Source: a virus | DNA length: 64,000 bases | Direction: 5' to 3' (one strand) | Virus record (IMG/VR): IMGVR_UViG_3300034103_000446 | Span: 39,063 to 103,062 of that record | Shown: positions 1-64,000 of the stretch, one piece after another | Layout: each line of letters opens with the position of its first letter | Numbering within the stretch: the stretch's first letter is position 1 | Translations under genes and position numbers: made by a program | The notes under the pieces: generated by a model | What the model was told of the DNA's origin: nothing | Databases searched by the model: none | The model's input: only the letters and a program-made list of their open reading frames with translations

Positions 1-2313
1 GTTCTTAGTAATTGTAAAATCTTTATTAGAGTGAAAATGCTGTTGATTGAATTCAACTATTTCTTTTATTCCAGTTTGCCATACTTCCCAATCGCCGCCG
101 GTGAAGTTATTCAATCGTTTGATTTCTTTAACAATAGCTTCAAAGCGTAAATCATCATTTTCAATAGTGTCATATGATTCGTCAATATATGGACTAAATG
201 TTTTATACCCTTGCTCACGTAACACACGCAAGCAATAAGGTCTAGCCATTAATACAAACGGGTGATTTAGTGCAAAGCAACGATATGTTTTTTCAGTTAA
301 GAACAGACTATCTTCTACAAAAGGACGATGCGCTTGATCCGGACGATCCTTATCATAGAACAATGTTTCAGTGATTACACTGAAATAACTGTCTTTATAG
401 TATTGCAAATCATCGGGTTGAATGTCCACTGGGTTATGTCTATCTTCAGTGATATTCAATCGCATAGGAAACATATCTGCATTCTGTCTAATTAATGGAA
501 ACTTTTGATCATGCAATAACGGAATCTTTTCTTTAAAATCGGTATCGCCCTCAAAACTATACCAGGCCTTATCTACTAGACTCTCATGTAACATACGCTC
601 CAACAATACCATACGATGTTCTCTATTAAGTTTGTTAAAGCAAGTAAAGTTTTTTCCACGGAATCTAACATCGTACCCACCGATATATTCATATCCCTGT
701 GCATAAGTTGTAGTGATATAATTAAAGAAATGGCAGTTTAATAACGAAACACGCTTGTTCCAGCCGTTTTTGTCAATTAACTTTTCATACACTTTGTCAG
801 CATCAATTACACCGGTCAATACAATTATGTCTTCTTCTGGAATAATGTCGTCAACAATGTTAGCAATACGCTGAATTTTGCTTTGTACATGCGGCATAAA
901 TGCTTCTGTGGCTGCAAAGAACAAGAACTTAGACTTGCCGTTCTTATGTGCAAGACGCATTTCTTTAACAATGTCTTGTGTAGGTCTACAAACAAACATT
1001 GTTTCAAAGTTAATTGTAGCATCAATTAAATGAATATTGTGCTCATATTCTTTAATGGCCGGAAACATCTCAAGTACTTGACGCATCATTGTTTCTGTAG
1101 TAGTAGACGGAACCTCATATTTATGTTTAGAACGAGTATCACCGTAATGTATGATTTCACCACTGTGTTGTTGGCTAGTCATCTTGCGCCATGGATCAAT
1201 AACTACAGCAGCAGGATCTTTGAACTGTAGACGTTCGACCCAAGACTCCCAATATCCAATTAGAAACACATGAGTCCAGTCTTCACGCAGGTCATGATCC
1301 TCAGTATTTGGATCGTAGTAGTTTAAGTTGCCACCATGCTTTTCAATATTGTAACCTACTAACATACTTGCAGAACCGTTAATATAACTCACCCCCGGTT
1401 TGTATGCTTTACCAATGATGGTTACATTACGACCATTCTCTAGGCAACGTAGGGCCATGCGCTCGGCTTGTACTTCACGTGCGGCCATGATTGAATCAAA
1501 CAAATCATAACCTAAGTCTAGTCTGTCTGCTAGATAGCGTAGTGCAATGTTATCTCTTGGGTGACATGCACCTGCATCTCCTAGTCCGGCTTTCATGTAT
1601 GCCGGACCCATGATGCGATGTGTACTCTTAGCCAATGCTTGTGTAACTACATCTACGTTGATATTGCCATTGGTCTCTGCAACGTCTTGCACCATGTTGA
1701 CAAGTGCTAGCTTAGTGCTGATAAATGTGTTGTAGAAGATTTTGATAGACTCAGCTTCATCCCATGTGCCAACTTCATAGCGTGGCTCGTTCTGCATAAA
1801 CACTTTATAAAAGTCAATTAATTCACTAGCATCACCAGTAAGGCTACCATCATCTGTGCCAATAATTACCATTTCTGGATTTACCATGTCCCATTTTACG
1901 GTGCCCATAGCAATAAGGTAAGGGTTGTAAATGAATCTTGCATTAGTGATACAAGGCTCTAGGATGCTACGAACTGTTCCGGGTAGCACTGTACTGATGA
2001 GGACAACTAATTGACTTTTAGTAACATGTTTATTGACCTCTTTTAAAATGTCAGTGACTATTGTATAGTCAAAATCTTTGTTTGGAAGATGGCTTGTTGG
2101 AGTTTCACCACCATAGATAGGATCATGTGGTGTGGGTGCCGCGATAAAGATAATGTCTCTGTCTGTTACGGCTAATTCTATTGTGTCACGCATGGGGAAT
2201 GCAGGAGTCCTAGGAACAACATCGTATCCAACAACATCATAACCGGCATCTGCCATGACCTCTGCACAATCTTGTCCCAATTTACCCACACCAATCATTG
2301 CTACTTTTTTCAT
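1..2313 (-). CDS. UDP-glucose/GDP-mannose 6-dehydrogenase fused to a C-terminal GT10-like ('TEK') domain; 3' end runs off the window (>=771 aa)
   Basis: Absent from the ORF track because no stop lies in the window. Read manually from ATG 2313 (GAGG RBS at 2320-2323): MKKVAMIGVGKLG (Rossmann), GLGDAGACHPRDN (catalytic Cys motif), GKAYKPG. The frame stays open through HYGDTR (~1130) into FTCFNKLNREHR, YFSVITET, LTEKTYRCFALNHPF and GYKTFSPYIDESYD. Confidence 0.88.
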   Translation of the reverse strand, partial: MKKVAMIGVGKLGQDCAEVMADAGYDVVGYDVVPRTPAFPMRDTIELAVTDRDIIFIAAPTPHDPIYGGETPTSHLPNKDFDYTIVTDILKEVNKHVTKSQLVVLISTVLPGTVRSILEPCITNARFIYNPYLIAMGTVKWDMVNPEMVIIGTDDGSLTGDASELIDFYKVFMQNEPRYEVGTWDEAESIKIFYNTFISTKLALVNMVQDVAETNGNINVDVVTQALAKSTHRIMGPAYMKAGLGDAGACHPRDNIALRYLADRLDLGYDLFDSIMAAREVQAERMALRCLENGRNVTIIGKAYKPGVSYINGSASMLVGYNIEKHGGNLNYYDPNTEDHDLREDWTHVFLIGYWESWVERLQFKDPAAVVIDPWRKMTSQQHSGEIIHYGDTRSKHKYEVPSTTTETMMRQVLEMFPAIKEYEHNIHLIDATINFETMFVCRPTQDIVKEMRLAHKNGKSKFLFFAATEAFMPHVQSKIQRIANIVDDIIPEEDIIVLTGVIDADKVYEKLIDKNGWNKRVSLLNCHFFNYITTTYAQGYEYIGGYDVRFRGKNFTCFNKLNREHRMVLLERMLHESLVDKAWYSFEGDTDFKEKIPLLHDQKFPLIRQNADMFPMRLNITEDRHNPVDIQPDDLQYYKDSYFSVITETLFYDKDRPDQAHRPFVEDSLFLTEKTYRCFALNHPFVLMARPYCLRVLREQGYKTFSPYIDESYDTIENDDLRFEAIVKEIKRLNNFTGGDWEVWQTGIKEIVEFNQQHFHSNKDFTITKN

Positions 2314-2337
2314 TTAATACCTCGTGTATATACCTAA

Positions 2338-2345
2338 TATTTATT
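2338..2345 (-). promoter_or_regulatory. Candidate late promoter (AATAAATA) for the dehydrogenase fusion gene
   Basis: T4-late-like ATAAATA core 25 nt upstream of ATG 2313, next to a bulged hairpin (2343-2366), in the only sizeable gap of the operon. Confidence 0.5.
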
Positions 2346-2372
2346 TGCTAGGGACACTAGCCAAATTTAAAA

Positions 2373-3449
2373 TTACAGTTTACCAAGTAATTCTCTATGC
2401 TCTAACTCTATACCTGGAAGAGCCAGTTGCAGTTGATTTATTTCATTTTCTGTTTGATTCATGTAATGGTTATAGTTGTGTCTTACCATTTCTCTTATTT
2501 CATTTACATTCTTGTCTAAGTTATCTATAAAATGTTTAACACTTTTTGAAGCCCAATCTAAAATCAATTCTGAGTCTTGGCTTATTCTATTAGTATACGG
2601 TAAAAAGAACTTATCAAATGTCTTGTAACCTAATCTAGTTAAGTGTTCATTAATGCCATCGTCCCCTATAATTATAAAAGGATGATGGTTAATCATCGCT
2701 CTGTAGAGTTTTTCAGTTAGATATGGCATTTTCAGACTGGTAATCGTGCCAGGATTAACATCAAAGCTGTTCTCACTGACAATACTAAGACAAGTGTTTT
2801 TGTAATATTTTAGATTGGTTGGGAAACCAGTATACTCAAATACATTGGTATCATAGCATTTTGATATATCAATGTCTAAGCTAGGTCTTTGTATATCTAT
2901 TAATAATTTGCTTATATAACTATCGTCTTGGAGATATTCTATATCCAATGATTTTATTGCATGTATATTGGTTTGGCTAGCTGGGAAATACAAACTATAA
3001 TCTAGATAATCTAATAAATTGTTAACATAGAAATGATGCATAAGACCTATTCTTTGTCTCTTTAATGGTTTACCTATTAAAAACAATGCTTTATTGCTAT
3101 CTGGATACCATTTGCTTGTATGTCTTTTTAAACTGTGTTTATATGTAATATAAGCCCAGGTGTTTAAGTAATACACATTTGTTCTATGCCCGGTTGTTTC
3201 TCTAGCAGTATCATGAAATAGAAAATGATGTGGGATATTTATTGACTGTGCATATTTTCCTACCTCATCTGATATTGAATTCAAGTAATCTGAATCAAAA
3301 CTGCTTAGGCTCTCAACTAGGGCATTGAATATAATTTCATCGCCGGGCGCATAATATGCTTTTAATTGAAATTGAATATCCTCAATGATATCGTCAAACT
3401 TCATTGTATTGCCTATATAGGCAGCAATTCGAACGTAAATGTATTTCAT
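2373..3449 (-). CDS. GT10 (fucosyltransferase)-like 'TEK' domain protein
   Basis: CLSIVSENS...YLTEKLYRAMINHHPF..GYKTF resembles the GT10 FENS...YITEK motif; paralogous to four other domains in the operon. Confidence 0.55.
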   Translation of the reverse strand: MKYIYVRIAAYIGNTMKFDDIIEDIQFQLKAYYAPGDEIIFNALVESLSSFDSDYLNSISDEVGKYAQSINIPHHFLFHDTARETTGHRTNVYYLNTWAYITYKHSLKRHTSKWYPDSNKALFLIGKPLKRQRIGLMHHFYVNNLLDYLDYSLYFPASQTNIHAIKSLDIEYLQDDSYISKLLIDIQRPSLDIDISKCYDTNVFEYTGFPTNLKYYKNTCLSIVSENSFDVNPGTITSLKMPYLTEKLYRAMINHHPFIIIGDDGINEHLTRLGYKTFDKFFLPYTNRISQDSELILDWASKSVKHFIDNLDKNVNEIREMVRHNYNHYMNQTENEINQLQLALPGIELEHRELLGKL

Positions 3450-4237
3450 AATAACGGGAGATAATCTCTGCTCATTAAGTTTCTGATTGATTGGTTAAAA
3501 TTCTGTCTAATATTGTGTAAAGTTTTACACCGGGCCAAGGCAGTTGTAGTAACGGTTGCATAATCTTTAGTGATTGTATTAAACTCTAACCCACATGCTT
3601 CTAAGTAATCATAGTAAGTTATTGGTTTAGGGTGAGGATCAGCATGCGGTTGACCATCGTGATTGATATATGTTACTGGGTCTCTACTCCAATCACGTCC
3701 CATAAAATCATATAATGACATAGGCATATTATCATATTCTTTTTGATATAGGGTTGATAATGTTCTTGATATTTCGATATCATCAACTTTTCCAAAATCA
3801 GTGTATTTAAATGGTACACTTCTTAGTAACAATGTACCACAATTGCTTTGTTGTAGTAACTTATTGGTAATACTAATTATAGCATGGTCACGAATCATGT
3901 GCCCGGTTGGATCACAATATTCTTTTACCCAATCTTTAGGATACTGACTGTTCCAGGCATTGCCTTGAGCAAACCAACCACCATTAATCCAGCGGTCTTC
4001 TCTACTAAATGTAGACCACATAATCATAACTAAATCAGTATCATTAAATTTATATCTAGCATTGGCTTCAGTAACCCTAGCCATAATGCCCAAATTACCC
4101 ATACCCGCCATGGCATGGTTATAGTAATCTGCTTTTGTTTCTACTGCAATTATATCGGCCCAGGTGGGCCATTTATATGCAGTGAAGCTGCAACCAAATG
4201 CGAATATACGCTTATATTTCTTTAAATTTATTTTCAT
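3446..4237 (-). CDS. SGNH/GDSL-like hydrolase or acyltransferase
   Basis: FGCSFT (block I Ser), AGMGN, C-terminal DPHP. Start moved from TTG 4264 to ATG 4237 (MKINLKK). Confidence 0.6.
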   Translation of the reverse strand: MKINLKKYKRIFAFGCSFTAYKWPTWADIIAVETKADYYNHAMAGMGNLGIMARVTEANARYKFNDTDLVMIMWSTFSREDRWINGGWFAQGNAWNSQYPKDWVKEYCDPTGHMIRDHAIISITNKLLQQSNCGTLLLRSVPFKYTDFGKVDDIEISRTLSTLYQKEYDNMPMSLYDFMGRDWSRDPVTYINHDGQPHADPHPKPITYYDYLEACGLEFNTITKDYATVTTTALARCKTLHNIRQNFNQSIRNLMSRDYLPLL

Positions 4238-6260
4238 TTTCTCTGATAAAATTAAGTAAGTCAACAGAATAATCCTGTATCTTATTAAGAACCTGATGAT
4301 TAACTAGTTCCTGCCATGGCTTAGGAACTAGATTGCTATTAGTTGCTAATCTCAATATAACTCGTTTATTGTACATGCACTTTTCAAATACAGAATCATA
4401 TAGTTCTTTTAGTTCAGAGGGTGATTTATCAGTGTATCTTTTTACATTCTGTGCTATTAAATCGTATCTAATTTTAGTGTCGGGTTCGCTGTCAAAACTG
4501 TAATCAAAGAGTTCATCGTATAACTTAAAACCCAACTCCTGTAACTTTTTATGAAAGTTTATAGACCCTGCCACCAAGAAAGGTTTATTAAAGAATAACG
4601 GCATTGCTGTTTTTTCTGTTATAGTAAATGCAATGTCATCTGTTTCAGGAACTAATTGCATAAACGATAATGCATATTCTAATGGGAATGTTTCCTGAGA
4701 TTTAAAACCATCAACCTGATCTCGTAACATTATCTGTTGATTCCAGTATTCAAACTGATAATTGTCTGTGAGTTCTCTCCAAATAACTATACCATTGTCA
4801 ATTATATCATGTTTAGCTAGCATATCCATCATTTTAGCTCTATGTAATTTTGGAGCTTTGTTCATGCTAATATATGGATATTTAATGGGGGTTTTCTCAG
4901 ATACACGAATATTTTCTACATCTAAGCATATACTATTGTTAGCCTGATAATTAGGACTTACTGATAGCCTAGCCAATGCCATAGAGAACCAGAATGTAGT
5001 CCAGTAATATGTATTAACATGTTTATCTACATTTATATGAGTATTGTCTGACGCTGATGCTGTTATTAAATCAAACTCTATGTTATGTATTTTAGCAAAC
5101 TCAACTAATTCATTGAATTTCTCTACGGATCCGTTAATAGTATTGCTGTCAAACTCAGTTGCACCGTTATATATTATCTTAGACACCCGGCCGGCGTTTT
5201 CCATAAACCTATCGGCCCTGTCTAATGTGTTATTGTGCCATATATTGAAATCTATAATTTCATGATTATTAATCATTTTATTATACATATAAATGTATCT
5301 GCCGTCGGTTGCGTTATGCACAATAGAATTGTCATTTCTTAATTCTACTATACGGTCTCTAATCACTGGCGGTATATATTTTACCTCATTTATTATACGG
5401 ATATAATTGTCATAATTACGCTGTGCTTTTTCTTTTATTAACTGATATAACTCAGTAGTATTTTGTTCTGTTATGCGCTTAACATTCAAAGCGATAGCCT
5501 CAGCACGTTTAAGCATATCGGGTTCACTGTCAAAGCTATAATCTATAATCTCGTCATACAACTCAAATCCTAAATCAACTAATCTCTTATGGAAATATTG
5601 ATCGGCCATGATAATAAAAGGCTTTTTAAATAATATAGGTAAACAGGTCTTTTCAGTAATAAATGGCACTGTTGTGGTAGCCTCTCCTATTACATGCAAG
5701 AATGATTTATAGTATTTGTCCGGTATTAAGAATGAATCTAGTTTAGTTTCAAAGTCGTCTGATATTAATCTAACCTCATCATTATAGTGTTTGAATTGAT
5801 ATAAGCTAGGATTTCGTGCTGGAAATCGGTTCCATGTCACAATACCTTTATCTAGTAATCCTTGACCAGTTAACTCATCTACTAACATACAGCGATGCAT
5901 GTGATTCTTGTTATTCAAGCATATATAAGGATAATCGAAATCAGTATAAGTTTGATTAAAGTCTAAATGGTTGCTGCACATTACAGACCAGTTTAACCAG
6001 TATGTGTACCAATTAACTATCTCTATGTTGTTAAAGTGTTGAGTTTGTTGATGATAGTAACTAGTAGGATAGGAACCAACTGTTACAACTAGTTTAATAT
6101 TGTTACTGTTTAATAGTTCTGCTAATTCAACTGTTAATTCACGAGAATGCCATTCTGTTTCACATAAAAATACTATTGTATTTGGCTTCTCTGTGTTAAC
6201 AATGTCTACAAACTTTTCATATGAGGGTTCGTCTAATTGACTGATGTAAACTGTTTTCAT
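4212..6260 (-). CDS. Tandem two-domain GT10-like 'TEK' protein (682 aa)
   Basis: Two homologous halves: YPYICLNNKNHMHR..ITEKTCLPILFKKPF..GFELYDEIIDYSFDSEPD and YPYISMNKAPKLHR..ITEKTAMPLFFNKPF..GFKLYDELFDYSFDSEPD. Confidence 0.65.
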   Translation of the reverse strand: MKTVYISQLDEPSYEKFVDIVNTEKPNTIVFLCETEWHSRELTVELAELLNSNNIKLVVTVGSYPTSYYHQQTQHFNNIEIVNWYTYWLNWSVMCSNHLDFNQTYTDFDYPYICLNNKNHMHRCMLVDELTGQGLLDKGIVTWNRFPARNPSLYQFKHYNDEVRLISDDFETKLDSFLIPDKYYKSFLHVIGEATTTVPFITEKTCLPILFKKPFIIMADQYFHKRLVDLGFELYDEIIDYSFDSEPDMLKRAEAIALNVKRITEQNTTELYQLIKEKAQRNYDNYIRIINEVKYIPPVIRDRIVELRNDNSIVHNATDGRYIYMYNKMINNHEIIDFNIWHNNTLDRADRFMENAGRVSKIIYNGATEFDSNTINGSVEKFNELVEFAKIHNIEFDLITASASDNTHINVDKHVNTYYWTTFWFSMALARLSVSPNYQANNSICLDVENIRVSEKTPIKYPYISMNKAPKLHRAKMMDMLAKHDIIDNGIVIWRELTDNYQFEYWNQQIMLRDQVDGFKSQETFPLEYALSFMQLVPETDDIAFTITEKTAMPLFFNKPFLVAGSINFHKKLQELGFKLYDELFDYSFDSEPDTKIRYDLIAQNVKRYTDKSPSELKELYDSVFEKCMYNKRVILRLATNSNLVPKPWQELVNHQVLNKIQDYSVDLLNFIRENENKFKEI

Positions 6261-8185
6261 TTTCTAGTAACCCATGCCTTACCAAAGTTTCTACGTCTTG
6301 CAAAGAATATCTGTTCGCAAAACTTTTCTAATGTCATTGTCTTATCCTCAGGGAAATCAAACTCATAACTAGCAGGTGATTCTAATTCATTTTGATTCTG
6401 TAGATAGCCGAATATATCATACTTGAAATCAATAACCTTAGGATATGTCCCGCACTGTGTATAGTCAACCAAATAATTACGTTGGATAAGCATTAACTCA
6501 TCGTGCAAGTCTTTGGGTAATGGATACTCTTTCAGTAAGAAGTTTTCAATTACATCAAATATATGCTTATGTTTATTCTCACTCTGTAGCATGATAATGG
6601 TACTGTGTATTAAGTTCCATCCGTGAATTTGCATACCCATTAATAATGGGTGATCAATCATTCCTCGTTCACCCCATAATCCGTAATGTTTACCAATACG
6701 TTGAATCTCACTGTTAACCCATGGATCTTTTTCTATATATTGATAGAGTTTTTCATAGAAATCTCTATATTCAACACCGTGCAATTTAAACAATACACGA
6801 CTAATATAGTTTGTCATGCCATTAATGTGAAATGTATTTTGATACCAGGCATGTAATTGCGCTTGAAGCATCTTGTCAAGTGGCAAGTCACGTGTGCTTA
6901 CTACAATTTCAACACCCTCACGTAGGTTCTTTTCGTTGTTAGAGCCTACTAAGTAATCGTAAACAACTTGACCTTGTAATTTATACATCTTACGCTGAGT
7001 CAGATTCATTTCAGCATTTTCTAATAGTTGTGCTTGATATACAGTGATACCAGTGTGATTGCCTGCTTTGTACAATCTATAGAAGTTTTCTTTCCAACTT
7101 GCTAATGTTTCGCCCGGCAAGCCTAGAATCAACTCAGTGTACAATGGGATGTTAGCTTCCTCACACATAACAAACACTTCACCAATCTTGTTAGTATCTA
7201 AGTTAGTTCGTTTGATAATCTCTAGTGTGTTCTCATCCATAGTCTGCACAGACAAGTTCAAGCCGATCTTGGCTCCACCTTCGTATATCAATTTCTTAAC
7301 GATATCAACAACTTCTTTCTTTTGATTCTTTGCCCAGGCAATTGTATATGCACGTGGCATGCCGTATTCTTTTTGTACGGCAATTAATTTATCAGCAATT
7401 AAGCTATCACGCTCTGCAAAGATACCGAAATTGGCGTCAGTAAAGCTAATAAAATCAAATTGATTCTGACCCATCCATTCTAATTCAGCAAATACTCTTT
7501 CTAATTCGAATATCTTTACTTTATTGTATGTTAAGCTACCCCAGTCACAGAATGTACATGCATAGGGGCATCCTCTGTTTGTTTCGATAGTTCCGTTCCA
7601 ACGAATCTCAGGGTGCTTCTTCATTAGTTTATCGAATATACCAGACAAGTACGGACTAGGAATCGTGTCTAAGTCATCAATGCGAACAGTATCACCCGTA
7701 CTAACTGCTACACCGTTGTCGTTGACTAGCATACCGTTGATAGATTTATAGTCAGGGGTATCTTTTAAGTGTTCTTCAAGTACGGCTCTGAATGTTTTCT
7801 CACCTTCTAACTTAACGCATATGTCTAAGAAAGGGTATTGTTCAAAGATATCTTCTTTCTCAATAGGGAACTCAGGGCCGCCACCAATAATGAATAGATT
7901 AGGATTAGCTAATTTTAATGCTTTCCCCAATTCTTTAGTGTAACTACGATTCCAGATATATGTACTGAAACCAATTACATCACTGTCTTTTAATATCTCT
8001 ACTGCATCTTCTATGTCTTCGCGGCGCCAAATAAATTCCCCCAATTCATAGTTTTCATTAATTATAGGGAACTGATTTACGTAACTCCACAGGATTCCTG
8101 GACTATAAGGCAAGTAATATGCGTTTAATTCCTTAGGACCCTGTTGAAAGTTTGGACTGACAAAGCTGATTATCTTTTTAGACAT
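6257..8185 (-). CDS. Cobalamin-binding radical SAM protein (class B methyltransferase-like)
   Basis: N-terminal B12-binding-type motifs (GFSTYIWN, IIGGGPE, EGE) followed by ETNRGCPYACTFCDWG (CxxxCxxC), DANFG and ELILGLPGET. Confidence 0.88.
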   Translation of the reverse strand: MSKKIISFVSPNFQQGPKELNAYYLPYSPGILWSYVNQFPIINENYELGEFIWRREDIEDAVEILKDSDVIGFSTYIWNRSYTKELGKALKLANPNLFIIGGGPEFPIEKEDIFEQYPFLDICVKLEGEKTFRAVLEEHLKDTPDYKSINGMLVNDNGVAVSTGDTVRIDDLDTIPSPYLSGIFDKLMKKHPEIRWNGTIETNRGCPYACTFCDWGSLTYNKVKIFELERVFAELEWMGQNQFDFISFTDANFGIFAERDSLIADKLIAVQKEYGMPRAYTIAWAKNQKKEVVDIVKKLIYEGGAKIGLNLSVQTMDENTLEIIKRTNLDTNKIGEVFVMCEEANIPLYTELILGLPGETLASWKENFYRLYKAGNHTGITVYQAQLLENAEMNLTQRKMYKLQGQVVYDYLVGSNNEKNLREGVEIVVSTRDLPLDKMLQAQLHAWYQNTFHINGMTNYISRVLFKLHGVEYRDFYEKLYQYIEKDPWVNSEIQRIGKHYGLWGERGMIDHPLLMGMQIHGWNLIHSTIIMLQSENKHKHIFDVIENFLLKEYPLPKDLHDELMLIQRNYLVDYTQCGTYPKVIDFKYDIFGYLQNQNELESPASYEFDFPEDKTMTLEKFCEQIFFARRRNFGKAWVTRK

Positions 8186-9053
8186 TTTTATTCTGTATGA
8201 AGGTGGCCAATTCTTTGGCTATGAACTTGTATCCTTCCACAGTTGGATGAATACAGTTAGTCAAATATTTAGCTGGCCATGCCCTCTTACTGTAAAACTC
8301 ATAATGTCCGCCCCAATCCTTAGGGTTCATGAGTCCATCTAGTTCTACAAATCGCTGCACAAATGCACCGTATTTTGTTTGATTGTGTAAGTATGTAGAC
8401 CAATCAAACTTGGTAAACATTCGTCCGGTATTTTCTAGTAGATACTTTTGCACTGAGCCGCCCGGAGATTGATTAAATGCATTAGCAACAACTACTTTGA
8501 ATCCGTGCGCTTTAGCAAATGATTGTAGATTTAAAAGTGCCATTAATGCAGTGTTTGCTGCGAATTGCTCACTCCATAACATTTTTCCATATGTAGCCCA
8601 CAATGGTTCTTCGGCGCCTCCCTCTCCTGCTATAGGCCAGGCTGTTCTCCACTTATAGTGTGCAAAATCCCCGTTACTGTATCCATCATTTAGCTTCTCG
8701 TTGCGCTTTGGATGTGGCTGAAAGAAGTCTAATCGTTCGAATCCACTAAGCATAAGAATAATATATCCTTCGCTATTAGACCAATCGATTCTATCACAGA
8801 AATGCAATTGATTAACAGCGGCGGTGTTTCCTATACCACGAACTCCTAAGTTCATAGGAGTATAGTCTGGAAAGTGATTGGTACATAATTGATTTACCCA
8901 ACTGTTCTCATGTTCATACTTACGCAAGTGATAATCTGGAACACCCCTCAACTGTACTCTACCGTTGTATTGATTCCATATTTCTTCAGGATAGCCGCCC
9001 TCACCTTGAGTCCAGCTGCATCCTAAACCTACGATGTATTTCTTTTTAGTCAT
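8178..9053 (-). CDS. SGNH/GDSL-like hydrolase or acyltransferase
   Basis: GCSWTQG, NLGVRGIGN, C-terminal IHPT..GY. Start moved to ATG 9053 (MTKKKY), overlapping the upstream stop by 8 nt. Confidence 0.6.
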   Translation of the reverse strand: MTKKKYIVGLGCSWTQGEGGYPEEIWNQYNGRVQLRGVPDYHLRKYEHENSWVNQLCTNHFPDYTPMNLGVRGIGNTAAVNQLHFCDRIDWSNSEGYIILMLSGFERLDFFQPHPKRNEKLNDGYSNGDFAHYKWRTAWPIAGEGGAEEPLWATYGKMLWSEQFAANTALMALLNLQSFAKAHGFKVVVANAFNQSPGGSVQKYLLENTGRMFTKFDWSTYLHNQTKYGAFVQRFVELDGLMNPKDWGGHYEFYSKRAWPAKYLTNCIHPTVEGYKFIAKELATFIQNKNV

Positions 9054-10026
9054 CTGTCTTACCTGAATCAATTTGCTCAACAATCCAGTTGTATGTTTTA
9101 TGTATACCTACTTCTAACGATTCTGTAGGAGCCCAATTTAATTTTTCACGTATCAATGTGTTATCACTAGTACGACCCATAACTCCCATTGGCCCGGGTA
9201 TATTTTTAATATGAACTTTTTTACCAACAAGATCGGCTATTAGATAGACTAGATTGTTAATTGATATCATTCGAGAGCTACCTAAGTTGACTGGCTCTGA
9301 AAAATCACTTTCCATCAAACGTTGAACACCGTCTAAGCATTCATCAATGAATAAAAAGCTACGAGTTTGAGTGCCTGGACCCCATATTTCAATTGTTCCG
9401 CCGGGCTCGACAGTTGCAACTTTTCTACAAAGAGCCGCGGGTGCTTTTTCTTTGCCATTGTTCCATGATCCATAAGGACCAAATACATTATGAAACCGTG
9501 CAATGCGTACTTCTATGCCATAGTTCTTAGCATAAGTTAGATATAATCGTTCACTGAATAACTTTTCCCAACCGTATTCACTGTCAGGATTTGCAGGGTA
9601 TGCACTTGATTCGGTGAGAACTGGGTTGTTAGGGTCTAGCTGATTGTGCTCCGGATACATACATGCACTTGAACTATAGAATATTTTAGCGTTTTTATTC
9701 TTTCTACGAACATTATCTAATATGTTTAGATTAATCATCACAGAGTTATGCATGATATCAGCATCGTGTTCACCGGTAAAGATATAGCCGGCACCGCCCA
9801 TGTCGGCAGCTAATTGATATATTTCATCGTACCTAATTGTATGAAATAAGCTCTCTACATTTTGTTGATCTCTTAAATCTACCACATAGAATTCATCAGC
9901 CAGCGACTTACTGTATAAGGGTTCTTTTAAGTCTGTACCTACTACGTAGTGGCCAGCTTTTTTCAATCTTTCTACTAAGTGGGATCCAATGAACCCACCA
10001 GCACCACATACTAAAATCTTTTTCAT
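9046..10026 (-). CDS. GDP-mannose 3',5'-epimerase-like extended SDR
   Basis: GAGGFIG, LAADMGG, SSACMY, YGWEK, RFHNVFGP, EKAPAALCRK and QTRSF are the motifs characteristic of the GME subfamily. Confidence 0.88.
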   Translation of the reverse strand: MKKILVCGAGGFIGSHLVERLKKAGHYVVGTDLKEPLYSKSLADEFYVVDLRDQQNVESLFHTIRYDEIYQLAADMGGAGYIFTGEHDADIMHNSVMINLNILDNVRRKNKNAKIFYSSSACMYPEHNQLDPNNPVLTESSAYPANPDSEYGWEKLFSERLYLTYAKNYGIEVRIARFHNVFGPYGSWNNGKEKAPAALCRKVATVEPGGTIEIWGPGTQTRSFLFIDECLDGVQRLMESDFSEPVNLGSSRMISINNLVYLIADLVGKKVHIKNIPGPMGVMGRTSDNTLIREKLNWAPTESLEVGIHKTYNWIVEQIDSGKTDD

Positions 10027-10027
10027 A

Positions 10028-11368
10028 TTAATCCTTAGGTTCTTCTCTTAATCGTTTAGAGACTTCTACACGTATCTTGTCTGCTACTGTCTTAGAAGTG
10101 TTAGTAGTCAATATCTTAAAGTTATGATCTACTATGGGTTTTACTCTACGCTTAAAGTCTAATATTTGTTCTGGTGTCCAGCTAGCAATTTCTTTACAAA
10201 CTTTTACAATCTCAAACAGTCTGCGTTTAGGGTCTTCAATTTCATCATATGATTCATCCCAGAAGTCATCAAACGTTTGGAATCCAAACTCACGCAATGT
10301 TCGCAACGCACCTGCAGTTCCCACCATGATGAACGGGTGCTTTTCTTTGGCAGGCTTCCATGTCTTTTCAGTTGCTGTTAGCTCAGTCAACTCAAAGTTA
10401 GTTTCAGTGATAATACTGACTAAGCTGTTCTGATAGAAGGGTCTGGCTGCAGCATCAAAGTCGCCACACATTCTTTGTATCTCTGTTTCGCCATCGATTT
10501 CTAACGGTAACTTTGACATGAATTTTGCTACATCAGTGTTGCCTATTTGTAACATTGGGTTAGAATACAAATCAACTGTAGTCTTAAAATGAACACTGTT
10601 CATCTCGGGATCAGTCAAGTTCATACTGTAATAACTACGATCAACGATGCCGGCTTTATCTAATGCCAATGCGAGATGTGTGCGGTGCGGCCTAAATCTA
10701 CGGTTCCAGCATAAGAATACTTTTTCAGGCACTGTGCCGATATCGTATTCAGGCTCAGGAGTGTTCTGTAACTGTAATGATAATGCATGTTGTGATATAG
10801 GGAAAGGTATCATTATCATACGATGCATTGGATCATCGGGGATTCCATTTCGATTACACCAGTTGTTGTATAATTCTTCTGCGTTCATGCAACCAGTAAT
10901 GTATATGACCTTACCCATTGGAATTCTATTGTAATGTCCAAAGTAGGCATGCATTGCACGTAACTGTCCATCTTGTACCCATGCTTCAGGTGCGTAGTCA
11001 ATTAAGAAGAAGCCATTACGATCTCTGACTTGATGTGTTATGTGGTTTGGAGTATGACTAAACTCTAATAGGCCGCCACCGTTCAAGAAATAGTTCTGAA
11101 ATTGTATACGCCACGCTAATGTATAAGGATATATGAATGATTCATGTTCTTCTAAACCAAATGTAGAACTCAACGGATGATTTCCGTTGTGCATAAACAC
11201 TCGCCAATATATATCATCTGCCCAAAAGAAATTACTACCATGTGCGTCGGTGCTTTCACCCACGCTAGCGTAACTCATGATGTTAGGCAACTCTGTGTTC
11301 ACCATTGGACCTCTTGGTCCTATCCAACTATATACGATCTTTAGTGGGTCTTTTTCATTTAACTGCAT
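10028..11368 (-). CDS. GT10-like 'TEK' domain protein
   Basis: FLCWNRRFRPHR, SIITET, ATEKTWKPAKEKHPF, GFQTFDDFWDESYD. Confidence 0.6.
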   Translation of the reverse strand: MQLNEKDPLKIVYSWIGPRGPMVNTELPNIMSYASVGESTDAHGSNFFWADDIYWRVFMHNGNHPLSSTFGLEEHESFIYPYTLAWRIQFQNYFLNGGGLLEFSHTPNHITHQVRDRNGFFLIDYAPEAWVQDGQLRAMHAYFGHYNRIPMGKVIYITGCMNAEELYNNWCNRNGIPDDPMHRMIMIPFPISQHALSLQLQNTPEPEYDIGTVPEKVFLCWNRRFRPHRTHLALALDKAGIVDRSYYSMNLTDPEMNSVHFKTTVDLYSNPMLQIGNTDVAKFMSKLPLEIDGETEIQRMCGDFDAAARPFYQNSLVSIITETNFELTELTATEKTWKPAKEKHPFIMVGTAGALRTLREFGFQTFDDFWDESYDEIEDPKRRLFEIVKVCKEIASWTPEQILDFKRRVKPIVDHNFKILTTNTSKTVADKIRVEVSKRLREEPKD

Positions 11369-12347
11369 TTTTTTCTAACCAATCGCCATCAAATTTAGGA
11401 ATAATAATGTCTGTTCCACAATGACAGTGTTCTTTCTCACATATGATTTGTTTAGGGCCGACACGATTAATATCATCTAGTATATGACCTACATACCCAC
11501 CCATGCCGCAACTTGCAAGACTCATCTCGCCGACTGGATTGATAAAGATGCAATCACCCACGTTGCAACTCCATCCATTGAAGAAGTTGTTTCCTGCTAC
11601 AATAACTTCGTTGCTGTTACACACTTCGGTAGAATTGTCTTCATACTTATTGTAACTTACTGTCAATGTAGTACGCTTCATAGGCTTACGCTTAGTCTGC
11701 TGAATCTCTGTAGTATGCTCACGTAACCATGCTTCTTTAGCAGGATCTTTGTAGTGCCATGGGCCGGTGTTGACTGACATTTCATCAAACAACGGAGTCC
11801 ACTCTAAGAAGTAATTAGGCATCACTGTCTTCATATGATTGCCGAAATCAACTACTTCCCAGAATCTTTCTTCATGCATCAACATCTTAGTAGAAAGATA
11901 GTTTACCTTATCACACAAGAAGATAGAGTTTTCCTCATAACGCTCTTTGTCAGCAAACTCTATGTGAAAGCTTGCAACCACATCATCAAAAAGATGATAG
12001 TGTTTCTTCCACCATTCTAATGGACGACTCAAGTTAGTGTTAACTGCAAGAGTAGCACGAGGTAGTTTTTCGTAAATCCATTCACAGATAGGAATAAAGT
12101 TCTTCCAGGCTGTAGGTTCTCCGCCGCTGAAGAAGAACTTAAAGTTCTTATACCCTGCACTCTTATAGCGATTGATAATCGTTTCTAAGTTATTTAGGTA
12201 TATGTCTAAGTTACCTTCGTTGCGGTCAGTGCCTCCCCAGTTGCCAGGATTACAATAACTGCACTTGTAGTTGCAGAAATTGTTTACTTGCCATGTTATT
12301 GCGAGATAGGGCTGGGGAGCCTCAATCGCTATTAGCTTCTTGCCCAA
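11355..12347 (-). CDS. Radical SAM protein with C-terminal Cys-rich (SPASM-like) domain
   Basis: CNYKCSYC, SGGEPT, NTN; C-terminal CNVG..SC..ICEKEHCHC. Confidence 0.88.
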   Translation of the reverse strand: MGKKLIAIEAPQPYLAITWQVNNFCNYKCSYCNPGNWGGTDRNEGNLDIYLNNLETIINRYKSAGYKNFKFFFSGGEPTAWKNFIPICEWIYEKLPRATLAVNTNLSRPLEWWKKHYHLFDDVVASFHIEFADKERYEENSIFLCDKVNYLSTKMLMHEERFWEVVDFGNHMKTVMPNYFLEWTPLFDEMSVNTGPWHYKDPAKEAWLREHTTEIQQTKRKPMKRTTLTVSYNKYEDNSTEVCNSNEVIVAGNNFFNGWSCNVGDCIFINPVGEMSLASCGMGGYVGHILDDINRVGPKQIICEKEHCHCGTDIIIPKFDGDWLEKNAVK

Positions 12348-13603
12348 TCAAACACCTCTTTTAGTTCTGGAATAACTTCTTCCAATTTCTCGCCCCTAAA
12401 GTCATCTAGTTCTTCATTGAACTTGATAAACTCTTGGATGCCACCTTTGTTCTCATCACCAACTGTCAAGTTGTAGATAATCATCTTGAATCCGTTATAG
12501 ATATCAATGTTATCTTTATAACGGTTCTGATAGACACGATACAATTCAGCGAGTCTTCGCTTTACACTAGCGGGTAGGATCATAATGTTAGCATACCAGG
12601 GGTTGGTAGCTAAATTAAAGCGTGGGCTAGATTTAGTATCAATAAACCCTTCATTGATCATGTAGTCAAAGAAGTCAGGAAAAGTAAACACATTCCAAAT
12701 ACTGATGGTTGGAGTAATCTGAAATTCAGCATGCGGCACTTGCTCTTTTACTAACTTGATATTACTAACAATACGATCCCAATCTGTACCCTTTCTGATA
12801 CATTCAGCAACATCACCGTGTGCGTCAAGTGATGCCCAAATTTTCAGTTTAGGAAATTTCTTCCAATACGCAATCAAGTCAACATCTTTCTTATACTTCA
12901 AGCTACTAAAGTTTGTTGTATAAGTCAGTTCCACTTGATCCGTTAATCCGTTCTCAATCCAGTAGTCTAAGCATTCATAATGCTCAGGGGTAATAATGAT
13001 TTCACCACCTGCAAAGTAAACTTCTGTAACGTCTTTGAGATATGGCTTGAGTTTGGCCATGAATCCCATTTCTTCTGCTGAATTGATAACAATCTTAGTG
13101 GTCTTAAAGTATTTCTCATAGTTGTCCATACCAACACGGTCAACAAACTCTTGTGCCCATTGACTAGAGCAACCAGGGCCGCAACTACGGCACTTCATGT
13201 TACAGATGCTACTAAAGCGCAAGTCCATGTACTTCATTTCAAAGTCAATTAACTTGCCGTCTTCCATGGTGTTCTCTGCGATGTAATTCACATATTCTAG
13301 GCCCTTGCGTTTGTTGTGAGACTGTCGCATTGTCCATGTGCCCATCAGTTCTAGATCATAACAACGCTTACATGCTTCAACTGGCTCATCGTTCATCATA
13401 GCAGTGCGTAATTTTTTGTAATCTACACTGTTCATCATATTAATGATTGATTCTCCGTCTTTTAAGTCTGCAACAGGCATGTTGCTATCTGCAATACAGC
13501 AAGGCATTACTCGACCGTCAGGCCAGCTATGAAAGTGAACCCAGGGTAGTACACAGAAATGCTTTCCGTGCTTAACTAAGTTTTCTACTGTTACGTTATC
13601 CAT
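12332..13603 (-). CDS. Radical SAM protein with N-terminal Twitch/SPASM-like domain
   Basis: N-terminal FCVLPW..PCC..CKRC precedes CNMKCRSC, AGGE, YTTN and SLD. Confidence 0.88.
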   Translation of the reverse strand: MDNVTVENLVKHGKHFCVLPWVHFHSWPDGRVMPCCIADSNMPVADLKDGESIINMMNSVDYKKLRTAMMNDEPVEACKRCYDLELMGTWTMRQSHNKRKGLEYVNYIAENTMEDGKLIDFEMKYMDLRFSSICNMKCRSCGPGCSSQWAQEFVDRVGMDNYEKYFKTTKIVINSAEEMGFMAKLKPYLKDVTEVYFAGGEIIITPEHYECLDYWIENGLTDQVELTYTTNFSSLKYKKDVDLIAYWKKFPKLKIWASLDAHGDVAECIRKGTDWDRIVSNIKLVKEQVPHAEFQITPTISIWNVFTFPDFFDYMINEGFIDTKSSPRFNLATNPWYANIMILPASVKRRLAELYRVYQNRYKDNIDIYNGFKMIIYNLTVGDENKGGIQEFIKFNEELDDFRGEKLEEVIPELKEVFDWARS

Positions 13604-13608
13604 CTTGA

Positions 13609-14838
13609 TTACTCCAATAATTCAGATAATTTATTTAACTCGGGGAATGTTTTCCAGAAACTTTCCTCACGTATTCTGTCGAGTGATTTGGTATGTCCTA
13701 AGAACTGAGTCTTAACTTCACTCCAACTGTCACTCTCGTTTGCAAAATTTACAGCATCACGCACCAATCGTGATAAGCTAGTGCCGTCGTTGTCGTTGGC
13801 ATCTGCCCATTTTAATGCTTTTTCTTCTGCTAATGGCTTCAATGATTTTGGTAAGCTTTTTGCGCTGTAATACAACGGATGGACTGCTAGATACAAACTA
13901 TGATACCAATCTTCTCGTCTAATGATATTTTTATCCTTAAGATACTGATAGAACTCGCCGATTGTCAAGTAGTTAAAGATTGAGAACACCGTATTCATTT
14001 GAAAACTAACATAATCTAAGTCTCTAAACGTCAACAAGTTGCTTTCAACTTTGCCCCAATCAGTGCCCGAACGTAATAATTCAGCACGTTCACCATAATG
14101 ATCTATTGAACAACTCAATTCAACCTTTTTAAAGTGTTTCCAAAGATCAAGTACATCATGGTTCTTATACTTGATATTACTAGCATTTGTATTGTAGCGT
14201 AATGTTACATCAGTGCGACCCTTACGAATCATTTCTTCTAGTATAACATAGTGTTCTTCTGTAATCAAGGGCTCTCCACCCGCAAAGTACGCTAGGTCTA
14301 TGTGTTCTACTTGATCCAATACTTCTTCTAGAACTTTACCCTTACCATCATCCACGTGAATAACAATTGGGTGATCCTTGTCGTAATTCTTGTTCATCTC
14401 TAGTCCCCACTGACTAGAAAACTCTGAACCGCATGTACGACATTTGAAGTTACAAATGTTACTGAATCTGATATCAAAGTAACGCATCTTAAACTCGTCA
14501 ACCGTTCCATCTTTTTGGGTAGTGGGCACAACTTCGTCATAATACTTGCCAAAGTGTTCTTTACTATAGTTACGGAAACTGTGCGGACCTGCTTCTTCAT
14601 GTTGATAACAGAACTTGCATATTTCATTCTTACGCTCGTTTAGCATATCCAATCTAAGTTCTTTCATCTTAGGACTATTGAATGCTTGTTCGAGGGTAAT
14701 CTCTTTTGTGTTACCAAAAGGTTTGGTGTAATCGTTTGAACAGCAAGGATAGATGTCACCTTTAGGAGTCACATTTAAGTGAAGCCACGGGAACATACAA
14801 AATGTCTTGCTGTCGTTTAATAATTGGTCTTTGTTCAT
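13609..14838 (-). CDS. Radical SAM protein with N-terminal Twitch/SPASM-like domain
   Basis: FCMFPW..PCC..CKFC precedes CNFKCRTC, AGGEP, YNTN and SID; paralogue of 12332-13603. Confidence 0.88.
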   Translation of the reverse strand: MNKDQLLNDSKTFCMFPWLHLNVTPKGDIYPCCSNDYTKPFGNTKEITLEQAFNSPKMKELRLDMLNERKNEICKFCYQHEEAGPHSFRNYSKEHFGKYYDEVVPTTQKDGTVDEFKMRYFDIRFSNICNFKCRTCGSEFSSQWGLEMNKNYDKDHPIVIHVDDGKGKVLEEVLDQVEHIDLAYFAGGEPLITEEHYVILEEMIRKGRTDVTLRYNTNASNIKYKNHDVLDLWKHFKKVELSCSIDHYGERAELLRSGTDWGKVESNLLTFRDLDYVSFQMNTVFSIFNYLTIGEFYQYLKDKNIIRREDWYHSLYLAVHPLYYSAKSLPKSLKPLAEEKALKWADANDNDGTSLSRLVRDAVNFANESDSWSEVKTQFLGHTKSLDRIREESFWKTFPELNKLSELLE

Positions 14839-16244
14839 TTAAATGGGTTCAGTTGGTTTGTTTCTTGGCACAGTCTGTAGAAGCCCAGCATCTCAGGGAA
14901 CACTGATAGCATGTCTGCTTCTCGGCGCTCATCTAATTCATTGAACCAATTATAGAAGTCTCTGCGACCTTCGATTAGTTTTTCTTCAGGGTAAACAGTC
15001 TCAGCCATGTAATCTACTACACGCTTGAACTTTTCATATTCTATTGAGCTAAATGCATCACTGCGTTTGTCATCAGTGTTAGCCTTCATATACTCCAATG
15101 CCTCATACATATAGGGCATGAATTCTTCTTTGGGAAGGATGTTCATATCATATTGAATAGGATCACGTAGATATGGGGTATCAAAACGCACACGATGTTG
15201 TGGGTTGACCGGGTCATCATACCATCCGTATATCTTGCGCCACTCAATAAACTTCTCCAAGAAGCTTTTGAATGTAGTCACTGAGAAGATGTTGAACGTA
15301 ATCATAAACGTGATCGGACTATCAGTTCCTTTAAGATATGTGTGGAAGTTCTGTTCCCATAGCTCTAAATCTAAGCCTGTACGAATGTATTCAGCACGAG
15401 GGCCCCATGTATCTAGGCTAGTAAATAGTTTGAAACTTTTGATCTTGCCCTCGTCAGTAAGCTTTTTAACTTTCTCTGCAAGACGCTCAATAAGAATAGG
15501 CTTAGTACCTAAGTTACTGTTAATGTTCAACTCTAACCAGGGCATTGGATCTTCATCAATTTTTTCTAGCAATGTCCATGTTGAACGATGTAGTGTAGGT
15601 TCTCCACCGGTAACACGTAAGATGTTCAGTGTCTTGCGCATCTCAGGCCACCATTCCCAGAATGCATCAACATATGGGTTATCATCTTCACGTTGATACA
15701 ATCGCATCCAATCTATATCACAACGATGGTTCTTAACTGATGTTACAGGGCCGTTTTGTTCAATCTCTTTGTAGAAGCTTGTGCTATACTTAGGGTGGCA
15801 GTAGCCGCACTTGAAGTTACATTCGTTACCGAAGTTGATTTCGATGTACTCGGGGTTGATGTTTTGATTCCACGGACCCTTTGCTGTTTGTTCATATCGT
15901 TCATCAGTAAAGATACTTGCGTTACGAATGTGACGGTCACTGATGTAATCCGGACCCATTGCCTCGATGTTCCAGCAATACTGACAACCAGTAGGCTTAC
16001 CACCGTCAAGCATTAGTTTACGTTCTTCTTTCTTCTGCTGTGTGTTATGAAGTGCAGAAGGGTTATCATATAATTCTTCTAAAGGAATTTTATGAGGTTG
16101 AGGATGGTAACAACTATGAGTCTCTCCTGATTGCAAATACATTGTTACATGATGCCATTTAGCAAGGCAAAATGTAGGACCAGTCTCGTTTTCGATCTTA
16201 ATCCTAATGTCTTTGATTCTTTTTTGTTCGTGACTCTCGCTCAT
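14835..16244 (-). CDS. Radical SAM protein with N-terminal Twitch-like domain
   Basis: FCLAKW..SCYH..CQYC precedes CNFKCGYC and TGGEPT. Start likely ATG 16244 (TAATG overlap) rather than 16250. Confidence 0.85.
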   Translation of the reverse strand: MSESHEQKRIKDIRIKIENETGPTFCLAKWHHVTMYLQSGETHSCYHPQPHKIPLEELYDNPSALHNTQQKKEERKLMLDGGKPTGCQYCWNIEAMGPDYISDRHIRNASIFTDERYEQTAKGPWNQNINPEYIEINFGNECNFKCGYCHPKYSTSFYKEIEQNGPVTSVKNHRCDIDWMRLYQREDDNPYVDAFWEWWPEMRKTLNILRVTGGEPTLHRSTWTLLEKIDEDPMPWLELNINSNLGTKPILIERLAEKVKKLTDEGKIKSFKLFTSLDTWGPRAEYIRTGLDLELWEQNFHTYLKGTDSPITFMITFNIFSVTTFKSFLEKFIEWRKIYGWYDDPVNPQHRVRFDTPYLRDPIQYDMNILPKEEFMPYMYEALEYMKANTDDKRSDAFSSIEYEKFKRVVDYMAETVYPEEKLIEGRRDFYNWFNELDERREADMLSVFPEMLGFYRLCQETNQLNPFK

Positions 16245-17197
16245 TACCATCCTTCAATTTTTCGAATTACTTCCATCTCGGTGACTAGAGGGCCTTGATT
16301 GTGATAATCAGATTGATAGTGACGTTTGAAGAACTTACTTTGTTCAGGGCTTAATGTACACATAGGCAATCCTAATTTAGCATACAATGCTTCGCCAATC
16401 AACTCTGATTGTTTCATCGGATCTTTTAATTCATGTTCTTCCCATAACACTGGATAGTTATCAAACCATTGCACATTATGACAATCCCATTCAGTTAGCA
16501 TCGTCATGTATGTTCCAAGACGAGCGCCATAGATAGCCCAGATACCGTTCTCAACATCTGCACCGACGTTCTGCCAAATAGTTAAGTTATTTAGATTGCG
16601 ACTTGCAACCCGTTCTTTGAACTCAGTAGCATCCGGCTTCTCACCCTTGTCAAGAACCATCTTGACCCCTTCACGAAACCCTGCACGCCATGCTTGAAAT
16701 GGTGTATGATTGGGATAGGTTGTGCTGTAGCAGTCATACATCGCCCAGTACAAGTTGTCTTTACTATCTAAGCAGAAGTCAGCAATGCGTGAACTATCAC
16801 CGTCTTTCTGTGCTTCATGCGTTTTCATGTTAGCAACATAAGTCTTTGTCCAAGAACTCATACCACCATTACCATAACGCAACCCATTAATAGCATTGAC
16901 TGCTTTCCAGCGAAATTGTGCTTTATAGTATGATGGATCTCGGCCCGTGAAGTCAAGTTGCATATTGAAGAACGATTCGTCGGGCATGTTGTCCCCGTCA
17001 ATCAATATGAATCGCTCAGTGTCGCTAGCGGCGCCGGCAGCTTTGTGGGCAGCATCAGAGCCTTTGACCCCGTCTACACGCTTGGCCCAAGGGACCATGT
17101 TCTTAATCTTTAGCCAGAATTCTTCTTTTTGTGGCTCGTCATAGCTTAGGTAGATGCAGTCCAAATCTGCTACATCAACAATATCATTTAAGCTCAT
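16244..17197 (-). CDS. Putative GT-A-fold glycosyltransferase-like protein
   Basis: YLSYDEP, RVDGVKGSDAAHKAA, FILIDGDN (DxD after a hydrophobic strand), YGNGG. Confidence 0.5.
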   Translation of the reverse strand: MSLNDIVDVADLDCIYLSYDEPQKEEFWLKIKNMVPWAKRVDGVKGSDAAHKAAGAASDTERFILIDGDNMPDESFFNMQLDFTGRDPSYYKAQFRWKAVNAINGLRYGNGGMSSWTKTYVANMKTHEAQKDGDSSRIADFCLDSKDNLYWAMYDCYSTTYPNHTPFQAWRAGFREGVKMVLDKGEKPDATEFKERVASRNLNNLTIWQNVGADVENGIWAIYGARLGTYMTMLTEWDCHNVQWFDNYPVLWEEHELKDPMKQSELIGEALYAKLGLPMCTLSPEQSKFFKRHYQSDYHNQGPLVTEMEVIRKIEGW

Positions 17198-17534
17198 AAG
17201 TGTTTAGTTTCCATCTAATAATGTTATCACCTTCTGACGAAACTAAACTAATATCTTCTGCTTCACATATCTGACCTTGAGTGATATGAGGCATGAGTTT
17301 AGAAACAATTGCATGGTTACTGGCAGTAGAAATTTTACCGTTAATGATTCGAATATCAGGGCGTGCCTGTGCAAAAGTAATAGCGTCAACTATCAGATAA
17401 GTACCTTCGGGTTTCTCGCAAGTATAGCAAGTGACTCGACCAGTATCTTCATCATAATATAGACGAAACTCCGGAACTTCAATCTTGGGTGCTTCCCAAA
17501 GAATTAGTACTTCATCTTGTGTAGTTTCAGTCAT
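17184..17534 (-). CDS. Hypothetical protein (116 aa)
   Basis: Overlaps both neighbours in the operon; no recognisable motif. Confidence 0.6.
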   Translation of the reverse strand: MTETTQDEVLILWEAPKIEVPEFRLYYDEDTGRVTCYTCEKPEGTYLIVDAITFAQARPDIRIINGKISTASNHAIVSKLMPHITQGQICEAEDISLVSSEGDNIIRWKLNTYELK

Positions 17535-18330
17535 AGGCTTTTAGTATTTTATTAGAAAATGTCTTCACATGATAGTGAAAAGGGTAAAGCTGGGGGCAAG
17601 AATTAATTCTCAATGTGTGAGGTAATATTTCATACACTAATGCATCAGTCCAATCTTCAGTGGGAAGATTGTTAATCAACCGTTTCATATGAACCATGCT
17701 CATTTCATCAAAGTTAGGCAATGTGCAATTTTCTACTCCCATAACATGTGTAGCATATGCGTATACCCAATCAGTAGTTGCCTCTTCATATGGGCTGCAT
17801 TTGAGTGTGGACCTAAACTCAGACCAATTCTCAAACACATACCGAACTGTTTCAAAGAACTTCTTAGCAGTCTCTGACTTCTTAAAATATGTAATTGCGT
17901 TGTACGTATCGGGTAACTTGTTATCATCAATGAATCTACGATAGACCCGTGATGGACTTATCTCTTGTTTGAAATCTCTAATCTTAGTTGAGATTACCAA
18001 ATCACGATGCTTCAACGCATCCCACCAATAGTCGATTGATCTAGGAAGATATATGTCTGCTTCTAGTTTTATAGTGTACTCATATGGGCTAGCGTCATAT
18101 ACTTGCCAATCATTGTTCAACTTCCAAAAGCTTTTAGGTGATTGATCTCCGTAAGGCAAGGGTATGATTTTATCATAGAGTGCAGTGTTTTTAATCTTAT
18201 TGTTCGTGATGATTGACACTTTAGCATCAGGCATTGTGCGTTTTATGCTCTTTGCTAATGCTTCTGCGCATTTCTGATAAGTGTCTAATGTGCCACCATC
18301 TTGTGCAACGATAACGAAACCTTTATCCAT
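17527..18330 (-). CDS. GT-A (GT8-like) glycosyltransferase, ExD variant
   Basis: A.ALAKSIK..V.IIT, SPYEYTIKLEAD and late VHMK; paralogue of the upstream gene. Confidence 0.6.
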   Translation of the reverse strand: MDKGFVIVAQDGGTLDTYQKCAEALAKSIKRTMPDAKVSIITNNKIKNTALYDKIIPLPYGDQSPKSFWKLNNDWQVYDASPYEYTIKLEADIYLPRSIDYWWDALKHRDLVISTKIRDFKQEISPSRVYRRFIDDNKLPDTYNAITYFKKSETAKKFFETVRYVFENWSEFRSTLKCSPYEEATTDWVYAYATHVMGVENCTLPNFDEMSMVHMKRLINNLPTEDWTDALVYEILPHTLRINSCPQLYPFHYHVKTFSNKILKAYD

Positions 18331-19132
18331 TTTTTATTAACTCCAAAAAGTTTTCTTTGTTCATCACATGGAAGTCAGTGTCTTTGATATTGATATACTC
18401 TTTGCGAATTTTACCACGCTGCCAGTTGTCAAACATAACAGTGTATTCAGTATTGAATTCTGTTTCTTTATCGGCATACACTGATGTGTTCTTACCAACA
18501 TGAAGTAGGTTCCATGGGATAATATCTGACTCATGGTTCACATGTCCGTTGGCTATACGTAATGCTAATGTCAATGCGTAGTCATTTCTATATACACCTG
18601 CGATAAAGCTATGAATGTTTGCATAGTGTTCATAGTTCTTTTGAACCATTTCTAAACATTCAAATATCTGCTTTGCTCGGTTTGTTTTTCTAAATGTGAT
18701 TACAGTGGCCCACAATGTATTGAAGCTATAAGCACTTAATACTTCTTGCGGGGCTTTTGGATGCATCAAGAATGATGTAGTATCGTGACAGCAGAAGTCT
18801 TCACAAATATCAAAGGTACTTAATAACCTATTGCTATTAACCACATAGTCAGTGTCTAATAGCAATGTTTCATCATACGGACTTAAGTCATATGCTTGAT
18901 ATCTACCTTTGTTAATCCACACTACATAGTCTCGAATGTTGTTCTTGTCTGGTTCTACAACAATCGTATTGTCAAACATGTAGGTGGAATTCTTTGGTAT
19001 GCTGGATTCATCAGTAACTATTGTTACTGGAAGTCCCAAAAAATGATTTATTCTCTTTGCAGTGTACTCCGCCATAGCGTAGTAATTGTATTTGGGTGAG
19101 TTAAACGCAAAGAGTAGTGCGCCTCTATTCAT
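18323..19132 (-). CDS. GT-A (GT8-like) glycosyltransferase
   Basis: SPYDETLLLDTD (DxD), RNDYA, DFHVMNK. Start moved to ATG 19132 (ATGA overlap with the upstream stop). Confidence 0.65.
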   Translation of the reverse strand: MNRGALLFAFNSPKYNYYAMAEYTAKRINHFLGLPVTIVTDESSIPKNSTYMFDNTIVVEPDKNNIRDYVVWINKGRYQAYDLSPYDETLLLDTDYVVNSNRLLSTFDICEDFCCHDTTSFLMHPKAPQEVLSAYSFNTLWATVITFRKTNRAKQIFECLEMVQKNYEHYANIHSFIAGVYRNDYALTLALRIANGHVNHESDIIPWNLLHVGKNTSVYADKETEFNTEYTVMFDNWQRGKIRKEYINIKDTDFHVMNKENFLELIKNG

Positions 19133-19434
19133 CGTTTTTTCTCTAACTCTGCCCATTCATTTAGCCACTCACGCATTACAGATTCGTAAGTTTCATTAAG
19201 TTTAGCTAAAAGTTCTGTACGATTTACCTCAACTGGATTTTCAAAACTGTCAACTAAGATGACAGTTTCTGATTGAGAATTGTTTAAAAAATTGATTGTT
19301 TGGAGATTTGCTCTCCAAAGCCCGCCTTGCTCTGCAACAATTAAGCGTGTTTCATACTTTTCTTTTAGATATGATTTGGCAGCGTTGTGGCTAAAGCGGG
19401 CTTTAGCATCGCTAATTAAAGTTTTTGTGTCCAT
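19129..19434 (-). CDS. Hypothetical protein (101 aa), first gene of the modification operon
   Basis: AGGAG RBS at 19441-19445 and a late-promoter motif upstream. Confidence 0.7.
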   Translation of the reverse strand: MDTKTLISDAKARFSHNAAKSYLKEKYETRLIVAEQGGLWRANLQTINFLNNSQSETVILVDSFENPVEVNRTELLAKLNETYESVMREWLNEWAELEKKR

Positions 19435-19449
19435 AGATCACTCCTAAGA

Positions 19450-19457
19450 GTATTTAG
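19450..19457 (-). promoter_or_regulatory. Candidate late promoter (CTAAATAC) heading the glycosyltransferase/radical SAM operon
   Basis: TAAATA core immediately upstream of the RBS; the same core precedes structural genes elsewhere in the window. Confidence 0.55.
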
Positions 19458-19482
19458 ATAAACACAAGCACTCGCTTAAAAA

Positions 19483-20433
19483 TTATGATCCAGATACAGT
19501 TCCGGATAAAGTAATTGCACCCCAAGTATTAGATATGTGTGTTGTTGCGGGAGGTCTAACGGTCAAGGTAGTTGCTGAGTTAGCTGCTGCTGTCAATCCA
19601 TCCGGTACTTCATCCCAAATAGTATAGACAGTGATGACAGATCCTGCATCACCGTTTGAGCCTTGTGTGCCGTTACTTTTTACAATCACACGAATGAATG
19701 TACTTAAATAACCACTAGGTCCGGTTGATGCAGTTTGTGTAAATGCCGTAACGTTTGATGCAGTCAATGCATAATATCCGCTATTCGTACTAATTGTGGG
19801 TGCATTTCCGCCACCGCCTACTTTAGTGATTCCGTTGTATGATGTGCCTGCTACAGTTATTGCACCTGATGTTGGGCTGCTTAATACTACAGTGCCAACG
19901 TTGCTTGCTAGGTTATTTAACAACAAGTTAATACCAGTACCACTAGGATGTGCGCAGGTAATTGCTAGTTGGCCGCCTGAATTAAAGAAATAACGTGCAG
20001 CGTCACCGTTTGCAAAAGTAGCAGTGTGAGTAAATGTTATTGCCGAACTCCATGTACTGGCATATGTTGCGGTGTTAGCAGTGGTTGAACCCTGTGCTGC
20101 CGCATTTAACCTACTAGTGTATATAGTAGTTAGGTTAGTTGGAATAGCAGACAAGAACGTAACTGTTCCGCCGGCTGATGGTGCTGTAACGCTTGTAATG
20201 CTAGTACCCTGATGTGATGCTGAATTTGAAGTTCTATTAACCAAATTTGCCCAATCAGTAGCGGCTACTGTTCCGCCCACTGACACATTGGCAACTGCTG
20301 TTTGACCATATCCTGCGTTTGTACCACCAGTTGCCCAAACAGTATTAAGTTTACCGCTTGAAGTTACAGGGTTACCACCAACAAGATTGTTGAAGTCTGT
20401 GGCTTCAATTAAACCATATTGTGCGTAACTCAT
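19483..20433 (-). CDS. Virion structural protein (tail-fibre/baseplate associated), Thr/Ser/Gly-rich
   Basis: Composition and position after the tail fibre gene; GYGQT and ARYFFNSGG motifs. Confidence 0.6.
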   Translation of the reverse strand: MSYAQYGLIEATDFNNLVGGNPVTSSGKLNTVWATGGTNAGYGQTAVANVSVGGTVAATDWANLVNRTSNSASHQGTSITSVTAPSAGGTVTFLSAIPTNLTTIYTSRLNAAAQGSTTANTATYASTWSSAITFTHTATFANGDAARYFFNSGGQLAITCAHPSGTGINLLLNNLASNVGTVVLSSPTSGAITVAGTSYNGITKVGGGGNAPTISTNSGYYALTASNVTAFTQTASTGPSGYLSTFIRVIVKSNGTQGSNGDAGSVITVYTIWDEVPDGLTAAANSATTLTVRPPATTHISNTWGAITLSGTVSGS

Positions 20434-20442
20434 CTTTTATCC

Positions 20443-21660
20443 TTATTTTATAATTACAATGGCTTCAACTGTGCCAACGCCAGTTGTAGTCTTGTGTTCT
20501 AGTGCTCTTCCGATTGTGTTAAATGCATTTGCTTCGCCTTCTTCGGCAGCTCTTGCAATACCATTACCTGCACTTACCAATCGTTGATGTTTATTAACTA
20601 CACCAGTGACCTTTACCTTAACACGCCCGCTCATAGCGACCGGTGGGTGAGTTTGATCGTTACCTGCACCAGCGTTCATTAAATAACCAGCTGTATCAGA
20701 AATGACTCCAAATACATCTTCACTTAATTCATACTGAACCGCAGTAATTTCTTGTTCGCCGCCTAATTCAACTACTGTACCAGCATCATATATGTCATCC
20801 GCAGCAAATCTTTCGGCCAAGTCAGCGTATGTAGCGTTTAGTCTTGAACCAGCACTTAACGTCCAGTTACCTGTCATTGTTCCTGCAGTAGTGTTTGCAC
20901 CAGTAGTTAACACTGTAGCTTGCGTTTGAACGGTTAAAACGTTACCGTTGTACGTAGGTAGATAACTAGCTACGTTACTGTTACTATATGTACCAGCAAA
21001 AGAGATAGGATCACCGTTTGCATACATGTATTTGTCAGTTCTGACACCGTATAAGTTTGCACCTGCTGAATTTCCTATAAACAAATTACCATTTGTCAAT
21101 ATAATTGCGTTGCCGGACAATCCACCATTTGTTGTCCATGTACCAGTCAAGCTACCTGCAGTAGTATTTGCTCCGGTCGTAATAGTTGTTGTAGTGAGTG
21201 TTCCAATCGTAGCACTAGTTATGTTAGCATCTGCAATATTGGCATTTGCTGACACTGTAATATAATTAAATGACGCTGCATTACCAGTAACGTTATTGGT
21301 TGCAGACAAGTTATTTGCTTGCACGTTTCCAGTAACTGTCACTGCACCAAAAGTAGTGGTACCGCCCGAGCTAGTAGATGTTAGTGCTAACCAAGCTAAT
21401 GCGTTTGCTTCACCGTCTGTAGGACAGACATAAAGTGTGCTGTTGTTCGTGTTGTACCAAAGCTGACCACGTATAGGGTTAGCCGGAGGGGTTGTATCGG
21501 CAAAATTCTCTAGTTGATGGACGAAGTTGGTATCTAGGGTTTGACCGTAACCAGCGTAGTTTCTGCCGGGAAGCCCGATACTTGTGCTGGTAGTATTAAT
21601 CGTACCGTCTGGTACGGTAGTTAAAACTGTTCCATCACTTTTAACAATTGTATATGCCAT
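20443..21660 (-). CDS. Tail fibre-like protein with C-terminal autoproteolytic chaperone (peptidase G2-like) domain
   Basis: N-terminal GRNYAGYG..LENFA..P.NP.RGQLWY; Thr/Asn-rich shaft with duplicated TTGANTTAG..TG.WT; C-terminal YADLAE..GTVV..GVIS..VAMSGRVKVKV..IGRALE. Confidence 0.7.
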   Translation of the reverse strand: MAYTIVKSDGTVLTTVPDGTINTTSTSIGLPGRNYAGYGQTLDTNFVHQLENFADTTPPANPIRGQLWYNTNNSTLYVCPTDGEANALAWLALTSTSSGGTTTFGAVTVTGNVQANNLSATNNVTGNAASFNYITVSANANIADANITSATIGTLTTTTITTGANTTAGSLTGTWTTNGGLSGNAIILTNGNLFIGNSAGANLYGVRTDKYMYANGDPISFAGTYSNSNVASYLPTYNGNVLTVQTQATVLTTGANTTAGTMTGNWTLSAGSRLNATYADLAERFAADDIYDAGTVVELGGEQEITAVQYELSEDVFGVISDTAGYLMNAGAGNDQTHPPVAMSGRVKVKVTGVVNKHQRLVSAGNGIARAAEEGEANAFNTIGRALEHKTTTGVGTVEAIVIIK

Positions 21661-21684
21661 TTCAAATCACTCCGATATTCTTCT

Positions 21685-21692
21685 TATTTATC
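21685..21692 (-). promoter_or_regulatory. Candidate late promoter GATAAATA
   Basis: Lies upstream of the GGAG RBS (21670-21673) and ATG 21660. Confidence 0.6.
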
Positions 21693-22313
21693 TTAAATAG
21701 TTACTAAGTTAGTCAGGGCCTGAATCCTAACAGTGTAATCTATCTGAATTTGTCTATTCAAAGACTTTTGTACGGGGTGAAAAATAACATGAGTTAAAAG
21801 TCTAGTTATAACATTCCCGTCGTTATCTGTTCCATAATTGGCTAATAAGCCAAGTTCATCAAAAACGTACTCACCGTCGGTTTGAGTACTGTTATCAAAT
21901 GCGTTTTGTCCTGCAGGTTCACCGTAATCTAACAAACATTGTACTAAAATGTCAGTATAGACCTTACCGGTAGTATGAGAAACTGTCATTTTGTTACGTG
22001 TAGGATCTAAGTTAAAAACGCTAGTATCATCAACAATCTTAGTATAAGTTTGGTTATACAATGCTGCATTTTGACCAGTAGTATTAGGAGGCAAATAAGT
22101 GATAACTCCTGTTTCGTCTACGCTTGCACCACCGTTACCAAATGCCATTTCGTAGATTTCTCCGTAACCTCGACTGCTTAATGTGTCAGCAATAGCTTCT
22201 GACATATTTTCATAGTTGATAGCGTTCTTTTTATCCACTAAAACTTCCCCAGTATTAGGGTCATGGATTTTAAGAAAACCTTCAATCTGATATGTTATTT
22301 GTATTCCTGACAT
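21693..22313 (-). CDS. Baseplate/tail-fibre attachment structural protein
   Basis: Position between the giant structural gene and the tail fibre; FDELGL..LLTHVIFHPVQKS..IDYTVRI. Confidence 0.6.
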   Translation of the reverse strand: MSGIQITYQIEGFLKIHDPNTGEVLVDKKNAINYENMSEAIADTLSSRGYGEIYEMAFGNGGASVDETGVITYLPPNTTGQNAALYNQTYTKIVDDTSVFNLDPTRNKMTVSHTTGKVYTDILVQCLLDYGEPAGQNAFDNSTQTDGEYVFDELGLLANYGTDNDGNVITRLLTHVIFHPVQKSLNRQIQIDYTVRIQALTNLVTI

Positions 22314-22465
22314 TAGTTATCGCCTCTTTTTTGTACTAAAACTTCTTTTGTGTTTGGGTCGAAAATTTTCACACTTGAGGAAAAGTAAAAGCCCCCATGC
22401 TCGTTAGGCTTGGTTTCGGGCTTTTTTTGTACTTTTTCCTGGATTGGCGTATGTTTTTCGCTCAT
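22313..22465 (-). CDS. 50-aa micro-protein paralogous to the N-terminus of the downstream gene
   Basis: Below the ORF-track cutoff. MSEKHTPIQEKVQKKPETKPNEHGGFYFSSSVKIFDPNTKEVLVQKRGDN; TAATG overlap with ATG 22313; late motif at 22470-22477. Confidence 0.75.
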   Translation of the reverse strand: MSEKHTPIQEKVQKKPETKPNEHGGFYFSSSVKIFDPNTKEVLVQKRGDN

Positions 22466-22469
22466 AATT

Positions 22470-22477
22470 TATTTATC
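22470..22477 (-). promoter_or_regulatory. Candidate late promoter GATAAATA
   Basis: 4 nt upstream of ATG 22465. Confidence 0.55.
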
Positions 22478-22479
22478 AT

Positions 22480-25400
22480 TCAGTTTACATCACCTCGCAA
22501 GAATGTTGCTGATTCCGTCACTGATATTTGCAACGGATCTCCGTCAACTGTATTATATACATCAGAGTTCCATGTTTCTTGATAGTCTGCTATTGACATT
22601 CGGTTGTTAGACAATAATCCATATACTTCACTGTATTGAGGTATAAAGAACTGGCCGCCCGTACCATTAGTGCCCCGTTGTAGACCAGAAATAGTATTGT
22701 TTGCTAAATCAACAGAACTGAACTTAATTTGTTCTCCGTTGATATACAATAGATTTCCTTCTAATACTGTTATTGTCAACTGATTTCCAACAGTAATATA
22801 CGCACCAGATGTTATTTTTAAGACAGGAGACAAGTTAACAATTACGACTTCATAGTTACTACCTGCAATAGTCTGACCTGTAGTAGCATTATAGACAGTT
22901 ACGTTGGATATAAGTCTCTTATCCGCATCTAAACCTATATAGAAATATCCGTCGACTGCTGCAGGAACAGTTTCTGATTGGGTAACCACGTCAGTTAATC
23001 TAGTAACATCGTCTACATACATGACAGTATCAGTGTTGCTTAACGGTTCAGTTAACCAAGTTCTAGTTTGAGTATTTGCACGATATGCAACACCTGCTCC
23101 AGATTGGTTAACATTAATTAAAAACACTTCTTCATTTGGAGTTGCGCTTGGCATCATACTTGTAATAGTAACTTCATCCAATGTGCTGATAACTGTTAAA
23201 ATGCTAATTTCATTGTTAGCATTTAATTTTAGTTCTGAGGATGGGACACGATAGCCATTTACTGTTACCCATAGTCTATCAACATTATCCTGTTCCCATT
23301 GAGTTACAAACATAGATCCAGTGTCAGTAGATAACACTAGATCACTACCATTTCTAGTTGCACTGATGGAGAACTCAGTCGCACTTATTAGTTCTTTAAC
23401 GTAATAAGTAGTATCGGCTGCTACTCCACCATACACGGTTCCAGTAAAGACTATCGGGGTACCTATAATTAACGGAACAGTACTTGATACTGTTAGGTAA
23501 TTACCTAGAATTGGATCATTCGTAGTAGCAGTAACTTCTAGAGTCTCAATCACATAAGAATTATTTTCCCAAATATATCCACCGCTTACATAGGATGATA
23601 TTGCGGTTACTGGAGAGTTAACCGCAGTTAGTCCTGAACTATATGGTTGATCTAAGTACAAGTCAACTTGTATAGAGTTAATTACATGAACATAATAAGT
23701 ATTGTTGTTTAATTGAACAGAACCCAATGTTCCGTCAATTCTTACTAGATCGCCAGATGTTAGGTTGTGCGCGGTACCAGTAGTAACTCGAACTGCTTGT
23801 TGCCCACCAACATATGCTACAATTAATCCAGTGCCAGTAGACAAGTCAATTATCGTTCCGTTTTCATCTTGAATAGTGAACGTAGTAGGAGAAAGAACAG
23901 CACGAACGTAATATACTGTGCCATCAATTTCTATGTCACCAAAACTAGTTGCTCCCTTAAACTGAATAGTTTGTCCTGGAACAAATCCGGTAGTTGAAAC
24001 GCAAGTTATTACCTCTGTTGTACCATTTGAAGCTGTACAATTAGTTATAGCTGAAAACGGAACTATCGAGTTGTTTATATCAATTATGTTAGCAACAGTT
24101 ACTCCGGTTATGCCGTATTGAGTATTTAGGTACTGTCGTTCAGTATTGTTAAAGGTTGTCACTGCTATTGTATCACCTGACGTAGGTGCAGATGTGAATG
24201 TAATTTCATTGGTGTTGTCATCAATAGTATAATCAGTGGTATTAATCAAACGTAGACCGTTAACTTCTACGATAGCATTATTAGAATTGTCATCACCTAC
24301 ATAATTGTCTAATTCATACGTTGAACTACCGTCAGCTTCTATAACTTGAACTTCAGGTATAGTGTATCCATATTGCTGAGGAGTAGTTTCACCAAATAAT
24401 GTATAGCTGATGTAATCAGTTGCATTGTCATAACTATTAGATGCAAATATGATAGATGCACTTATACCGTTATCTGCAATTCCAAATGCATAGTCATTAG
24501 TAATGAATTCTGCGCCACCTGTAGCATTAGTCAATGTTATTACAGGGCCGCCGGATGTAGCTGCTACAGTAAACTCATTAGTATCAATGATTGATTGAAC
24601 GTAGTATGTTGTTTGAGGTAACAATATGCCACCAAACATGGTGTCACTGAACACAATACGTTCACCCACGACCATACCCCCAGTCGTGTTAGTTGTTACT
24701 GCATTGTTGCTAGCTTTTGTTCTAGTAACAGTGCTTGTTGTGCCGATCAATAGTTTATCACCATTGTGATAAATGATTGGTGCAGTCCATACTTCACCGT
24801 AACCAACTTTAATGATAACATTCATAGAACCAGTATCATCAGTTAATGCTAGTGTAGGGCCTGCAGTGCCTGTTCCTACATTTATAGTAGTAGAAACAGT
24901 GATTCGATTAGTAACATAACTAATAGTCTTAACATAGTATGTGGTGTCTTCTTGAATGCCACCAAACACATTACCTTGGAATGTTATAGGCATATTCAAT
25001 ACAAAATCTTCTACATTCGCACACAGTATCGAATTATTAGTCGAATCAGTTTCAGTAGCCTCTACATCAACTGGATTTGTATCAGGTCTTATGACACCTG
25101 ATCCATCATATATTTGACCTGAATAATTACAGTTCACATATATTTCATTCCATCCAGTTGAAGTATTAGTTCTGATAGGATCAGTCTTTGTACTAGCTTT
25201 GACTAATTGATTTCCGTTACCAACTTCATACACATCAATGCGTAACTTGTCAGCAACCGGAGAGAAAGTCAACGGGGTGTTTAGTGTAATAGTGTAGTTA
25301 ATCCAGTTAATCGTGTAGTCTAGTGTTTGATAGACAGCAGTGCTTAATCCGGTTGTTCCGCCAATGATATACACTGCAATTTGCGCAGGGGTTTGTATAT

Positions 25401-28400
25401 CATACAAGTTGCCAATGTCAAAACTATATGTCGTTTGTGTACCAGACTCTGGGGTGTACTCGACACTAACAACTTCATACCCTACGTGAGCGTAGATGGT
25501 CTCGTCCCAGTTTGTACCTGGTCGGGTTGCAACGGTCAGTGTGATATTATCAGTGACAACACCGGGCACTAGTTCTTCTGGTCCATAACCGTACGTGAAC
25601 TCTGCACCCTGTACATCATAGAACGTAGCCTGGGGTGCAAACACTGATGAACTAGTCCAATTAATACCGTTGTCAGTACTAATCAAAATAGTATTATTAT
25701 CGCCGACTACTATCCATTCAGAGGTGTCTTCGTTAAACGTCACTCCATTTAGATCCTCTGATGTACCTGAAGTATGTGGTGCCCATGTGTAGCCGTCTGT
25801 CGATACTTTGATTAGACCATTATCACCTACTGCCACATATGCACCGTTTGCATACTTAACATCCACTAATGATGTTGTTCTTGGTGCAAACATATAAGTT
25901 GTGGTCGTAGGATCATCAACGGTTAACGTTACTGGTAATCCACCAAAAGTTGTGCTTAACTGTAGCTGTGTACTTGAAATTATATTAACCACAAAGTATG
26001 GTGTTCCTGCAGTAAAGACGTTGAATGATTCTGAGAATTCTACTTGATTTCCAACTACAAATCCAGCTGTACTAGTTACATTCAATTCGTTGGATGCATC
26101 ATTGGAGCTTATTACAGTAACTTCATTTACACCTAACCAATTTGCACCGTTGTTTGATATGTAAATTACACCATCTTCACCTACTGTTACAATGCTTGTG
26201 CCATTATGTGTTACTCCGTAAAAACCTTTAGAACTTACTGCCGGTATTTGATTCCAAGATATACCGTCAGTGCTCGTTATAATTAGATTAACATCTATTG
26301 TTACACCAACGCCAGTAGAGTAGTCAAGTTGTTGTCCCTTACCTACTGCTATAAATCCAGTAAATGCGGATACATCTATACCATTGACACCGTATAAAAT
26401 ATTGGTCAATTGAGGGTCACTAAATGTAAAACGCTGTCTCCATATGTAGGTATCATCACTAGAAACTATTCCGTCTCCGACTGCAATCCATAAGTTATTT
26501 CTATATCCAACTGAGTTCAAGTTCAATGCAGAAATGCTCAACGCAGTAAAATCATATGTAGTTGTGTCGTATGGGACAGACCCATATGGAGTAAAGTATC
26601 CATTGGTAGTCCAAGTTATTCCATCCGCACTTCTAAATATCGGGGTAGCCGGGTTATTAGATGTCATTATATAATACCCACCTGCATAAATCATGTCAGT
26701 GGTGTTTATTGGAGTATTTGCTAGTTTTTGAATTTCCCATTCTTCTCCTGTCAAACTTGACAATACACTAGAATAATCCGGGGTGTCAGCAGCAGCCAAA
26801 TAACGGACACTATCCCATACAATAGCGTGAATATCTACCGCAGTTGGATAGAATGCTTGATCTTGTAGCACAGTGTCTATTGGATACTGGTCATCCGGCG
26901 CAAACGCATTACCTAAGTAGGTGCTGTTAGGATAAATCACACCTTCGAACAACTGGGACAAGTCTTTACCCGGCATGTTATCAGTTGGGTCATAATAACC
27001 AAATACACGATCCATTGCATTTAGTCTTCTGTCCCCGCTAGTCAACAATTCCCATTTACCAAATACAAATTCTTTGTCGTTGTTTGATATCACACAGACA
27101 TATACACGGTTATTGTACTTGACAATACTCTGATTGAATATGAATGGTTCAGGTAATAGGGCAAAGGATCCTGATTTCGCAATCGTAAAGTTTGATGCAA
27201 TAGAAGTGGTGATGTTTATATCAGCGCCGCCCGGTTCGGCCGATACTGTTATGACATTTCCTAATATGAAGGTTATGTAATATGTTTGACTTTCTGTGAT
27301 GGCACCTAGTGTAGGTGTTAAGTTTCCAGTGAATACCACAGCATCATTTAGATCAAATCCAGAAGCATCTGCTAATGTTAGTTCATCAGTACCGGAGTCC
27401 AAAGAAGTAACAGTTGTCTCAGTGATACCCACATAAGGTAAGGCTAGTCCGCTTACCGGTACTGTCATTAATGCATTCTGATACAATTCAAATTCTGTAG
27501 GAGATATGACTTTCAAATAGTATTGTGATACTACACCGGCAGCTATACCTGAACAAATTGTACTAGTAATTTCACCGTCATCATCTATGGCATTTACAGT
27601 TAATGTCAAGTCATTTAGCGGGGTCGTGCCACCTATCACATTTCCCGGAATAACAATCGTGTTATCTACTGCATATCCTGTTCCTGCATTGCTAATCAAT
27701 ACTCGATATCCACCTAAAATATAGCTAACATCGAATTCAGGAACTGTCAATGGAGTTTGATCTACTGTTGTTTCAGTAGTGATGACCATTGTAGAACTTG
27801 ACAATGATCCTGCAGAGGTGTCAATCAACGCCCCAGTGGCAGTCAACGATACATTAAATGTAGTGCTTGTAGCATTACGGACATAGTATGTAGTTCCCAA
27901 AGATATTCCTGCAGGTACAGTTCCGTTTCTAAAAATAACAGTAGTACCGTCTTCAGGGGCATTAACAACAGTAATAACCGCAGGGTTCGCTGCTGAAATA
28001 GATGCGCTCTGCTGTGAATCGCCAGGATACTCAGCAGGGTCGCCGAGGTTTTCCGCAACTTTTATGTACGGTAAACCAGTACCAGTCATCAATCCACTGG
28101 CAGTGGTCAATGTTAGTTCTAGGCCGCCTGGAGTATTAGTAATCGTGAACCTAGTATCGCTTACTACTTTTTTTACCCAATACTCGACATCAATTTCTGC
28201 ACCACCCATACCAGAACCAGAGAATAGAATTGGCATATCAGCAAATAACATCTCAGTAGTATCACAAGTCAATTCATTAGTTGAAGATGATGTGTTTGTA
28301 ACTTCAATTTCAATAGTGCCTTTGTCTACTACATAATAAGTTGTTCCCGGAACAAGGGCATTAGTATAGAATAAGTCTTCTGAAATTTCTATAGGCATAT

Positions 28401-31400
28401 TAACATATATGTTAGTCAAACCCCTTGCAACAGTGTCACCTGCATTATAGTTAGTCATTACGATTGCGTTAACATCGACTTGTAATCCGTCAATTCCTGA
28501 AGTACGTTCACCAATCAATGCCGCAACACCTCTAGTAATCAAGTTGCCATTTGTACCAGATACATTTGGATACTGCTCGGATGTTTCGTATAGGGTAAAT
28601 AATTGACCATTGACTTGACCTGGACTTACTGGCAGACTAACGTTGACTACCATATCACTTCCAGTAGCTGTAATTAATGCAACAGTGTCTTTCTGACTGG
28701 TCAACAACGCCGAAGTATTACTTGCAACAGAAACATCAGACAGTGCCACTGCTGGCCCGTTGATAGTAGTAGATACTTGGAATGTACTTGGGCTCACAAT
28801 AGAGGCAACATAGTATGTTGTTCCGGACACTAGGTTACCAAAAGTAGAAGTTTTGGTACCTGCAATTATCATAGTGTTAAAAATTATCTGCTCGTTGACT
28901 GACAACCTAGTAGTGTCGCCATCGATCACGATTGTATCAGTAGAAGCTACTGTAGCAGTAACATTAAATGTCTGTGGATTTTGTGTCTCAGACATAGTAA
29001 ATGTTTGATCGTCAACTACTGTTGTTACATAATAAACTTCATTTTCTATTATTCCACCAAACACTCCGTTTTGAACAAGATTAGAATCAGTACCAGTGAA
29101 GAATATAGGTAAGTTGATATAGAATCCAGCAGTACCACCTGTACCAGTGACATTTAACGGAACAGTTAACTTGTTAGTGACTGCTTGAGTTGCAGTTACA
29201 TTGAGTATTCCAGGATAGTTTACTGTAATTACAGCAGTATCAATTACTTCGCCAACAAAACACTCTAGTCCGGCCGGACCTACTGTCCAGTTAGACAACG
29301 ATAGCATTGGGCTACCAGTAGGATCATTTGATAATGTGAAATCAGTTTGGTTTACGATGCTGTTTACATAGTAAACTTGTTCATTTACTAACCCACTAGT
29401 ACCAATATCACCTGTAAACTTGATAGGCATACCAATGTAGAAACCATTAGTACCACCTGATGCGTTTGGATTACCGGAACCGTCGTCTTGCAACGCCAAC
29501 CTAACTACATCGTTTGAAGCATAGGTGCTGTGTACATAACGAATGAATGAACTATATGTTAATACTCGGTCATTTCTTAAATCAGTTATTTCAAACGCCA
29601 CGCCTTGAGCACTTGCTAAAATATCTGCTATTGGAGGCTGTGTGCTTTGTAAAGTTATAGATGAACTAGCGACGGACTCACTGTTAGAATATGTACCTGC
29701 ATAGTATGCACCGTAATATCTACCTGACAACCATTCAATAACTTGTGAGTTGTATGTTGTTCTGTCAAAGCGTAGTACTATGTCGTTTTCTCTTATTGGC
29801 AATGCACTAGTAATTGCGCTTGCTCTTGCACCTAAATTAATACTATGGCTTGAACCTGTACCAGCATTGAATAGTGGAAGTCTGTCATGGTCATTGATGC
29901 AGTTTGCATAATTATCGTAGAATCCAACAACAACTGAAGGTACTGTTTCTAACACGTTAATGTAATACCATTGGTTGTTTTCTAACCCACCAATTGCAGT
30001 ACTGTCAGCACCTACTTTGTACTGAATTAAATCACCTGTTTGTAATAGAGGAGCATAAACTTGAACTGTATTCGAAAATGTGTTTACATCTGTACTTGAG
30101 AATGGAACAACAATCGCAGTATCAATAATTATCTTTGGCAACACTGCATATCCTTGGCCTGGATCGACTACATCGACTCGTAGTACACTATCTAAGTTCA
30201 TAACTGCGGTTAACACTGCAGGTCTTGTAGGAGTTGGATATAATATTGGGTCTATGTATGCTGTAACCTTAGGAGGTTCAGTATATCCCCTGCCACCGTC
30301 TAATAACAAGACAGCCGGCAAGTTCATAGAGATATGAGCACCGGGAATGTGTTCAGAAATAGTAGTTCCATTAACACCACGAGTCAAACCAGTAATAACA
30401 TTTAATGCACGATCCACTGATGAGTATCCAATTTGTTCAGTTCCAATCGTGATTATGCCGTTGATAGGGAAACCCTGAGCATTATCTACCACAAATGATT
30501 TAGTGTTCAAAGAGATATACGATGCTAATGTAGTCATCTGTGCTTCTGGTTCGCCGGTTAATGCTAAACCATAGTTTTCAAACCACTGTGAGTATTCTTG
30601 TTCTTCCCAGATAGGATTATCAGGAGTAAACTGATTTACTCCGTTAGAATTAGCATAAACTAATTGAGGTGTTATAAACTGATTTTGTGATCTGTCATAT
30701 TTTGCAGGTAAGTCAAAGTCAGTAATGTTTCCGCCATAAATTTCTTCTCCTGTATACTTGAATAAGAATTCTTTAATAACCACATGATATGGTTTTATTT
30801 CATTCATATAACCAGCTAAGAAGTCTTGATTGTCTGATTGGAATACTTCAATTGGTCGCAGTTCACGAATGGTATGTGCAACATCAATAAATGATGTTTT
30901 GTTTAACCATGGCAAGTAATTTTGACTTTCTGTTGTCTCACTTTGAATATATTCGAATAGTAGAATCAAACTGCGGTTTCTATATACTAGAAGGTCATCA
31001 GTATAAATCTGTTCGTTCAATGCACGAACAATCTTGCGTGTTTCTTCGCTTGGATACACATCATAGGTGTCAGTGTCAAAGAAGTTATCACCGTAACCTA
31101 AACGAACAGATTCATAATCCCACAATGAGGACTTGAATCTAATAGTGCCGTTTTCTAAACCAATACGTCTCCAGATTCCGTTAGATTCATATATGTATGT
31201 TTCTGTTTGACCGCTGCGGTTAGTAGAAACAGTTACAATAGTACCAACTGCAACTGATAGTGTAGACAAATCTGCATAGATAGGAACCTGTAATGCTGAT
31301 TTAGTGTTGTCATCATATCCTGTTGCCCACCAGTTAACAAATTCCCAATAATCAGCGGTATCATAGAATTCTCCAGTAGATGTCAAGAAAGATGACTGTC

Positions 31401-34400
31401 TAATTTCTGTAATTGGGAATTGATATATTACACTATTTGCATACTGTAGATAATTCTTTAACGCGGTGAATCTGTCTAAGAAGAAACTCTGACGAGGTCT
31501 TGCTAGTATACCGGTTTGAACTGCTTTAGGTAAGTAGGGATTAGGAACAATTGCTCCAGTTTCATCTACACCGCACAAGCTGTCTAATAATCTATCATAC
31601 AAACTATCAGGGATACCACTAGCGGTAGACGGGACACCTGGTAAGAAGTCACTAGGGAATCCTGAACGAACTAAATTGAATTGTTCATGTGATACATCAT
31701 CATTGGTGCCTGTCGCAAATCCAATGTGCAATACACTGTCATTTGCATTGATGTAATCACCTGAGTTGTACAATCCATATACGCTTGGTAATATTGGACT
31801 AAAGTAACTGATGCCAGATGCCTTTGGATTTTCAATGTAAGACGCAATTATAGAATCTGCCAGAGTCTTGTCATTATCAGTGAATATAGTATTAGTGTTT
31901 CTAGCCCAGAAGTAATATACGGGTGACAATGCACCGGATGCGTTTATTACATACTGAATAGAATACGAATCAACATTTAATGGTGTGCCTGGTCCTCTGT
32001 ACTCTCCTGGCAACACTGTGCTTGCTACCCAACTGCAAACTGCAACATCGCTACCCGGGAACAATGTACCCCAATATTGGCTGTTATACGCTACATCATC
32101 ATTTTGATGATAGTTTACATAACGCATGTTCTTTGTGTTCAGCCAAACTAAACCAACATGGTCTGCTCCCCATACTAATCCACCGGTTACTGTTTCTCCA
32201 TTGTTATAATATGCAGGATCAACGTTAGAAACAATGTCAATGTTTTCTCTTGCCGCCCCTAAAATTTTACCTTGCAATGGATCAATGTAATCCATGTTAA
32301 TCAGTGTCTCATTCGATTCGGCACTGAATAGTTGAATGTTGAATATTTTATTAATATCTACTATAGGAGCAGAATATCTGTATAGTGCCCAATCTTTTAC
32401 CCCGGTGCTGTTATTATAAACTGTTGCTGAACCGGCGTACTCGCTACCAGTAGTGTCACCTACATCGCCGGGTGTACCTACAATTACTCCGTAATTATTG
32501 AAATCTAGTGCAGTACCGTAACGTGGTTGGTTACTAGTAGTGATATCAGTATCCTGATCGTATGAATTAAACGGAGTGTATACTAAGTTAGGTGAGTTGA
32601 CGCTTTGTGCATAAACAAACTTACCTGGATTCAACAAGCTTTCATTATATTGAGTAATGTAGTCAAACATGTACACCGCACCAAAGTTTGGTGATTCATC
32701 TATCCAAGAAGTAGTATTGTTATCAAACAGAGTATCGTTATCTTGATTTTCATCATCAATAAAGTCAAAAGTAGTTGCAGAATATCTAGTGCCAACTGGA
32801 GCGCTAGCTACAAAACTACCGTATTCATTGAACTTTACTATCGTACCAAATTGTGTTGGGCCACCGGTATGTGGGCAATTAATTTCTTGAGTCATGTCAA
32901 AGACGACAATACCTAATTCACCCAATGTAACAGTATCAGTTACACCTAAACATAATTTCTGATTAACAGGAGCTAAATTATTATCGATCAAGAAGATTAC
33001 TAATTTGCCATCGATGGATGTTGCAGCTATATTGGTTATATTAGATGAATTAATAGCATTGGCTACTACCTCAGCGTTGCCTGCAGGTATAAATGTTAGG
33101 AATCCATTTATCAAAATCTTTCTAGTAGTGGTAACGTTACAATCATTCACGCCTACGTACATACCATACGCCGCACCTGGATCAGTGTAGCGATACACTA
33201 CACCCTCAGTAGTCTGAGTGCTTAATTGAAATGGTGCACCAATTAATATTTCACTAGCAGTTGTGTTGGTTGTAACGCTTATACCAAACTGTGCACCGGT
33301 TTGAGGAGTTTCACTAGGGGCAATATCTTGAAATAGAGTAATGTCGTTTCCATTTACATTTACTATATCACCTGCATTCAATGAATCAGTATAAATCAAA
33401 GTATCATCAATTACTGCGTAATTGTTATCTTGAACCAATGTACCATTCCTAGAAACAAACAAGGTGTCGTTCTGTAGGTAAGCACTGGCATTTGACATTC
33501 CGGATACGGTTGATAAATCAATATCGGTTGTGCTTTCTCTGGTTTCCTTGATAGTTATATTAGAGCCTGCAATAGTAGAGACATAATAAACCTTTGATGT
33601 TGTTATGTCCGTGCCAGCGAAGCCTGCTCCAATAAACATGATAGGTTTATCTAAGTCTGTGCTTACATTCAGTCCAATTGATAATGTAATAACGTCACCG
33701 GCGCTATTAGTATCAGTAACTGTATATTGAGTTGCTGCCGGAGTCCACGCTAATTGTAATGTCTGTGTGCTTGGTGCTATGGTGTTGTATTGAATTTCTA
33801 TGTTTTGGCATAGTCGTTGGAATACATAAGTGTGTCCCCACTTATCAATCGTACCTTCATCTTTGTAGGGAGCTCCAATAATTATTTTGTTGCTATTATA
33901 TTCTGTAGCAATAGAATATCCAAATCTGTCACCTGGATTAGTCAATCCTAATGCATCACCGTCAATTGTAGCAGCAGTAGTATATGTTATCTTTGTTGCA
34001 ACACCTGTACCAGTACCCAACCCTGACGCAATAAAAATAGTACCAACATCATTAGATGTTGCACCTATTGCAGTAAAGTCAGTAGTACCAATAGTGTTGA
34101 TTATATATGTTTGACTAGTCTCAAAGTTTCCAGCAGTAGTTAATATATTTGAACGTTGGTAAACATGTACTGTATCATTATCAATATCAGATATGTAAAT
34201 CCAAGCTTGGTTCTTTGCTATCGCAATTGCAGTTCCCCAAGTTGTTGCACCGGCTGCGTAAGGTATAGTCTGAACCAAAACTAGATCATCACTGGTTGTA
34301 GTAGCTTGTAATTGATATAGCTTAACACTTCTAGATGCTCCGGTTGTTTCTGCAATAGCATATAGATCACCTGCATAACTAATAGTACTACCAAATGTAG

Positions 34401-37400
34401 CATTTCCTGTTATAGTTTGCACAAGTTCATATGCATCGTTCAATTCATTAAAGGTATAGCGATATACTTGGCCTGCGTCTGCATCACTAATCATGTAACC
34501 CAATTGACTACTAATAGCAACTGCACTTCCCAAAGATTGAGAAGACGCTTTAGTTACTTGATTCTCTAATGTGTAATTGATATTTTTTCTATACACACCC
34601 CATGATCCAGATGCATCAGTGTCTACCCATACCGTGTTCTTTCTGAATTCTGCTTCTATTAGAGGCAAATCTGCTATTTCTGATGGAGTTGCAACACGCT
34701 GAGAAGTAAACTTCATAGCAACACCTTGACCAGTAATGGTCTTGATACTAGTGTCTAATACTCTGTTTACTAATACTCTATTTTGATCGATAACAATGGT
34801 TGCTAGATAGTAGCCGTCGATCACTGGATCAAAATTTACAATAGCAAATGGTTGATATTGTTTTAAATTATGAGGTTTGTTGAATGTGATAGTAACTGTT
34901 TCATTCAAGTTGTTTCTTGCACTAATCACTTGACCCATAGATACAGGAGTATAGACTTGCCACTGTTCTAAGTAGTTAGCTAGCCATACATAATCACGCA
35001 CAAAGAATTCTTGTATAGGAACGATAGAACCACTCTTGTCTACTGCTACTCCCAATTGAGAATAGAAGAAGGCAGACATTTTAACATCGTTGTAATTAAC
35101 ATAGCCTGCATTAGGGAACACAGGACTGATGCTTTCTACGCTAGTTGTGGGAAGGACATTTACATTAGATACTGCTCTACCGTAATTAAACAATGAGTAT
35201 AACGGAACTTCTTGTTGTACACCTTGGTTGTATATTCCCTGTGTTAATCCAACTACTGCAGGATTACCGGTCATCGAGTTTTCATTGACTCTGAATTCTA
35301 TGAAGTTGTTGTTTAATACACCACCAAACTCACCTGCCTTAATAGCCCAATTTTCAAAAATTTCGTAGTCAATACCACCTTGTGGCAATGTAGCACCTTT
35401 GAATGCGCTAGCTGCGTTCAATGTACCTTTGTTCTTAATCATGTTCTTGTATACGTTGACTTGCGTAATGTCTGTCAAGTCTGCAAGAGCCATATAATCA
35501 CGCGGACGGTATCCAATCAGACTGAAGCTTAGTAAGTCAGCATCTTTTTCCAAGTTAGCTTGATCGACATCATAGTACAACGAACTTTCATAACTACGTG
35601 TGCTTGAGTTAGGTAACAATCCCTTTTGGATACTATCATAATCAGTGCGCTTCCAATCTTCTTCTTTGAAAAGTTCACTGGCCTGAATTACTTTAGTGGC
35701 TACCCAATATTTGTTTTTATATTTGACAATTTCGCCCTTAGTGTATTTGATTGTGCGACTCCATTCTTTGATGTTATCTTGATTGTAAATGAAGCCGCTT
35801 GCGTTGACTGTACCATTCCAATCTGCACTCTTAGTACCACGCAATGCGATACGATTTTGACGCAAGCCAGTGGTCAAGTTGTAAATGATATCCCCAAACA
35901 ATGTAATATTATCAAATACGATACCGTGTTCAAAATTACTTAGGTTGAACTGACCGTATGATAATACATCACCTGCATTCAATGCTGCCACACTGAAGTT
36001 TGTGCCTTCACGAACCACAGACATGTCATTCAATTGAATAGGATATAGATTCTGATTCAATATGAAGTTTGATTGTTGCAATGTCAATGGTTGAACAATG
36101 TTACTATCTTTGTCGATAGTTAGTTTCTTAGCTGAAGGGTTCAATGTAACAATGCTACCAGGTGCCCAGCCTGTCTGCGACCAATACATGAATTCTGCAA
36201 TCATTTGACCCCAATTAATTTCGAGTTCATTTTCCATGTCATCAAACTTCATACCTAAACTAGTTAAGTATGCACCATAGTCTGCTAAGAACTGTGCAAC
36301 TTCTTGTACAGTGTAGTACGTAGTGTTATAAGGTATAATTTGTTCTGTTGCGTAGTGGTCAGGTGTTACTCGTACAGATAAATCTTCTATTTCAATAGTA
36401 TCATACTTGCCGCCAAATTTTGGCTTCAATGTTTTGAAGTATGCAAATGTTTGTGAGTTTCCGTATACAGTGTATCCACCTGTGGATGCTTTCTGTATTA
36501 TGACGCCTGAATAAATTATTCTATTGAATGGTTGGTTGTCATAAAGCAATACAGAATAACTTTCGTCAGGAATTAACAAACTAGCGTTGATGCTGTTTGG
36601 TGTTCCTTTTTCAACATAAAACTTTAGTAAGGTCTTATCACTGAATCCAGCTAGTCGATACACTAGACGAACATCAGTGTTGTTTATCATTTCGGTTATG
36701 TTTGCTGTCGCTGGAATTCCTATCTGTTTCTCGTAGTCAACCACCCAGTTAATGTAACTGGTAACCGGAGTTCCTGTGCCATACACATCAATATCACTCA
36801 TTCTCAAATGACTGCGATTATTTACTAGGTACTGATTAAATTCTTCGTTGTATTTGTAGTTGTCTACATTAACTCCCAAATTAAAGAATGCTGCAGGCTT
36901 TGTCAATGCTAATAATCTCATCAAATCGAATGGATATGAACTACTACGTCTATAACTGAATTCAACGGGCGCACCATCACCAACTTTCCAATCACGTTGG
37001 AATAATTTTTGATTGTAACTACCTACAACAGAATCAATCGGAGGTAGTAAATTACCTGCACTGTTAACTGGGATTATTTCTAATAGTCCAGGTCTAACTG
37101 CTTGAGGAATTACAACTGGATCTCCGTTGTTCCAATCAATTCCTTCTGCTAAATCAGTCCATAGAACCAAGTTATCACTAGTGTAGGGTGCTGGACCATA
37201 TCTATTTGTCCACCATGTAGGCATTTCAGTAAAGCCTAACATCTCCCATGGCGTAGTGTTTGGTGTAGTAGTGTCGTAGAAGTATTGATATATACCTCTC
37301 CAATATCCTTGACTAATCACACCCTTATCTATCGCATTACCACTTTGGAAGTAATTCCATGTAAAGGTGTTTCCTGCATTATAGAATTGAGTTTTATAAT

Positions 37401-40400
37401 TCAAACGATTTTGGCCAACCCAATTCAAGAAACTGTTGCTGTAAATTTCTAACCATTCAGCATATGAATAATCAGTATCACGGAAAAAGCCAGGAACAAC
37501 TTCGTACTCTTTAATAGGAATGATATTGCTTAATTTTAAGTTATTGTAAACACGCAATTCAAATTCTAGAGATACCTGATCCCTAAAGTCAGACAACAGT
37601 CCAGTAATAGTATTATATTCACCGTATAATTTAGTGTATGAACCGTCATGCCCTCTAATGAAATATGTAGGAGTATTGTAATTACTGTCTAGTATTACTT
37701 CAGGAATGTAAGACGGATACAATCCCAACTTAGTTGGAGTGTTGGGGACATATGAACCATATGTCTGATTGTACTCTTTAACGGTTATACTGTCACCAGG
37801 CTGTAAGTCTAAGCTAACAGTCAATGACGGTGCTGTTGTGCTAATAGTATAGTCTTGACCTTTAACCAATTGTTGAGTTGATGTTAACCCTGAAACAGTG
37901 CGAGTCAAATAAACTAACACCCCGTAGTAATTTGCAGTAGCATAATCATACACTCTAGACAAAGGATAAATGCTTACATCTAAGCTATTTGCAAATGAAT
38001 ATGTGTTAGATATATATGCTGCCTTACTAGGCAACATATCAGACCAAAAGAACGACTGACTATCAGTTTTTGATGCAGTCATCTGATCCAATGCATCATC
38101 TAACATAGTAGCAGGATCATATCTTTGCTCATAGTCACTATTTTGAATAGTGTATGCCAGTAAGTTTTTGAATTTTACATATTCTCTGTCATTAAACATT
38201 AACGAATTGAACAAGTTGTGTTCTTGTTTGCGTAAGAATGCACCTGGCAATATTAAGCTTGCACTGTTTTGAATTATCTTGTCACCCCATGGAACTAAGT
38301 TTCCAAGATCGCGGAAGTTATTAGATCCAAATACGTCACCCGTAGTATTAGGATTATTAAAGAACATACTCTGATACTGACCACGAATGTCACCAATGTT
38401 AGCGACAGTTATGTCAGCGTTTAACGGGTTGTTGTTCAAGTTAATAGGAATCGAATAATATGCAGTTTTACTTACTTGGTCACTTAACAATAAGATTTGA
38501 ACAACTGTTTCGATTAACGGATTTGTTGCTAAAACTACAGTAGTAGTGTCTGGGCCCACAGTTATAGTATACTCACCGTGATTAACAATTACGTTGTTTA
38601 CATAAACTTCGATTGTAGGCCATGCAATGCTGTCTGCGCTAGACTTAGCGATATCACACATGTATGAGGCAGCAGGATTTAATGGATCATAATTAAATTC
38701 AAAAATTTGATACTGAACACTAGGCGCAACTGCTGTTTGCCAACCCAATTGACGTTGATACTCTATTCTGTTATTGTATTGAAATACATAACCAGTATTA
38801 ACCTTTTGGGTGATAGGATCAGTTCCACTCACATAGTCAAAAGTATCTGCATTTAAGGAGACATCAAAGCTAATATCACCCACATTGTCTATAGCACTAT
38901 ATCTAATAGGAAATCCTAAAATAGAATCATCAATGCCGGCTCCTAGACCATAAGCAAATAATTTACAACCAATAAATGACGTACCAACATATACATCTGA
39001 GTCACCAAAGCTAATGCCATTGGTGTCAAATATATCAAATAGAGGTGGCTGATTCACTGTAGTTTTTTGCTGTCCTTCAATCCAATCTAAACCATTGTAC
39101 CAAAATTCTTTTCCTTGATTGAAGTAACCTCTTAGTGCAACAGTCTGTTGATCAGTGTGAACAATACCATCATTGACTTCTGTTAATGTAATCACCGGTA
39201 TTGAAGATCCGTTTACTACAGAAAATCTAGATACATAAATTTTATTCTTTACAGTCGAATCTGCGTCTTGTGTGAAAATAATTCTAGAGCCTTCAAACAA
39301 TGCATAATTGTCGTTAGTAGTGTCTGTGCTAACAAATGATGAATCAGTAGTTGTAGGTATGTATCCAGAAGAACCTTCATCCCAGCCCACTGTAATTGTT
39401 AATGTAGTAGTTCCACTGATTGACAATACTTGAGTGTTTCTTGGCAACTGATTAGTTGAATCAGTTATATATTGTCCAACAGTTATTGTTCCATTCACAT
39501 CGACTGAATCAATAGTCAATATGGTACTTTGGGGAGTCCATTCGAATCCGTAAGTTCCTGGTCCAATATTAGAATTAGGCCCTATTACATCACCGCCTTT
39601 AGTACTTGATATTTTAAATTCGGTACTAGAAACAATCTCTGCTACAAAGTAAGTAGCACCGTTAACTATTCCTAAACCAGGTGTGATGTTATCGAATACA
39701 ATTAAATCATCAACTCTAAAACCAGTAGTGCCTGTTGAGGTAGTAAACACATCAGTGCTTGCAGATGCATCAGTTAATACTCTGGTCGCAATGTAATCAG
39801 TGCTTGTGATGGTACCAGTGTATGCAGTATAAACTTCTACATCAGGGTAATAATTCTGTTGACCGGCCACTTTAGTTAACGCATCTGTGGTTCTAGTATC
39901 AATAAAGTCTACTGGATTTTTACCTTCAGATCCAGAGTTAAACATCTTTATGTTAGGATAAAATTCAATGATAGGTCTTTTTGCTTTATATTCCGATGTT
40001 GCATACAGTGTTGCAAGATTTGGATTATTATTGTATATTGCAGTTGCATTTATAACATCTATATGAAACCAGCGGTTACTACGTGACCATGCATTTTTGT
40101 CAATGCTATTACGAGCAATAGTAATGTAATCAGGTGTCACTGGAATATACGAATTACCTTCCCATGCAGCAGAGTCCCAACCTAAAACATCCCATGGCAC
40201 GTATGTGCTTGCAGTAAAACTTTCAGGTGCTATGAAATTTTCTACCGGTAGTAATTCAATTGCAGTACCTACACCTTCTACATAGTATTCACCTGCAAGA
40301 TAGCTGGTAGGTATAACATCACCTTGGAAAACAACTTTTAGGCCATTGGTAAACACTACTCCGTTAGTAGAAGTAAACTGAGCTTGTCCCAAGATATCAG

Positions 40401-41955
40401 TTTCTACATTCAATGTATTTGTAGTATTACTTTCAATCAGGCGAATGATACCAACTTTGTTAGAAGAGGTTCCGTCTTGGTAGTACAGTGTATCTAGAGG
40501 AGCACTAATGTATGGTATTAATAAAATAATTCCAGAAGTGTTTCGATAAAAGTTTCTAGCTCCCCACTCAGTGCCAAAAGTAGCAGTAATTTTTTCGTTA
40601 ACTGGAATTTCAGATGATTGGACTAAACGAATAACTTGTTCTGAAGGATCACCTAACAATTGAATAGTGTAGAAATATTCATTTACATTTGTGTAGTAAC
40701 CTTGTTCGTATTGACCTTGATTGATAACACCGGTCATTGTTCCAGATTCAGTAGATAGTGCAAGTACAGAACCATTGGGTGTGGTAGATACAGTGAACTG
40801 AGTAGAATTTATAACTGACTCTACATAATAAATTGTGTTTGGTAAGGTAGCAGAGTATGGTGCTAATCCACCAAAAGGGTTACCATTAAAAATGATTGCA
40901 TTTCCTACGACTAGTTCACTAGTGCTATTACATGTGATAGCATAAGTAAATCCATTCGTGTTAGTAACACTGATAGTTTTTAATTCAGTTAAATCATTGT
41001 TCTCATCGTACGGAGTAAAGTCAAAGAAGTTTGATACATATCCTACTTCGTTTGGAATTCCAGTATTATAGAACATTACACGCAGGCCGTCAAGCGAGGT
41101 TATACCATCTATACCGTTAATTAAATCAGCTACTCTAACACCATTAATTTGTGAAAAGGGTAAATTTGAGACTAGGCTTACTGTATTGTTACCTGAAAAA
41201 TTATATTCGTCTTGTGCGTCTTTAGGAGGAACAGTGAATGTGACGATACCTTGCGTTGCGCCGTTGTTGTTCACCCCTAATATTTCACGAGTTTGCAAAT
41301 TGGGTTGAGTTGGACTAAATCCTGTTACGCCTGGTTCACCTTGAATCCAGAATTGAGAGTCTTGATTTACGGCGAATGAATATGTACCACCTCGCAATAA
41401 AGTTAGTGTGGGGTTTGTGCTACCTAAGTTGTCCGCAGAAGTTAATGGAACAATGTTGTAACCATTAGGTAAGTCATATACTACGTAATCATTACTGTAA
41501 AAAACAGTTTCACTTGTTACCGTGACATTTTCAGGACCTTCTGGAATCCAGTAGTACTGATTAAAGTTAATAATCTTATCTAAATTTGTGAAAGAGTCCC
41601 AAGAATAAAATTCACTGTTGAACAATCTATTATTATTGTTCGTCACACCACCTTCAAGTTTAAGTGCATCAATAATACCTGGATAACTTATAAAGTCTTT
41701 TGCAACTGATTCATTTGTTTTTGTAAAAACTACACCTGGATCTAATTGATAATCTCGGCGAATCTTGGTAGGTTCAGTTACATAGTAATCCTTAGCATTA
41801 ATACCGTAACCAAACTTAGTTCCTATATAACCCTCGATTTTTTTCGTCTCTGGTTGCGCTACTATTTGGTCTAGTGTCGCCGCTAAAAACTGAGCGTTGG
41901 TTTTTGTTTGGAAAATGTCCGGTAAAAAATTTAGTGTTCTTATTCTTGATGCCAT
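22480..41955 (-). CDS. Giant modular baseplate/structural protein (6491 aa)
   Basis: Uninterrupted 19.5-kb ORF directly after the gp6-like wedge gene. Contains roughly 15-17 copies of a beta-rich 'I.F.G..GG....T.YYV......F.VS' module, FG-GAP-like repeats and Asp-box (S.DG..W) repeats. Confidence 0.8.
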   Translation of the reverse strand: MASRIRTLNFLPDIFQTKTNAQFLAATLDQIVAQPETKKIEGYIGTKFGYGINAKDYYVTEPTKIRRDYQLDPGVVFTKTNESVAKDFISYPGIIDALKLEGGVTNNNNRLFNSEFYSWDSFTNLDKIINFNQYYWIPEGPENVTVTSETVFYSNDYVVYDLPNGYNIVPLTSADNLGSTNPTLTLLRGGTYSFAVNQDSQFWIQGEPGVTGFSPTQPNLQTREILGVNNNGATQGIVTFTVPPKDAQDEYNFSGNNTVSLVSNLPFSQINGVRVADLINGIDGITSLDGLRVMFYNTGIPNEVGYVSNFFDFTPYDENNDLTELKTISVTNTNGFTYAITCNSTSELVVGNAIIFNGNPFGGLAPYSATLPNTIYYVESVINSTQFTVSTTPNGSVLALSTESGTMTGVINQGQYEQGYYTNVNEYFYTIQLLGDPSEQVIRLVQSSEIPVNEKITATFGTEWGARNFYRNTSGIILLIPYISAPLDTLYYQDGTSSNKVGIIRLIESNTTNTLNVETDILGQAQFTSTNGVVFTNGLKVVFQGDVIPTSYLAGEYYVEGVGTAIELLPVENFIAPESFTASTYVPWDVLGWDSAAWEGNSYIPVTPDYITIARNSIDKNAWSRSNRWFHIDVINATAIYNNNPNLATLYATSEYKAKRPIIEFYPNIKMFNSGSEGKNPVDFIDTRTTDALTKVAGQQNYYPDVEVYTAYTGTITSTDYIATRVLTDASASTDVFTTSTGTTGFRVDDLIVFDNITPGLGIVNGATYFVAEIVSSTEFKISSTKGGDVIGPNSNIGPGTYGFEWTPQSTILTIDSVDVNGTITVGQYITDSTNQLPRNTQVLSISGTTTLTITVGWDEGSSGYIPTTTDSSFVSTDTTNDNYALFEGSRIIFTQDADSTVKNKIYVSRFSVVNGSSIPVITLTEVNDGIVHTDQQTVALRGYFNQGKEFWYNGLDWIEGQQKTTVNQPPLFDIFDTNGISFGDSDVYVGTSFIGCKLFAYGLGAGIDDSILGFPIRYSAIDNVGDISFDVSLNADTFDYVSGTDPITQKVNTGYVFQYNNRIEYQRQLGWQTAVAPSVQYQIFEFNYDPLNPAASYMCDIAKSSADSIAWPTIEVYVNNVIVNHGEYTITVGPDTTTVVLATNPLIETVVQILLLSDQVSKTAYYSIPINLNNNPLNADITVANIGDIRGQYQSMFFNNPNTTGDVFGSNNFRDLGNLVPWGDKIIQNSASLILPGAFLRKQEHNLFNSLMFNDREYVKFKNLLAYTIQNSDYEQRYDPATMLDDALDQMTASKTDSQSFFWSDMLPSKAAYISNTYSFANSLDVSIYPLSRVYDYATANYYGVLVYLTRTVSGLTSTQQLVKGQDYTISTTAPSLTVSLDLQPGDSITVKEYNQTYGSYVPNTPTKLGLYPSYIPEVILDSNYNTPTYFIRGHDGSYTKLYGEYNTITGLLSDFRDQVSLEFELRVYNNLKLSNIIPIKEYEVVPGFFRDTDYSYAEWLEIYSNSFLNWVGQNRLNYKTQFYNAGNTFTWNYFQSGNAIDKGVISQGYWRGIYQYFYDTTTPNTTPWEMLGFTEMPTWWTNRYGPAPYTSDNLVLWTDLAEGIDWNNGDPVVIPQAVRPGLLEIIPVNSAGNLLPPIDSVVGSYNQKLFQRDWKVGDGAPVEFSYRRSSSYPFDLMRLLALTKPAAFFNLGVNVDNYKYNEEFNQYLVNNRSHLRMSDIDVYGTGTPVTSYINWVVDYEKQIGIPATANITEMINNTDVRLVYRLAGFSDKTLLKFYVEKGTPNSINASLLIPDESYSVLLYDNQPFNRIIYSGVIIQKASTGGYTVYGNSQTFAYFKTLKPKFGGKYDTIEIEDLSVRVTPDHYATEQIIPYNTTYYTVQEVAQFLADYGAYLTSLGMKFDDMENELEINWGQMIAEFMYWSQTGWAPGSIVTLNPSAKKLTIDKDSNIVQPLTLQQSNFILNQNLYPIQLNDMSVVREGTNFSVAALNAGDVLSYGQFNLSNFEHGIVFDNITLFGDIIYNLTTGLRQNRIALRGTKSADWNGTVNASGFIYNQDNIKEWSRTIKYTKGEIVKYKNKYWVATKVIQASELFKEEDWKRTDYDSIQKGLLPNSSTRSYESSLYYDVDQANLEKDADLLSFSLIGYRPRDYMALADLTDITQVNVYKNMIKNKGTLNAASAFKGATLPQGGIDYEIFENWAIKAGEFGGVLNNNFIEFRVNENSMTGNPAVVGLTQGIYNQGVQQEVPLYSLFNYGRAVSNVNVLPTTSVESISPVFPNAGYVNYNDVKMSAFFYSQLGVAVDKSGSIVPIQEFFVRDYVWLANYLEQWQVYTPVSMGQVISARNNLNETVTITFNKPHNLKQYQPFAIVNFDPVIDGYYLATIVIDQNRVLVNRVLDTSIKTITGQGVAMKFTSQRVATPSEIADLPLIEAEFRKNTVWVDTDASGSWGVYRKNINYTLENQVTKASSQSLGSAVAISSQLGYMISDADAGQVYRYTFNELNDAYELVQTITGNATFGSTISYAGDLYAIAETTGASRSVKLYQLQATTTSDDLVLVQTIPYAAGATTWGTAIAIAKNQAWIYISDIDNDTVHVYQRSNILTTAGNFETSQTYIINTIGTTDFTAIGATSNDVGTIFIASGLGTGTGVATKITYTTAATIDGDALGLTNPGDRFGYSIATEYNSNKIIIGAPYKDEGTIDKWGHTYVFQRLCQNIEIQYNTIAPSTQTLQLAWTPAATQYTVTDTNSAGDVITLSIGLNVSTDLDKPIMFIGAGFAGTDITTSKVYYVSTIAGSNITIKETRESTTDIDLSTVSGMSNASAYLQNDTLFVSRNGTLVQDNNYAVIDDTLIYTDSLNAGDIVNVNGNDITLFQDIAPSETPQTGAQFGISVTTNTTASEILIGAPFQLSTQTTEGVVYRYTDPGAAYGMYVGVNDCNVTTTRKILINGFLTFIPAGNAEVVANAINSSNITNIAATSIDGKLVIFLIDNNLAPVNQKLCLGVTDTVTLGELGIVVFDMTQEINCPHTGGPTQFGTIVKFNEYGSFVASAPVGTRYSATTFDFIDDENQDNDTLFDNNTTSWIDESPNFGAVYMFDYITQYNESLLNPGKFVYAQSVNSPNLVYTPFNSYDQDTDITTSNQPRYGTALDFNNYGVIVGTPGDVGDTTGSEYAGSATVYNNSTGVKDWALYRYSAPIVDINKIFNIQLFSAESNETLINMDYIDPLQGKILGAARENIDIVSNVDPAYYNNGETVTGGLVWGADHVGLVWLNTKNMRYVNYHQNDDVAYNSQYWGTLFPGSDVAVCSWVASTVLPGEYRGPGTPLNVDSYSIQYVINASGALSPVYYFWARNTNTIFTDNDKTLADSIIASYIENPKASGISYFSPILPSVYGLYNSGDYINANDSVLHIGFATGTNDDVSHEQFNLVRSGFPSDFLPGVPSTASGIPDSLYDRLLDSLCGVDETGAIVPNPYLPKAVQTGILARPRQSFFLDRFTALKNYLQYANSVIYQFPITEIRQSSFLTSTGEFYDTADYWEFVNWWATGYDDNTKSALQVPIYADLSTLSVAVGTIVTVSTNRSGQTETYIYESNGIWRRIGLENGTIRFKSSLWDYESVRLGYGDNFFDTDTYDVYPSEETRKIVRALNEQIYTDDLLVYRNRSLILLFEYIQSETTESQNYLPWLNKTSFIDVAHTIRELRPIEVFQSDNQDFLAGYMNEIKPYHVVIKEFLFKYTGEEIYGGNITDFDLPAKYDRSQNQFITPQLVYANSNGVNQFTPDNPIWEEQEYSQWFENYGLALTGEPEAQMTTLASYISLNTKSFVVDNAQGFPINGIITIGTEQIGYSSVDRALNVITGLTRGVNGTTISEHIPGAHISMNLPAVLLLDGGRGYTEPPKVTAYIDPILYPTPTRPAVLTAVMNLDSVLRVDVVDPGQGYAVLPKIIIDTAIVVPFSSTDVNTFSNTVQVYAPLLQTGDLIQYKVGADSTAIGGLENNQWYYINVLETVPSVVVGFYDNYANCINDHDRLPLFNAGTGSSHSINLGARASAITSALPIRENDIVLRFDRTTYNSQVIEWLSGRYYGAYYAGTYSNSESVASSSITLQSTQPPIADILASAQGVAFEITDLRNDRVLTYSSFIRYVHSTYASNDVVRLALQDDGSGNPNASGGTNGFYIGMPIKFTGDIGTSGLVNEQVYYVNSIVNQTDFTLSNDPTGSPMLSLSNWTVGPAGLECFVGEVIDTAVITVNYPGILNVTATQAVTNKLTVPLNVTGTGGTAGFYINLPIFFTGTDSNLVQNGVFGGIIENEVYYVTTVVDDQTFTMSETQNPQTFNVTATVASTDTIVIDGDTTRLSVNEQIIFNTMIIAGTKTSTFGNLVSGTTYYVASIVSPSTFQVSTTINGPAVALSDVSVASNTSALLTSQKDTVALITATGSDMVVNVSLPVSPGQVNGQLFTLYETSEQYPNVSGTNGNLITRGVAALIGERTSGIDGLQVDVNAIVMTNYNAGDTVARGLTNIYVNMPIEISEDLFYTNALVPGTTYYVVDKGTIEIEVTNTSSSTNELTCDTTEMLFADMPILFSGSGMGGAEIDVEYWVKKVVSDTRFTITNTPGGLELTLTTASGLMTGTGLPYIKVAENLGDPAEYPGDSQQSASISAANPAVITVVNAPEDGTTVIFRNGTVPAGISLGTTYYVRNATSTTFNVSLTATGALIDTSAGSLSSSTMVITTETTVDQTPLTVPEFDVSYILGGYRVLISNAGTGYAVDNTIVIPGNVIGGTTPLNDLTLTVNAIDDDGEITSTICSGIAAGVVSQYYLKVISPTEFELYQNALMTVPVSGLALPYVGITETTVTSLDSGTDELTLADASGFDLNDAVVFTGNLTPTLGAITESQTYYITFILGNVITVSAEPGGADINITTSIASNFTIAKSGSFALLPEPFIFNQSIVKYNNRVYVCVISNNDKEFVFGKWELLTSGDRRLNAMDRVFGYYDPTDNMPGKDLSQLFEGVIYPNSTYLGNAFAPDDQYPIDTVLQDQAFYPTAVDIHAIVWDSVRYLAAADTPDYSSVLSSLTGEEWEIQKLANTPINTTDMIYAGGYYIMTSNNPATPIFRSADGITWTTNGYFTPYGSVPYDTTTYDFTALSISALNLNSVGYRNNLWIAVGDGIVSSDDTYIWRQRFTFSDPQLTNILYGVNGIDVSAFTGFIAVGKGQQLDYSTGVGVTIDVNLIITSTDGISWNQIPAVSSKGFYGVTHNGTSIVTVGEDGVIYISNNGANWLGVNEVTVISSNDASNELNVTSTAGFVVGNQVEFSESFNVFTAGTPYFVVNIISSTQLQLSTTFGGLPVTLTVDDPTTTTYMFAPRTTSLVDVKYANGAYVAVGDNGLIKVSTDGYTWAPHTSGTSEDLNGVTFNEDTSEWIVVGDNNTILISTDNGINWTSSSVFAPQATFYDVQGAEFTYGYGPEELVPGVVTDNITLTVATRPGTNWDETIYAHVGYEVVSVEYTPESGTQTTYSFDIGNLYDIQTPAQIAVYIIGGTTGLSTAVYQTLDYTINWINYTITLNTPLTFSPVADKLRIDVYEVGNGNQLVKASTKTDPIRTNTSTGWNEIYVNCNYSGQIYDGSGVIRPDTNPVDVEATETDSTNNSILCANVEDFVLNMPITFQGNVFGGIQEDTTYYVKTISYVTNRITVSTTINVGTGTAGPTLALTDDTGSMNVIIKVGYGEVWTAPIIYHNGDKLLIGTTSTVTRTKASNNAVTTNTTGGMVVGERIVFSDTMFGGILLPQTTYYVQSIIDTNEFTVAATSGGPVITLTNATGGAEFITNDYAFGIADNGISASIIFASNSYDNATDYISYTLFGETTPQQYGYTIPEVQVIEADGSSTYELDNYVGDDNSNNAIVEVNGLRLINTTDYTIDDNTNEITFTSAPTSGDTIAVTTFNNTERQYLNTQYGITGVTVANIIDINNSIVPFSAITNCTASNGTTEVITCVSTTGFVPGQTIQFKGATSFGDIEIDGTVYYVRAVLSPTTFTIQDENGTIIDLSTGTGLIVAYVGGQQAVRVTTGTAHNLTSGDLVRIDGTLGSVQLNNNTYYVHVINSIQVDLYLDQPYSSGLTAVNSPVTAISSYVSGGYIWENNSYVIETLEVTATTNDPILGNYLTVSSTVPLIIGTPIVFTGTVYGGVAADTTYYVKELISATEFSISATRNGSDLVLSTDTGSMFVTQWEQDNVDRLWVTVNGYRVPSSELKLNANNEISILTVISTLDEVTITSMMPSATPNEEVFLINVNQSGAGVAYRANTQTRTWLTEPLSNTDTVMYVDDVTRLTDVVTQSETVPAAVDGYFYIGLDADKRLISNVTVYNATTGQTIAGSNYEVVIVNLSPVLKITSGAYITVGNQLTITVLEGNLLYINGEQIKFSSVDLANNTISGLQRGTNGTGGQFFIPQYSEVYGLLSNNRMSIADYQETWNSDVYNTVDGDPLQISVTESATFLRGDVN

Positions 41956-41965
41956 AATATATTAC

Positions 41966-44900
41966 TTATGCAATTTGTAATTCAGCTGGTGTGAGAGCAG
42001 CGATAACCAATACGTCATTTGCTGTAGCAGCATTAACGAAAATTTCATACGGGGCGCATTTTATTTCATACAAGTCTCCGAATTTCATAGTAGGGTCATT
42101 GGGTACCAGTACCGCGGAACTAATATATTCTCCAACTTGATCGTGCAGATACGCACTTAATTCACTGAAGTAGAATGTATCACCGAAGTTCCAATTATTA
42201 ATTTCAAAATAGGCATTCATTGCAGTTAATACTGCACTACGAATTTCACTTTCACTAGCATTAGTGTTAGATGCCTTAATCACTTTAATAGTGGCTCGTA
42301 AGTTTGGACTTGCTTTAGGTCCAAACAGTGGTTTAAACACTACACTGTTTAGAACCATGCTGTCACTTAACATCTTATAATTGTTTAGTTCCCCATATTC
42401 TTCACTCAACTGATTAATAGTTGGCTTAGGTGGTATAACGACCGTATTAGATGTGTCTTGGATATAGTTTTGATATTGAGTATAGTAGCTTTGAGTGACT
42501 ACATACAAATCAATAATGTTAGTTGTTGCAGGATCAATACGAGTCGTGTTGTTGCTGTTATGGCGATACTGGAACTGCAATCCTTGACGACCCGGCTTAG
42601 TAGAATACTGGGGTTGTTCTTCTAATATATAAAATGGCGTGTTCACCGTGTTGTCCTGTACTGTTTTCCAAAAGGTAGTTTCTCCAAATGCATAGAACAA
42701 TTGTCCAAGTTGATACTCATATTTAGCTACCTCAATTTGTGTCTTTGTTTGGTACTGAACAACATCTGATGTAGGGACTATTTGATATCTGGATAAATTA
42801 ATAGCATCTTCAACTAGTTCAAAGAAAACATAGATGCCAGAGTTTGCACCGCCGGTAGTATATCCAGTAACTGTTTGAAAGAAGTCTGGATTTACAATCA
42901 ATCCACGATTGTTAATGTCATTACTCGCAACTTCAACTTCAAAATCATTGATGTAGCCGTCGCTTTCCACTGTTTGTCCAACAATGTTTACAGTAATGGG
43001 TTTAGACAACGGTGAGTTGCTGTTTGGTTGTGTGTTAGTTGCTAATACACTAATAAAGTCTTGAAGAATCTTTCCACTTAGTGGATCGTATACAAGTTTG
43101 TCACGTTCAAAGCTGAAACGAGTATCCTCTACACTACCAAAATAGTAACGCAATGAACGATACGTAGCAATGTATCTTCCGTTTACATACTGAAAGTTTA
43201 TGAACCAATTAATATCGTCATATTGTTTGATGCTCCAGCGGTCTTGTGCAATAGTTAATGAGTTGTTGAAAACCAAACTAAAGTTTTGCTGTAGTTCCAT
43301 ACGAATAATACACTCTTGCACGATTTCGTTAGACAATGAATTGTCGAATGCAGGAAGAACAGTTGTTAGAATTGCGCCTTCAGGTACATAGCCATTCAAT
43401 GTTACAGGGCCTGTACCATTAGCAAAGTTACCTTGACCGTTATTGTAACCATCACCTATCACTGCCAACACTGTTGTCCAAATATATGTTTGATTGCTAG
43501 GGCCGGGTATACCTGACACTAAACGATTGTTTGCGTCAAAGTAGAATCCGCTAGGTGCAACAAACTTAACTAATGCACCTGCGGTAATATACTTTACATT
43601 GTTAGTAGAGTAAGTACCAATTGGTACTGGAAGCTCACTGCCGTCAGTGATGTTAAAAAAGTAACCTGTCAATGAGTTGCCATCAACTGTACTAGCATTC
43701 CAATAAACTGTTCCATCGCCTGACGCAGAGTTAATTGAATATTGGGTGAAATTTTGAGTATAGTATTGAACTACTCTGTTACTTGACAATACATTGTTTA
43801 ATGTGTCAGTTAAGAAAGTAATAATATTACCAACAGTATTAATTGTCAATGATTCAAAACCATTAGTATCATTTTGCCACAATGCCCCGTCAGTTGCGAA
43901 ACTGTTTAGGCTTGAATATTTGCCAGTAGGATCTAACAAGTCTAAGTTCTTACTAACACCGATACTTGAACGATTGATCGCTTTACTCTTGATAATAGAA
44001 CTGTACAGTGTATATGGGAAGTTGTTATAATCTTCGCCGTTGACCATACGGTTTTGAGTATAGTAACGAGTAGGGGCTCGTTGCTTAATTTGTGCTAATG
44101 GTTCTCTTACTTGTGCGTTTGACACTGGCAATTGTAATTCTAACCCTAGTGTCAGTATTTCTGTTTTACCTGTACGGTTTATATAACTAATCGAAACAGT
44201 TATACCTTGCATCTCTGTTGGATCAATTGTATATGTTAACGCATTGCCTGCACGAACATATGCACGATATGTTCCTACTGGAATCTGACTGAATACCCCG
44301 TCACCAAACACATAGCTAACTTGGTCGTTGAATCGTGAGTTCACTGAGAATATAGTTCTGTTACTAGTTTCAGTTTGTAGATATGCATCAGCATAAATGT
44401 TTTCAACTTTGTTCCAAAGAACTCTGGTTCCATTATTAGTGTTCAACTGATACAACCAGGTATCTTCATTATTGATACCTTCAATGTCGATGTTAATTAC
44501 TTGGTTAGCGATTTGTTGCTCTAATGTGAAGTCGTAATTCTGCAAGATACCTTGCTTGAAATAGAAGAAGAAACCTGTATTTGGGCTACCGTAACCTAAT
44601 TTGTCGTTACGATATAGCATGTTAAATCTTCCGCTGGGTGCTGGTGGAATTTCATACATGTAGTTTTCGTCAACACTGGTCACACTGCAAAGTTCAAAAT
44701 TCATAGCAATACCATCAACAACCGAAGAGAACGGTACAATCGGTAATGAAGTATTAGGAATTCTCATGGTGTATTCACTAGTGGTTACCCCTATTAGGTC
44801 TGCGGTGTTACCGGGACGACCGACTCGCTGAGTGTCAACTAAAGAAGCGTTGATAATAGTATTGAACTGTTCTAACCAACTTGGGTTAGCAGGGTCATTC

Positions 44901-45331
44901 CATAGAATTGGAAGATTACTTAGGTTAGTACCGTTTAAGTCAGTAATGTTTTGTGTTGTCTGAATGTTGACAACTTTCAAATAACCCTGAGCGGCTAAGT
45001 TACGCTTAGGAGTATAGCTTACTAAATTAGCAAGCTTGATAACACTATCTCTACGCTCGGCAGTGTCAATGAAGTTTTCGCGGGTGTTTAAGTCGTTTCT
45101 GAATGCTAAGCCTTGTCCCATAAACGCAATTACATCTAATAACGCAATGAATTCACTAGACTCAATATAGTCATTGTAGGTTTCCGGGTAGTACACACGT
45201 AGATAATCGATGAAACTTTTGCGTAAAGTTTCATAATCATAACTTCTAAAATCGGCTTCGCGGAACGTTTGATAGATCGCTTGCCAATCATTCACCCCGA
45301 ATAATGCAGATTGTCTTGAACTTGTAGCCAT
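41966..45331 (-). CDS. gp6: Baseplate wedge subunit (T4 gp6-like)
   Basis: DFRSYDYETLR, ENFIDTAERRDSVIKLANLVSY.PKR, FGDG.F..IP.G, TQNRMVNGEDY; follows gp25. Confidence 0.82.
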   Translation of the reverse strand: MATSSRQSALFGVNDWQAIYQTFREADFRSYDYETLRKSFIDYLRVYYPETYNDYIESSEFIALLDVIAFMGQGLAFRNDLNTRENFIDTAERRDSVIKLANLVSYTPKRNLAAQGYLKVVNIQTTQNITDLNGTNLSNLPILWNDPANPSWLEQFNTIINASLVDTQRVGRPGNTADLIGVTTSEYTMRIPNTSLPIVPFSSVVDGIAMNFELCSVTSVDENYMYEIPPAPSGRFNMLYRNDKLGYGSPNTGFFFYFKQGILQNYDFTLEQQIANQVINIDIEGINNEDTWLYQLNTNNGTRVLWNKVENIYADAYLQTETSNRTIFSVNSRFNDQVSYVFGDGVFSQIPVGTYRAYVRAGNALTYTIDPTEMQGITVSISYINRTGKTEILTLGLELQLPVSNAQVREPLAQIKQRAPTRYYTQNRMVNGEDYNNFPYTLYSSIIKSKAINRSSIGVSKNLDLLDPTGKYSSLNSFATDGALWQNDTNGFESLTINTVGNIITFLTDTLNNVLSSNRVVQYYTQNFTQYSINSASGDGTVYWNASTVDGNSLTGYFFNITDGSELPVPIGTYSTNNVKYITAGALVKFVAPSGFYFDANNRLVSGIPGPSNQTYIWTTVLAVIGDGYNNGQGNFANGTGPVTLNGYVPEGAILTTVLPAFDNSLSNEIVQECIIRMELQQNFSLVFNNSLTIAQDRWSIKQYDDINWFINFQYVNGRYIATYRSLRYYFGSVEDTRFSFERDKLVYDPLSGKILQDFISVLATNTQPNSNSPLSKPITVNIVGQTVESDGYINDFEVEVASNDINNRGLIVNPDFFQTVTGYTTGGANSGIYVFFELVEDAINLSRYQIVPTSDVVQYQTKTQIEVAKYEYQLGQLFYAFGETTFWKTVQDNTVNTPFYILEEQPQYSTKPGRQGLQFQYRHNSNNTTRIDPATTNIIDLYVVTQSYYTQYQNYIQDTSNTVVIPPKPTINQLSEEYGELNNYKMLSDSMVLNSVVFKPLFGPKASPNLRATIKVIKASNTNASESEIRSAVLTAMNAYFEINNWNFGDTFYFSELSAYLHDQVGEYISSAVLVPNDPTMKFGDLYEIKCAPYEIFVNAATANDVLVIAALTPAELQIA

Positions 45332-45349
45332 AGGTTTATCTCTTTTAAG

Positions 45350-45357
45350 TATTTATC
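45350..45357 (-). promoter_or_regulatory. Candidate late promoter GATAAATA
   Basis: In the intergenic gap upstream of ATG 45331. Confidence 0.6.
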
Positions 45358-45385
45358 ATACCTAAAAACCGTCTTTTATTAGGGT

Positions 45386-45835
45386 TTATTGGATTGCGGC
45401 AGAACTTGTTGAAGAACTTAGAAAGACACTCAACAGATTTACTTGATTAAAGGGCGCTACAGCAACTTCTAACTCTAATAGAATGCCGTTTTCTTGAGGG
45501 TATGCCTTGACAGTATTTACTAGAAGTCTAGGATCTAAACTTGCAACACGCTTTAGTTCATTTTCTAATTTGAATTGAACATCAGCCGTGTTTGGTTCAA
45601 ACACAAAATTCCATAAAGTAGTACCATACCCTGGGTTTCCTACCTTTTGACCTTGTCTTATATTCAGTGCATTTACAAAGTCTTGGATCACTAGAGGCTG
45701 GTCAACCAATCTGAATTTTCTGCCAGTATTAACTGATCTTTGTACGGTACCAACACCCCCGTCGTTTCCTACGGGAGCGTTAGTTGTTCTGGGTAAATTT
45801 GCACCTACTGTGCTGAATCCTATGTATTGTGGCAT
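45386..45835 (-). CDS. gp25: Baseplate wedge subunit gp25/GPW family
   Basis: DFVNALNIRQGQKVGNPGYGTTLWNFVFEP..DPR. Confidence 0.85.
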   Translation of the reverse strand: MPQYIGFSTVGANLPRTTNAPVGNDGGVGTVQRSVNTGRKFRLVDQPLVIQDFVNALNIRQGQKVGNPGYGTTLWNFVFEPNTADVQFKLENELKRVASLDPRLLVNTVKAYPQENGILLELEVAVAPFNQVNLLSVFLSSSTSSAAIQ

Positions 45836-45843
45836 GATATTAT

Positions 45844-48800
45844 TTATGCGAAGTCGTTACCCTCGGTATCAGAGTCAGCAATGAACACTGATTGATTTAT
45901 AACACTATCAACTGCTTCCAATCTGGCCTGCAAGTCTTGACTTAGTAAGATCCAATTTGCTCTAGCAGACTCAAGTTGAGGATCTCCTGCAGGTAATGCA
46001 TTTTCAAGTGCAAAATATTCTTCTCTTGCAGATTCGGCCTGCTCAGTCAATCCTTCAATTTCTTCAAATGCACTATCAATTTGATCATTTTGTGCTAGCA
46101 TTGCATCTAACAATGCTGCCGCAGATTCATCAACATCACCAAAATTAGGCTTAGGAATTCTAGAATCTGCTAACAATGAACTGATCTGTGCGTTGACTTC
46201 TGCAATGTTGTTAGTGTTCAATCCTATACTTGGCATCTTAATTGCTCCTGCACCGCCAAAGCCTATTGCAGACATTGCTGCACTTAATGGTCCTGATTCA
46301 CCAAGAGATAACCCACCCATAGCTAGTCCGGCTAAGTTTTGACCGCCGGCTTGTAAACTATTCAATGCGCTAGTGATTTGACCTGATGCCAGTGTAGGTA
46401 GGCCTGCAGCCAAACCTGCTGCACCTTGTACAGATTTAGGGAACGCAATGCTGTTCAGTGCTGATGTTACTGCACTTGTGATAATAGAATTCAATGCAGG
46501 ATTCTTGGGTATACCCAATGAGCCTAATGATTTATTAACAATAGATCCTACGCTCAATTGTCCGCCCGGTATACCAAACAATCCAGTAGTCTTACTATTC
46601 TTACCAAATACGCCGGCTATTCTACCGGCAGCATTTATAATGGAACTATATGCACCTAGTGTTTGATTCACATTTTTACTTGTGTTCAATACTTGTGATG
46701 CTCGTAAAATTTGACCGGTGTTCGTTAGAATCTTATTAATGTCTCTAGTGGTTCTAATAACCTTCTTATTACCAAATATAGATGCTCCCCGACCCACACC
46801 ACCAAACAAACCTACTAATCCGTTTAATGCTTGTGAAGATGTCTTTGCATTAGCGATAGAAGCAAGACTTCTATTAACTTGTGTGGTCACACCAATAATA
46901 GCGTTCACATCTCTAGAAGCTTTGGCTATCGACTTGTTGCCCAGTGAGGTTCCAACAGCTCCTATGCTGCCAAGAACTCCTGTCAATCCTCTTAATGCTT
47001 GTGAAGGATTCTGTGCAGAGTTTAGTCTTCCAATTGCAGTTATGCTACCTGCAACTGCGCTCGTAACTCGGGCAGCATTTCCACCCAGTATTTGACCAGT
47101 AGTTCTCAATACTCTAGTTGCTGATGTTAATGGATCATTGTAACCAGATGACCTAGCTACTGCGAGATCATAATTTGAATTAGAATTCGATCTTAGGTTT
47201 ACTGGACCTCGAGGTAATGAAGACAACGATGCTGCTATCAATCCAAATGCGGCTGCACTGGATCCTCTGCTATTTAATTTAGATCCGGCAATTAATCCTG
47301 CTACAGGCAACACCGTACTCATTATTGAGCCTAGGCCGCCTGTGCTTGCTTCAGCAAGTCCAGCAGCATAGTTACCTGAACTAATAGCGTTAGTAATAGG
47401 ACTAGTAACACCCGGTAATCCTAAGCTAGGCAATGATATGTTAGATGCAAGTGAACCTAAATTCTTTACTGCATTAATCGTATTGCTTACTCCTGCAGTT
47501 GCACCCGACATAATTAATCCTGCAATGCTAATAGGCGATTCTTTTCCTGTCATTAATCCTGCACCAGTCAATGCTGTTTGTGACTTTTGAAAGTTTGACA
47601 CCATACCAGATATTTGTGCGCTTGGATTAGATACAAACGATGACAGACTAGATACACCACCTTGACCAGTGAACATGTTATTAGGCAATGATTGTGATAG
47701 AGGTGAGCCTGATTTAACTAGTGAGTTTACTAACGCAGATGATCCAGGCTTTAATATACCCGCTGATTCTAGTTGAGCAGGAGTTTGAGCTAGAACACCC
47801 AATGATGCAACTTGACCTTGAGCAGTTTGTACGATGCCTGCACCGGTTGCTACGGCTGCTGCCGCTGCACCTGTTGCTGCATTAGTTGCAACAGCACTGA
47901 CCATCGATCCGGTTGCTTGTGAATCCATTGCTCCACTCATTGCAGAGGTAGATGGTACAGTTGATAGTGCCGCTGGTTGAACTGGGTTACCAGTAGGAGC
48001 TACTGCCGCCGCTTCGTTTGCCTTTGCTACGCTCGCACTGGGTGCAGATGGTAATTTGTCACTTGCATTGGAACTAGTACTTACATTTACACCTTGATTT
48101 GCGTTAACCCACGGCGTGTGCGCAGGTGTTCTAGTTGTAATACTCTTTAATGTGCCCGGTGATGCTATGTAGCCTTTTACGGATTCAAACATAGTATCAG
48201 TATGACCAATATCTTGTAATGGAGCAACAGCTTCTGGGGCTGCTCCTTGACCTGTGTTTAAGTTTACTCTACTACCATTAATGAAGCAAGTTCCACCAGC
48301 GTGAAAACTACCTTCTCCGCCCGATCGCAAACTCATCGAGCCGCCTACTTTGTGAGTATACTTTCCTGATGTTTCTACTTTAAAATCTGTTCCTACTTTT
48401 TGTGTAGTGCTCTTTTCAGACTGAATGTTAATATCTTCAGCCTTAATGTTTAATTTTTTCTTAGCATGGATGTTTATGTTAGTGTCAGCATGAAAGTTTA
48501 TATCACCTTGTGTTCGTACATTGAAACTATTTGTACAGAACATATCGATGGTGCCTTCTTTGCCCATCTCTATCCATGATTGTCCGTTACTGTGTATAAT
48601 GAATAGTGTTTGTCCATCATCGCTCATTAATATTTGATGGCCGCCTGCTGATCGTAATCTAACTAATTGATCTCTTCCTATCAGATCACCGTCATCCATA
48701 ACAATAGAATGCCCACCTCTACGTGAAATAACTGTCATGCCAGCAGAGTCTTTACCAGACTGGGCGGCTGATACGATACTAGAATCCGTGTATCCACCGG

Positions 48801-49497
48801 CAAATATTGGGCGGCCGGGTGAGCTTACACCCCATCCCACACGAGAGGGACTTTCCCGTTGAGCACCGGTAGTAATTGTGCCTCTTAATGGGTCACGAAC
48901 TAAACCTTGTTTGAATAAGATAGATGCTAGATAGCTGTGTACTGGTTTTGGTTCATCTAAAAAGTTGCCACCGTCAGAAATAGCTTTGTTATTAATGTTG
49001 ATGTTAGTTACTGGAAGTTGTGAAGCACCACCGTAACTTTGTGCTTCACCATTATTATTAGTGATAATATTTTCACTAGATCCGATAGCAGGAACCATGT
49101 GCAATGCTTCTGCCTTAGGAGCACAGCCTATGTAGAATCCATAGTTAGGATCACCGTTAATGAATATACAAATTACGCTTGTGCCTAAATCAGGAGGGCT
49201 GTTCCATACACCGTAACTTGCAGGATTAGCTGCAAAGTCACCGTCGCCTGTAGTTCCTGCAGTTGGTTCAACGAATCCATAAAAGGGACTCATGTACGAT
49301 ACTGTTACCCAGCCTGCAGGATTATCAGGATCATCACTACCTAAATCAGTTATGTAAACTTGAATACGACCTGTTCTTGTAGGGTCTACATTGTTCTTTA
49401 CTATACCAAATACAGGTACATTTCTAACAACGCCGCCGCCGGAGTCTGGTTTACTTGCCTTAGATGCACCAGCCGGTTTGAATATGTCTTCAGCCAT
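45844..49497 (-). CDS. gp5: Baseplate central spike (gp5/VgrG-like) with long Gly/Ala/Ser-rich C-terminal extension
   Basis: OB-fold motifs GIVKNNVDPTRTGRIQV and PPDLGT.V...F.NGD; GHSIVMDD/GHQILMSD and beta-helix-like repeats to ~aa 415; no lysozyme domain recognised. Confidence 0.75.
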   Translation of the reverse strand: MAEDIFKPAGASKASKPDSGGGVVRNVPVFGIVKNNVDPTRTGRIQVYITDLGSDDPDNPAGWVTVSYMSPFYGFVEPTAGTTGDGDFAANPASYGVWNSPPDLGTSVICIFINGDPNYGFYIGCAPKAEALHMVPAIGSSENIITNNNGEAQSYGGASQLPVTNININNKAISDGGNFLDEPKPVHSYLASILFKQGLVRDPLRGTITTGAQRESPSRVGWGVSSPGRPIFAGGYTDSSIVSAAQSGKDSAGMTVISRRGGHSIVMDDGDLIGRDQLVRLRSAGGHQILMSDDGQTLFIIHSNGQSWIEMGKEGTIDMFCTNSFNVRTQGDINFHADTNINIHAKKKLNIKAEDINIQSEKSTTQKVGTDFKVETSGKYTHKVGGSMSLRSGGEGSFHAGGTCFINGSRVNLNTGQGAAPEAVAPLQDIGHTDTMFESVKGYIASPGTLKSITTRTPAHTPWVNANQGVNVSTSSNASDKLPSAPSASVAKANEAAAVAPTGNPVQPAALSTVPSTSAMSGAMDSQATGSMVSAVATNAATGAAAAAVATGAGIVQTAQGQVASLGVLAQTPAQLESAGILKPGSSALVNSLVKSGSPLSQSLPNNMFTGQGGVSSLSSFVSNPSAQISGMVSNFQKSQTALTGAGLMTGKESPISIAGLIMSGATAGVSNTINAVKNLGSLASNISLPSLGLPGVTSPITNAISSGNYAAGLAEASTGGLGSIMSTVLPVAGLIAGSKLNSRGSSAAAFGLIAASLSSLPRGPVNLRSNSNSNYDLAVARSSGYNDPLTSATRVLRTTGQILGGNAARVTSAVAGSITAIGRLNSAQNPSQALRGLTGVLGSIGAVGTSLGNKSIAKASRDVNAIIGVTTQVNRSLASIANAKTSSQALNGLVGLFGGVGRGASIFGNKKVIRTTRDINKILTNTGQILRASQVLNTSKNVNQTLGAYSSIINAAGRIAGVFGKNSKTTGLFGIPGGQLSVGSIVNKSLGSLGIPKNPALNSIITSAVTSALNSIAFPKSVQGAAGLAAGLPTLASGQITSALNSLQAGGQNLAGLAMGGLSLGESGPLSAAMSAIGFGGAGAIKMPSIGLNTNNIAEVNAQISSLLADSRIPKPNFGDVDESAAALLDAMLAQNDQIDSAFEEIEGLTEQAESAREEYFALENALPAGDPQLESARANWILLSQDLQARLEAVDSVINQSVFIADSDTEGNDFA

Positions 49498-51776
49498 TAT
49501 CCTCTACCTCCCTGAAGATAATTTTGTTCCCAATTTGAGTCAAATGAAGCATCATCATTTGCTACACCTTTAGTAGTTGTGTCTTGTGTAGTTGCGGGTG
49601 TTGATGATCCTACTGTTTGATTTCCACCAGTAGTACCAGTAGATGGTGGAGGATCAGCTTTTAATCCAGCAGGTGGGGGACTTCTAGCTAACAAATCATC
49701 GCGGGCGTTTTGACCAGAAGCAATCGGAGCAGAGGCCGCTGTCGCTCTATTTCTTTCTCTTTCTTGTAATATAGTAGGACCTTTTACATCAGCAAAAGTG
49801 TTTATTGCACATTCTAGTTCTTGTGTAAACTTGCCGCCTTTAAAATTATGTGTTATGTTAGTAACTTGATAACTTATTGCTCCATCTAATTGTTTAGCAA
49901 TAGAAACAGGATAGTCAAAAAATAATATGTCTGTGTTTATTCTCATCAATCCAGTATCGTGTTCATAGTCAACTGCTTCTAGAAACTTAATTTCAATAAA
50001 AACTTGCCCAGCCTTAAAATCTATTGTGAATCCGTCAGGTCCATAGAATGATTTTGCGTCATCATTTATATTGGCTGTTTCATTCGATAGCCAATCAGGA
50101 TCACCTAAAATTTCTATCTTTGCTTTGGCCCAATCACCCGGTGACATTAGGTCAGTAGTTACACTATTTTGTGCTTCTTTACCTACACCCAATTTACCTA
50201 ATTTGTCGGCCGGTTGAACTTTACTCGTTACTATAGGAACCTGTGCATTTCCGCCAGTGGCAGTACTTGATGCATCACCGGCACCTAGTGATACATTAAA
50301 GTAAGCGTTGTTCATCGACTGTTCATATCTAATGACCTCAGAGTTTTGACCAGTCCACCAATATTCATATCTTTTTACAGCACCGTAATAAGGAGTAGTC
50401 TTATCAGCATACGCAGACATTAACACTGGAATTTCATAAGTTCGAACCTGATATTCAATATCAAACACCCAATCTTTAACAATGTTATCAAACTTAGTTC
50501 CTGAAATTACAGGTGCTATATTAAACCACTTTAATCTTTTATTACTGTCAATTTTTTCTGATGACTGACTGTTTGTTTCTGAGTTTGGTTGTTCGGCTGT
50601 AGTGTATACAGATTTTAATCCATTGACCAAATACTCACTTTGCGTTATCACACTAGTGATTGCTTGTAGAATTGGTGTGTCTCGGTTAAATGCAACCGTT
50701 CTTTCGTTACTGTTGGGCTGTGCTTTTATTGACAAACTATCATTAACAGTTTTTTTGTCAGTTGGGTTAGCCATTGGCCATTTGATTTTACTTGTATCGG
50801 CTAAACTAACAATAGAAGATTGTGCAATGCTATCAGCGTCACCTAGAAATCGTATACTATAGGTGTTACCAAATTCTCGCTTTTTAGCATTAACATCATC
50901 TGCTTGATCTTTTGTCATCTTACGCATCAACTGATTAAGAATCTGTTCTACATTATTTCCTACTAATTGAGTAGCACCTTTATCAATAACACCTCTTTTT
51001 TGACCTAATGCACTAGCTATTGGTAGCGAAGCTGCTTTGATGGCATATGTTGTTGTTTTCCCGTCAATTTTGAATCCAATACTAACAATGTTAATATCAT
51101 AGAATCGTTGAAAAGTAGGATCAGGTTCATTGACTAAATTTGATTTAGTTATCAATTGACCAGCGGCGTCATATCCTAAAAACTTTATTCCCAGTATGAA
51201 GAATTGTCGGCTGGCATTAGTGCTGTCTTTATAATTTATAGTTGTTGAATATCTTTCCAATGCTTCTTTGGCTCTTTTTAAGTTAGTGATAAACGAAAGG
51301 CCATATGCTTCTGTGATAGTAAAGTCAAAACTTACATTGGTTGTAGGTGCTGATGTACTAGTACCACTAACGGCTGACAAGATTTTTAAGTTATCAATAT
51401 AATAGTCATATTCAAATCCAGGAGCCCTAGTAACAGGATTATTGATACCACCGCTTTGAGCTATTAAATATGCACCAGATTCATTTCCAACGGACTCTCT
51501 AGCGCCATTAAACATGAAGATGTCTTTTCTGCCTGAGCGATTGAATTCATCTAGTGCGTCAGGTGTAATCATATACAATGATAACTGGTAAGTATAACTT
51601 GAGTATGTACTCAATGGATTAAATCTGCGAGAACCTACGCCTGAGTTTTCGGATACGCCCGGACTTCCTGCCTGTGTTGTGCCCGATTTTGAGTTTTCAT
51701 CCAGCGGACCTACATCCAGCGGACCGTCACCGTAATCTCCTATTACATTTCCAAATTCATCATAAACGACTGCCAT
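49497..51776 (-). CDS. Baseplate hub protein (gp27/late-control D-like)
   Basis: Position between the gp53/LysM-like gene and the spike; IEILGDPDWL and YQVTNITHNFKGGKFTQEL are typical hub C-terminal motifs. Confidence 0.6.
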   Translation of the reverse strand: MAVVYDEFGNVIGDYGDGPLDVGPLDENSKSGTTQAGSPGVSENSGVGSRRFNPLSTYSSYTYQLSLYMITPDALDEFNRSGRKDIFMFNGARESVGNESGAYLIAQSGGINNPVTRAPGFEYDYYIDNLKILSAVSGTSTSAPTTNVSFDFTITEAYGLSFITNLKRAKEALERYSTTINYKDSTNASRQFFILGIKFLGYDAAGQLITKSNLVNEPDPTFQRFYDINIVSIGFKIDGKTTTYAIKAASLPIASALGQKRGVIDKGATQLVGNNVEQILNQLMRKMTKDQADDVNAKKREFGNTYSIRFLGDADSIAQSSIVSLADTSKIKWPMANPTDKKTVNDSLSIKAQPNSNERTVAFNRDTPILQAITSVITQSEYLVNGLKSVYTTAEQPNSETNSQSSEKIDSNKRLKWFNIAPVISGTKFDNIVKDWVFDIEYQVRTYEIPVLMSAYADKTTPYYGAVKRYEYWWTGQNSEVIRYEQSMNNAYFNVSLGAGDASSTATGGNAQVPIVTSKVQPADKLGKLGVGKEAQNSVTTDLMSPGDWAKAKIEILGDPDWLSNETANINDDAKSFYGPDGFTIDFKAGQVFIEIKFLEAVDYEHDTGLMRINTDILFFDYPVSIAKQLDGAISYQVTNITHNFKGGKFTQELECAINTFADVKGPTILQERERNRATAASAPIASGQNARDDLLARSPPPAGLKADPPPSTGTTGGNQTVGSSTPATTQDTTTKGVANDDASFDSNWEQNYLQGGRG

Positions 51777-51778
51777 TA

Positions 51779-52093
51779 TTATATGCCCAATGCTCTTTTA
51801 AGTGTATCCATTTTAGGAAGATATATCTCAGTACCAGTGATGAAGTCAAAGTAAGGATCCTTCAATCTATTTGGATTTCGCTGTGCAAATACCCACCAGA
51901 GTCTAGAATCGCTGTAAAGATCGTATGCTAATATATCAGGTCTAAATTCATACACTGGTGTTATCGCCCAAAATACATCAGAACCCAATGCTGGTATAGG
52001 CTTGTTAATCATAACATCTAAGAATTTACTATTTACTACATCCGTGTTTGAATACGGGCTTGTTGACGGATACAAATTATTAATTGATGCCAT
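51779..52093 (-). CDS. Small baseplate protein (gp53/LysM-like)
   Basis: RPDILAYDLYSDSRLWWVFAQRN..G.EIYLP. Confidence 0.75.
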   Translation of the reverse strand: MASINNLYPSTSPYSNTDVVNSKFLDVMINKPIPALGSDVFWAITPVYEFRPDILAYDLYSDSRLWWVFAQRNPNRLKDPYFDFITGTEIYLPKMDTLKRALGI

Positions 52094-52962
52094 TACCAGA
52101 TACCTCCACCTTGATCTCCTCGTTGTGATCCCTTCAATAATTCACCTGAAGCATAATCACGCAGGCTGAAGTTTTGACTTATATCTCGTCTACTTACTAT
52201 CGGTATAGCACCTATTTGAATTTGTAGTTTTGTAGGAACATATGTGGGTTCGACTGATCCGGGGGCATTGCCGTTACCTTTTAATAAAGACCATTCAGGT
52301 GGCATAGGTAGTCCGCCGGATCTGATGCCAGAACTCGCAGTTCTTTGGCTAGTTGGATTACCGGAAAATCTAGCAGCAACAGCTTGGTCTTCAGCTTCAA
52401 TACTATCGGCTGTAATGCTAGCTCGAATATAGTCTACATCATTTGGTAAGTTATAGGCGAAGCTAGTTATAGCTATAGGATGCTTATTGAATTGAAATTC
52501 TCCCAAACCGTAAATATAACACAATGGGGGAGGAGTTCCATTGACAGGATCCTGATCGTTTCCATAGAACATTTTAGTCATAGATTTGAAAAAGTGTATG
52601 ACCGCGAGCATGTAGTTAGCTTCATAAGTGTCTTGAGCAGTGAAATCACCGGTTATTGATATAGTATCGACACTGCTGTTTTTGTATTGGAATATTTTGT
52701 AGTTGCTATGTGCAACGTCGGAGGTATCATATGTGGCTGCATACTGTACTTGAATTTGAGGGGTGTAGGGGAATATGACACCGTCAGTTTCTGCTAATGG
52801 TGACATAATACCCGAATTAGCGGCCCTGTACATATACCCATCCGCCCCGGGTGCAAGACTTAATCTGACTCTCCAGTCTTTGAGGGCGGCATAGTTATAT
52901 TGATCCTGAGCCGATCCTTGTTGTCTTGTTTGACTTGTTGCTCCTTGAAGTCCTCGTGCCAT
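52093..52962 (-). CDS. Tail tube initiator / baseplate-tube junction protein (gp48/gp54-like)
   Basis: VIFPYTP, ISITGDFT, PPPLC and ITSFAYNLP; first gene of the baseplate operon. Confidence 0.55.
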   Translation of the reverse strand: MARGLQGATSQTRQQGSAQDQYNYAALKDWRVRLSLAPGADGYMYRAANSGIMSPLAETDGVIFPYTPQIQVQYAATYDTSDVAHSNYKIFQYKNSSVDTISITGDFTAQDTYEANYMLAVIHFFKSMTKMFYGNDQDPVNGTPPPLCYIYGLGEFQFNKHPIAITSFAYNLPNDVDYIRASITADSIEAEDQAVAARFSGNPTSQRTASSGIRSGGLPMPPEWSLLKGNGNAPGSVEPTYVPTKLQIQIGAIPIVSRRDISQNFSLRDYASGELLKGSQRGDQGGGIW

Positions 52963-52981
52963 AGTAGTATTATCCTTATCT

Positions 52982-53000
52982 ATATTTATCTGATAAATAT
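52982..53000. promoter_or_regulatory. Back-to-back late promoter motifs (perfect inverted repeat ATATTTATC-T-GATAAATAT)
   Basis: GATAAATA on both strands at the divergence point between the baseplate operon and the gp55 operon. Confidence 0.65.
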
Positions 53001-53033
53001 AATGCGCTTTTTACCTTTTCCTCTATCTTTCTA

Positions 53034-53062
53034 TTGCTTTTTTGCAAAGAAAGTGTTACACT
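53034..53062 (+). promoter_or_regulatory. Sigma70-type (early/middle) promoter
   Basis: TTGCTT (53034-53039), 17-nt spacer, TACACT (53057-53062) with extended -10 TG at 53054-53055. Confidence 0.6.
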
Positions 53063-53087
53063 TATCTCAACAAAACTACGGAGCCAT

Positions 53088-53990
53088 ATGAGCCTATTAC
53101 CAGCACCAAGAAAACCTGTAAATTATTTAAACAACAAAGACATTCTCAAAGAGATTCACGAAAGTAAAACAACTTATTGTTATTTCGCAAAACCAGAATA
53201 TCATCGCTACGATTACATCGTTGATATGCCGCAAGAACCATTAGAAAAATGCTATGAACATGCATTCTCTCCCGAGGTTATACAACAAGCAAAAGAAACA
53301 AGAGCCCATAGATTATCTATCGAATCCGGTTCTACAGTAGACCCAAATTCAATATCAACTAATGATTTGGTATTTAGAATAATGACTTGGGATCATGTGC
53401 CCGTAGCCCAAAAGCAACCTAGAAAAACGATAAAAAAGAAAACAGCAAAAGATATCTTTGAGTTTGATGAGCAGGATGAGATTTTTGCAGATTTAGAAGA
53501 TGCCGCACCAATTAAAGCAGATGTTGACGACATGGTGCATGTCAAAGTAAATTTCCCCCCATTCCAACACTACAAGATAGACGAAAACAATAGCTTTTAT
53601 TGTATAGGGAAAAGTCATTGGGAAGGTGATTTAGCAACCGGAAATTTCAACAAAGATCATGGCCAGATCACGAACAAGTTAGCCCGTATGTACATCATGA
53701 TGTGTGAAAAGTATGCTATGAAATACAATTGGCGTGGCTATACATACAATGATGAGATGCGCAATTCAGCAATCCTTCAGTTGACATATGTTGGTTTACG
53801 ATTCAATGAAGCCAAATCTGCTAACCCATTCGCTTACTATACGGCTGCTATCACTAACAGTTTTTGTCGTGTACTCAATACAGAAAAACGAAATCAAAAC
53901 ATCAGAGATGATATCTTAGAGATAAACGGATTAAATCCTAGTTGGTCTCGTCAAGGTTCAGGGGCAGGTGCTCCATCTTTTGAAGAATAA
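53088..53990 (+). CDS. gp55: Late-transcription sigma factor (T4 gp55-like)
   Basis: NYLNNKDILKEI, YNWRGYTYNDEM, KSANPFAYYT; upstream of gp47/gp46 as in T4-like phages. Start moved to ATG 53088 (GGAG at 53080-53083). Confidence 0.8.
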   Translation: MSLLPAPRKPVNYLNNKDILKEIHESKTTYCYFAKPEYHRYDYIVDMPQEPLEKCYEHAFSPEVIQQAKETRAHRLSIESGSTVDPNSISTNDLVFRIMTWDHVPVAQKQPRKTIKKKTAKDIFEFDEQDEIFADLEDAAPIKADVDDMVHVKVNFPPFQHYKIDENNSFYCIGKSHWEGDLATGNFNKDHGQITNKLARMYIMMCEKYAMKYNWRGYTYNDEMRNSAILQLTYVGLRFNEAKSANPFAYYTAAITNSFCRVLNTEKRNQNIRDDILEINGLNPSWSRQGSGAGAPSFEE

Positions 53991-54002
53991 TCAATATTTT
54001 AT

Positions 54003-54038
54003 CCCTAAATGATAAATAAGTCTATCATTCATTTAGGG
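54003..54038 (+). promoter_or_regulatory. RBS-sequestering hairpin with embedded late promoter
   Basis: CCCTAAATGA (54003-54012) pairs perfectly with TCATTTAGGG (54029-54038); GATAAATA at 54011-54018; ATG at 54046. Confidence 0.7.
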
Positions 54039-54045
54039 TTATAAA

Positions 54046-54807
54046 ATGTTCATTTACAAAATCACTGTTGTTCCTTTAGGAGAAGTATACATTGGGTTAG
54101 ATACAAAACCTGAGTATAAAAAATCTCGTTGGAAAACACACTGCAAGGAATCAATCACTAATCCTAAAGGAAAATTACACAAAGCTATTAATCATTATGG
54201 ACCTGATAATTGTGTATATGAAGTAATTGACGCTGGGTTTGATTCTATATCTCAACTCGCATTAGCAGAAATAAAATATATTAGTCAATATAATTCTTAT
54301 AAGAATGGGCTTAATAGCACACCCGGTGGTGATGGATTGAACAATGATTTAACTATGTTCACTGATGAAGAAGTAGTAATTATTAGAGAAGCATTAGGTG
54401 AAAAATGGAGGTTGTTCAACAAGAAAAAATGGGAGGGTACTACTGTCGAAGAACGACAAGAAATGATTAGGCACTGTCACACAGATGATGCCCGTAAGAA
54501 CAGATCGACTACCTTAAAAGGATATTATGATTCAGTAGCCGGAGCAAAAGAAAAACATAGTGCTGGAATAAAACAATGGCAAAAAGAAAATCCAGATCTC
54601 GCAAAAAAATATAGAGTACAGAACGGATTAAAAGGTGCTGAAAAAACATCCAAGAAGGTTACCTTATTGCGTGACTCCGGAGAAGTAGAAGTGTATACTA
54701 GTATCAGTGAGTTCCAAAGACAAACAGGTCAGTGGATGAGTACTATTCGAGAAAAATCAAAAAACGGGGAATTTTATAATGGATACAAACTTAAGGACAA
54801 TGAATGA
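54046..54807 (+). CDS. Free-standing GIY-YIG homing endonuclease (Seg-like)
   Basis: FIYKIT..VYIG, RW..H, E..YI, NGLNSTPGGDG; ATGA overlap with gp47. Confidence 0.85.
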   Translation: MFIYKITVVPLGEVYIGLDTKPEYKKSRWKTHCKESITNPKGKLHKAINHYGPDNCVYEVIDAGFDSISQLALAEIKYISQYNSYKNGLNSTPGGDGLNNDLTMFTDEEVVIIREALGEKWRLFNKKKWEGTTVEERQEMIRHCHTDDARKNRSTTLKGYYDSVAGAKEKHSAGIKQWQKENPDLAKKYRVQNGLKGAEKTSKKVTLLRDSGEVEVYTSISEFQRQTGQWMSTIREKSKNGEFYNGYKLKDNE

Positions 54808-55817
54808 ATTTATTTAAGAAGGCAGCAGTTTTCACCGACGTGCATTTTGGACTAAAGAGTAACAGCCTACAACATAATCAAGACTGTGCTAACTTTGTAG
54901 ATTGGTTCATTGCCACTGCAAAGAAAGAAGGATGTGAAACATGTTTCTTCTTGGGTGATTACAATCACCACAGAGCCAGTATTAATATTCAAACTTTGCA
55001 ATTTGGTCTTCAAGCACTAGAAAAGCTAAATGCAAACTTTGATACCGTGTATTTCATTCCCGGGAATCACGATCTTTATTATCGTGATCGCAGGGACATT
55101 CATAGTATTGAGTGGGCTAAACATCTACCAAACGTCAAGATCATCAACGACTTCTTTCAAAAAGATGATGTGGTTATCGCACCGTGGCTAGTAGGTGAGG
55201 ATTACAAAAAACTACAAAAGTTAAAAGGCAAATATCTGTTTGGTCATTTTGAGTTACCTAACTTTTTAATGAACGCAATGATTGAGATGCCTGATCACGG
55301 TGAAGTCAATGCAGAACATGTTAGAAACTTTGATAAAGTATTCAGTGGACATTTCCACAAGCGGCAATCAAAAGGTAACGTGTGGTACATTGGAAATGCG
55401 TTCCCGCATAACTATGCAGATGCAGGTGATGATGCACGTGGCATGATGATACTTGAATGGGGACAAGATCCAGAGTTTCGCAGTTGGCCTCGTCAACCTG
55501 TATTTCGAGTTCATAAGTTAAGTGATGTATTGGAAAACCCTGAGGGATTGTTATTGATTGACAGTCATGTTAGAGTTCACCTAGATATTGAAATCTCATA
55601 TGAGGAAGCAAACTTCTTACGTGAGACTTGGATACCAGAACATAAATTAAGAGAGATGGCATTGATACCGGTTAAAGGTGAGCAGCCTACTGAAGGGCAA
55701 AGTGCTGACGGATTAAAATTCGAATCAGTTGATCAAATTGTGATTGAACAAATCAATGCAATCGAAAGCAAAAATTTCGACAAGAAAATTCTACTAGACA
55801 TTTACAATAACCTATGA
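54804..55817 (+). CDS. gp47: Recombination nuclease subunit (gp47/SbcD/Mre11)
   Basis: Metallophosphoesterase motifs DVHFG, LGD, GNHD, GHFE, SGHFH. Confidence 0.92.
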   Translation: MNLFKKAAVFTDVHFGLKSNSLQHNQDCANFVDWFIATAKKEGCETCFFLGDYNHHRASINIQTLQFGLQALEKLNANFDTVYFIPGNHDLYYRDRRDIHSIEWAKHLPNVKIINDFFQKDDVVIAPWLVGEDYKKLQKLKGKYLFGHFELPNFLMNAMIEMPDHGEVNAEHVRNFDKVFSGHFHKRQSKGNVWYIGNAFPHNYADAGDDARGMMILEWGQDPEFRSWPRQPVFRVHKLSDVLENPEGLLLIDSHVRVHLDIEISYEEANFLRETWIPEHKLREMALIPVKGEQPTEGQSADGLKFESVDQIVIEQINAIESKNFDKKILLDIYNNL

Positions 55818-56467
55818 TGGAAAAACCATTCATTTATTCCGTGCGTGAACCTAGATGCGGCGGCACTCACGTAATAGAATTTATAAAAACTTTATACCAA
55901 CGAGATACAAGAAGAACATTGGATTACCTTGATACTCATGATATGAATTATATCAGGAATCTCAATAAAGAAATCAAACCCAATCAAAACATACACATAA
56001 TACGTTGTGATAGAAGAAACTTAGTAGAACATTTTTTTAGTTTGAAATTTATTGAGGTAACAACTAATTTCACTAATGTCAGATTCTATGAAACGATGGA
56101 TGACCATCCATCGCTTATAGCAGGTCTTGAAAAGAAAATAGTCATAAATGAAGAAGAAGTAAAAAAATATATAGGTCATAGGGTGAAAACACATCTAAGA
56201 TTTTTAAAATATACTGAAAAGTTAAACTCTACTACCATCTATTACGAAGACTGGCATAAAATATTTAGTTTACCATGTCTGGGTTTATATGATATTGACC
56301 TTTTGAACGGAATGCAGTATACTAAAAAATTGCCTGATTATAAAAGAACAGTATTTGTTAATTATGATGAGGCGGCAAGTTGGATAGAAACATACAAGAA
56401 TGATTACACTAAAGAACATAACCCTGAGAAATTTTTTAAGCATTGGACAAGTTACCCAAGCGGTTGA
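55814..56467 (+). CDS. Sulfotransferase-like protein (Stf0-like), inserted between gp47 and gp46
   Basis: REPRCGGT (5'-PSB-like), RRNLVEHFFS (3'-PB-like), IYYED; overlaps gp46 by 68 nt. Confidence 0.5.
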   Translation: MMEKPFIYSVREPRCGGTHVIEFIKTLYQRDTRRTLDYLDTHDMNYIRNLNKEIKPNQNIHIIRCDRRNLVEHFFSLKFIEVTTNFTNVRFYETMDDHPSLIAGLEKKIVINEEEVKKYIGHRVKTHLRFLKYTEKLNSTTIYYEDWHKIFSLPCLGLYDIDLLNGMQYTKKLPDYKRTVFVNYDEAASWIETYKNDYTKEHNPEKFFKHWTSYPSG

Positions 56468-58472
56468 CTTTGACAAGAAAGACATTACATTAATTCTAGG
56501 TGAGAACTTAGACTTAGGCGGTGATGGTGCTCGTAACGGCACTGGTAAAACTACGTTGATTCAAGGACTGTGTTATGCACTGTTCGGTCAGCCTATCAAT
56601 AACATTCGTAAGGACAACCTAGTTAATCGTACCAATACAAAAGGTATGATAGTTACACTTGAGTTCAATATAAACGGCACAGATTATAAAATTGAACGAG
56701 GTCGTAAGCCTAATGTATTAAAATTTTATGTAAACAACGTACATCAAAAAGCGTCAGAAGATCAACAGGGTGAGAACAAAGAAACTCAGGCATTCATTGA
56801 ACGAGTCATCAACATGTCTCTTGATATGTTTCGTCACATCGTTGTATTGAATACCTATTCAGAGCCATTTCTTGCCTTGAAAAACAATGAACAAAAAGAT
56901 ATCATTGAACAGTTATTAGGTATCACTTTACTATCTGAAAAAGCAGATATAGTTAAAGAAATGATTCGCAAGAGTAAAGATGACATACAACAAGAAGAAT
57001 TTAGAATCAAGGCAACAGAAGAAGCCAACAAGCGAGTCAAAGAACAAATTGATGCACTGAAGCGTAGACAAATGCTTTGGATTAAAAAGCATGATGAAGA
57101 TTTGAGTAGCCTTGCAGTTGAGTATGATGACCTAATAAAAATTGATATTGAATCTGAGTTGCAAGCACACAAGGATTTAGCTATTTGGAACAGTCAAAAG
57201 TTACAGCATGATACTTATACTGCTTTGATTGCAAGACAAACTGCGTGGATGCAGAAACAAGATAAAGATATTGATGCACTGAAACTAAAAATGGATGTGT
57301 TGAGTCATATCGATTTTACAGTTGAGTTACAGAGCCACAAAGATTTAGCTCTATACAATCAGCAAATGCAATTGAAGGCTGCGCAAGACCATAAAGTAGA
57401 TAGCTTACGTAAGGACATTACTAAAGAAGGTAAAAATTACGAAAAGCTAACACAAGAAATCGAAACTCTTAAAGAACACAAATGCTATGCGTGTGGTCAA
57501 GACTTCCATGACGACCAACACACAAGTGTGTTGAATAGCAAGATTAAATTATGGAACACAAGTAAAAGTCATTTAGATGATTTGAAGTTTCAATTAGATG
57601 AACTTGTTGCTAATCCTATAGTTGTAGGAGATAAACCTACACCGCATTATAAAACTGAAGCTGAGGCTGTTCGCCAATCTACTGAAATTGATAACATTAA
57701 AAAACAGATAGAAGAAAAAGAGCATGAAAATAACCCCTTTAGTGAACAACTTCTTGATACGCCTAGCGTCAATCTTGGCAAAAGGCCATCTACTTATTAC
57801 GATACCGAAACCCAAGCAGTTGAGCACAGAGCAAAGGTATCATCTTTACTATCACAAATTGAGGTCAAAGCGCAGGAAGCTGATCCGTATCAAGAACAAG
57901 TGGTTGATATGGAAAGACAAGCTTTGCAAGAAATAAAATTTGATGGGATTAATACTCTGACAAAGACAATGGAACACCAAAAGTTCTTACTTGATTTGTT
58001 GACTAGTAAGGATTCATTCGTTCGTAAGAAAATCATTGACCAAAACTTGAGTTATCTAAACACAAGACTAACGCATTATCTTGACAAGATTGGATTGCCA
58101 CATCAAGTTGTATTTAAAAACGATTTGCAAGTTGAAATAACTGAACTGGGTCGTGATCTTGATTTTGATAACCTAAGCAGAGGTGAACGTAACCGTTTAA
58201 TCTTAGGCTTGAGTTTTGCATTCCGTGATGTATATGAAAGTTTGTACGGACCTATAAACACATTGTTCATTGACGAATTGATTGATAGCGGACTTGACAC
58301 AATGGGTGTTGAAAACAGTCTTGCTATTTTGAAAGACATGTCTCGCCGTAGACAAAAATCTATTTGGATCGTAAGTCACCGCGAAGAACTAGCAGGTCGT
58401 GTACCAAACGTACTAAAGGTTATCAAAGAAAACGGCTTTACAACATACAGTAATGCAGTAGATATTGAATAA
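56400..58472 (+). CDS. gp46: Recombination ATPase subunit (gp46/SbcC/Rad50)
   Basis: NFLSIG, Walker A NGTGKT, zinc hook CYAC, signature LSRGE, Walker B FIDE, VSH. Confidence 0.93.
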   Translation: MITLKNITLRNFLSIGQVTQAVDFDKKDITLILGENLDLGGDGARNGTGKTTLIQGLCYALFGQPINNIRKDNLVNRTNTKGMIVTLEFNINGTDYKIERGRKPNVLKFYVNNVHQKASEDQQGENKETQAFIERVINMSLDMFRHIVVLNTYSEPFLALKNNEQKDIIEQLLGITLLSEKADIVKEMIRKSKDDIQQEEFRIKATEEANKRVKEQIDALKRRQMLWIKKHDEDLSSLAVEYDDLIKIDIESELQAHKDLAIWNSQKLQHDTYTALIARQTAWMQKQDKDIDALKLKMDVLSHIDFTVELQSHKDLALYNQQMQLKAAQDHKVDSLRKDITKEGKNYEKLTQEIETLKEHKCYACGQDFHDDQHTSVLNSKIKLWNTSKSHLDDLKFQLDELVANPIVVGDKPTPHYKTEAEAVRQSTEIDNIKKQIEEKEHENNPFSEQLLDTPSVNLGKRPSTYYDTETQAVEHRAKVSSLLSQIEVKAQEADPYQEQVVDMERQALQEIKFDGINTLTKTMEHQKFLLDLLTSKDSFVRKKIIDQNLSYLNTRLTHYLDKIGLPHQVVFKNDLQVEITELGRDLDFDNLSRGERNRLILGLSFAFRDVYESLYGPINTLFIDELIDSGLDTMGVENSLAILKDMSRRRQKSIWIVSHREELAGRVPNVLKVIKENGFTTYSNAVDIE

Positions 58473-58492
58473 TTTAATAGGTGTATTTTTTG

Positions 58493-58539
58493 CACATAAA
58501 TGATAAATACAATGTAAGAGTTGAAAGGACATTTATGTG
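58493..58539 (+). promoter_or_regulatory. Start-codon-sequestering hairpin with embedded late promoter
   Basis: CACATAAATG (58493-58502) pairs perfectly with CATTTATGTG (58530-58539), which contains ATG 58535; GATAAATA at 58502-58509. Confidence 0.7.
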
Positions 58540-59170
58540 GTATGTTTACGTATTATACGATCCAAGAAATAACAAGCCCTTTTATGTAGGGAAGGGAAAA
58601 AAGTATAGAATGTCAGCGACTATTAATACCAAGCAAGGCGGTAATCCTCTAAAGAAAAAGTTTTTAGCCGAGATTAAACTTGCCGGATTGAAGCCAAAAG
58701 TAGAGATAATAGCTGAATACACACACGAGTCTGATGCATTGAGTCACGAAAAAACATTAGTGGCCACTTACGGCAGAATCATTAAGGGAGATGGTATCTT
58801 AACTAATTATTCAGATGGTGGTGATACTAGCAATACCGGGTGGCTTCCTTCAGAAACGACACGCAAGATTTGGTCTGAACAACGCGCCGGAGTAAAACAG
58901 ACGCAAGAACACATTCAAAAACGAGTTACAAAAAATCTAGGTAAGACTAGATCACCTGAACAAAAACGCAATTGTTTACTAGCCAGTATTCGCAAGACTA
59001 ATCCCGAACTTAAAGTTTCTATCATTGAATCTTTAGAGTCTATCCCTTATCACCATGGATTGTATCGAAGGCTCGCTGAAAAATTCAACTGTCATCATGA
59101 ACTGATAAGTAGAATACACAAAGATATTAATTTATACAAAGAGGCATTAGATGGGTGGATCAAAAAGTAA
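58535..59170 (+). CDS. Free-standing GIY-YIG endonuclease with NUMOD3-like repeats
   Basis: YVYVLYDPRNNKPFYVGKG..R, E..L, LTNYSDGGD, then TRKIWSE..G/EHIQK..GKTRSPEQK. Start moved to ATG 58535 (AAGGA RBS). Confidence 0.8.
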   Translation: MWYVYVLYDPRNNKPFYVGKGKKYRMSATINTKQGGNPLKKKFLAEIKLAGLKPKVEIIAEYTHESDALSHEKTLVATYGRIIKGDGILTNYSDGGDTSNTGWLPSETTRKIWSEQRAGVKQTQEHIQKRVTKNLGKTRSPEQKRNCLLASIRKTNPELKVSIIESLESIPYHHGLYRRLAEKFNCHHELISRIHKDINLYKEALDGWIKK

Positions 59171-59732
59171 AAACAAAGGCAGTTCGTTTGAGCGGGAAAT
59201 CGCTACTTATTTGTCTAAACTATACAATGATTCTTTTGTTAGAGCTCCTCATAGCGGAGCCTATATAGGTGGATCAAATGCCTATCGAAAGGAATATCTA
59301 AGTGAGAACCAAGCCAAATCTTATAAGGGGGATATAATTCCACCTGATTCATGGACACGTTTCAATGCAGAAGCGAAGTCTTACGCTGATTTCCCCTTTC
59401 ACTTAGTACTTGCAGGAGAGTGCAAGCAACTAAATAGTTGGCTAGATCAACTCATGGCAGTAGCAGAACCAAACGATGTAAACATCTTGTTTATGAAGTT
59501 TAACCGCAAGGGTAAATTTGTTTGTGTTCCGTCAAAGCTTACATGGATCACTGATCAATTTCTATACTATACTTCTGACAAGTATAATGATTGGATTCTC
59601 ATTGAGTTCGATCATTTTTGGAAATACAACAAAGATTTATTCAAAACATACGCATCAGGCGCAGAAACAACAGACACCAAGTCATCAATCGAAAATCTTA
59701 AAACCAAAGATATCCTCTCTACCTTAAAATAA
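59151..59732 (+). CDS. Holliday junction resolvase (PD-(D/E)xK, Hjc-like)
   Basis: SKNKGSSFEREIA, SGA, GDI, EAK. Confidence 0.8.
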   Translation: MGGSKSKNKGSSFEREIATYLSKLYNDSFVRAPHSGAYIGGSNAYRKEYLSENQAKSYKGDIIPPDSWTRFNAEAKSYADFPFHLVLAGECKQLNSWLDQLMAVAEPNDVNILFMKFNRKGKFVCVPSKLTWITDQFLYYTSDKYNDWILIEFDHFWKYNKDLFKTYASGAETTDTKSSIENLKTKDILSTLK

Positions 59733-59760
59733 AAAACACTTTAGTCTTTAAATTTGTTTG

Positions 59761-60211
59761 GTCTAGGTACCTAGACTCTCCTTGAGATTGTACAGATTGT
59801 GCTGTGCCGTCAGATTCTGGAGTAGCAGAAATTAATTTTTCTGGATATACCGAGAAGGCAATCGACAAAGCGAACCTTCAACAAGTCTATAGCAACTTTA
59901 TCTTTAAGCTATAGAATGTGCGTTGCGAAGGCGTCAATTGAAAGATCATTGATAGACCTAACTACAGTCCCATAAACTTTACAGAGCAACCGGTAGCGTA
60001 AGAGTAGCAACAAATAGCTGACATTACGGGGAAAAGATAACAATGGATGACGGGCAAGTAAACCCTTTACCAATGGTGGTGCTTTTTAGCACTACCATGG
60101 CTTCAAGTGCAAGTACTAATGTTATGTTATCCATGATAGAATAAACAGTAATTAAAGTTAAACAGAATAAGAACGAGCGTAGCGAAGTTCTTAGATGTCC
60201 GAAGGACATCT
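59761..60211 (+). ncRNA. Candidate large structured non-coding element (ncRNA or single-stranded origin)
   Basis: The largest ORF-free gap in the window, holding at least 8 stems plus two long-range complementarities; G-U pairs favour the plus strand. Family not recognised. Confidence 0.5.
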
Positions 60212-60214
60212 TTA
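60193..60214 (+). terminator. Possible terminator hairpin between convergent transcription units
   Basis: AGATGTCC-GAA-GGACATCT followed by only a short T run. Confidence 0.35.
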
Positions 60215-60272
60215 TAAGAGAAACAAGATGTAAAGAATAAGCCGATAATTGACTAAATGAACAGTTACGGGT

Positions 60273-60503
60273 TTAGAAGAAGGGTAATCCTGACTTCTTA
60301 GTTACTTCTAAGTTACTATCTATAAGTTCTTTGAGTTGCTCTCGTTCGGTGGTGGACATATTCAGAATATCTTCATATGTCGCACCTCCCCTCATATACC
60401 ATGCCATGGACATGGCACTTTTCTTTATGTCATTGACGGCTGCTTCATAGCCTTCAATTAGCTTCTGTATGCCTTTGGGATCAAGGCGGAGAAGCGTTAG
60501 GCG
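60273..60503 (-). CDS. gp51: gp51-like baseplate hub assembly domain, probably reached by -1 frameshift from the upstream gene
   Basis: 76 sense codons RLTLLRLDPKGIQKLIEGYEAAVNDIKKSAMSMAWYMRGGATYEDILNMSTTEREQLKELIDSNLEVTKKSGLPFF*; first ATG is at 60413; not in the ORF track. Confidence 0.7.
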   Translation of the reverse strand, partial: RLTLLRLDPKGIQKLIEGYEAAVNDIKKSAMSMAWYMRGGATYEDILNMSTTEREQLKELIDSNLEVTKKSGLPFF

Positions 60504-61327
60504 AAAAAATCTGATGTATTCAATGTAAATGGTTGCTCATACTCATTGGCACAATGCACACACTTAATTCTCAATGGTTTAATTTCTGTTTGAGATTTCA
60601 AGTTTGCATTATGGTCACGCAACTCAACATACATATTCTTATCACAGTTATTCAAGAAATCTAAGATGAATTCTTTGTTATCTACTCTGGATGTAGGTGT
60701 CTCTATGTATTCAATCGCACCAGTCAATAGTTTAATTGTTAATTGTGTTACTTTTTTCAAAGCCTCTTGACCACGATTCTTACGAATTTCTTCATCGGGT
60801 TCGTTTTCCAACATGATAAACACTCGTTGAATTTCGATCTGACCAATGCTGGCCTCGTTCATTTCTTTGTATGACAGTGGCCTAAACTTGATTTTCAAGT
60901 CATTGACTTCTAGTTCAGTATCATAGTTACCGGGTCTCATCTGACTTAACATGTTGATGAGGTTTATACCATATTTTCCAATGTCCTTACATGCAGGGCA
61001 TTCGGATTCGATCTCCATATCATTTCCACCACCTGCAGCACGAATACCGATCAATATAGCATCTAAGTCCATACTGTTGATAGCCCACGGGTCTTTGATG
61101 TTTGGTACACAGCTTTTCATTAATTCTGCCATAGCTGTACCATTGTATAGTGCGTCTGGTGTTTTTGTAGTAATCTCATCTATCGCTGTCATAGGAAAGA
61201 TCGGGATCTCGCCGTTGTCGGGCATGTCTATTACTCCCTGCGGATAATATTTACCACCGCTAGGTAATTTTACATATACTGATGGACGACGGAAATACTG
61301 TTTCAGCGGGTTGTTATCTAATGCCAT
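60497..61327 (-). CDS. gp26: Baseplate hub assembly protein (T4 gp26-like)
   Basis: YVKLPSGG, PMTAIDE, IRAA, CPAC and CVHC zinc pairs, KFRPLSY, terminal DFFA. Confidence 0.8.
   Translation of the reverse strand: MALDNNPLKQYFRRPSVYVKLPSGGKYYPQGVIDMPDNGEIPIFPMTAIDEITTKTPDALYNGTAMAELMKSCVPNIKDPWAINSMDLDAILIGIRAAGGGNDMEIESECPACKDIGKYGINLINMLSQMRPGNYDTELEVNDLKIKFRPLSYKEMNEASIGQIEIQRVFIMLENEPDEEIRKNRGQEALKKVTQLTIKLLTGAIEYIETPTSRVDNKEFILDFLNNCDKNMYVELRDHNANLKSQTEIKPLRIKCVHCANEYEQPFTLNTSDFFA
60503..60509 (-). other. Candidate -1 ribosomal frameshift heptamer T_TTT_TTC
   Basis: X_XXY_YYZ in the correct phase, one codon before the gp26-like stop; the -1 frame opens directly into the gp51-like sequence. 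Confidence 0.7.
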
Positions 61328-61348
61328 TTTTGTTCCTTTTAAGTTAAA

Positions 61349-61388
61349 ATTGGGTCTTTACCCAATACTAAATACAAGTATATTTATT
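61349..61388. promoter_or_regulatory. Divergent control region with two facing late motifs and a hairpin
   Basis: CTAAATAC on plus (61368-61375), AATAAATA on minus (61381-61388), ATTGGGT-CTTT-ACCCAAT stem (61349-61366). Confidence 0.45.
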
Positions 61389-61398
61389 TGGCAAAATT

Positions 61399-64000
61399 AT
61401 GGATGAAAATAATCAAGAACTAAGAGAATCGATGGACCGATTAGCGGAACTGATGGGCAATAATAACCTATTGCTAGAGAATCAGGCTCGTATGATGATG
61501 CTCGGGATGAAGCAAGAGGACATTGATAAACTAAAACTAGAACAAGTTTTTGGTAGAAATTCTGGTGCAGTTGATGGCAACACTGTTGCAGTAGACCGTT
61601 CATCACGAGCGTACAAAGCAAATGTTGAAGCCGCTGAAGAATACAAAAAGGCAATGGACAACTATGTCGCATCGCTTAAAACTGGGGGAGAAGGATTAAA
61701 GAAAGTATTCAACAACTTAATTAGTCAAGACCCTAGTAGGTCTATGGCAAAATACAGTGATGGACTCAGCACATTAGGTGACGCAGTAGCTAAAACAGCA
61801 GAAAACTTTGGACCGTTAGGTAAAGCAATCGGTGCATCGGTTCAGTTGTTCACTAAAATAGCCGGTGCACAAATGCAACAAGTTGATTTGTTGTTAAAAG
61901 CAAATGATCAACTTGCACAATTTGGAACTGCAGGCTCATTCACAACTAAAGAATTGATGGATATGGCGCACAGCGCCGGTGTGACTTCCAAGAACATGGA
62001 CACGCTTATCAATCCAATCAAGAGTTTAGGACCTGCTCTTACTAGTTTGGGTGGAAGTACTGGTGAAGGTGTTAAAGCCTTTACTGCTATGGCTAAGATC
62101 ACTAATCAACAACGTGAAGAATTTCAACGTTTAGGTGTTAGCCAAGAACAACTAATTCAGAATCAAGCGGATTATGTAAAACTACAACAAATGTCCGGAA
62201 GGACAATTAGTAACGAAGCAAAAGATCGAGCAGCACTACAAAGAGCAAGTTTAGAATATACAGAAAGTCTAACGGCTCTTTCTAGTTTAACAGGACAAGA
62301 TGTTGAGTCATTAAAGAAAAAACAACAAGATGCTTCAAGGGCAGTAGAGGCACAGGTTGCTCAAATTAATTTGGAGACTAGAGCAAGAAGATTGGATGCA
62401 GCCGGCCGAACAGACGAGGCAGCTGCTATAAGAAAAGAAGCTCAAGGCCGCGAAAAAGCTATAAACACACTAGCAGGATTTGACGAAAGCGTCATGAAAG
62501 GTGCTCGTGAATTTTTAAGTACTGGTACATTAGTTAGTGACGAAGCACAGGCACTTGCACGTTTAGGACTAACTGATGAATTAAAGAAATTAAAAGCCGG
62601 TATTGCCGCCGGCGGCGATGCTGAGATGTTAACAGCTAAATTTCAAGACCAGTACAATAAAAAATTAATAGAAACAACAGAAAAAGTAGGATTTGCTGCA
62701 TCTAGAGTTCCAGAAATAGCTAAGAACTTTAGCATGAGTGAAAACTCAATGTCACAGGCAGCAGCAAAAAGAAACGATAGTTACGCAAAAGAATTAGAAC
62801 TATCACGACAAAAAATCGCTGAAGGTAAACAATCAGGCAAAGATCCGGCTCAAGATGCTAGAGCTAAGATGACTACTATAGAAATTGAAGCCGGAAAAGC
62901 ACTTGATAAACTTGTTGCTGTTACTAATCCATTACTAAGCGGATTTAATGCATTAACTATTAGTTCGACATTAGCTGCAGCCGCAGTAGGTGGTGTTGCA
63001 ATAGCTTATGGTTCAAAGGCTATTAAAGGAATTGCAGATAAGGGTGCTGATGCTGTCAAGACAGCATTAGGTATGGCTGGTAAGATGGCTGCACCTGTTG
63101 CTACAACAGTAGCTGCCGGCGCAGCCCCAGCAGCAGCCGCAGTAGCTGCACCAGCAGCCGCAACAGCAGCCGGAGCCGCCGGCGGAGCAGGAACCGCCGC
63201 ATCAGCCGCAACAGCAGCCGGCACTGCGCTTTCTAAATTGGCCGCACCATTAGCAGGAATTGCTAAAAATGCACCTTTAATTGGTTCAGCATTGTCACTA
63301 GGTACTGGTGCAATAAGTGCATATCAGGGTGTTAAACAAGCCAGCAAAGATGTTGAAGAAGGTAAAATATCTAAACAAGAGGGAAGTGTTAAAAAGGGTG
63401 AAGCTGTCGGTGGAGGAGCAGGAACAGCAGCCGGCGGTGTCGCAGGCGCACTGGGCGGTGCAAAAGCAGGAGCAATGATTGGTGCAGTCGCAGGACCAGT
63501 GGGCATTGCAATAGGTGGAATATTAGGTGCCGCAGTTGGTGGTTGGTTAGGTGGTAAGGGCGGCGAAATGATAGGTGAAAAAGTTGGCGCCGAAGCTGGA
63601 AAAAAACTAGCAGACACTCCTCAAGAAATAGCCAAAGCAGATTTAAAAACAGCAGAAGCAGCTAGGGAAAAGGCCGAATTAAATTTAAAACGTGCAGAAG
63701 AAGTAAAGAAAAAAGCAGAACAATCAGGTGACGAAGAATTTAAAAAGGCAGCAGAAGCAACTAGGAAAAAAGCAGAAGAAGATTTAAAAGCAGCCGACGC
63801 ATCAAAGAAAAAGGCAGAGCAAGATATAAAATCGGCTGATATCGCAAAGAAAAAATCAATTGAAGAAGCTGAAGCTGCAAAGAAAAAAGAAGCGGCGGAA
63901 AAAAAGGTTGCAGAAGAACTAAAGAAACTAGAACAAGGGCCTTCATTCCTAGATAAAATGTTTGGTTCAAAATCAAACAAAGAATCTACTAATCAACAAG
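61399..64000 (+). CDS. Tape-measure-like protein, 3' end runs off the window (>=867 aa)
   Basis: Absent from the ORF track. Open frame from ATG 61399 (MDENNQELRESM); helical Ala/Gln/Lys-rich body, Ala/Gly tract, glycine zipper GAMIGAVAGPVGIAIGGILGAAVGGWLGG, K/E/A-rich repeats; adjacent to gp26/gp51. Confidence 0.75.
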   Translation, partial: MDENNQELRESMDRLAELMGNNNLLLENQARMMMLGMKQEDIDKLKLEQVFGRNSGAVDGNTVAVDRSSRAYKANVEAAEEYKKAMDNYVASLKTGGEGLKKVFNNLISQDPSRSMAKYSDGLSTLGDAVAKTAENFGPLGKAIGASVQLFTKIAGAQMQQVDLLLKANDQLAQFGTAGSFTTKELMDMAHSAGVTSKNMDTLINPIKSLGPALTSLGGSTGEGVKAFTAMAKITNQQREEFQRLGVSQEQLIQNQADYVKLQQMSGRTISNEAKDRAALQRASLEYTESLTALSSLTGQDVESLKKKQQDASRAVEAQVAQINLETRARRLDAAGRTDEAAAIRKEAQGREKAINTLAGFDESVMKGAREFLSTGTLVSDEAQALARLGLTDELKKLKAGIAAGGDAEMLTAKFQDQYNKKLIETTEKVGFAASRVPEIAKNFSMSENSMSQAAAKRNDSYAKELELSRQKIAEGKQSGKDPAQDARAKMTTIEIEAGKALDKLVAVTNPLLSGFNALTISSTLAAAAVGGVAIAYGSKAIKGIADKGADAVKTALGMAGKMAAPVATTVAAGAAPAAAAVAAPAAATAAGAAGGAGTAASAATAAGTALSKLAAPLAGIAKNAPLIGSALSLGTGAISAYQGVKQASKDVEEGKISKQEGSVKKGEAVGGGAGTAAGGVAGALGGAKAGAMIGAVAGPVGIAIGGILGAAVGGWLGGKGGEMIGEKVGAEAGKKLADTPQEIAKADLKTAEAAREKAELNLKRAEEVKKKAEQSGDEEFKKAAEATRKKAEEDLKAADASKKKAEQDIKSADIAKKKSIEEAEAAKKKEAAEKKVAEELKKLEQGPSFLDKMFGSKSNKESTNQQ

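What the first reader, a model, noticed from the sequence alone, without database searches (positions are those of the whole stretch)
1..19457. Late-expressed 19-kb glycosylation plus radical-SAM tailoring operon attached to the tail module: candidate virion glycan-decoration system
Seen: 16 genes from 19434 to 2373 overlap or lie within 5 nt of each other, followed by the dehydrogenase fusion. They start at a TAAATA motif (19450-19457) directly behind the tail-fibre genes, and a second motif sits at 2338-2345. Content: 3 GT-A-like enzymes, 5 GT10-like domains, 2 nucleotide-sugar enzymes, 2 SGNH proteins and 5 radical SAM enzymes. Established: TATAAATA-type promoters are read by gp55 late in infection, whereas T4-type DNA-modifying enzymes are generally expressed before or during replication. 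Inference: the operon builds a branched, acylated and radical-modified glycan on the Thr/Ser/Asn-rich tail and baseplate proteins, or alternatively on the host surface. I know of no characterised phage pathway with this composition.
Basis: partly seen in the sequence, partly recalled or inferred. Interest (0 to 1): 0.88.

Follow-up and report, generated by a model that had tools for sequence, protein, structure and literature searches.

The report
Jumbo-phage tail-fibre-linked glycan tailoring cluster
An uncultured giant lake phage carries, directly behind its tail-fibre genes, a large block of soluble sugar-adding and radical-chemistry enzymes that most likely builds an elaborate sugar coat for its own particle; the target is untested, but a cultured relative that infects Ralstonia solanacearum makes a test possible.

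Summary
Sixteen packed minus-strand genes (19434 to 2373) plus a dehydrogenase fusion encode five intact radical SAM enzymes, three GT-A-type transferases, five homologous GT-B domains, two SGNH-like proteins and two sugar-nucleotide enzymes. The block is only part of a cluster of about 37 kb that runs 19 kb past the window start. The same stretch was noted before from an overlapping window (e1-6051678).

Three things are new here.
- The cluster has a conserved core behind the fibre genes: three GT-A genes, two small genes, three N-twitch radical SAM genes and one further radical SAM gene. The core is colinear in 68 of 71 related viral contigs. A shuffled, variable tailoring part follows it.
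- The TAAATA motif before the first gene is kept in 39 of 39 distinct relatives.
- The cultured Ralstonia jumbo phage RsoM2USA has the same core order next to a giant protein detected in its virions by mass spectrometry.

None of the 25 cluster proteins has a predicted membrane helix, and no membrane transferase, flippase or polymerase was recognised.

A glycan synthesis and tailoring pathway is well supported. Virion fibres as the target is the best-supported reading but is unproven. Late timing is inferred from the motifs only. "GT10-like" holds only at the level of fold and motif.

The parts
19450..19458 (-). Late-promoter-like motif TCTAAATAC, 22 nt before the first gene of the block
   Evidence: ATCTAAATAC or a TAAATA variant is kept in 39/39 distinct relatives. 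TAAATA is enriched upstream of genes in this contig.
19129..19434 (-). Small conserved protein (101 aa), first gene of the core; function unknown
   Evidence: no family hit. Present in 47 related loci, about 63% identity.
18323..19156 (-). GT-A-type, GT8-like glycosyltransferase (277 aa)
   Evidence: Paralogue of 17527-18330 (hhalign probability 100%). Invariant D101 and D103 (DxD). The joint profile hits glycogenin at E 0.0013-0.025 across the DxD region. Atlas look-alikes carry GT8/Nucleotid_trans.
17527..18330 (-). Second GT8-like GT-A paralogue (267 aa)
   Evidence: Present in 72 related loci.
17184..17534 (-). Small conserved protein (116 aa) with a CxxC pair; function unknown
   Evidence: no hit. 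The only named look-alikes are tail-fibre assembly proteins at score 0.79, which is within noise.
16244..17197 (-). GT-A-fold transferase of an unnamed family (317 aa), the best-conserved transferase
   Evidence: AF2 model, pLDDT 83.6. GT-A matches include PBCV-1 A64R, BcsA and WrtF, with Z up to 9.1 over residues 5-170. Invariant D67-G68-D69. 1493 cluster representatives at E<=0.001.
14835..16250 (-). N-terminal-twitch radical SAM enzyme (471 aa)
   Evidence: NF033640, 312.8 bits against a cut-off of 170. CxxxCxxC present. 37% identical orthologue in RsoM2USA, next to that phage's GT-A genes.
13609..14838 (-). N-terminal-twitch radical SAM enzyme (409 aa)
   Evidence: NF033640, 372.1 bits. 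Pfam SPASM at residues 14-78, before Radical_SAM at 124-279. Present in 80 related viral loci.
12332..13603 (-). N-terminal-twitch radical SAM enzyme (423 aa)
   Evidence: NF033640, 356.3 bits.
11355..12347 (-). Radical SAM enzyme (330 aa) with a Cys-rich C-terminus; last gene of the conserved core
   Evidence: Pfam Radical_SAM at 5.3e-07. Sequence read. Present in 71 related loci at about 72% identity.
10028..11368 (-). GT-B glycosyltransferase (446 aa) with an E-T-N...T-E-K motif; first gene of the variable part
   Evidence: AF2 model, pLDDT 89.8. GT-B matches by Foldseek and VIA, Z 11.7-9; the GT10 fucosyltransferases 5zoi (10.8) and 8d0o (10.2) are tied with other families. Invariant residues.
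9046..10026 (-). NAD-dependent sugar-nucleotide epimerase/reductase (326 aa)
   Evidence: Pfam Epimerase 1.8e-43. GDP-L-fucose synthase model 8.6e-36, below its cut-off.
8178..9083 (-). SGNH/GDSL-like protein (301 aa from the listed TTG; the true start may lie later)
   Evidence: Invariant G21-C22-S23, G80/G83, N86 and H279-P280. The only PDB profile hits are GDSL-like proteins at block V, E 0.3-0.9. Pfam Lipase_GDSL was matched weakly by 11 members of the pooled homologue set.
6257..8185 (-). Cobalamin-dependent (class B) radical SAM C-methyltransferase (642 aa)
   Evidence: Pfam B12-binding plus Radical_SAM. KedN5-family model 1.3e-73, below its cut-off. TokK 5.3e-77 and CysS 1.9e-53 in the PDB.
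4212..6260 (-). Tandem duplication of the GT-B module (682 aa)
   Evidence: The two halves match each other at hhalign probability 99.7%, and each matches the 446-aa family at 96-97%.
3446..4264 (-). Second SGNH-like protein (272 aa from the listed TTG)
   Evidence: Invariant G24-C25-S26, G56-N57 and D209-x-H211-P212. Weak relation to 8178-9083 (hhalign probability 38%). No PDB or Pfam support.
2373..3449 (-). GT-B module paralogue (358 aa)
   Evidence: hhalign probability 97.7% to the 446-aa family.
2338..2345 (-). Second late-promoter-like motif AATAAATA, 30 nt before the fusion gene
   Evidence: TAAATA lies upstream of the dehydrogenase gene in 11 of 14 relatives.
1..2313 (-). First 771 of 1053 aa of a fusion: UDP-glucose dehydrogenase, GT-B module (aa 457-784), SAM methyltransferase
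   Evidence: The GT-B part matches at hhalign probability 99.7%. The dehydrogenase stands alone in most relatives.
19483..21660 (-). Two Thr/Ser/Gly-rich fibre-type genes directly upstream (316 aa and 405 aa); candidate acceptors
   Evidence: The 405-aa protein has a virion-protein N-terminus (phrog_14394) and a Peptidase_G2 autoproteolytic chaperone-type C-terminus. Ser+Thr is 28.8% and 21.9%. GATAAATA lies upstream in 43/43 relatives.

Best explanation
The block is the window-side half of a cytoplasmic pathway of about 37 kb that makes and heavily tailors a glycan.

Conserved core. Two GT8-like GT-A enzymes, one GT-A enzyme of an unnamed family, two small proteins, three N-twitch radical SAM enzymes and one further radical SAM enzyme lie directly behind the tail-fibre genes. 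A conserved T4-type late-promoter-like motif precedes them. The core is inferred to start a glycan on a soluble acceptor and to reshape its first sugars by radical chemistry.

Variable part. It holds GT-B paralogues, SGNH-type acyl enzymes, cobalamin radical SAM C-methylases, a UDP-glucose dehydrogenase and an SDR epimerase. Beyond the window it adds an aminotransferase fragment, a cupin-GT fusion and a carbamoyltransferase. This part is inferred to extend and decorate the glycan differently in each phage lineage.

Acceptor. The most likely acceptor is the phage's own Thr/Ser-rich fibre or giant virion proteins, which would give a strain-variable glycan coat on the particle.

Shown: enzyme families, folds, synteny and motif conservation. 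Inferred: late timing, the acceptor, the sugar chemistry and the role of the radical SAM enzymes. My odds are about 0.85 that this is a glycan synthesis and tailoring pathway, and about 0.45 that virion proteins are the acceptor.
For: - Enzyme content.
- All cluster and flanking proteins lack a predicted membrane helix (maximum Kyte-Doolittle 19-residue mean 1.7 or less), and no Pfam/NCBIfam hit to a membrane transferase, flippase or polymerase was returned. The pathway therefore does not by itself make a lipid-linked surface polymer.
- A fibre gene lies directly upstream of the first GT-A gene in 56/57 related contigs, and the core is colinear in 68/71.
- RsoM2USA, a cultured phage of a beta-proteobacterium, keeps this order: giant protein, fibre-like gene, small gene, two GT8-like genes, small gene, GT-A (40% identity), N-twitch radical SAM (37%). 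Its giant protein ORF361 was found in virions by mass spectrometry (PMC8504454).
- A core kept together with fibre genes across phages of different hosts fits a phage-borne acceptor better than a host-specific surface glycan.
- The promoter-like motif is conserved and shared with baseplate and fibre genes, whereas the early-looking part of the contig uses TTGACA...TATAAT promoters.
- In bacteria, N-twitch radical SAM genes sit beside carbohydrate-type enzymes: GDSL, GT2 and GT-C genes, cobalamin radical SAM genes and a carbamoyltransferase.
Against: - There are no expression data. No RNA run holds the stretch.
- The motif also precedes the sigma-factor gene and a GIY-YIG/gp47-like operon, so it may not mark late genes only.
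- No glycoprotein evidence exists for this phage or for RsoM2USA.
- Soluble transferases also act on lipid-linked intermediates in ordinary O-antigen pathways, so the lack of membrane proteins is not decisive.
- The 80 related loci belong to one clade and are not independent.
- Comparable gene sets in large cyanomyoviruses have been read as host cell-wall modification genes (PMC12801897).
Confidence: 0.45

Rival explanations
1. Host envelope remodelling. The soluble enzymes feed host lipid-linked intermediates and change LPS, capsule or another surface glycan of the infected cell. This could block superinfection or hold back released progeny, as proposed for the 'LPS' gene clusters of large cyanomyoviruses.
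For: - Large T4-like cyanophages carry many transferases, epimerases, a DegT-like aminotransferase, an amidinotransferase and a radical SAM gene, which their authors read as cell-wall modification genes (PMC12801897).
- One bacterial N-twitch locus holds GT2 and GT-C membrane transferases.
- O-antigen transferases are often soluble.
Against: - No initiating transferase, flippase, polymerase or any membrane protein was found.
- The core is kept with fibre genes in phages of very different hosts.
- The promoter motif is shared with structural genes.
Confidence: 0.2
2. Protein-directed radical tailoring. The N-twitch and cobalamin radical SAM enzymes modify the fibre polypeptides themselves (for example C-methylation, epimerisation or cross-links, as in proteusin-type peptide maturation). 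The transferases add sugars separately.
For: - SPASM/twitch radical SAM enzymes are best known as peptide maturases (my own knowledge).
- In one Bacteroidota genome two N-twitch genes lie with five PhyH oxygenases, a WelO5-like enzyme, a methyltransferase, two cobalamin radical SAM genes and a secreted fibre-like protein carrying a Peptidase_S74 chaperone domain.
- The phage's 405-aa fibre also ends in a chaperone-type autoproteolytic domain.
Against: - The fibre-protein neighbour was seen in a single bacterial locus.
- The other bacterial loci and RsoM2USA pair N-twitch genes with sugar-type enzymes.
- No recognisable peptide-binding (RRE) domain or leader peptide was found.
- The closest solved relatives of the cobalamin enzyme, TokK and CysS, act on small molecules.
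Confidence: 0.15
3. DNA hypermodification. The transferases glycosylate modified bases of the phage genome to escape restriction, as in T4 and other phages with glycosylated DNA.
For: - T4 beta- and alpha-glucosyltransferases are among the GT-B structural matches (Z 10.9 and 9.3, tied with many others).
- Phages are known to hypermodify DNA with diverse glycans (Pyle et al. 2024, cited within PMC12619734).
Against: - The only thymidylate-synthase-family gene in this contig and in two relatives 92-100% complete is a canonical enzyme, with Asn in the PFNIASY motif.
- Eleven transferase domains in the window alone, six radical SAM enzymes and the acyl and carbamoyl enzymes far exceed any known DNA glycan.
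- The position and promoter motif match structural genes.
Confidence: 0.05
4. Small-molecule product. The cluster makes an aminoglycoside-like or other glycosylated metabolite during infection.
For: The aminotransferase, putative amidinotransferase, carbamoyltransferase and TokK/GenK-type cobalamin methylases are typical of antibiotic sugar tailoring (note e1-6051679).
Against: - No cyclitol or aglycone synthase and no exporter was found.
- The core is tied to fibre genes in all relatives.
- Eleven transferase domains in the window point to a polymer or a branched glycan.
Confidence: 0.07

Closest known systems
Mycobacteriophage virion O-glycosylation (Freeman et al. 2023, cited in PMC12619734 and PMC12801897)
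   Same: Phage-encoded transferases lie near structural genes, and the phage's own virion proteins are the acceptor.
   Different: That system is reported to use about two transferases and to modify capsid and tail-tube C-termini. Here there are at least 11 transferase domains, six radical SAM enzymes and sugar-nucleotide and acyl enzymes. The linkage is to fibre genes, and the acceptor is unproven.
Giant-virus glycosylation machinery (chlorovirus PBCV-1 A64R; Mimivirus fibril glycan clusters, R655/R699)
   Same: A virus-encoded, host-independent cytoplasmic pathway combines sugar-nucleotide enzymes and GT-A transferases to coat the particle. A64R, R655 and R699 are structural matches of the 317-aa GT-A protein.
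   Different: Those are eukaryotic viruses, with no sequence-level kinship. As far as I know, radical SAM enzymes are not part of those pathways.
'LPS / cell-wall synthesis and modification' gene sets of large T4-like cyanomyoviruses (P-SSM2, S-SCSM1, S-SCSM2R; PMC12801897)
   Same: Many transferases and epimerases occur together with a DegT-like aminotransferase, an amidinotransferase and a radical SAM gene in a large myovirus. Function is uncharacterised.
   Different: No N-twitch radical SAM tandem was found in cultured phages other than RsoM2USA and Vibrio phages K566/K567. The fibre-linked conserved core has not been described. The cyanophage authors favour the host surface or antibiotic synthesis.
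Ralstonia jumbo phage RsoM2USA ORF348-355 (MG752970; PMC8504454)
   Same: It has the same core gene order, with 27-40% identical GT-A genes and a 37% identical N-twitch radical SAM gene behind a fibre-like gene and a giant protein confirmed in virions.
   Different: All these genes are annotated as hypothetical. The core is shorter, with one radical SAM gene there and a second N-twitch gene plus a carbamoyltransferase at another locus. No GT-B family member was detected.
Cobalamin radical SAM methylases TokK, CysS and the KedN5/GenK type
   Same: 6257-8185 shares the B12-binding and radical SAM domains. TokK matches at 5.3e-77.
   Different: It scores below the KedN5 family cut-off (248 against 700 bits). 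The substrate here is unknown.

Membership tests
CAZy GT10 (alpha-1,3/4-fucosyltransferases), for the five GT-B domains | GT-B two-Rossmann fold | tested here: met
   AF2 model, pLDDT 89.8. GT-B matches only.
CAZy GT10 (alpha-1,3/4-fucosyltransferases), for the five GT-B domains | Match to the family profile (Pfam Glyco_transf_10) | tested here: not met
   No hit at E<=10 for the window proteins, and none at E<=1 among 118 pooled homologues.
CAZy GT10 (alpha-1,3/4-fucosyltransferases), for the five GT-B domains | FxxxFENS...YxTEK donor-binding motif (recalled from the literature) | tested here: inconclusive
   Invariant E322-T323-N324 and T333-E334-K335 resemble the motif. By my own reading the spacing is two residues longer.
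CAZy GT10 (alpha-1,3/4-fucosyltransferases), for the five GT-B domains | Structurally closer to GT10 than to other GT-B families | tested here: inconclusive
   5zoi Z 10.8, 8d0o 10.2 and 7yro 9.8 are tied with EXT1 (11.7), 8xsh (11.3), 3rhz (11.0) and T4 BGT (10.9).
GT-A / GT8 (glycogenin-like), for 18323-19156 and 17527-18330 | DxD metal/donor motif and profile similarity to GT8 | tested here: met
   Invariant D101/D103. 19 of 20 PDB profile hits are glycogenins, E 0.0013-0.025, aligned over the DxD region. One homologue hits Pfam GT8 at 0.0032. The support is weak but consistent; no structure model was made.
GT-A fold transferases, for 16244-17197 | Nucleotide-diphospho-sugar transferase fold with DxD | tested here: met
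   (Z up to 9.1 over residues 5-170). Invariant D67-G68-D69. The C-terminal helical half is unassigned.
SGNH/GDSL hydrolase-acyltransferase superfamily | Blocks I (GxS), II (G), III (GxN) and V (DxxH) | tested here: inconclusive
   The residues are present and invariant in both proteins. Block V of 8178-9083 has N276 in place of Asp. Pfam and PDB hits are GDSL but below significance. 3446-4264 has motif support only.
NCBIfam NF033640 N_Twi_rSAM | Score above the curated cut-off; twitch domain N-terminal to the radical SAM core; CxxxCxxC | tested here: met
   356.3, 372.1 and 312.8 bits against a cut-off of 170. SPASM lies before Radical_SAM. Motifs read. 11355-12347 is not a member (30 bits).
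Class B cobalamin radical SAM methyltransferases | N-terminal B12-binding domain plus radical SAM core, and kinship to characterised methylases | tested here: met
   (TokK 5.3e-77). It is not a member of the KedN5 subfamily: 248 bits against a cut-off of 700.
T4-type late promoter (gp55-dependent) | TATAAATA-like box upstream of the gene, with a gp55-type sigma factor encoded by the phage | tested here: met
   7 of 8 matches at both sites. The box is conserved in relatives. A sigma factor for late transcription lies at 53034-53990 (phrog_12791, 3.1e-72).
T4-type late promoter (gp55-dependent) | Transcription late in infection | not testable with these tools
   No RNA holder was listed.
Wzx/Wzy- or ABC-dependent surface polysaccharide locus | Initiating phosphoglycosyl transferase, flippase or transporter, polymerase (membrane proteins) | tested here: not met
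   No such Pfam/NCBIfam hit. No predicted membrane helix in any cluster protein.
T4-type DNA glycosylation system | Pyrimidine hydroxymethylase that supplies the acceptor base | tested here: inconclusive
   There is one thymidylate-synthase-family gene per genome, with the canonical Asn motif. Only 29% of this genome is held, and a dUMP hydroxymethylase cannot be excluded from this residue alone.
Phage virion glycosylation (mycobacteriophage type) | Glycan detected on virion proteins | not testable with these tools
   Needs glycoproteomics. Only the gene linkage to structural genes was tested.

The most novel reading that the evidence does not exclude
Jumbo phages of this clade, including the cultured RsoM2USA, use a dedicated late pathway to put a glycan on their tail fibres or giant virion protein. 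N-terminal-twitch radical SAM enzymes, a family with no known reaction, rebuild either the sugars or the fibre polypeptide. This would be the first virion modification pathway in a phage that depends on radical SAM chemistry. Its shuffled outer part would act like a phage 'serotype' locus.
Probability: 0.35. Interest if true: 0.85.

Novelty: new variant of a known kind. Interest (0 to 1): 0.64.

Why it matters
Large phages have been known for about twenty years to carry polysaccharide-type gene clusters, and no function has been shown for them. This study defines a conserved, fibre-linked core and a variable tailoring part. It ties them to a promoter motif shared with structural genes and identifies a cultured phage with the same core. 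Whether the virion, the host surface or the DNA is the target therefore becomes directly testable. It also gives a biological setting for the N-twitch radical SAM family and for two unnamed transferase families that are abundant in metagenomes. If the glycan sits on fibres, it bears on host recognition, on protection of the fibres, and on the diversity of freshwater phages.

Tried and rejected
- No near-identical DNA among deposited phages.
- Pfam at E<=10 gave nothing for ten of the proteins.
- PDB profile searches gave nothing useful for the GT-B family, the 317-aa GT-A protein, 3446-4264, the 277-aa family alone, or an N-twitch enzyme.
- Sigma-70-type promoters and intrinsic terminators are not enriched in the block (64 found against 74 expected; 12 against 10.5). 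Only a weak hairpin lies at 19507-19488.
- No RNA holder was listed for the stretch. The DNA occurs in lake-water metagenomes of many studies.
- The genome-contig scan found only one 1.7-kb contig in a Flavobacteriaceae bin, probably phage DNA.
- The two small proteins show no similarity to their positional counterparts in RsoM2USA.
- The exact 10-mer ATCTAAATAC occurs once per genome, so it does not mark a separate promoter class.
- A literature search for radical SAM, jumbo phage and glycosyltransferase together returned nothing.
- The 'moraphage' paper (PMC12619734) reports core transferases in another aquatic jumbo lineage, but I could not link it to this clade.
- I considered a stop-codon recoding or frameshift as the reason for SPASM domains at N-termini. 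I rejected it because the curated family NF033640 has exactly this domain order.

Full report
**Setting.** The window is bases 39063-103062 of a 103-kb viral contig. It encodes baseplate wedge, hub and virion proteins, a gp55-type late sigma factor, gp46/47-type nucleases and a 6491-aa ORF. The baseplate wedge protein is about 33% identical to those of Atu_ph07, Rak2-type and other 340-490-kb myophages. The contig is therefore a fragment of a jumbo myophage. CheckV puts completeness at 29%. The DNA occurs in lake-water metagenomes.

**Observation: packing and motifs.** Sixteen minus-strand ORFs from 19434 to 2373 overlap or lie within 5 nt of each other. A 59-nt gap and the fusion gene follow. 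The minus strand reads TCTAAATAC at 19458-19450 and AATAAATA at 2345-2338.

**Observation: family content.**
- Three members of NCBIfam NF033640, the N-terminal-twitch radical SAM family, score 313-372 bits against a cut-off of 170.
- A fourth radical SAM enzyme has a Cys-rich C-terminus.
- A cobalamin radical SAM methylase is related to TokK (5.3e-77).
- An SDR epimerase/reductase and a UDP-glucose dehydrogenase are present.
- All five radical SAM proteins keep CxxxCxxC.

**The proteins without Pfam hits.**
- *GT-B family.* Alignments built from related viral contigs gave a confident model of 10028-11368 (pLDDT 89.8). It is a GT-B glycosyltransferase. Profile comparison shows that 2373-3449, both halves of 4212-6260 and residues 457-784 of the fusion are homologues of it. 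Three more copies lie outside the window.
- *GT10 membership is not established.* There is no Pfam GT10 hit. The GT10 fucosyltransferases (Z 10.8, 10.2) are tied with other GT-B families. What remains is an invariant E-T-N...T-E-K stretch that resembles the GT10 donor motif.
- *317-aa GT-A protein.* 16244-17197 folds as a GT-A transferase with an invariant DGD. Structural matches include the chlorovirus capsid-glycosylating enzyme A64R and Mimivirus R655/R699. The family has 1493 representatives and no name.
- *GT8-like pair.* 18323-19156 and 17527-18330 are paralogues. Their joint profile finds almost only glycogenins (GT8), aligned across the DxD motif.
- *SGNH-like pair.* Both keep the SGNH block residues. 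Only weak GDSL hits back this up.

**Extent.** The cluster continues beyond the window start. The fusion is 1053 aa and ends in a SAM methyltransferase. Downstream lie:
- a second cobalamin radical SAM gene;
- a short DegT-type aminotransferase;
- a 328-aa protein;
- a cupin (Asp/Arg-hydroxylase-like)-GT-B fusion;
- a carbamoyltransferase;
- a 2717-aa repeat protein whose C-terminus is homologous to the 317-aa GT-A enzyme (hhalign 97%);
- two more GT-B genes.

**Synteny.** Eighty IMG/VR contigs, some 333-364 kb long, encode a relative of the 409-aa radical SAM enzyme. Mapping all cluster proteins onto them shows a conserved core: fibre 405, fibre 316, small protein, two GT8-like genes, small protein, GT-A, three or four N-twitch genes, and the fourth radical SAM gene. 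These genes are detected in 47-80 of the 80 loci (the seven core enzymes in 71-80), at median identities of 52-76% and still recognisable in the most distant relatives, where the GT8-like and fibre genes drop to about 27-35%.
- A fibre homologue lies directly upstream of the first GT-A gene in 56 of 57 loci.
- The core is colinear in 68 of 71.
- Downstream of the core the content is shuffled. GT-B, SGNH, cobalamin radical SAM, dehydrogenase, aminotransferase and cupin-GT genes appear in different numbers and orders.
- All these loci belong to one clade, so the counts are not independent events.

**A cultured relative.** Ralstonia jumbo phage RsoM2USA supplies a more distant case. ORF361 (giant), ORF355 (fibre-like), 354, 353 and 352 (GT8-like), 351, 350 (GT-A, 40% identity), 349 (N-twitch, 37%) and 348 (a second GT-A of the same family) stand in the same order. 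ORF361 was detected in virions by mass spectrometry (PMC8504454).

**Promoters.**
- TAAATA, mostly as GATAAATA, lies 22-40 nt before the starts of baseplate, virion and fibre genes. It is enriched in upstream gaps (11 of 33 against 2.1 expected).
- The early-looking part of the contig instead shows TTGACA-N17-TATAAT promoters.
- The box before the first cluster gene is kept in 39 of 39 distinct relatives while its flanks vary. The box before the 405-aa fibre gene is kept in 43 of 43.
- The motif also precedes the sigma-factor gene and a GIY-YIG/gp47-type operon, so 'late' remains an inference. No RNA data were available.

**Which target?**
- *Against a self-contained surface-polysaccharide pathway.* No cluster protein has a predicted membrane helix, and no initiating transferase, flippase or polymerase is present.
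- *Against hydroxymethyl-cytosine-type DNA glycosylation.* The only thymidylate-synthase-family gene in this contig and in near-complete relatives has the canonical Asn motif.
- *For a phage-borne acceptor.* The core is co-conserved with fibre genes across phages of different hosts, and the fibre proteins are 22-29% Ser+Thr.
- None of this is direct evidence.

**Radical SAM enzymes.** NF033640 members occur in about 1% of sampled Bacteroidota genomes (4-5 of 401), often in tandem. Three bacterial neighbourhoods were seen:
- a GDSL protein, a methyltransferase-GT2 fusion and GT-C enzymes;
- a cobalamin radical SAM gene and a carbamoyltransferase;
- five PhyH oxygenases, a WelO5-like enzyme, a methyltransferase, cobalamin radical SAM genes and a secreted fibre-like protein with a Peptidase_S74 chaperone domain.

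The first two favour sugar substrates. The third keeps a protein substrate open. No solved structure is related by sequence.

**Comparison and verdict.** Known relatives in kind are mycobacteriophage virion glycosylation, giant-virus glycan machineries, and the uncharacterised transferase, aminotransferase and radical SAM gene sets of large cyanomyoviruses (PMC12801897). This cluster differs in three ways: its fibre-linked conserved core, its tandem N-twitch radical SAM enzymes, and its modular variable part. I rate it a new variant of a known kind. A glycan pathway is well supported, the virion is the leading but unproven target, and RsoM2USA offers an experimental route.

Noticed in passing
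window 22480-41955 (-): A single 6491-aa ORF, Thr-rich in long stretches, lies between the baseplate wedge gene and the fibre genes. Only FG-GAP and E1_FCCH fragments hit Pfam. Its positional counterpart in RsoM2USA (ORF361, 2541 aa) is a virion protein by mass spectrometry.
   Followed up: partly
contig bases 22796-30949 (L002:2796-10949, -), outside the window: A 2717-aa repeat protein ends in a domain homologous to the 317-aa GT-A enzyme (residues 2499-2654, hhalign 97.4%). It may be a giant transferase rather than a structural protein.
   Followed up: partly
window 52963-53033: A palindromic pair of GATAAATA boxes (TATTTATC|GATAAATA) lies between the divergent virion-protein gene and the gp55-like sigma gene. 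It is a possible bidirectional late promoter that would let the sigma factor drive its own gene.
   Followed up: no
window 22313-22465 (-): A 50-aa ORF overlaps the start of 21693-22313 by one base. The region upstream of that gene is conserved in a coding-like pattern in relatives.
   Followed up: no
window 19488-19507 (-): A weak hairpin followed by a conserved T-run spans the last codons and stop of the 316-aa fibre gene, just before the cluster's promoter-like box. It is a possible partial terminator.
   Followed up: no
contig about 9650-14300 (window -29408 to -24758): A run of short genes, each preceded by a near-consensus TTGACA...TATAAT promoter, looks like the early region.
   Followed up: no
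L003:5306-5896 (-), outside the window: The DegT-type aminotransferase has only 196 aa and matches only the middle of the Pfam model (positions 165-239 of 360). This short form is nevertheless conserved at about 59% identity in 21 relatives.
   Followed up: no
L105 (Bacteroidota genome G080, contig 2, 1208000-1227999): Two N-twitch radical SAM genes lie with five PhyH oxygenases, a WelO5-like enzyme, a methyltransferase, two cobalamin radical SAM genes and an 842-aa Peptidase_S74/T9SS fibre-like protein. This is a possible protein-tailoring locus.
   Followed up: partly
L107 (Vibrio phage K566, 161548-168284): Four N-twitch radical SAM homologues are clustered in a cultured 255-kb Vibrio phage. 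None of the transferase families of this window was detected next to them.
   Followed up: partly
L003:2565-4340 (-), outside the window: A fusion joins an Asp/Arg-hydroxylase-like cupin to a GT-B module. It recalls bifunctional protein hydroxylase-glycosyltransferases such as collagen LH3 or Mimivirus L230 (my own knowledge), which would fit a protein acceptor.
   Followed up: no

What the first reader, a model, noticed from the sequence alone, without database searches (positions are those of the whole stretch)
59733..60272. ~480-nt densely structured non-coding element: candidate novel large phage ncRNA or replication origin
Seen: the only long ORF-free stretch in an otherwise packed window. 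Stems: GTCTAGGTACCTAGAC (59761-59776), GTACAG/CTGTGC, CAGAAA/TTTCTG (59826-59843), TCTATAGC/GCTATAGA (59886-59915), TCAAT/ATTGA, CGTAA/TTACG (59997-60028), ATGGTGGTGCT/AGCACTACCAT (60073-60098), TAAGAAC/GTTCTTA (60168-60193) and AGATGTCC/GGACATCT (60193-60211). Long-range complements: CCGTCA (59807) with TGACGG (60048), and GATAACA (60036) with TGTTATC (60125). G-U pairs favour the plus strand. A TAGCGA in the 60175-60186 loop matches the CS-6 element of plasmid single-strand origins. Inference: a multi-domain, possibly pseudoknotted RNA co-transcribed with the recombination genes, or a primer-RNA/origin structure. I cannot assign it to a known family.
Basis: partly seen in the sequence, partly recalled or inferred. 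Interest (0 to 1): 0.8.

Follow-up and report, generated by a model that had tools for sequence, protein, structure and literature searches.

The report
New knotted RNA of lake jumbo phages
The only long gene-free gap in this uncultured giant lake phage encodes a real, intricately folded, doubly knotted non-coding RNA (about 360 bases plus a hairpin tail); hundreds of related phages keep one copy at the same spot, it matches no catalogued RNA family, and its job is unknown.

Summary
Window 59750-60215 (+ strand) is a structured non-coding RNA gene, not spacer, coding sequence or a chance fold.

- **Conservation:** Homologous DNA lies between the same two genes in 125 of 126 testable related IMG/VR contexts. 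It is far better conserved than the flanking genes.
- **Structure:** 73 base pairs, including two pseudoknots, are 93.8% kept across 64 diverse sequences. They show 632 double compensatory changes against 188 in shuffles.
- **Strand:** G-U pairs place the RNA on the + strand.
- **Known families:** There is no match in Rfam 15 and no tRNA or tmRNA. I found no homologue in PA5oct or Phosso, and two DNA-pattern scans of 185,579 prokaryotic genomes gave none.
- **Copy number:** Six large relatives, three of them complete genomes, carry exactly one copy.
- **Companion RNAs:** Complete relatives also encode a tmRNA, 34 tRNAs and, in two of three, a true GOLLD RNA. This RNA is therefore neither of those.
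- **Expression:** Contigs from two runs of one metatranscriptome study lie on it. This is weak evidence of expression.
Most local stems are right. Both proposed long-range pairings and the plasmid-origin motif fail. The origin reading has no support.
- **Function:** Unknown. My best guess is a stable, late-expressed, trans-acting RNA, either a ribonucleoprotein (RNP) core or a ribozyme.

This scan already found the same family on other genomes and reached the same verdict.

The parts
59749..59758 (+). Conserved 5' leader (AAAUUUGUU). UUGUU at 59754-58 is the tentative 5' strand of closing helix P1.
   Evidence: The motif AA(A/C)AAUU(U/A)GUU is conserved just before hairpin H1 in relatives. Pairing with (G)GCAA is consistent but varies only on one side (UG, CG, UA).
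59760..59777 (+). Hairpin H1, variable in sequence.
   Evidence: Several pair types per position (GC, AU, GU, UA, CG).
59778..59822 (+). Domain D2: a long hairpin with internal loops. The outer strands CUCC/GGAG and GA/UC are invariant. The inner helix is 59786-93 with 59804-11.
   Evidence: The inner pairs covary, for example 59787/59810 (UA18 AU17 CG14) and 59791/59806 (UG42 CG24 UA13). The outer pairs never vary.
59826..59843 (+). Hairpin H3.
   Evidence: All six pairs covary, with up to six pair types, and 74-79 of 80 sequences are paired.
59848..59995 (+). Core three-way junction. It is closed by 59848-52 with 59991-95. It holds H4 (59854-79), H5 (59881-59919) and H6 (59922-90). H6 has a variable tip and the near-invariant strand ACUACAGUCCCAUAAACUUUACAG.
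   Evidence: Model R1 scores 146.7 bits on the window. On this domain 98.5% of cells are paired, with 215 double changes against 52 in shuffles.
59898..59903 (+). 5' strand of pseudoknot PK1, in the H5 loop. It pairs with 60035-60040.
   Evidence: All six pairs are kept and five covary (UA39/CG20; UA42/CG11/UG11; GC37/AU24; UA53/CG5/AU3; CG42/UA18). The sixth is UA61/UG3.
59968..59971 (+). 5' strand of pseudoknot PK2 (UCCC). It pairs with GGGA at 60029-60032.
   Evidence: 96.6% of cells are paired and all four pairs show double changes (UA31/CG12; CG47/UA5; CG61/UA3; CG60/UA2).
59997..60028 (+). Hairpin H7.
   Evidence: Ten of 11 pairs show compensatory changes and 93.2% of cells are paired.
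60029..60040 (+). 3' strands of PK2 (60029-32) and PK1 (60035-40), one directly after the other.
60044..60072 (+). Small domain H7b: UGG/CCA around GGG/CCC, with a conserved CAUGGCAA-type loop in relatives.
   Evidence: Read by eye from the alignments. GGG/CCC changes to GGU/ACC in some relatives. It was not counted formally.
60074..60097 (+). Hairpin H8, an 11-bp helix that is almost invariant in sequence.
   Evidence: 94.2% of cells are paired, with little variation and few double changes.
60100..60111 (+). Short hairpin (GCU..AGC type), then the tentative 3' strand of P1 (GCAA at 60108-11 in the window).
   Evidence: (helix 12, 92.7% paired, one-sided changes only).
60112..60167 (+). A/U-rich linker of variable length and sequence.
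   Evidence: Low conservation. No antisense target in the window above chance.
60168..60192 (+). Tail hairpin H9: a stem, a tandem G-A internal loop, then a 2-bp tip capped by a GNA or GNRA loop.
   Evidence: The stem and tip pairs covary (60174/60187 CG40 UA26; 60177/60184 GC38 AU26).
60193..60211 (+). Tail hairpin H10 with a GAA or GNRA-type loop. The UUUAU that follows in the window is not a conserved U tract.
   Evidence: 79-80 of 80 sequences are paired, with double changes (AU51/UA28; CG36/AU36). The consensus scan does not call it a terminator. The tail downstream is variable.
59151..59732 (+). Upstream neighbour: a PD-(D/E)xK 'resolvase' gene (PF24608). The RNA probably sits on its transcript.
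   Evidence: Pfam E = 1.5e-26. It lies upstream of the RNA in 125 of 126 testable contexts. A GATAAATA late-promoter-like motif lies at 58502.
60273..61327 (-). Convergent downstream neighbour: a T4-type baseplate hub gene (60497-61327) with a -1 frameshift extension (60273-60509).
   Evidence: PF12322, E = 1.5e-13.

Best explanation
Window about 59750-60215 (+ strand) is the gene for a large structured non-coding RNA, found so far only in a clade of uncultured T4-like lake jumbo phages with genomes of about 250-520 kb.

Shown:
- The RNA has a core of about 360 nt. The core holds three hairpin domains, a three-way junction and two pseudoknots. The pseudoknots tie the H5 loop and the invariant UCCC of H6 to the strand just after H7.
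- An A/U-rich linker follows the core, then two hairpins capped by GNRA-type loops.
- It is single-copy, fixed in position, under strong purifying selection, and not related to any Rfam family.

Inferred:
- It is transcribed late as the 3' part of the resolvase transcript. In the window that transcript starts at the GATAAATA motif at 58502. In about 40% of relatives an ATAAA(A/T) motif lies directly upstream of the RNA.
- It accumulates as a stable RNA that acts in trans.
- Many unpaired junction bases are nearly invariant across phages whose flanking proteins are only 33-68% identical. I therefore think it most likely forms a precise three-dimensional core. That core would be either the RNA subunit of a ribonucleoprotein (RNP) or a ribozyme, acting on a highly conserved partner in late infection. 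Candidate partners are DNA processing or packaging, or the translation and tRNA machinery in which these phages invest heavily.

My odds: about 0.95 that it is a real RNA gene, about 0.5 that it is an RNP or ribozyme-type trans-acting RNA, and no more than 0.15 for any specific biochemical role.
For: - Conservation: 129 of 144 related loci carry homologous DNA, and 223 loci carry the core motif.
- The RNA core keeps a median 67% of the window's bases. The resolvase and hub coding DNA keep 36% and 42%. Blocks of near-invariant sequence appear.
- Covariation in the core junction: 98.5% paired, 215 double changes against 52 in shuffles, and 29-39% paired when partners are slid.
- Covariation over 59842-60125 including both pseudoknots: 73 pairs, 93.8% paired, 632 double changes against 188, and 34-45% paired when slid. 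Mutual information found the pseudoknots independently.
- Strand: 552 GU/UG cells against 111 AC/CA cells. Fold z = -3.4 on the + strand against -2.1 on the - strand.
- Not coding: no 3-base periodicity, and stop-free runs are as in shuffles under four codes.
- Not a known family: no Rfam hit at gathering score or at E <= 10, and no tRNA or tmRNA.
- One copy in each of six large genomes, three of them complete.
- Fixed synteny in 125 of 126 contexts.
- RNA libraries: a 312-nt metatranscriptome contig lies wholly inside the RNA at 98% identity. Another bridges the resolvase 3' end into the RNA. Contigs of relatives' cores reach depth 17-22.
- Promoter motifs.
Against: - There is no direct evidence of function.
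- Expression rests on assembled contigs from one metatranscriptome study. Those contigs cannot show strand, ends or level, and DNA carry-over is not excluded.
- No canonical promoter or terminator bounds the RNA. The 5' and 3' ends are inferred only from where conservation stops.
- Closing helix P1 and the CUCC/GGAG helix are supported by consistency only, not by double changes.
- Invariant junctions could reflect a DNA-level or cis-acting role rather than catalysis or protein binding.
- No cultured phage carries it, so nothing can be checked against published transcriptomes. PA5oct and Phosso lack it.
Confidence: 0.6

Rival explanations
1. It is a self-assembling 'ornate' RNA of the GOLLD/ROOL kind. 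It would multimerise into an RNA-only cage or scaffold during infection rather than work with a protein or as an enzyme.
For: It is carried by phages, is large and pseudoknotted, and has GNRA-type loops that could make contacts between molecules. The same phage lineage carries a true GOLLD RNA in two of three complete genomes. Cryo-EM showed GOLLD and ROOL to be homo-oligomeric cages (bioRxiv 10.1101/2024.12.08.627333, abstract seen).
Against: It has no sequence or model similarity to GOLLD or ROOL. It is not next to tRNA genes, unlike the GOLLD copy found in relative genome G001. I saw no palindromic kissing loop conserved across the family: the H1 palindrome in the window is not kept in relatives. 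At about 360 nt the core is much smaller.
Confidence: 0.15
2. It is a cis-acting 3' UTR element. It would stabilise or insulate the ends of the two convergent late transcripts, by blocking exonucleases or preventing transcriptional collision, and would have no role in trans.
For: It sits exactly between convergent genes and directly follows the resolvase stop. A metatranscriptome contig bridges the resolvase 3' end into the RNA. The tail ends in two stable hairpins.
Against: A core of about 360 nt with two covarying pseudoknots and long invariant single strands is far more than protecting an RNA end needs. Its sequence is conserved well above the genes it would serve. No U tract is conserved after H10.
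Confidence: 0.12
3. It is a replication origin or a structured primer RNA, like ColE1 RNA II or the T4 R-loop origins.
For: Its size is similar to the RNA II preprimer (my own knowledge). It lies next to the recombination genes for Mre11, Rad50 and the resolvase.
Against: The CS-6-like TAGCGA is not conserved. In the complete 352-kb relative G001 the cumulative GC-skew minimum is about 6 kb away. I place that minimum at the divergent late-promoter region, which is an inference from the mapped coordinates. The locus is 70 kb from the end of a genome bounded by direct terminal repeats. I did not look for iterons or repeats. G-U-specific covariation points to RNA structure rather than duplex DNA.
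Confidence: 0.05
4. It is a highly diverged member of a known RNA family (RNase P RNA, tmRNA, group I intron) that the models miss.
For: It has two pseudoknots and an ACAGAG..CCGGUA stretch that looks superficially like the RNase P CR-V/P4 strand (sequence; the resemblance is from memory). The phages encode 34 tRNAs and a tmRNA that need 5' processing.
Against: No Rfam model gives even a weak hit at E <= 10. Here CCGGU pairs in a nested closing helix, not in a P4-type long-range pseudoknot. Relatives have a separate, genuine tmRNA. The flanks are a complete ORF and a convergent gene, so there are no exons to splice.
Confidence: 0.03

Closest known systems
GOLLD RNA (Rfam RF02032) and ROOL RNA: large ornate ncRNAs often carried by phages and prophages
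   Same: It is large, multi-domain and pseudoknotted, is carried by phages, has no known function, and was found by comparative genomics. GOLLD occurs in the very same lake jumbo-phage lineage: 206 bits in the complete 352-kb relative G001 and 203 bits in the complete 364-kb relative G005.
   Different: There is no sequence or covariance-model similarity. The core is smaller, about 360 nt. It is not associated with tRNA genes and is fixed between the resolvase and baseplate-hub genes. It co-exists with GOLLD, so it is a separate gene. Multimerisation is untested.
Bacterial RNase P RNA
   Same: Similar size, two pseudoknots, and invariant unpaired core nucleotides. The phages encode many tRNAs and a tmRNA that need RNase P.
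   Different: No model hit. The helix topology differs, because the CCGG-containing helix is nested rather than a P4 pseudoknot. I see no CR-I, CR-II or CR-III equivalents, judging by memory only.
PA5oct ncRNA001-004 (RNA-seq-defined ncRNAs of a cultured jumbo phage, PMC7318152)
   Same: Long ORF-free transcribed regions (236-619 nt) in a jumbo phage. PA5oct is among the closest cultured relatives by flanking proteins, with about 30-45% amino-acid identity.
   Different: The core model finds nothing anywhere in the PA5oct genome. The PA5oct ncRNAs lie elsewhere, two of them in the terminal repeat, and have no reported conserved structure.
Candidate structured RNAs of IMG/VR viruses (Fremin et al. 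2023, PMC10690425)
   Same: They were mined from the same collection by covariation, so fragments of this RNA may be among the 8,495 unnamed candidates.
   Different: Those candidates are 29-151 nt long. The passages I read (term search only) describe no large pseudoknotted RNA behind the resolvase gene. I did not check their supplementary models.

Membership tests
GOLLD RNA (RF02032) | Match to the Rfam covariance model at or above its gathering score. | tested here: not met
   No hit in the window at gathering score or at E <= 10 over 59500-60600. The same model scores 206 and 203 bits elsewhere in two complete relative genomes, so the search does work on this lineage.
GOLLD RNA (RF02032) | Lies beside or among tRNA genes, often with an embedded tRNA. 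| tested here: not met
   There are no tRNAs in the 64-kb window. The RNA is flanked by the resolvase and hub genes in 125 of 126 contexts.
ROOL RNA | Match to the Rfam covariance model. | tested here: not met
   no hit.
GOLLD/ROOL kind (ornate RNA-only assemblies) | Homo-oligomeric quaternary structure. | not testable with these tools
   This needs native gels or cryo-EM of the transcript.
Bacterial RNase P RNA | Match to the RNase P covariance models (types A and B and their variants). | tested here: not met
   No hit even at E <= 10.
Bacterial RNase P RNA | A long-range P4 pseudoknot formed by the CR-I and CR-V strands. | tested here: not met
   The CCGGU strand (59991-95) pairs with 59848-52 as a nested closing helix. 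The two pseudoknots involve other strands.
tmRNA | A tRNA-like domain and a tag reading frame, as detected by ARAGORN or Rfam. | tested here: not met
   Searches find none. A complete relative has a separate tmRNA gene with tag ANDSQFALAA.
Group I intron | Interrupts a gene, with flanking exons that join into one frame, and matches the intron model. | tested here: not met
   No model hit. Upstream is a complete resolvase ORF that matches nearly the full length of its Pfam profile (positions 1-160 of 164). Downstream there is no + strand frame, only a convergent gene.
Plasmid single-strand origin (ssoA type) | A conserved CS-6 hexamer in the terminal loop. | tested here: not met
   TAGCGA in the H9 loop of the window is replaced by other loop sequences in most relatives (GAACGAAGUGAG and others).
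Intrinsic terminator (for hairpin H10) | A G+C-rich stem followed by a U tract. | tested here: inconclusive
   The stem is conserved and covaries. The consensus scan does not call it a terminator. The run after it is UUUAU in the window and is variable in relatives.
Structured ncRNA gene (generic) | Base pairs kept through compensatory changes beyond what shuffled and slid controls give. | tested here: met
Structured ncRNA gene (generic) | A discrete transcript with defined ends. | tested here: inconclusive
   Contigs from RNA libraries lie on it, but contigs cannot show ends, strand or abundance.

The most novel reading that the evidence does not exclude
It is the RNA subunit of a previously unknown phage ribonucleoprotein, or a new natural ribozyme class. 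It would act late in infection on a universally conserved substrate. Examples are branched or concatemeric DNA processing alongside the adjacent resolvase, or maturation or hijacking of the tRNA, tmRNA and ribosome machinery that these phages encode. Its invariant, pseudoknot-organised junction would be the active or binding centre.
Probability: 0.25. Interest if true: 0.95.

Novelty: categorically new. Interest (0 to 1): 0.8.

Why it matters
New large, elaborately folded RNA classes are rare. Those found in the past turned out to be ribozymes, RNP cores or, most recently, RNA-only cages.

This one is a core, single-copy gene of a widespread group of giant freshwater phages. It is conserved more tightly than its neighbouring proteins, and it sits in genomes that also carry GOLLD, a tmRNA and a full set of tRNAs.

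It offers a well-defined target for structure determination and biochemistry. We have more than 150 distinct natural sequences, a covariation-backed secondary structure and two pseudoknots.

Solving its role could reveal an RNA-based step in jumbo-phage replication, assembly or host takeover. It also shows that the 'lake-derived' ornate RNAs belong to a specific phage lineage that carries more than one of them.

Tried and rejected
- **Alternative genetic codes:** TAG=Q, TGA=W and TAA=Q open no conserved frame, and substitutions show no 3-base periodicity.
- **Rfam at permissive threshold:** only snoRNA and lncRNA noise.
- **DNA search of 50,697 phage records:** no match.
- **Core model on PA5oct and Phosso:** both were searched at the syntenic gaps next to their resolvase genes and over the whole genomes. 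Nothing convincing turned up. The best hit was 17.6 bits inside a hub coding region.
- **More distant relatives:** the model finds nothing beside the hub gene of L129 (48% hub identity) or L133 (40% hub identity), or in the whole records they lie in, even with filters off on L129.
- **Two pattern scans of 185,579 prokaryotic genomes:** 0 hits and 18 hits. By my estimate the 18 are about what chance gives, and the model rejects all of them.
- **Sigma-70 promoter and terminator scan:** nothing at the RNA's boundaries.
- **T4 late promoter TATAAATA:** absent from the window. ATAAATA is not consistently placed before the RNA in relatives.
- **Antisense targets in the window:** three 12-mers against 3.5 expected.
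- **GC skew and distance to genome ends** as signs of an origin or pac site: no link.
- **RNA-library contigs:** they leave parts of the 3-kb stretch uncovered, for example 58700-59600.
- **Run X18:** labelled RNA only by guess, so not used.
- **Literature searches**: none of the listed titles and abstracts, nor the passages I read, describes this RNA.
rejected.

Full report
**Setting**

The window is the right-hand 64 kb of a 103-kb IMG/VR virus record, estimated 29% complete. Lake-water metagenomes hold it.

Gene content is that of a T4-like jumbo phage. It includes a 6491-aa ORF, Mre11- and Rad50-like nucleases, a PD-(D/E)xK 'resolvase' (PF24608) and a T4-type baseplate hub protein (PF12322). 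By these proteins the nearest cultured phages are PA5oct-like Pseudomonas jumbo phages, Atu_ph07, Phosso and SCTP-2. They share only about 30-45% amino-acid identity.

The finding lies between two convergent genes. The resolvase (59151-59732, +) ends at 59732. On the other strand a small ORF (60273-60413) follows the hub gene (60497-61327).

Yes.
- The 540-nt gap has no ORF of 90 aa or more.
- Reading TAG, TGA or TAA as sense opens nothing that relatives conserve.
- Stop-free runs equal those of shuffled sequence, and substitutions show no 3-base periodicity.
- The + strand folds better than all 100 dinucleotide shuffles (z = -3.4). The - strand gives z = -2.1.

The decisive evidence is comparative. 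Searches with the two flanking proteins fetched 144 related IMG/VR loci.
- 129 of them carry DNA homologous to the gap, mostly at 68-96% identity, although the flanking proteins are only 33-68% identical in most.
- A later motif scan raised the count to 223 loci and 150 distinct contexts.
- The RNA core retains a median 67% of the window's bases. The resolvase and hub coding DNA retain 36% and 42%.
- Long blocks are nearly invariant.

**Structure**

RNAalifold on 80 sequences gave a consensus. Its pairs are kept through many compensatory changes.

A covariance model of the central three-way junction (R1, 147 positions) was built from 67 distinct sequences.
- It scores 146.7 bits on the window.
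- It hit the RNA in 164 of the 179 loci searched. The 15 without a hit were truncated loci or the most distant relatives.
- On the model-made alignment 98.5% of cells are paired. There are 215 double-changed cells against 52 ± 6 in shuffles. Only 29-39% of cells pair when partners are slid.

A plain MAFFT alignment of 59842-60125 with 63 diverse relatives was not fitted to any structure. On it 73 pairs are 93.8% kept. There are 632 double changes against 188 ± 12, and 34-45% pairing when slid.

Mutual information found two pseudoknots independently, and the pair counts confirm them.
- PK1 joins the H5 loop (59898-59903) to 60035-60040. All six pairs are kept and five covary.
- PK2 joins UCCC (59968-71) in the invariant strand of H6 to GGGA (60029-32).

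The layout, 5' to 3', is:
- a conserved leader
- H1, then the D2 hairpin domain, then H3
- a three-way junction holding H4, H5 and H6
- H7, then the two pseudoknot strands back to back
- a small domain (H7b), then the nearly invariant H8
- a short tentative closing helix P1, which has only one-sided changes
- an A/U-rich variable linker
- two tail hairpins, H9 with a tandem G-A loop and H10, both capped by GNRA- or GNA-type loops

G-U pairs outnumber A-C mismatches 552 to 111, so the + strand is the RNA.

Nearly all the local stems are right. Three items fail.
- CCGTCA/TGACGG is kept at 2 of 6 positions.
- GATAACA/TGTTATC pairs in 10-43% of sequences. Its 5' arm overlaps the 3' strand of PK1.
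- The TAGCGA 'CS-6' loop motif is not conserved.

**What it is not**

- There is no Rfam 15 match at gathering score or at E <= 10, and no tRNA or tmRNA.
- The core model finds nothing in PA5oct or Phosso. This holds at the ORF-poor gaps beside their resolvase genes and over the whole genomes. It also finds nothing beside the hub gene of more distant relatives.
- Two pattern scans of 185,579 prokaryotic genomes gave no true hit. The RNA appears to be restricted to phages.
- It is single-copy in six large relatives, three of them complete at 352, 364 and 524 kb.
- The order resolvase(+), RNA(+), small ORF and hub(-) holds in 125 of 126 testable contexts. It is therefore not a mobile element.

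One complete relative also encodes a permuted, beta-type tmRNA, a tRNA with anticodon CUA and 34 further tRNAs. It also has a freshwater-2 motif and a true GOLLD RNA (206 bits) inside the tRNA cluster. GOLLD is present in a second complete relative and absent from a third. The RNA studied here is therefore a separate gene from both tmRNA and GOLLD.

**Origin hypothesis**

This reading has no support. In the complete 352-kb relative the cumulative GC-skew minimum lies about 6 kb from the RNA. By the mapped coordinates, I place that minimum at the divergent late-promoter region. In a genome bounded by direct terminal repeats the RNA is 70 kb from the nearest end.

**Expression**

No sigma-70-type promoter or canonical terminator bounds the RNA.

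The T4 late motif TATAAATA is absent from the window, with 0 copies against 7.5 expected. (G)ATAAATA, however, sits just upstream of many genes on both strands. The nearest + strand copy is at 58502, before the small inserted gene that precedes the resolvase. That makes a late transcript running through the resolvase into the RNA plausible.

In relatives an ATAAA(A/T) motif lies just upstream of the resolvase start in most contexts. It lies directly before the RNA in about 40% of them.

Two metatranscriptome runs from one study hold contigs on the RNA.
- One 312-nt contig lies wholly inside it at 98% identity.
- One bridges the resolvase 3' end into it.
- Contigs of relatives' cores reach depth 17-22.

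Contigs cannot show strand, ends or level, and DNA carry-over cannot be excluded. I count this as weak support only.

**Mechanism**

Shown: this is a conserved, single-copy, + strand, doubly pseudoknotted RNA fold.

Inferred:
- late co-transcription with the resolvase
- accumulation as a stable RNA that acts in trans
- a function that depends on a precise three-dimensional core, because many unpaired junction bases are more conserved than the neighbouring proteins

I rank the readings as follows:
- an RNP core or ribozyme acting on a conserved partner, about 0.5
- a GOLLD/ROOL-like self-assembling RNA, about 0.15
- a cis-acting 3' UTR element for the convergent late transcripts, about 0.12
- an origin or primer RNA, about 0.05
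- a diverged known family, about 0.03

No antisense target appears in the window above chance.

**Novelty**

The RNA is not in Rfam 15, and none of the listed search results or passages I read describes it. A 2023 survey of IMG/VR structured RNAs reports only elements of 29-151 nt and could hold fragments of it.

Earlier agents of this scan met the same family on other genomes. They reached the same verdict: a new, doubly pseudoknotted jumbo-phage RNA of unknown function. I re-derived the structure, distribution and lack of family match independently here.

- the co-occurrence with GOLLD, tmRNA and a full tRNA set in complete relatives
- the metatranscriptome contigs
- the late-promoter context
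- the negative tests for an origin or genome-end role

Noticed in passing
L300:5415-5881 (-), L289:3279-3786 (+), L292:5400-5478 (+), all in the complete 352-kb relative G001; L303 in the 364-kb relative G005: A complete relative that carries this RNA also encodes a true GOLLD RNA (206 bits) inside a cluster of 34 tRNAs. It also has a permuted, beta-type tmRNA (tag ANDSQFALAA) next to a tRNA with anticodon CUA, and a freshwater-2 motif. GOLLD is also in a second complete relative (203 bits) but not in a third of 524 kb. The 'lake-derived' GOLLD RNAs thus belong at least partly to this jumbo-phage lineage. The tmRNA type hints at a betaproteobacterial host.
   Followed up: partly
window 60273-60520 (- strand): The baseplate hub ORF ends ...GAT TTT TTC GCC TAA. 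The heptamer T_TTT_TTC is in phase, and the -1 frame stays open for about 76 more codons down to 60273. This suggests a programmed -1 frameshift extension. The small ORF's product is conserved next to the hub gene in at least one relative (70% identity in L211).
   Followed up: partly
window, whole; motif copies at 52993+, 54012+, 58503+, 61387-, 52989-, 45847-, 45356-, 22476-, 21691-, 2344-: The T4 late-promoter octamer TATAAATA does not occur at all (7.5 expected by chance). (G)ATAAATA sits shortly upstream of many gene starts on both strands. It is probably this phage's late-promoter -10 element.
   Followed up: partly
window 58481-59170 (+): A 229-aa ORF with no Pfam match lies between the Rad50-like gene and the resolvase. 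A GATAAATA motif (58502) and a possible later ATG start (58536) lie inside its 5' end. In most relatives a promoter-like ATAAA(A/T) motif sits directly before the resolvase instead. This gene may therefore be an insertion in this phage.
   Followed up: no
window 22480-41955 (-): A single 6491-aa ORF takes up 30% of the window. I did not examine it here.
   Followed up: no
L145:4452-5964 (PA5oct) and L146:4954-5967 (Phosso): Both cultured jumbo phages have a stretch of about 1-1.5 kb next to their resolvase gene that is ORF-poor or holds only tiny annotated ORFs. The core model of this RNA finds nothing there. Whether these gaps hold unrelated ncRNAs was not examined.
   Followed up: partly
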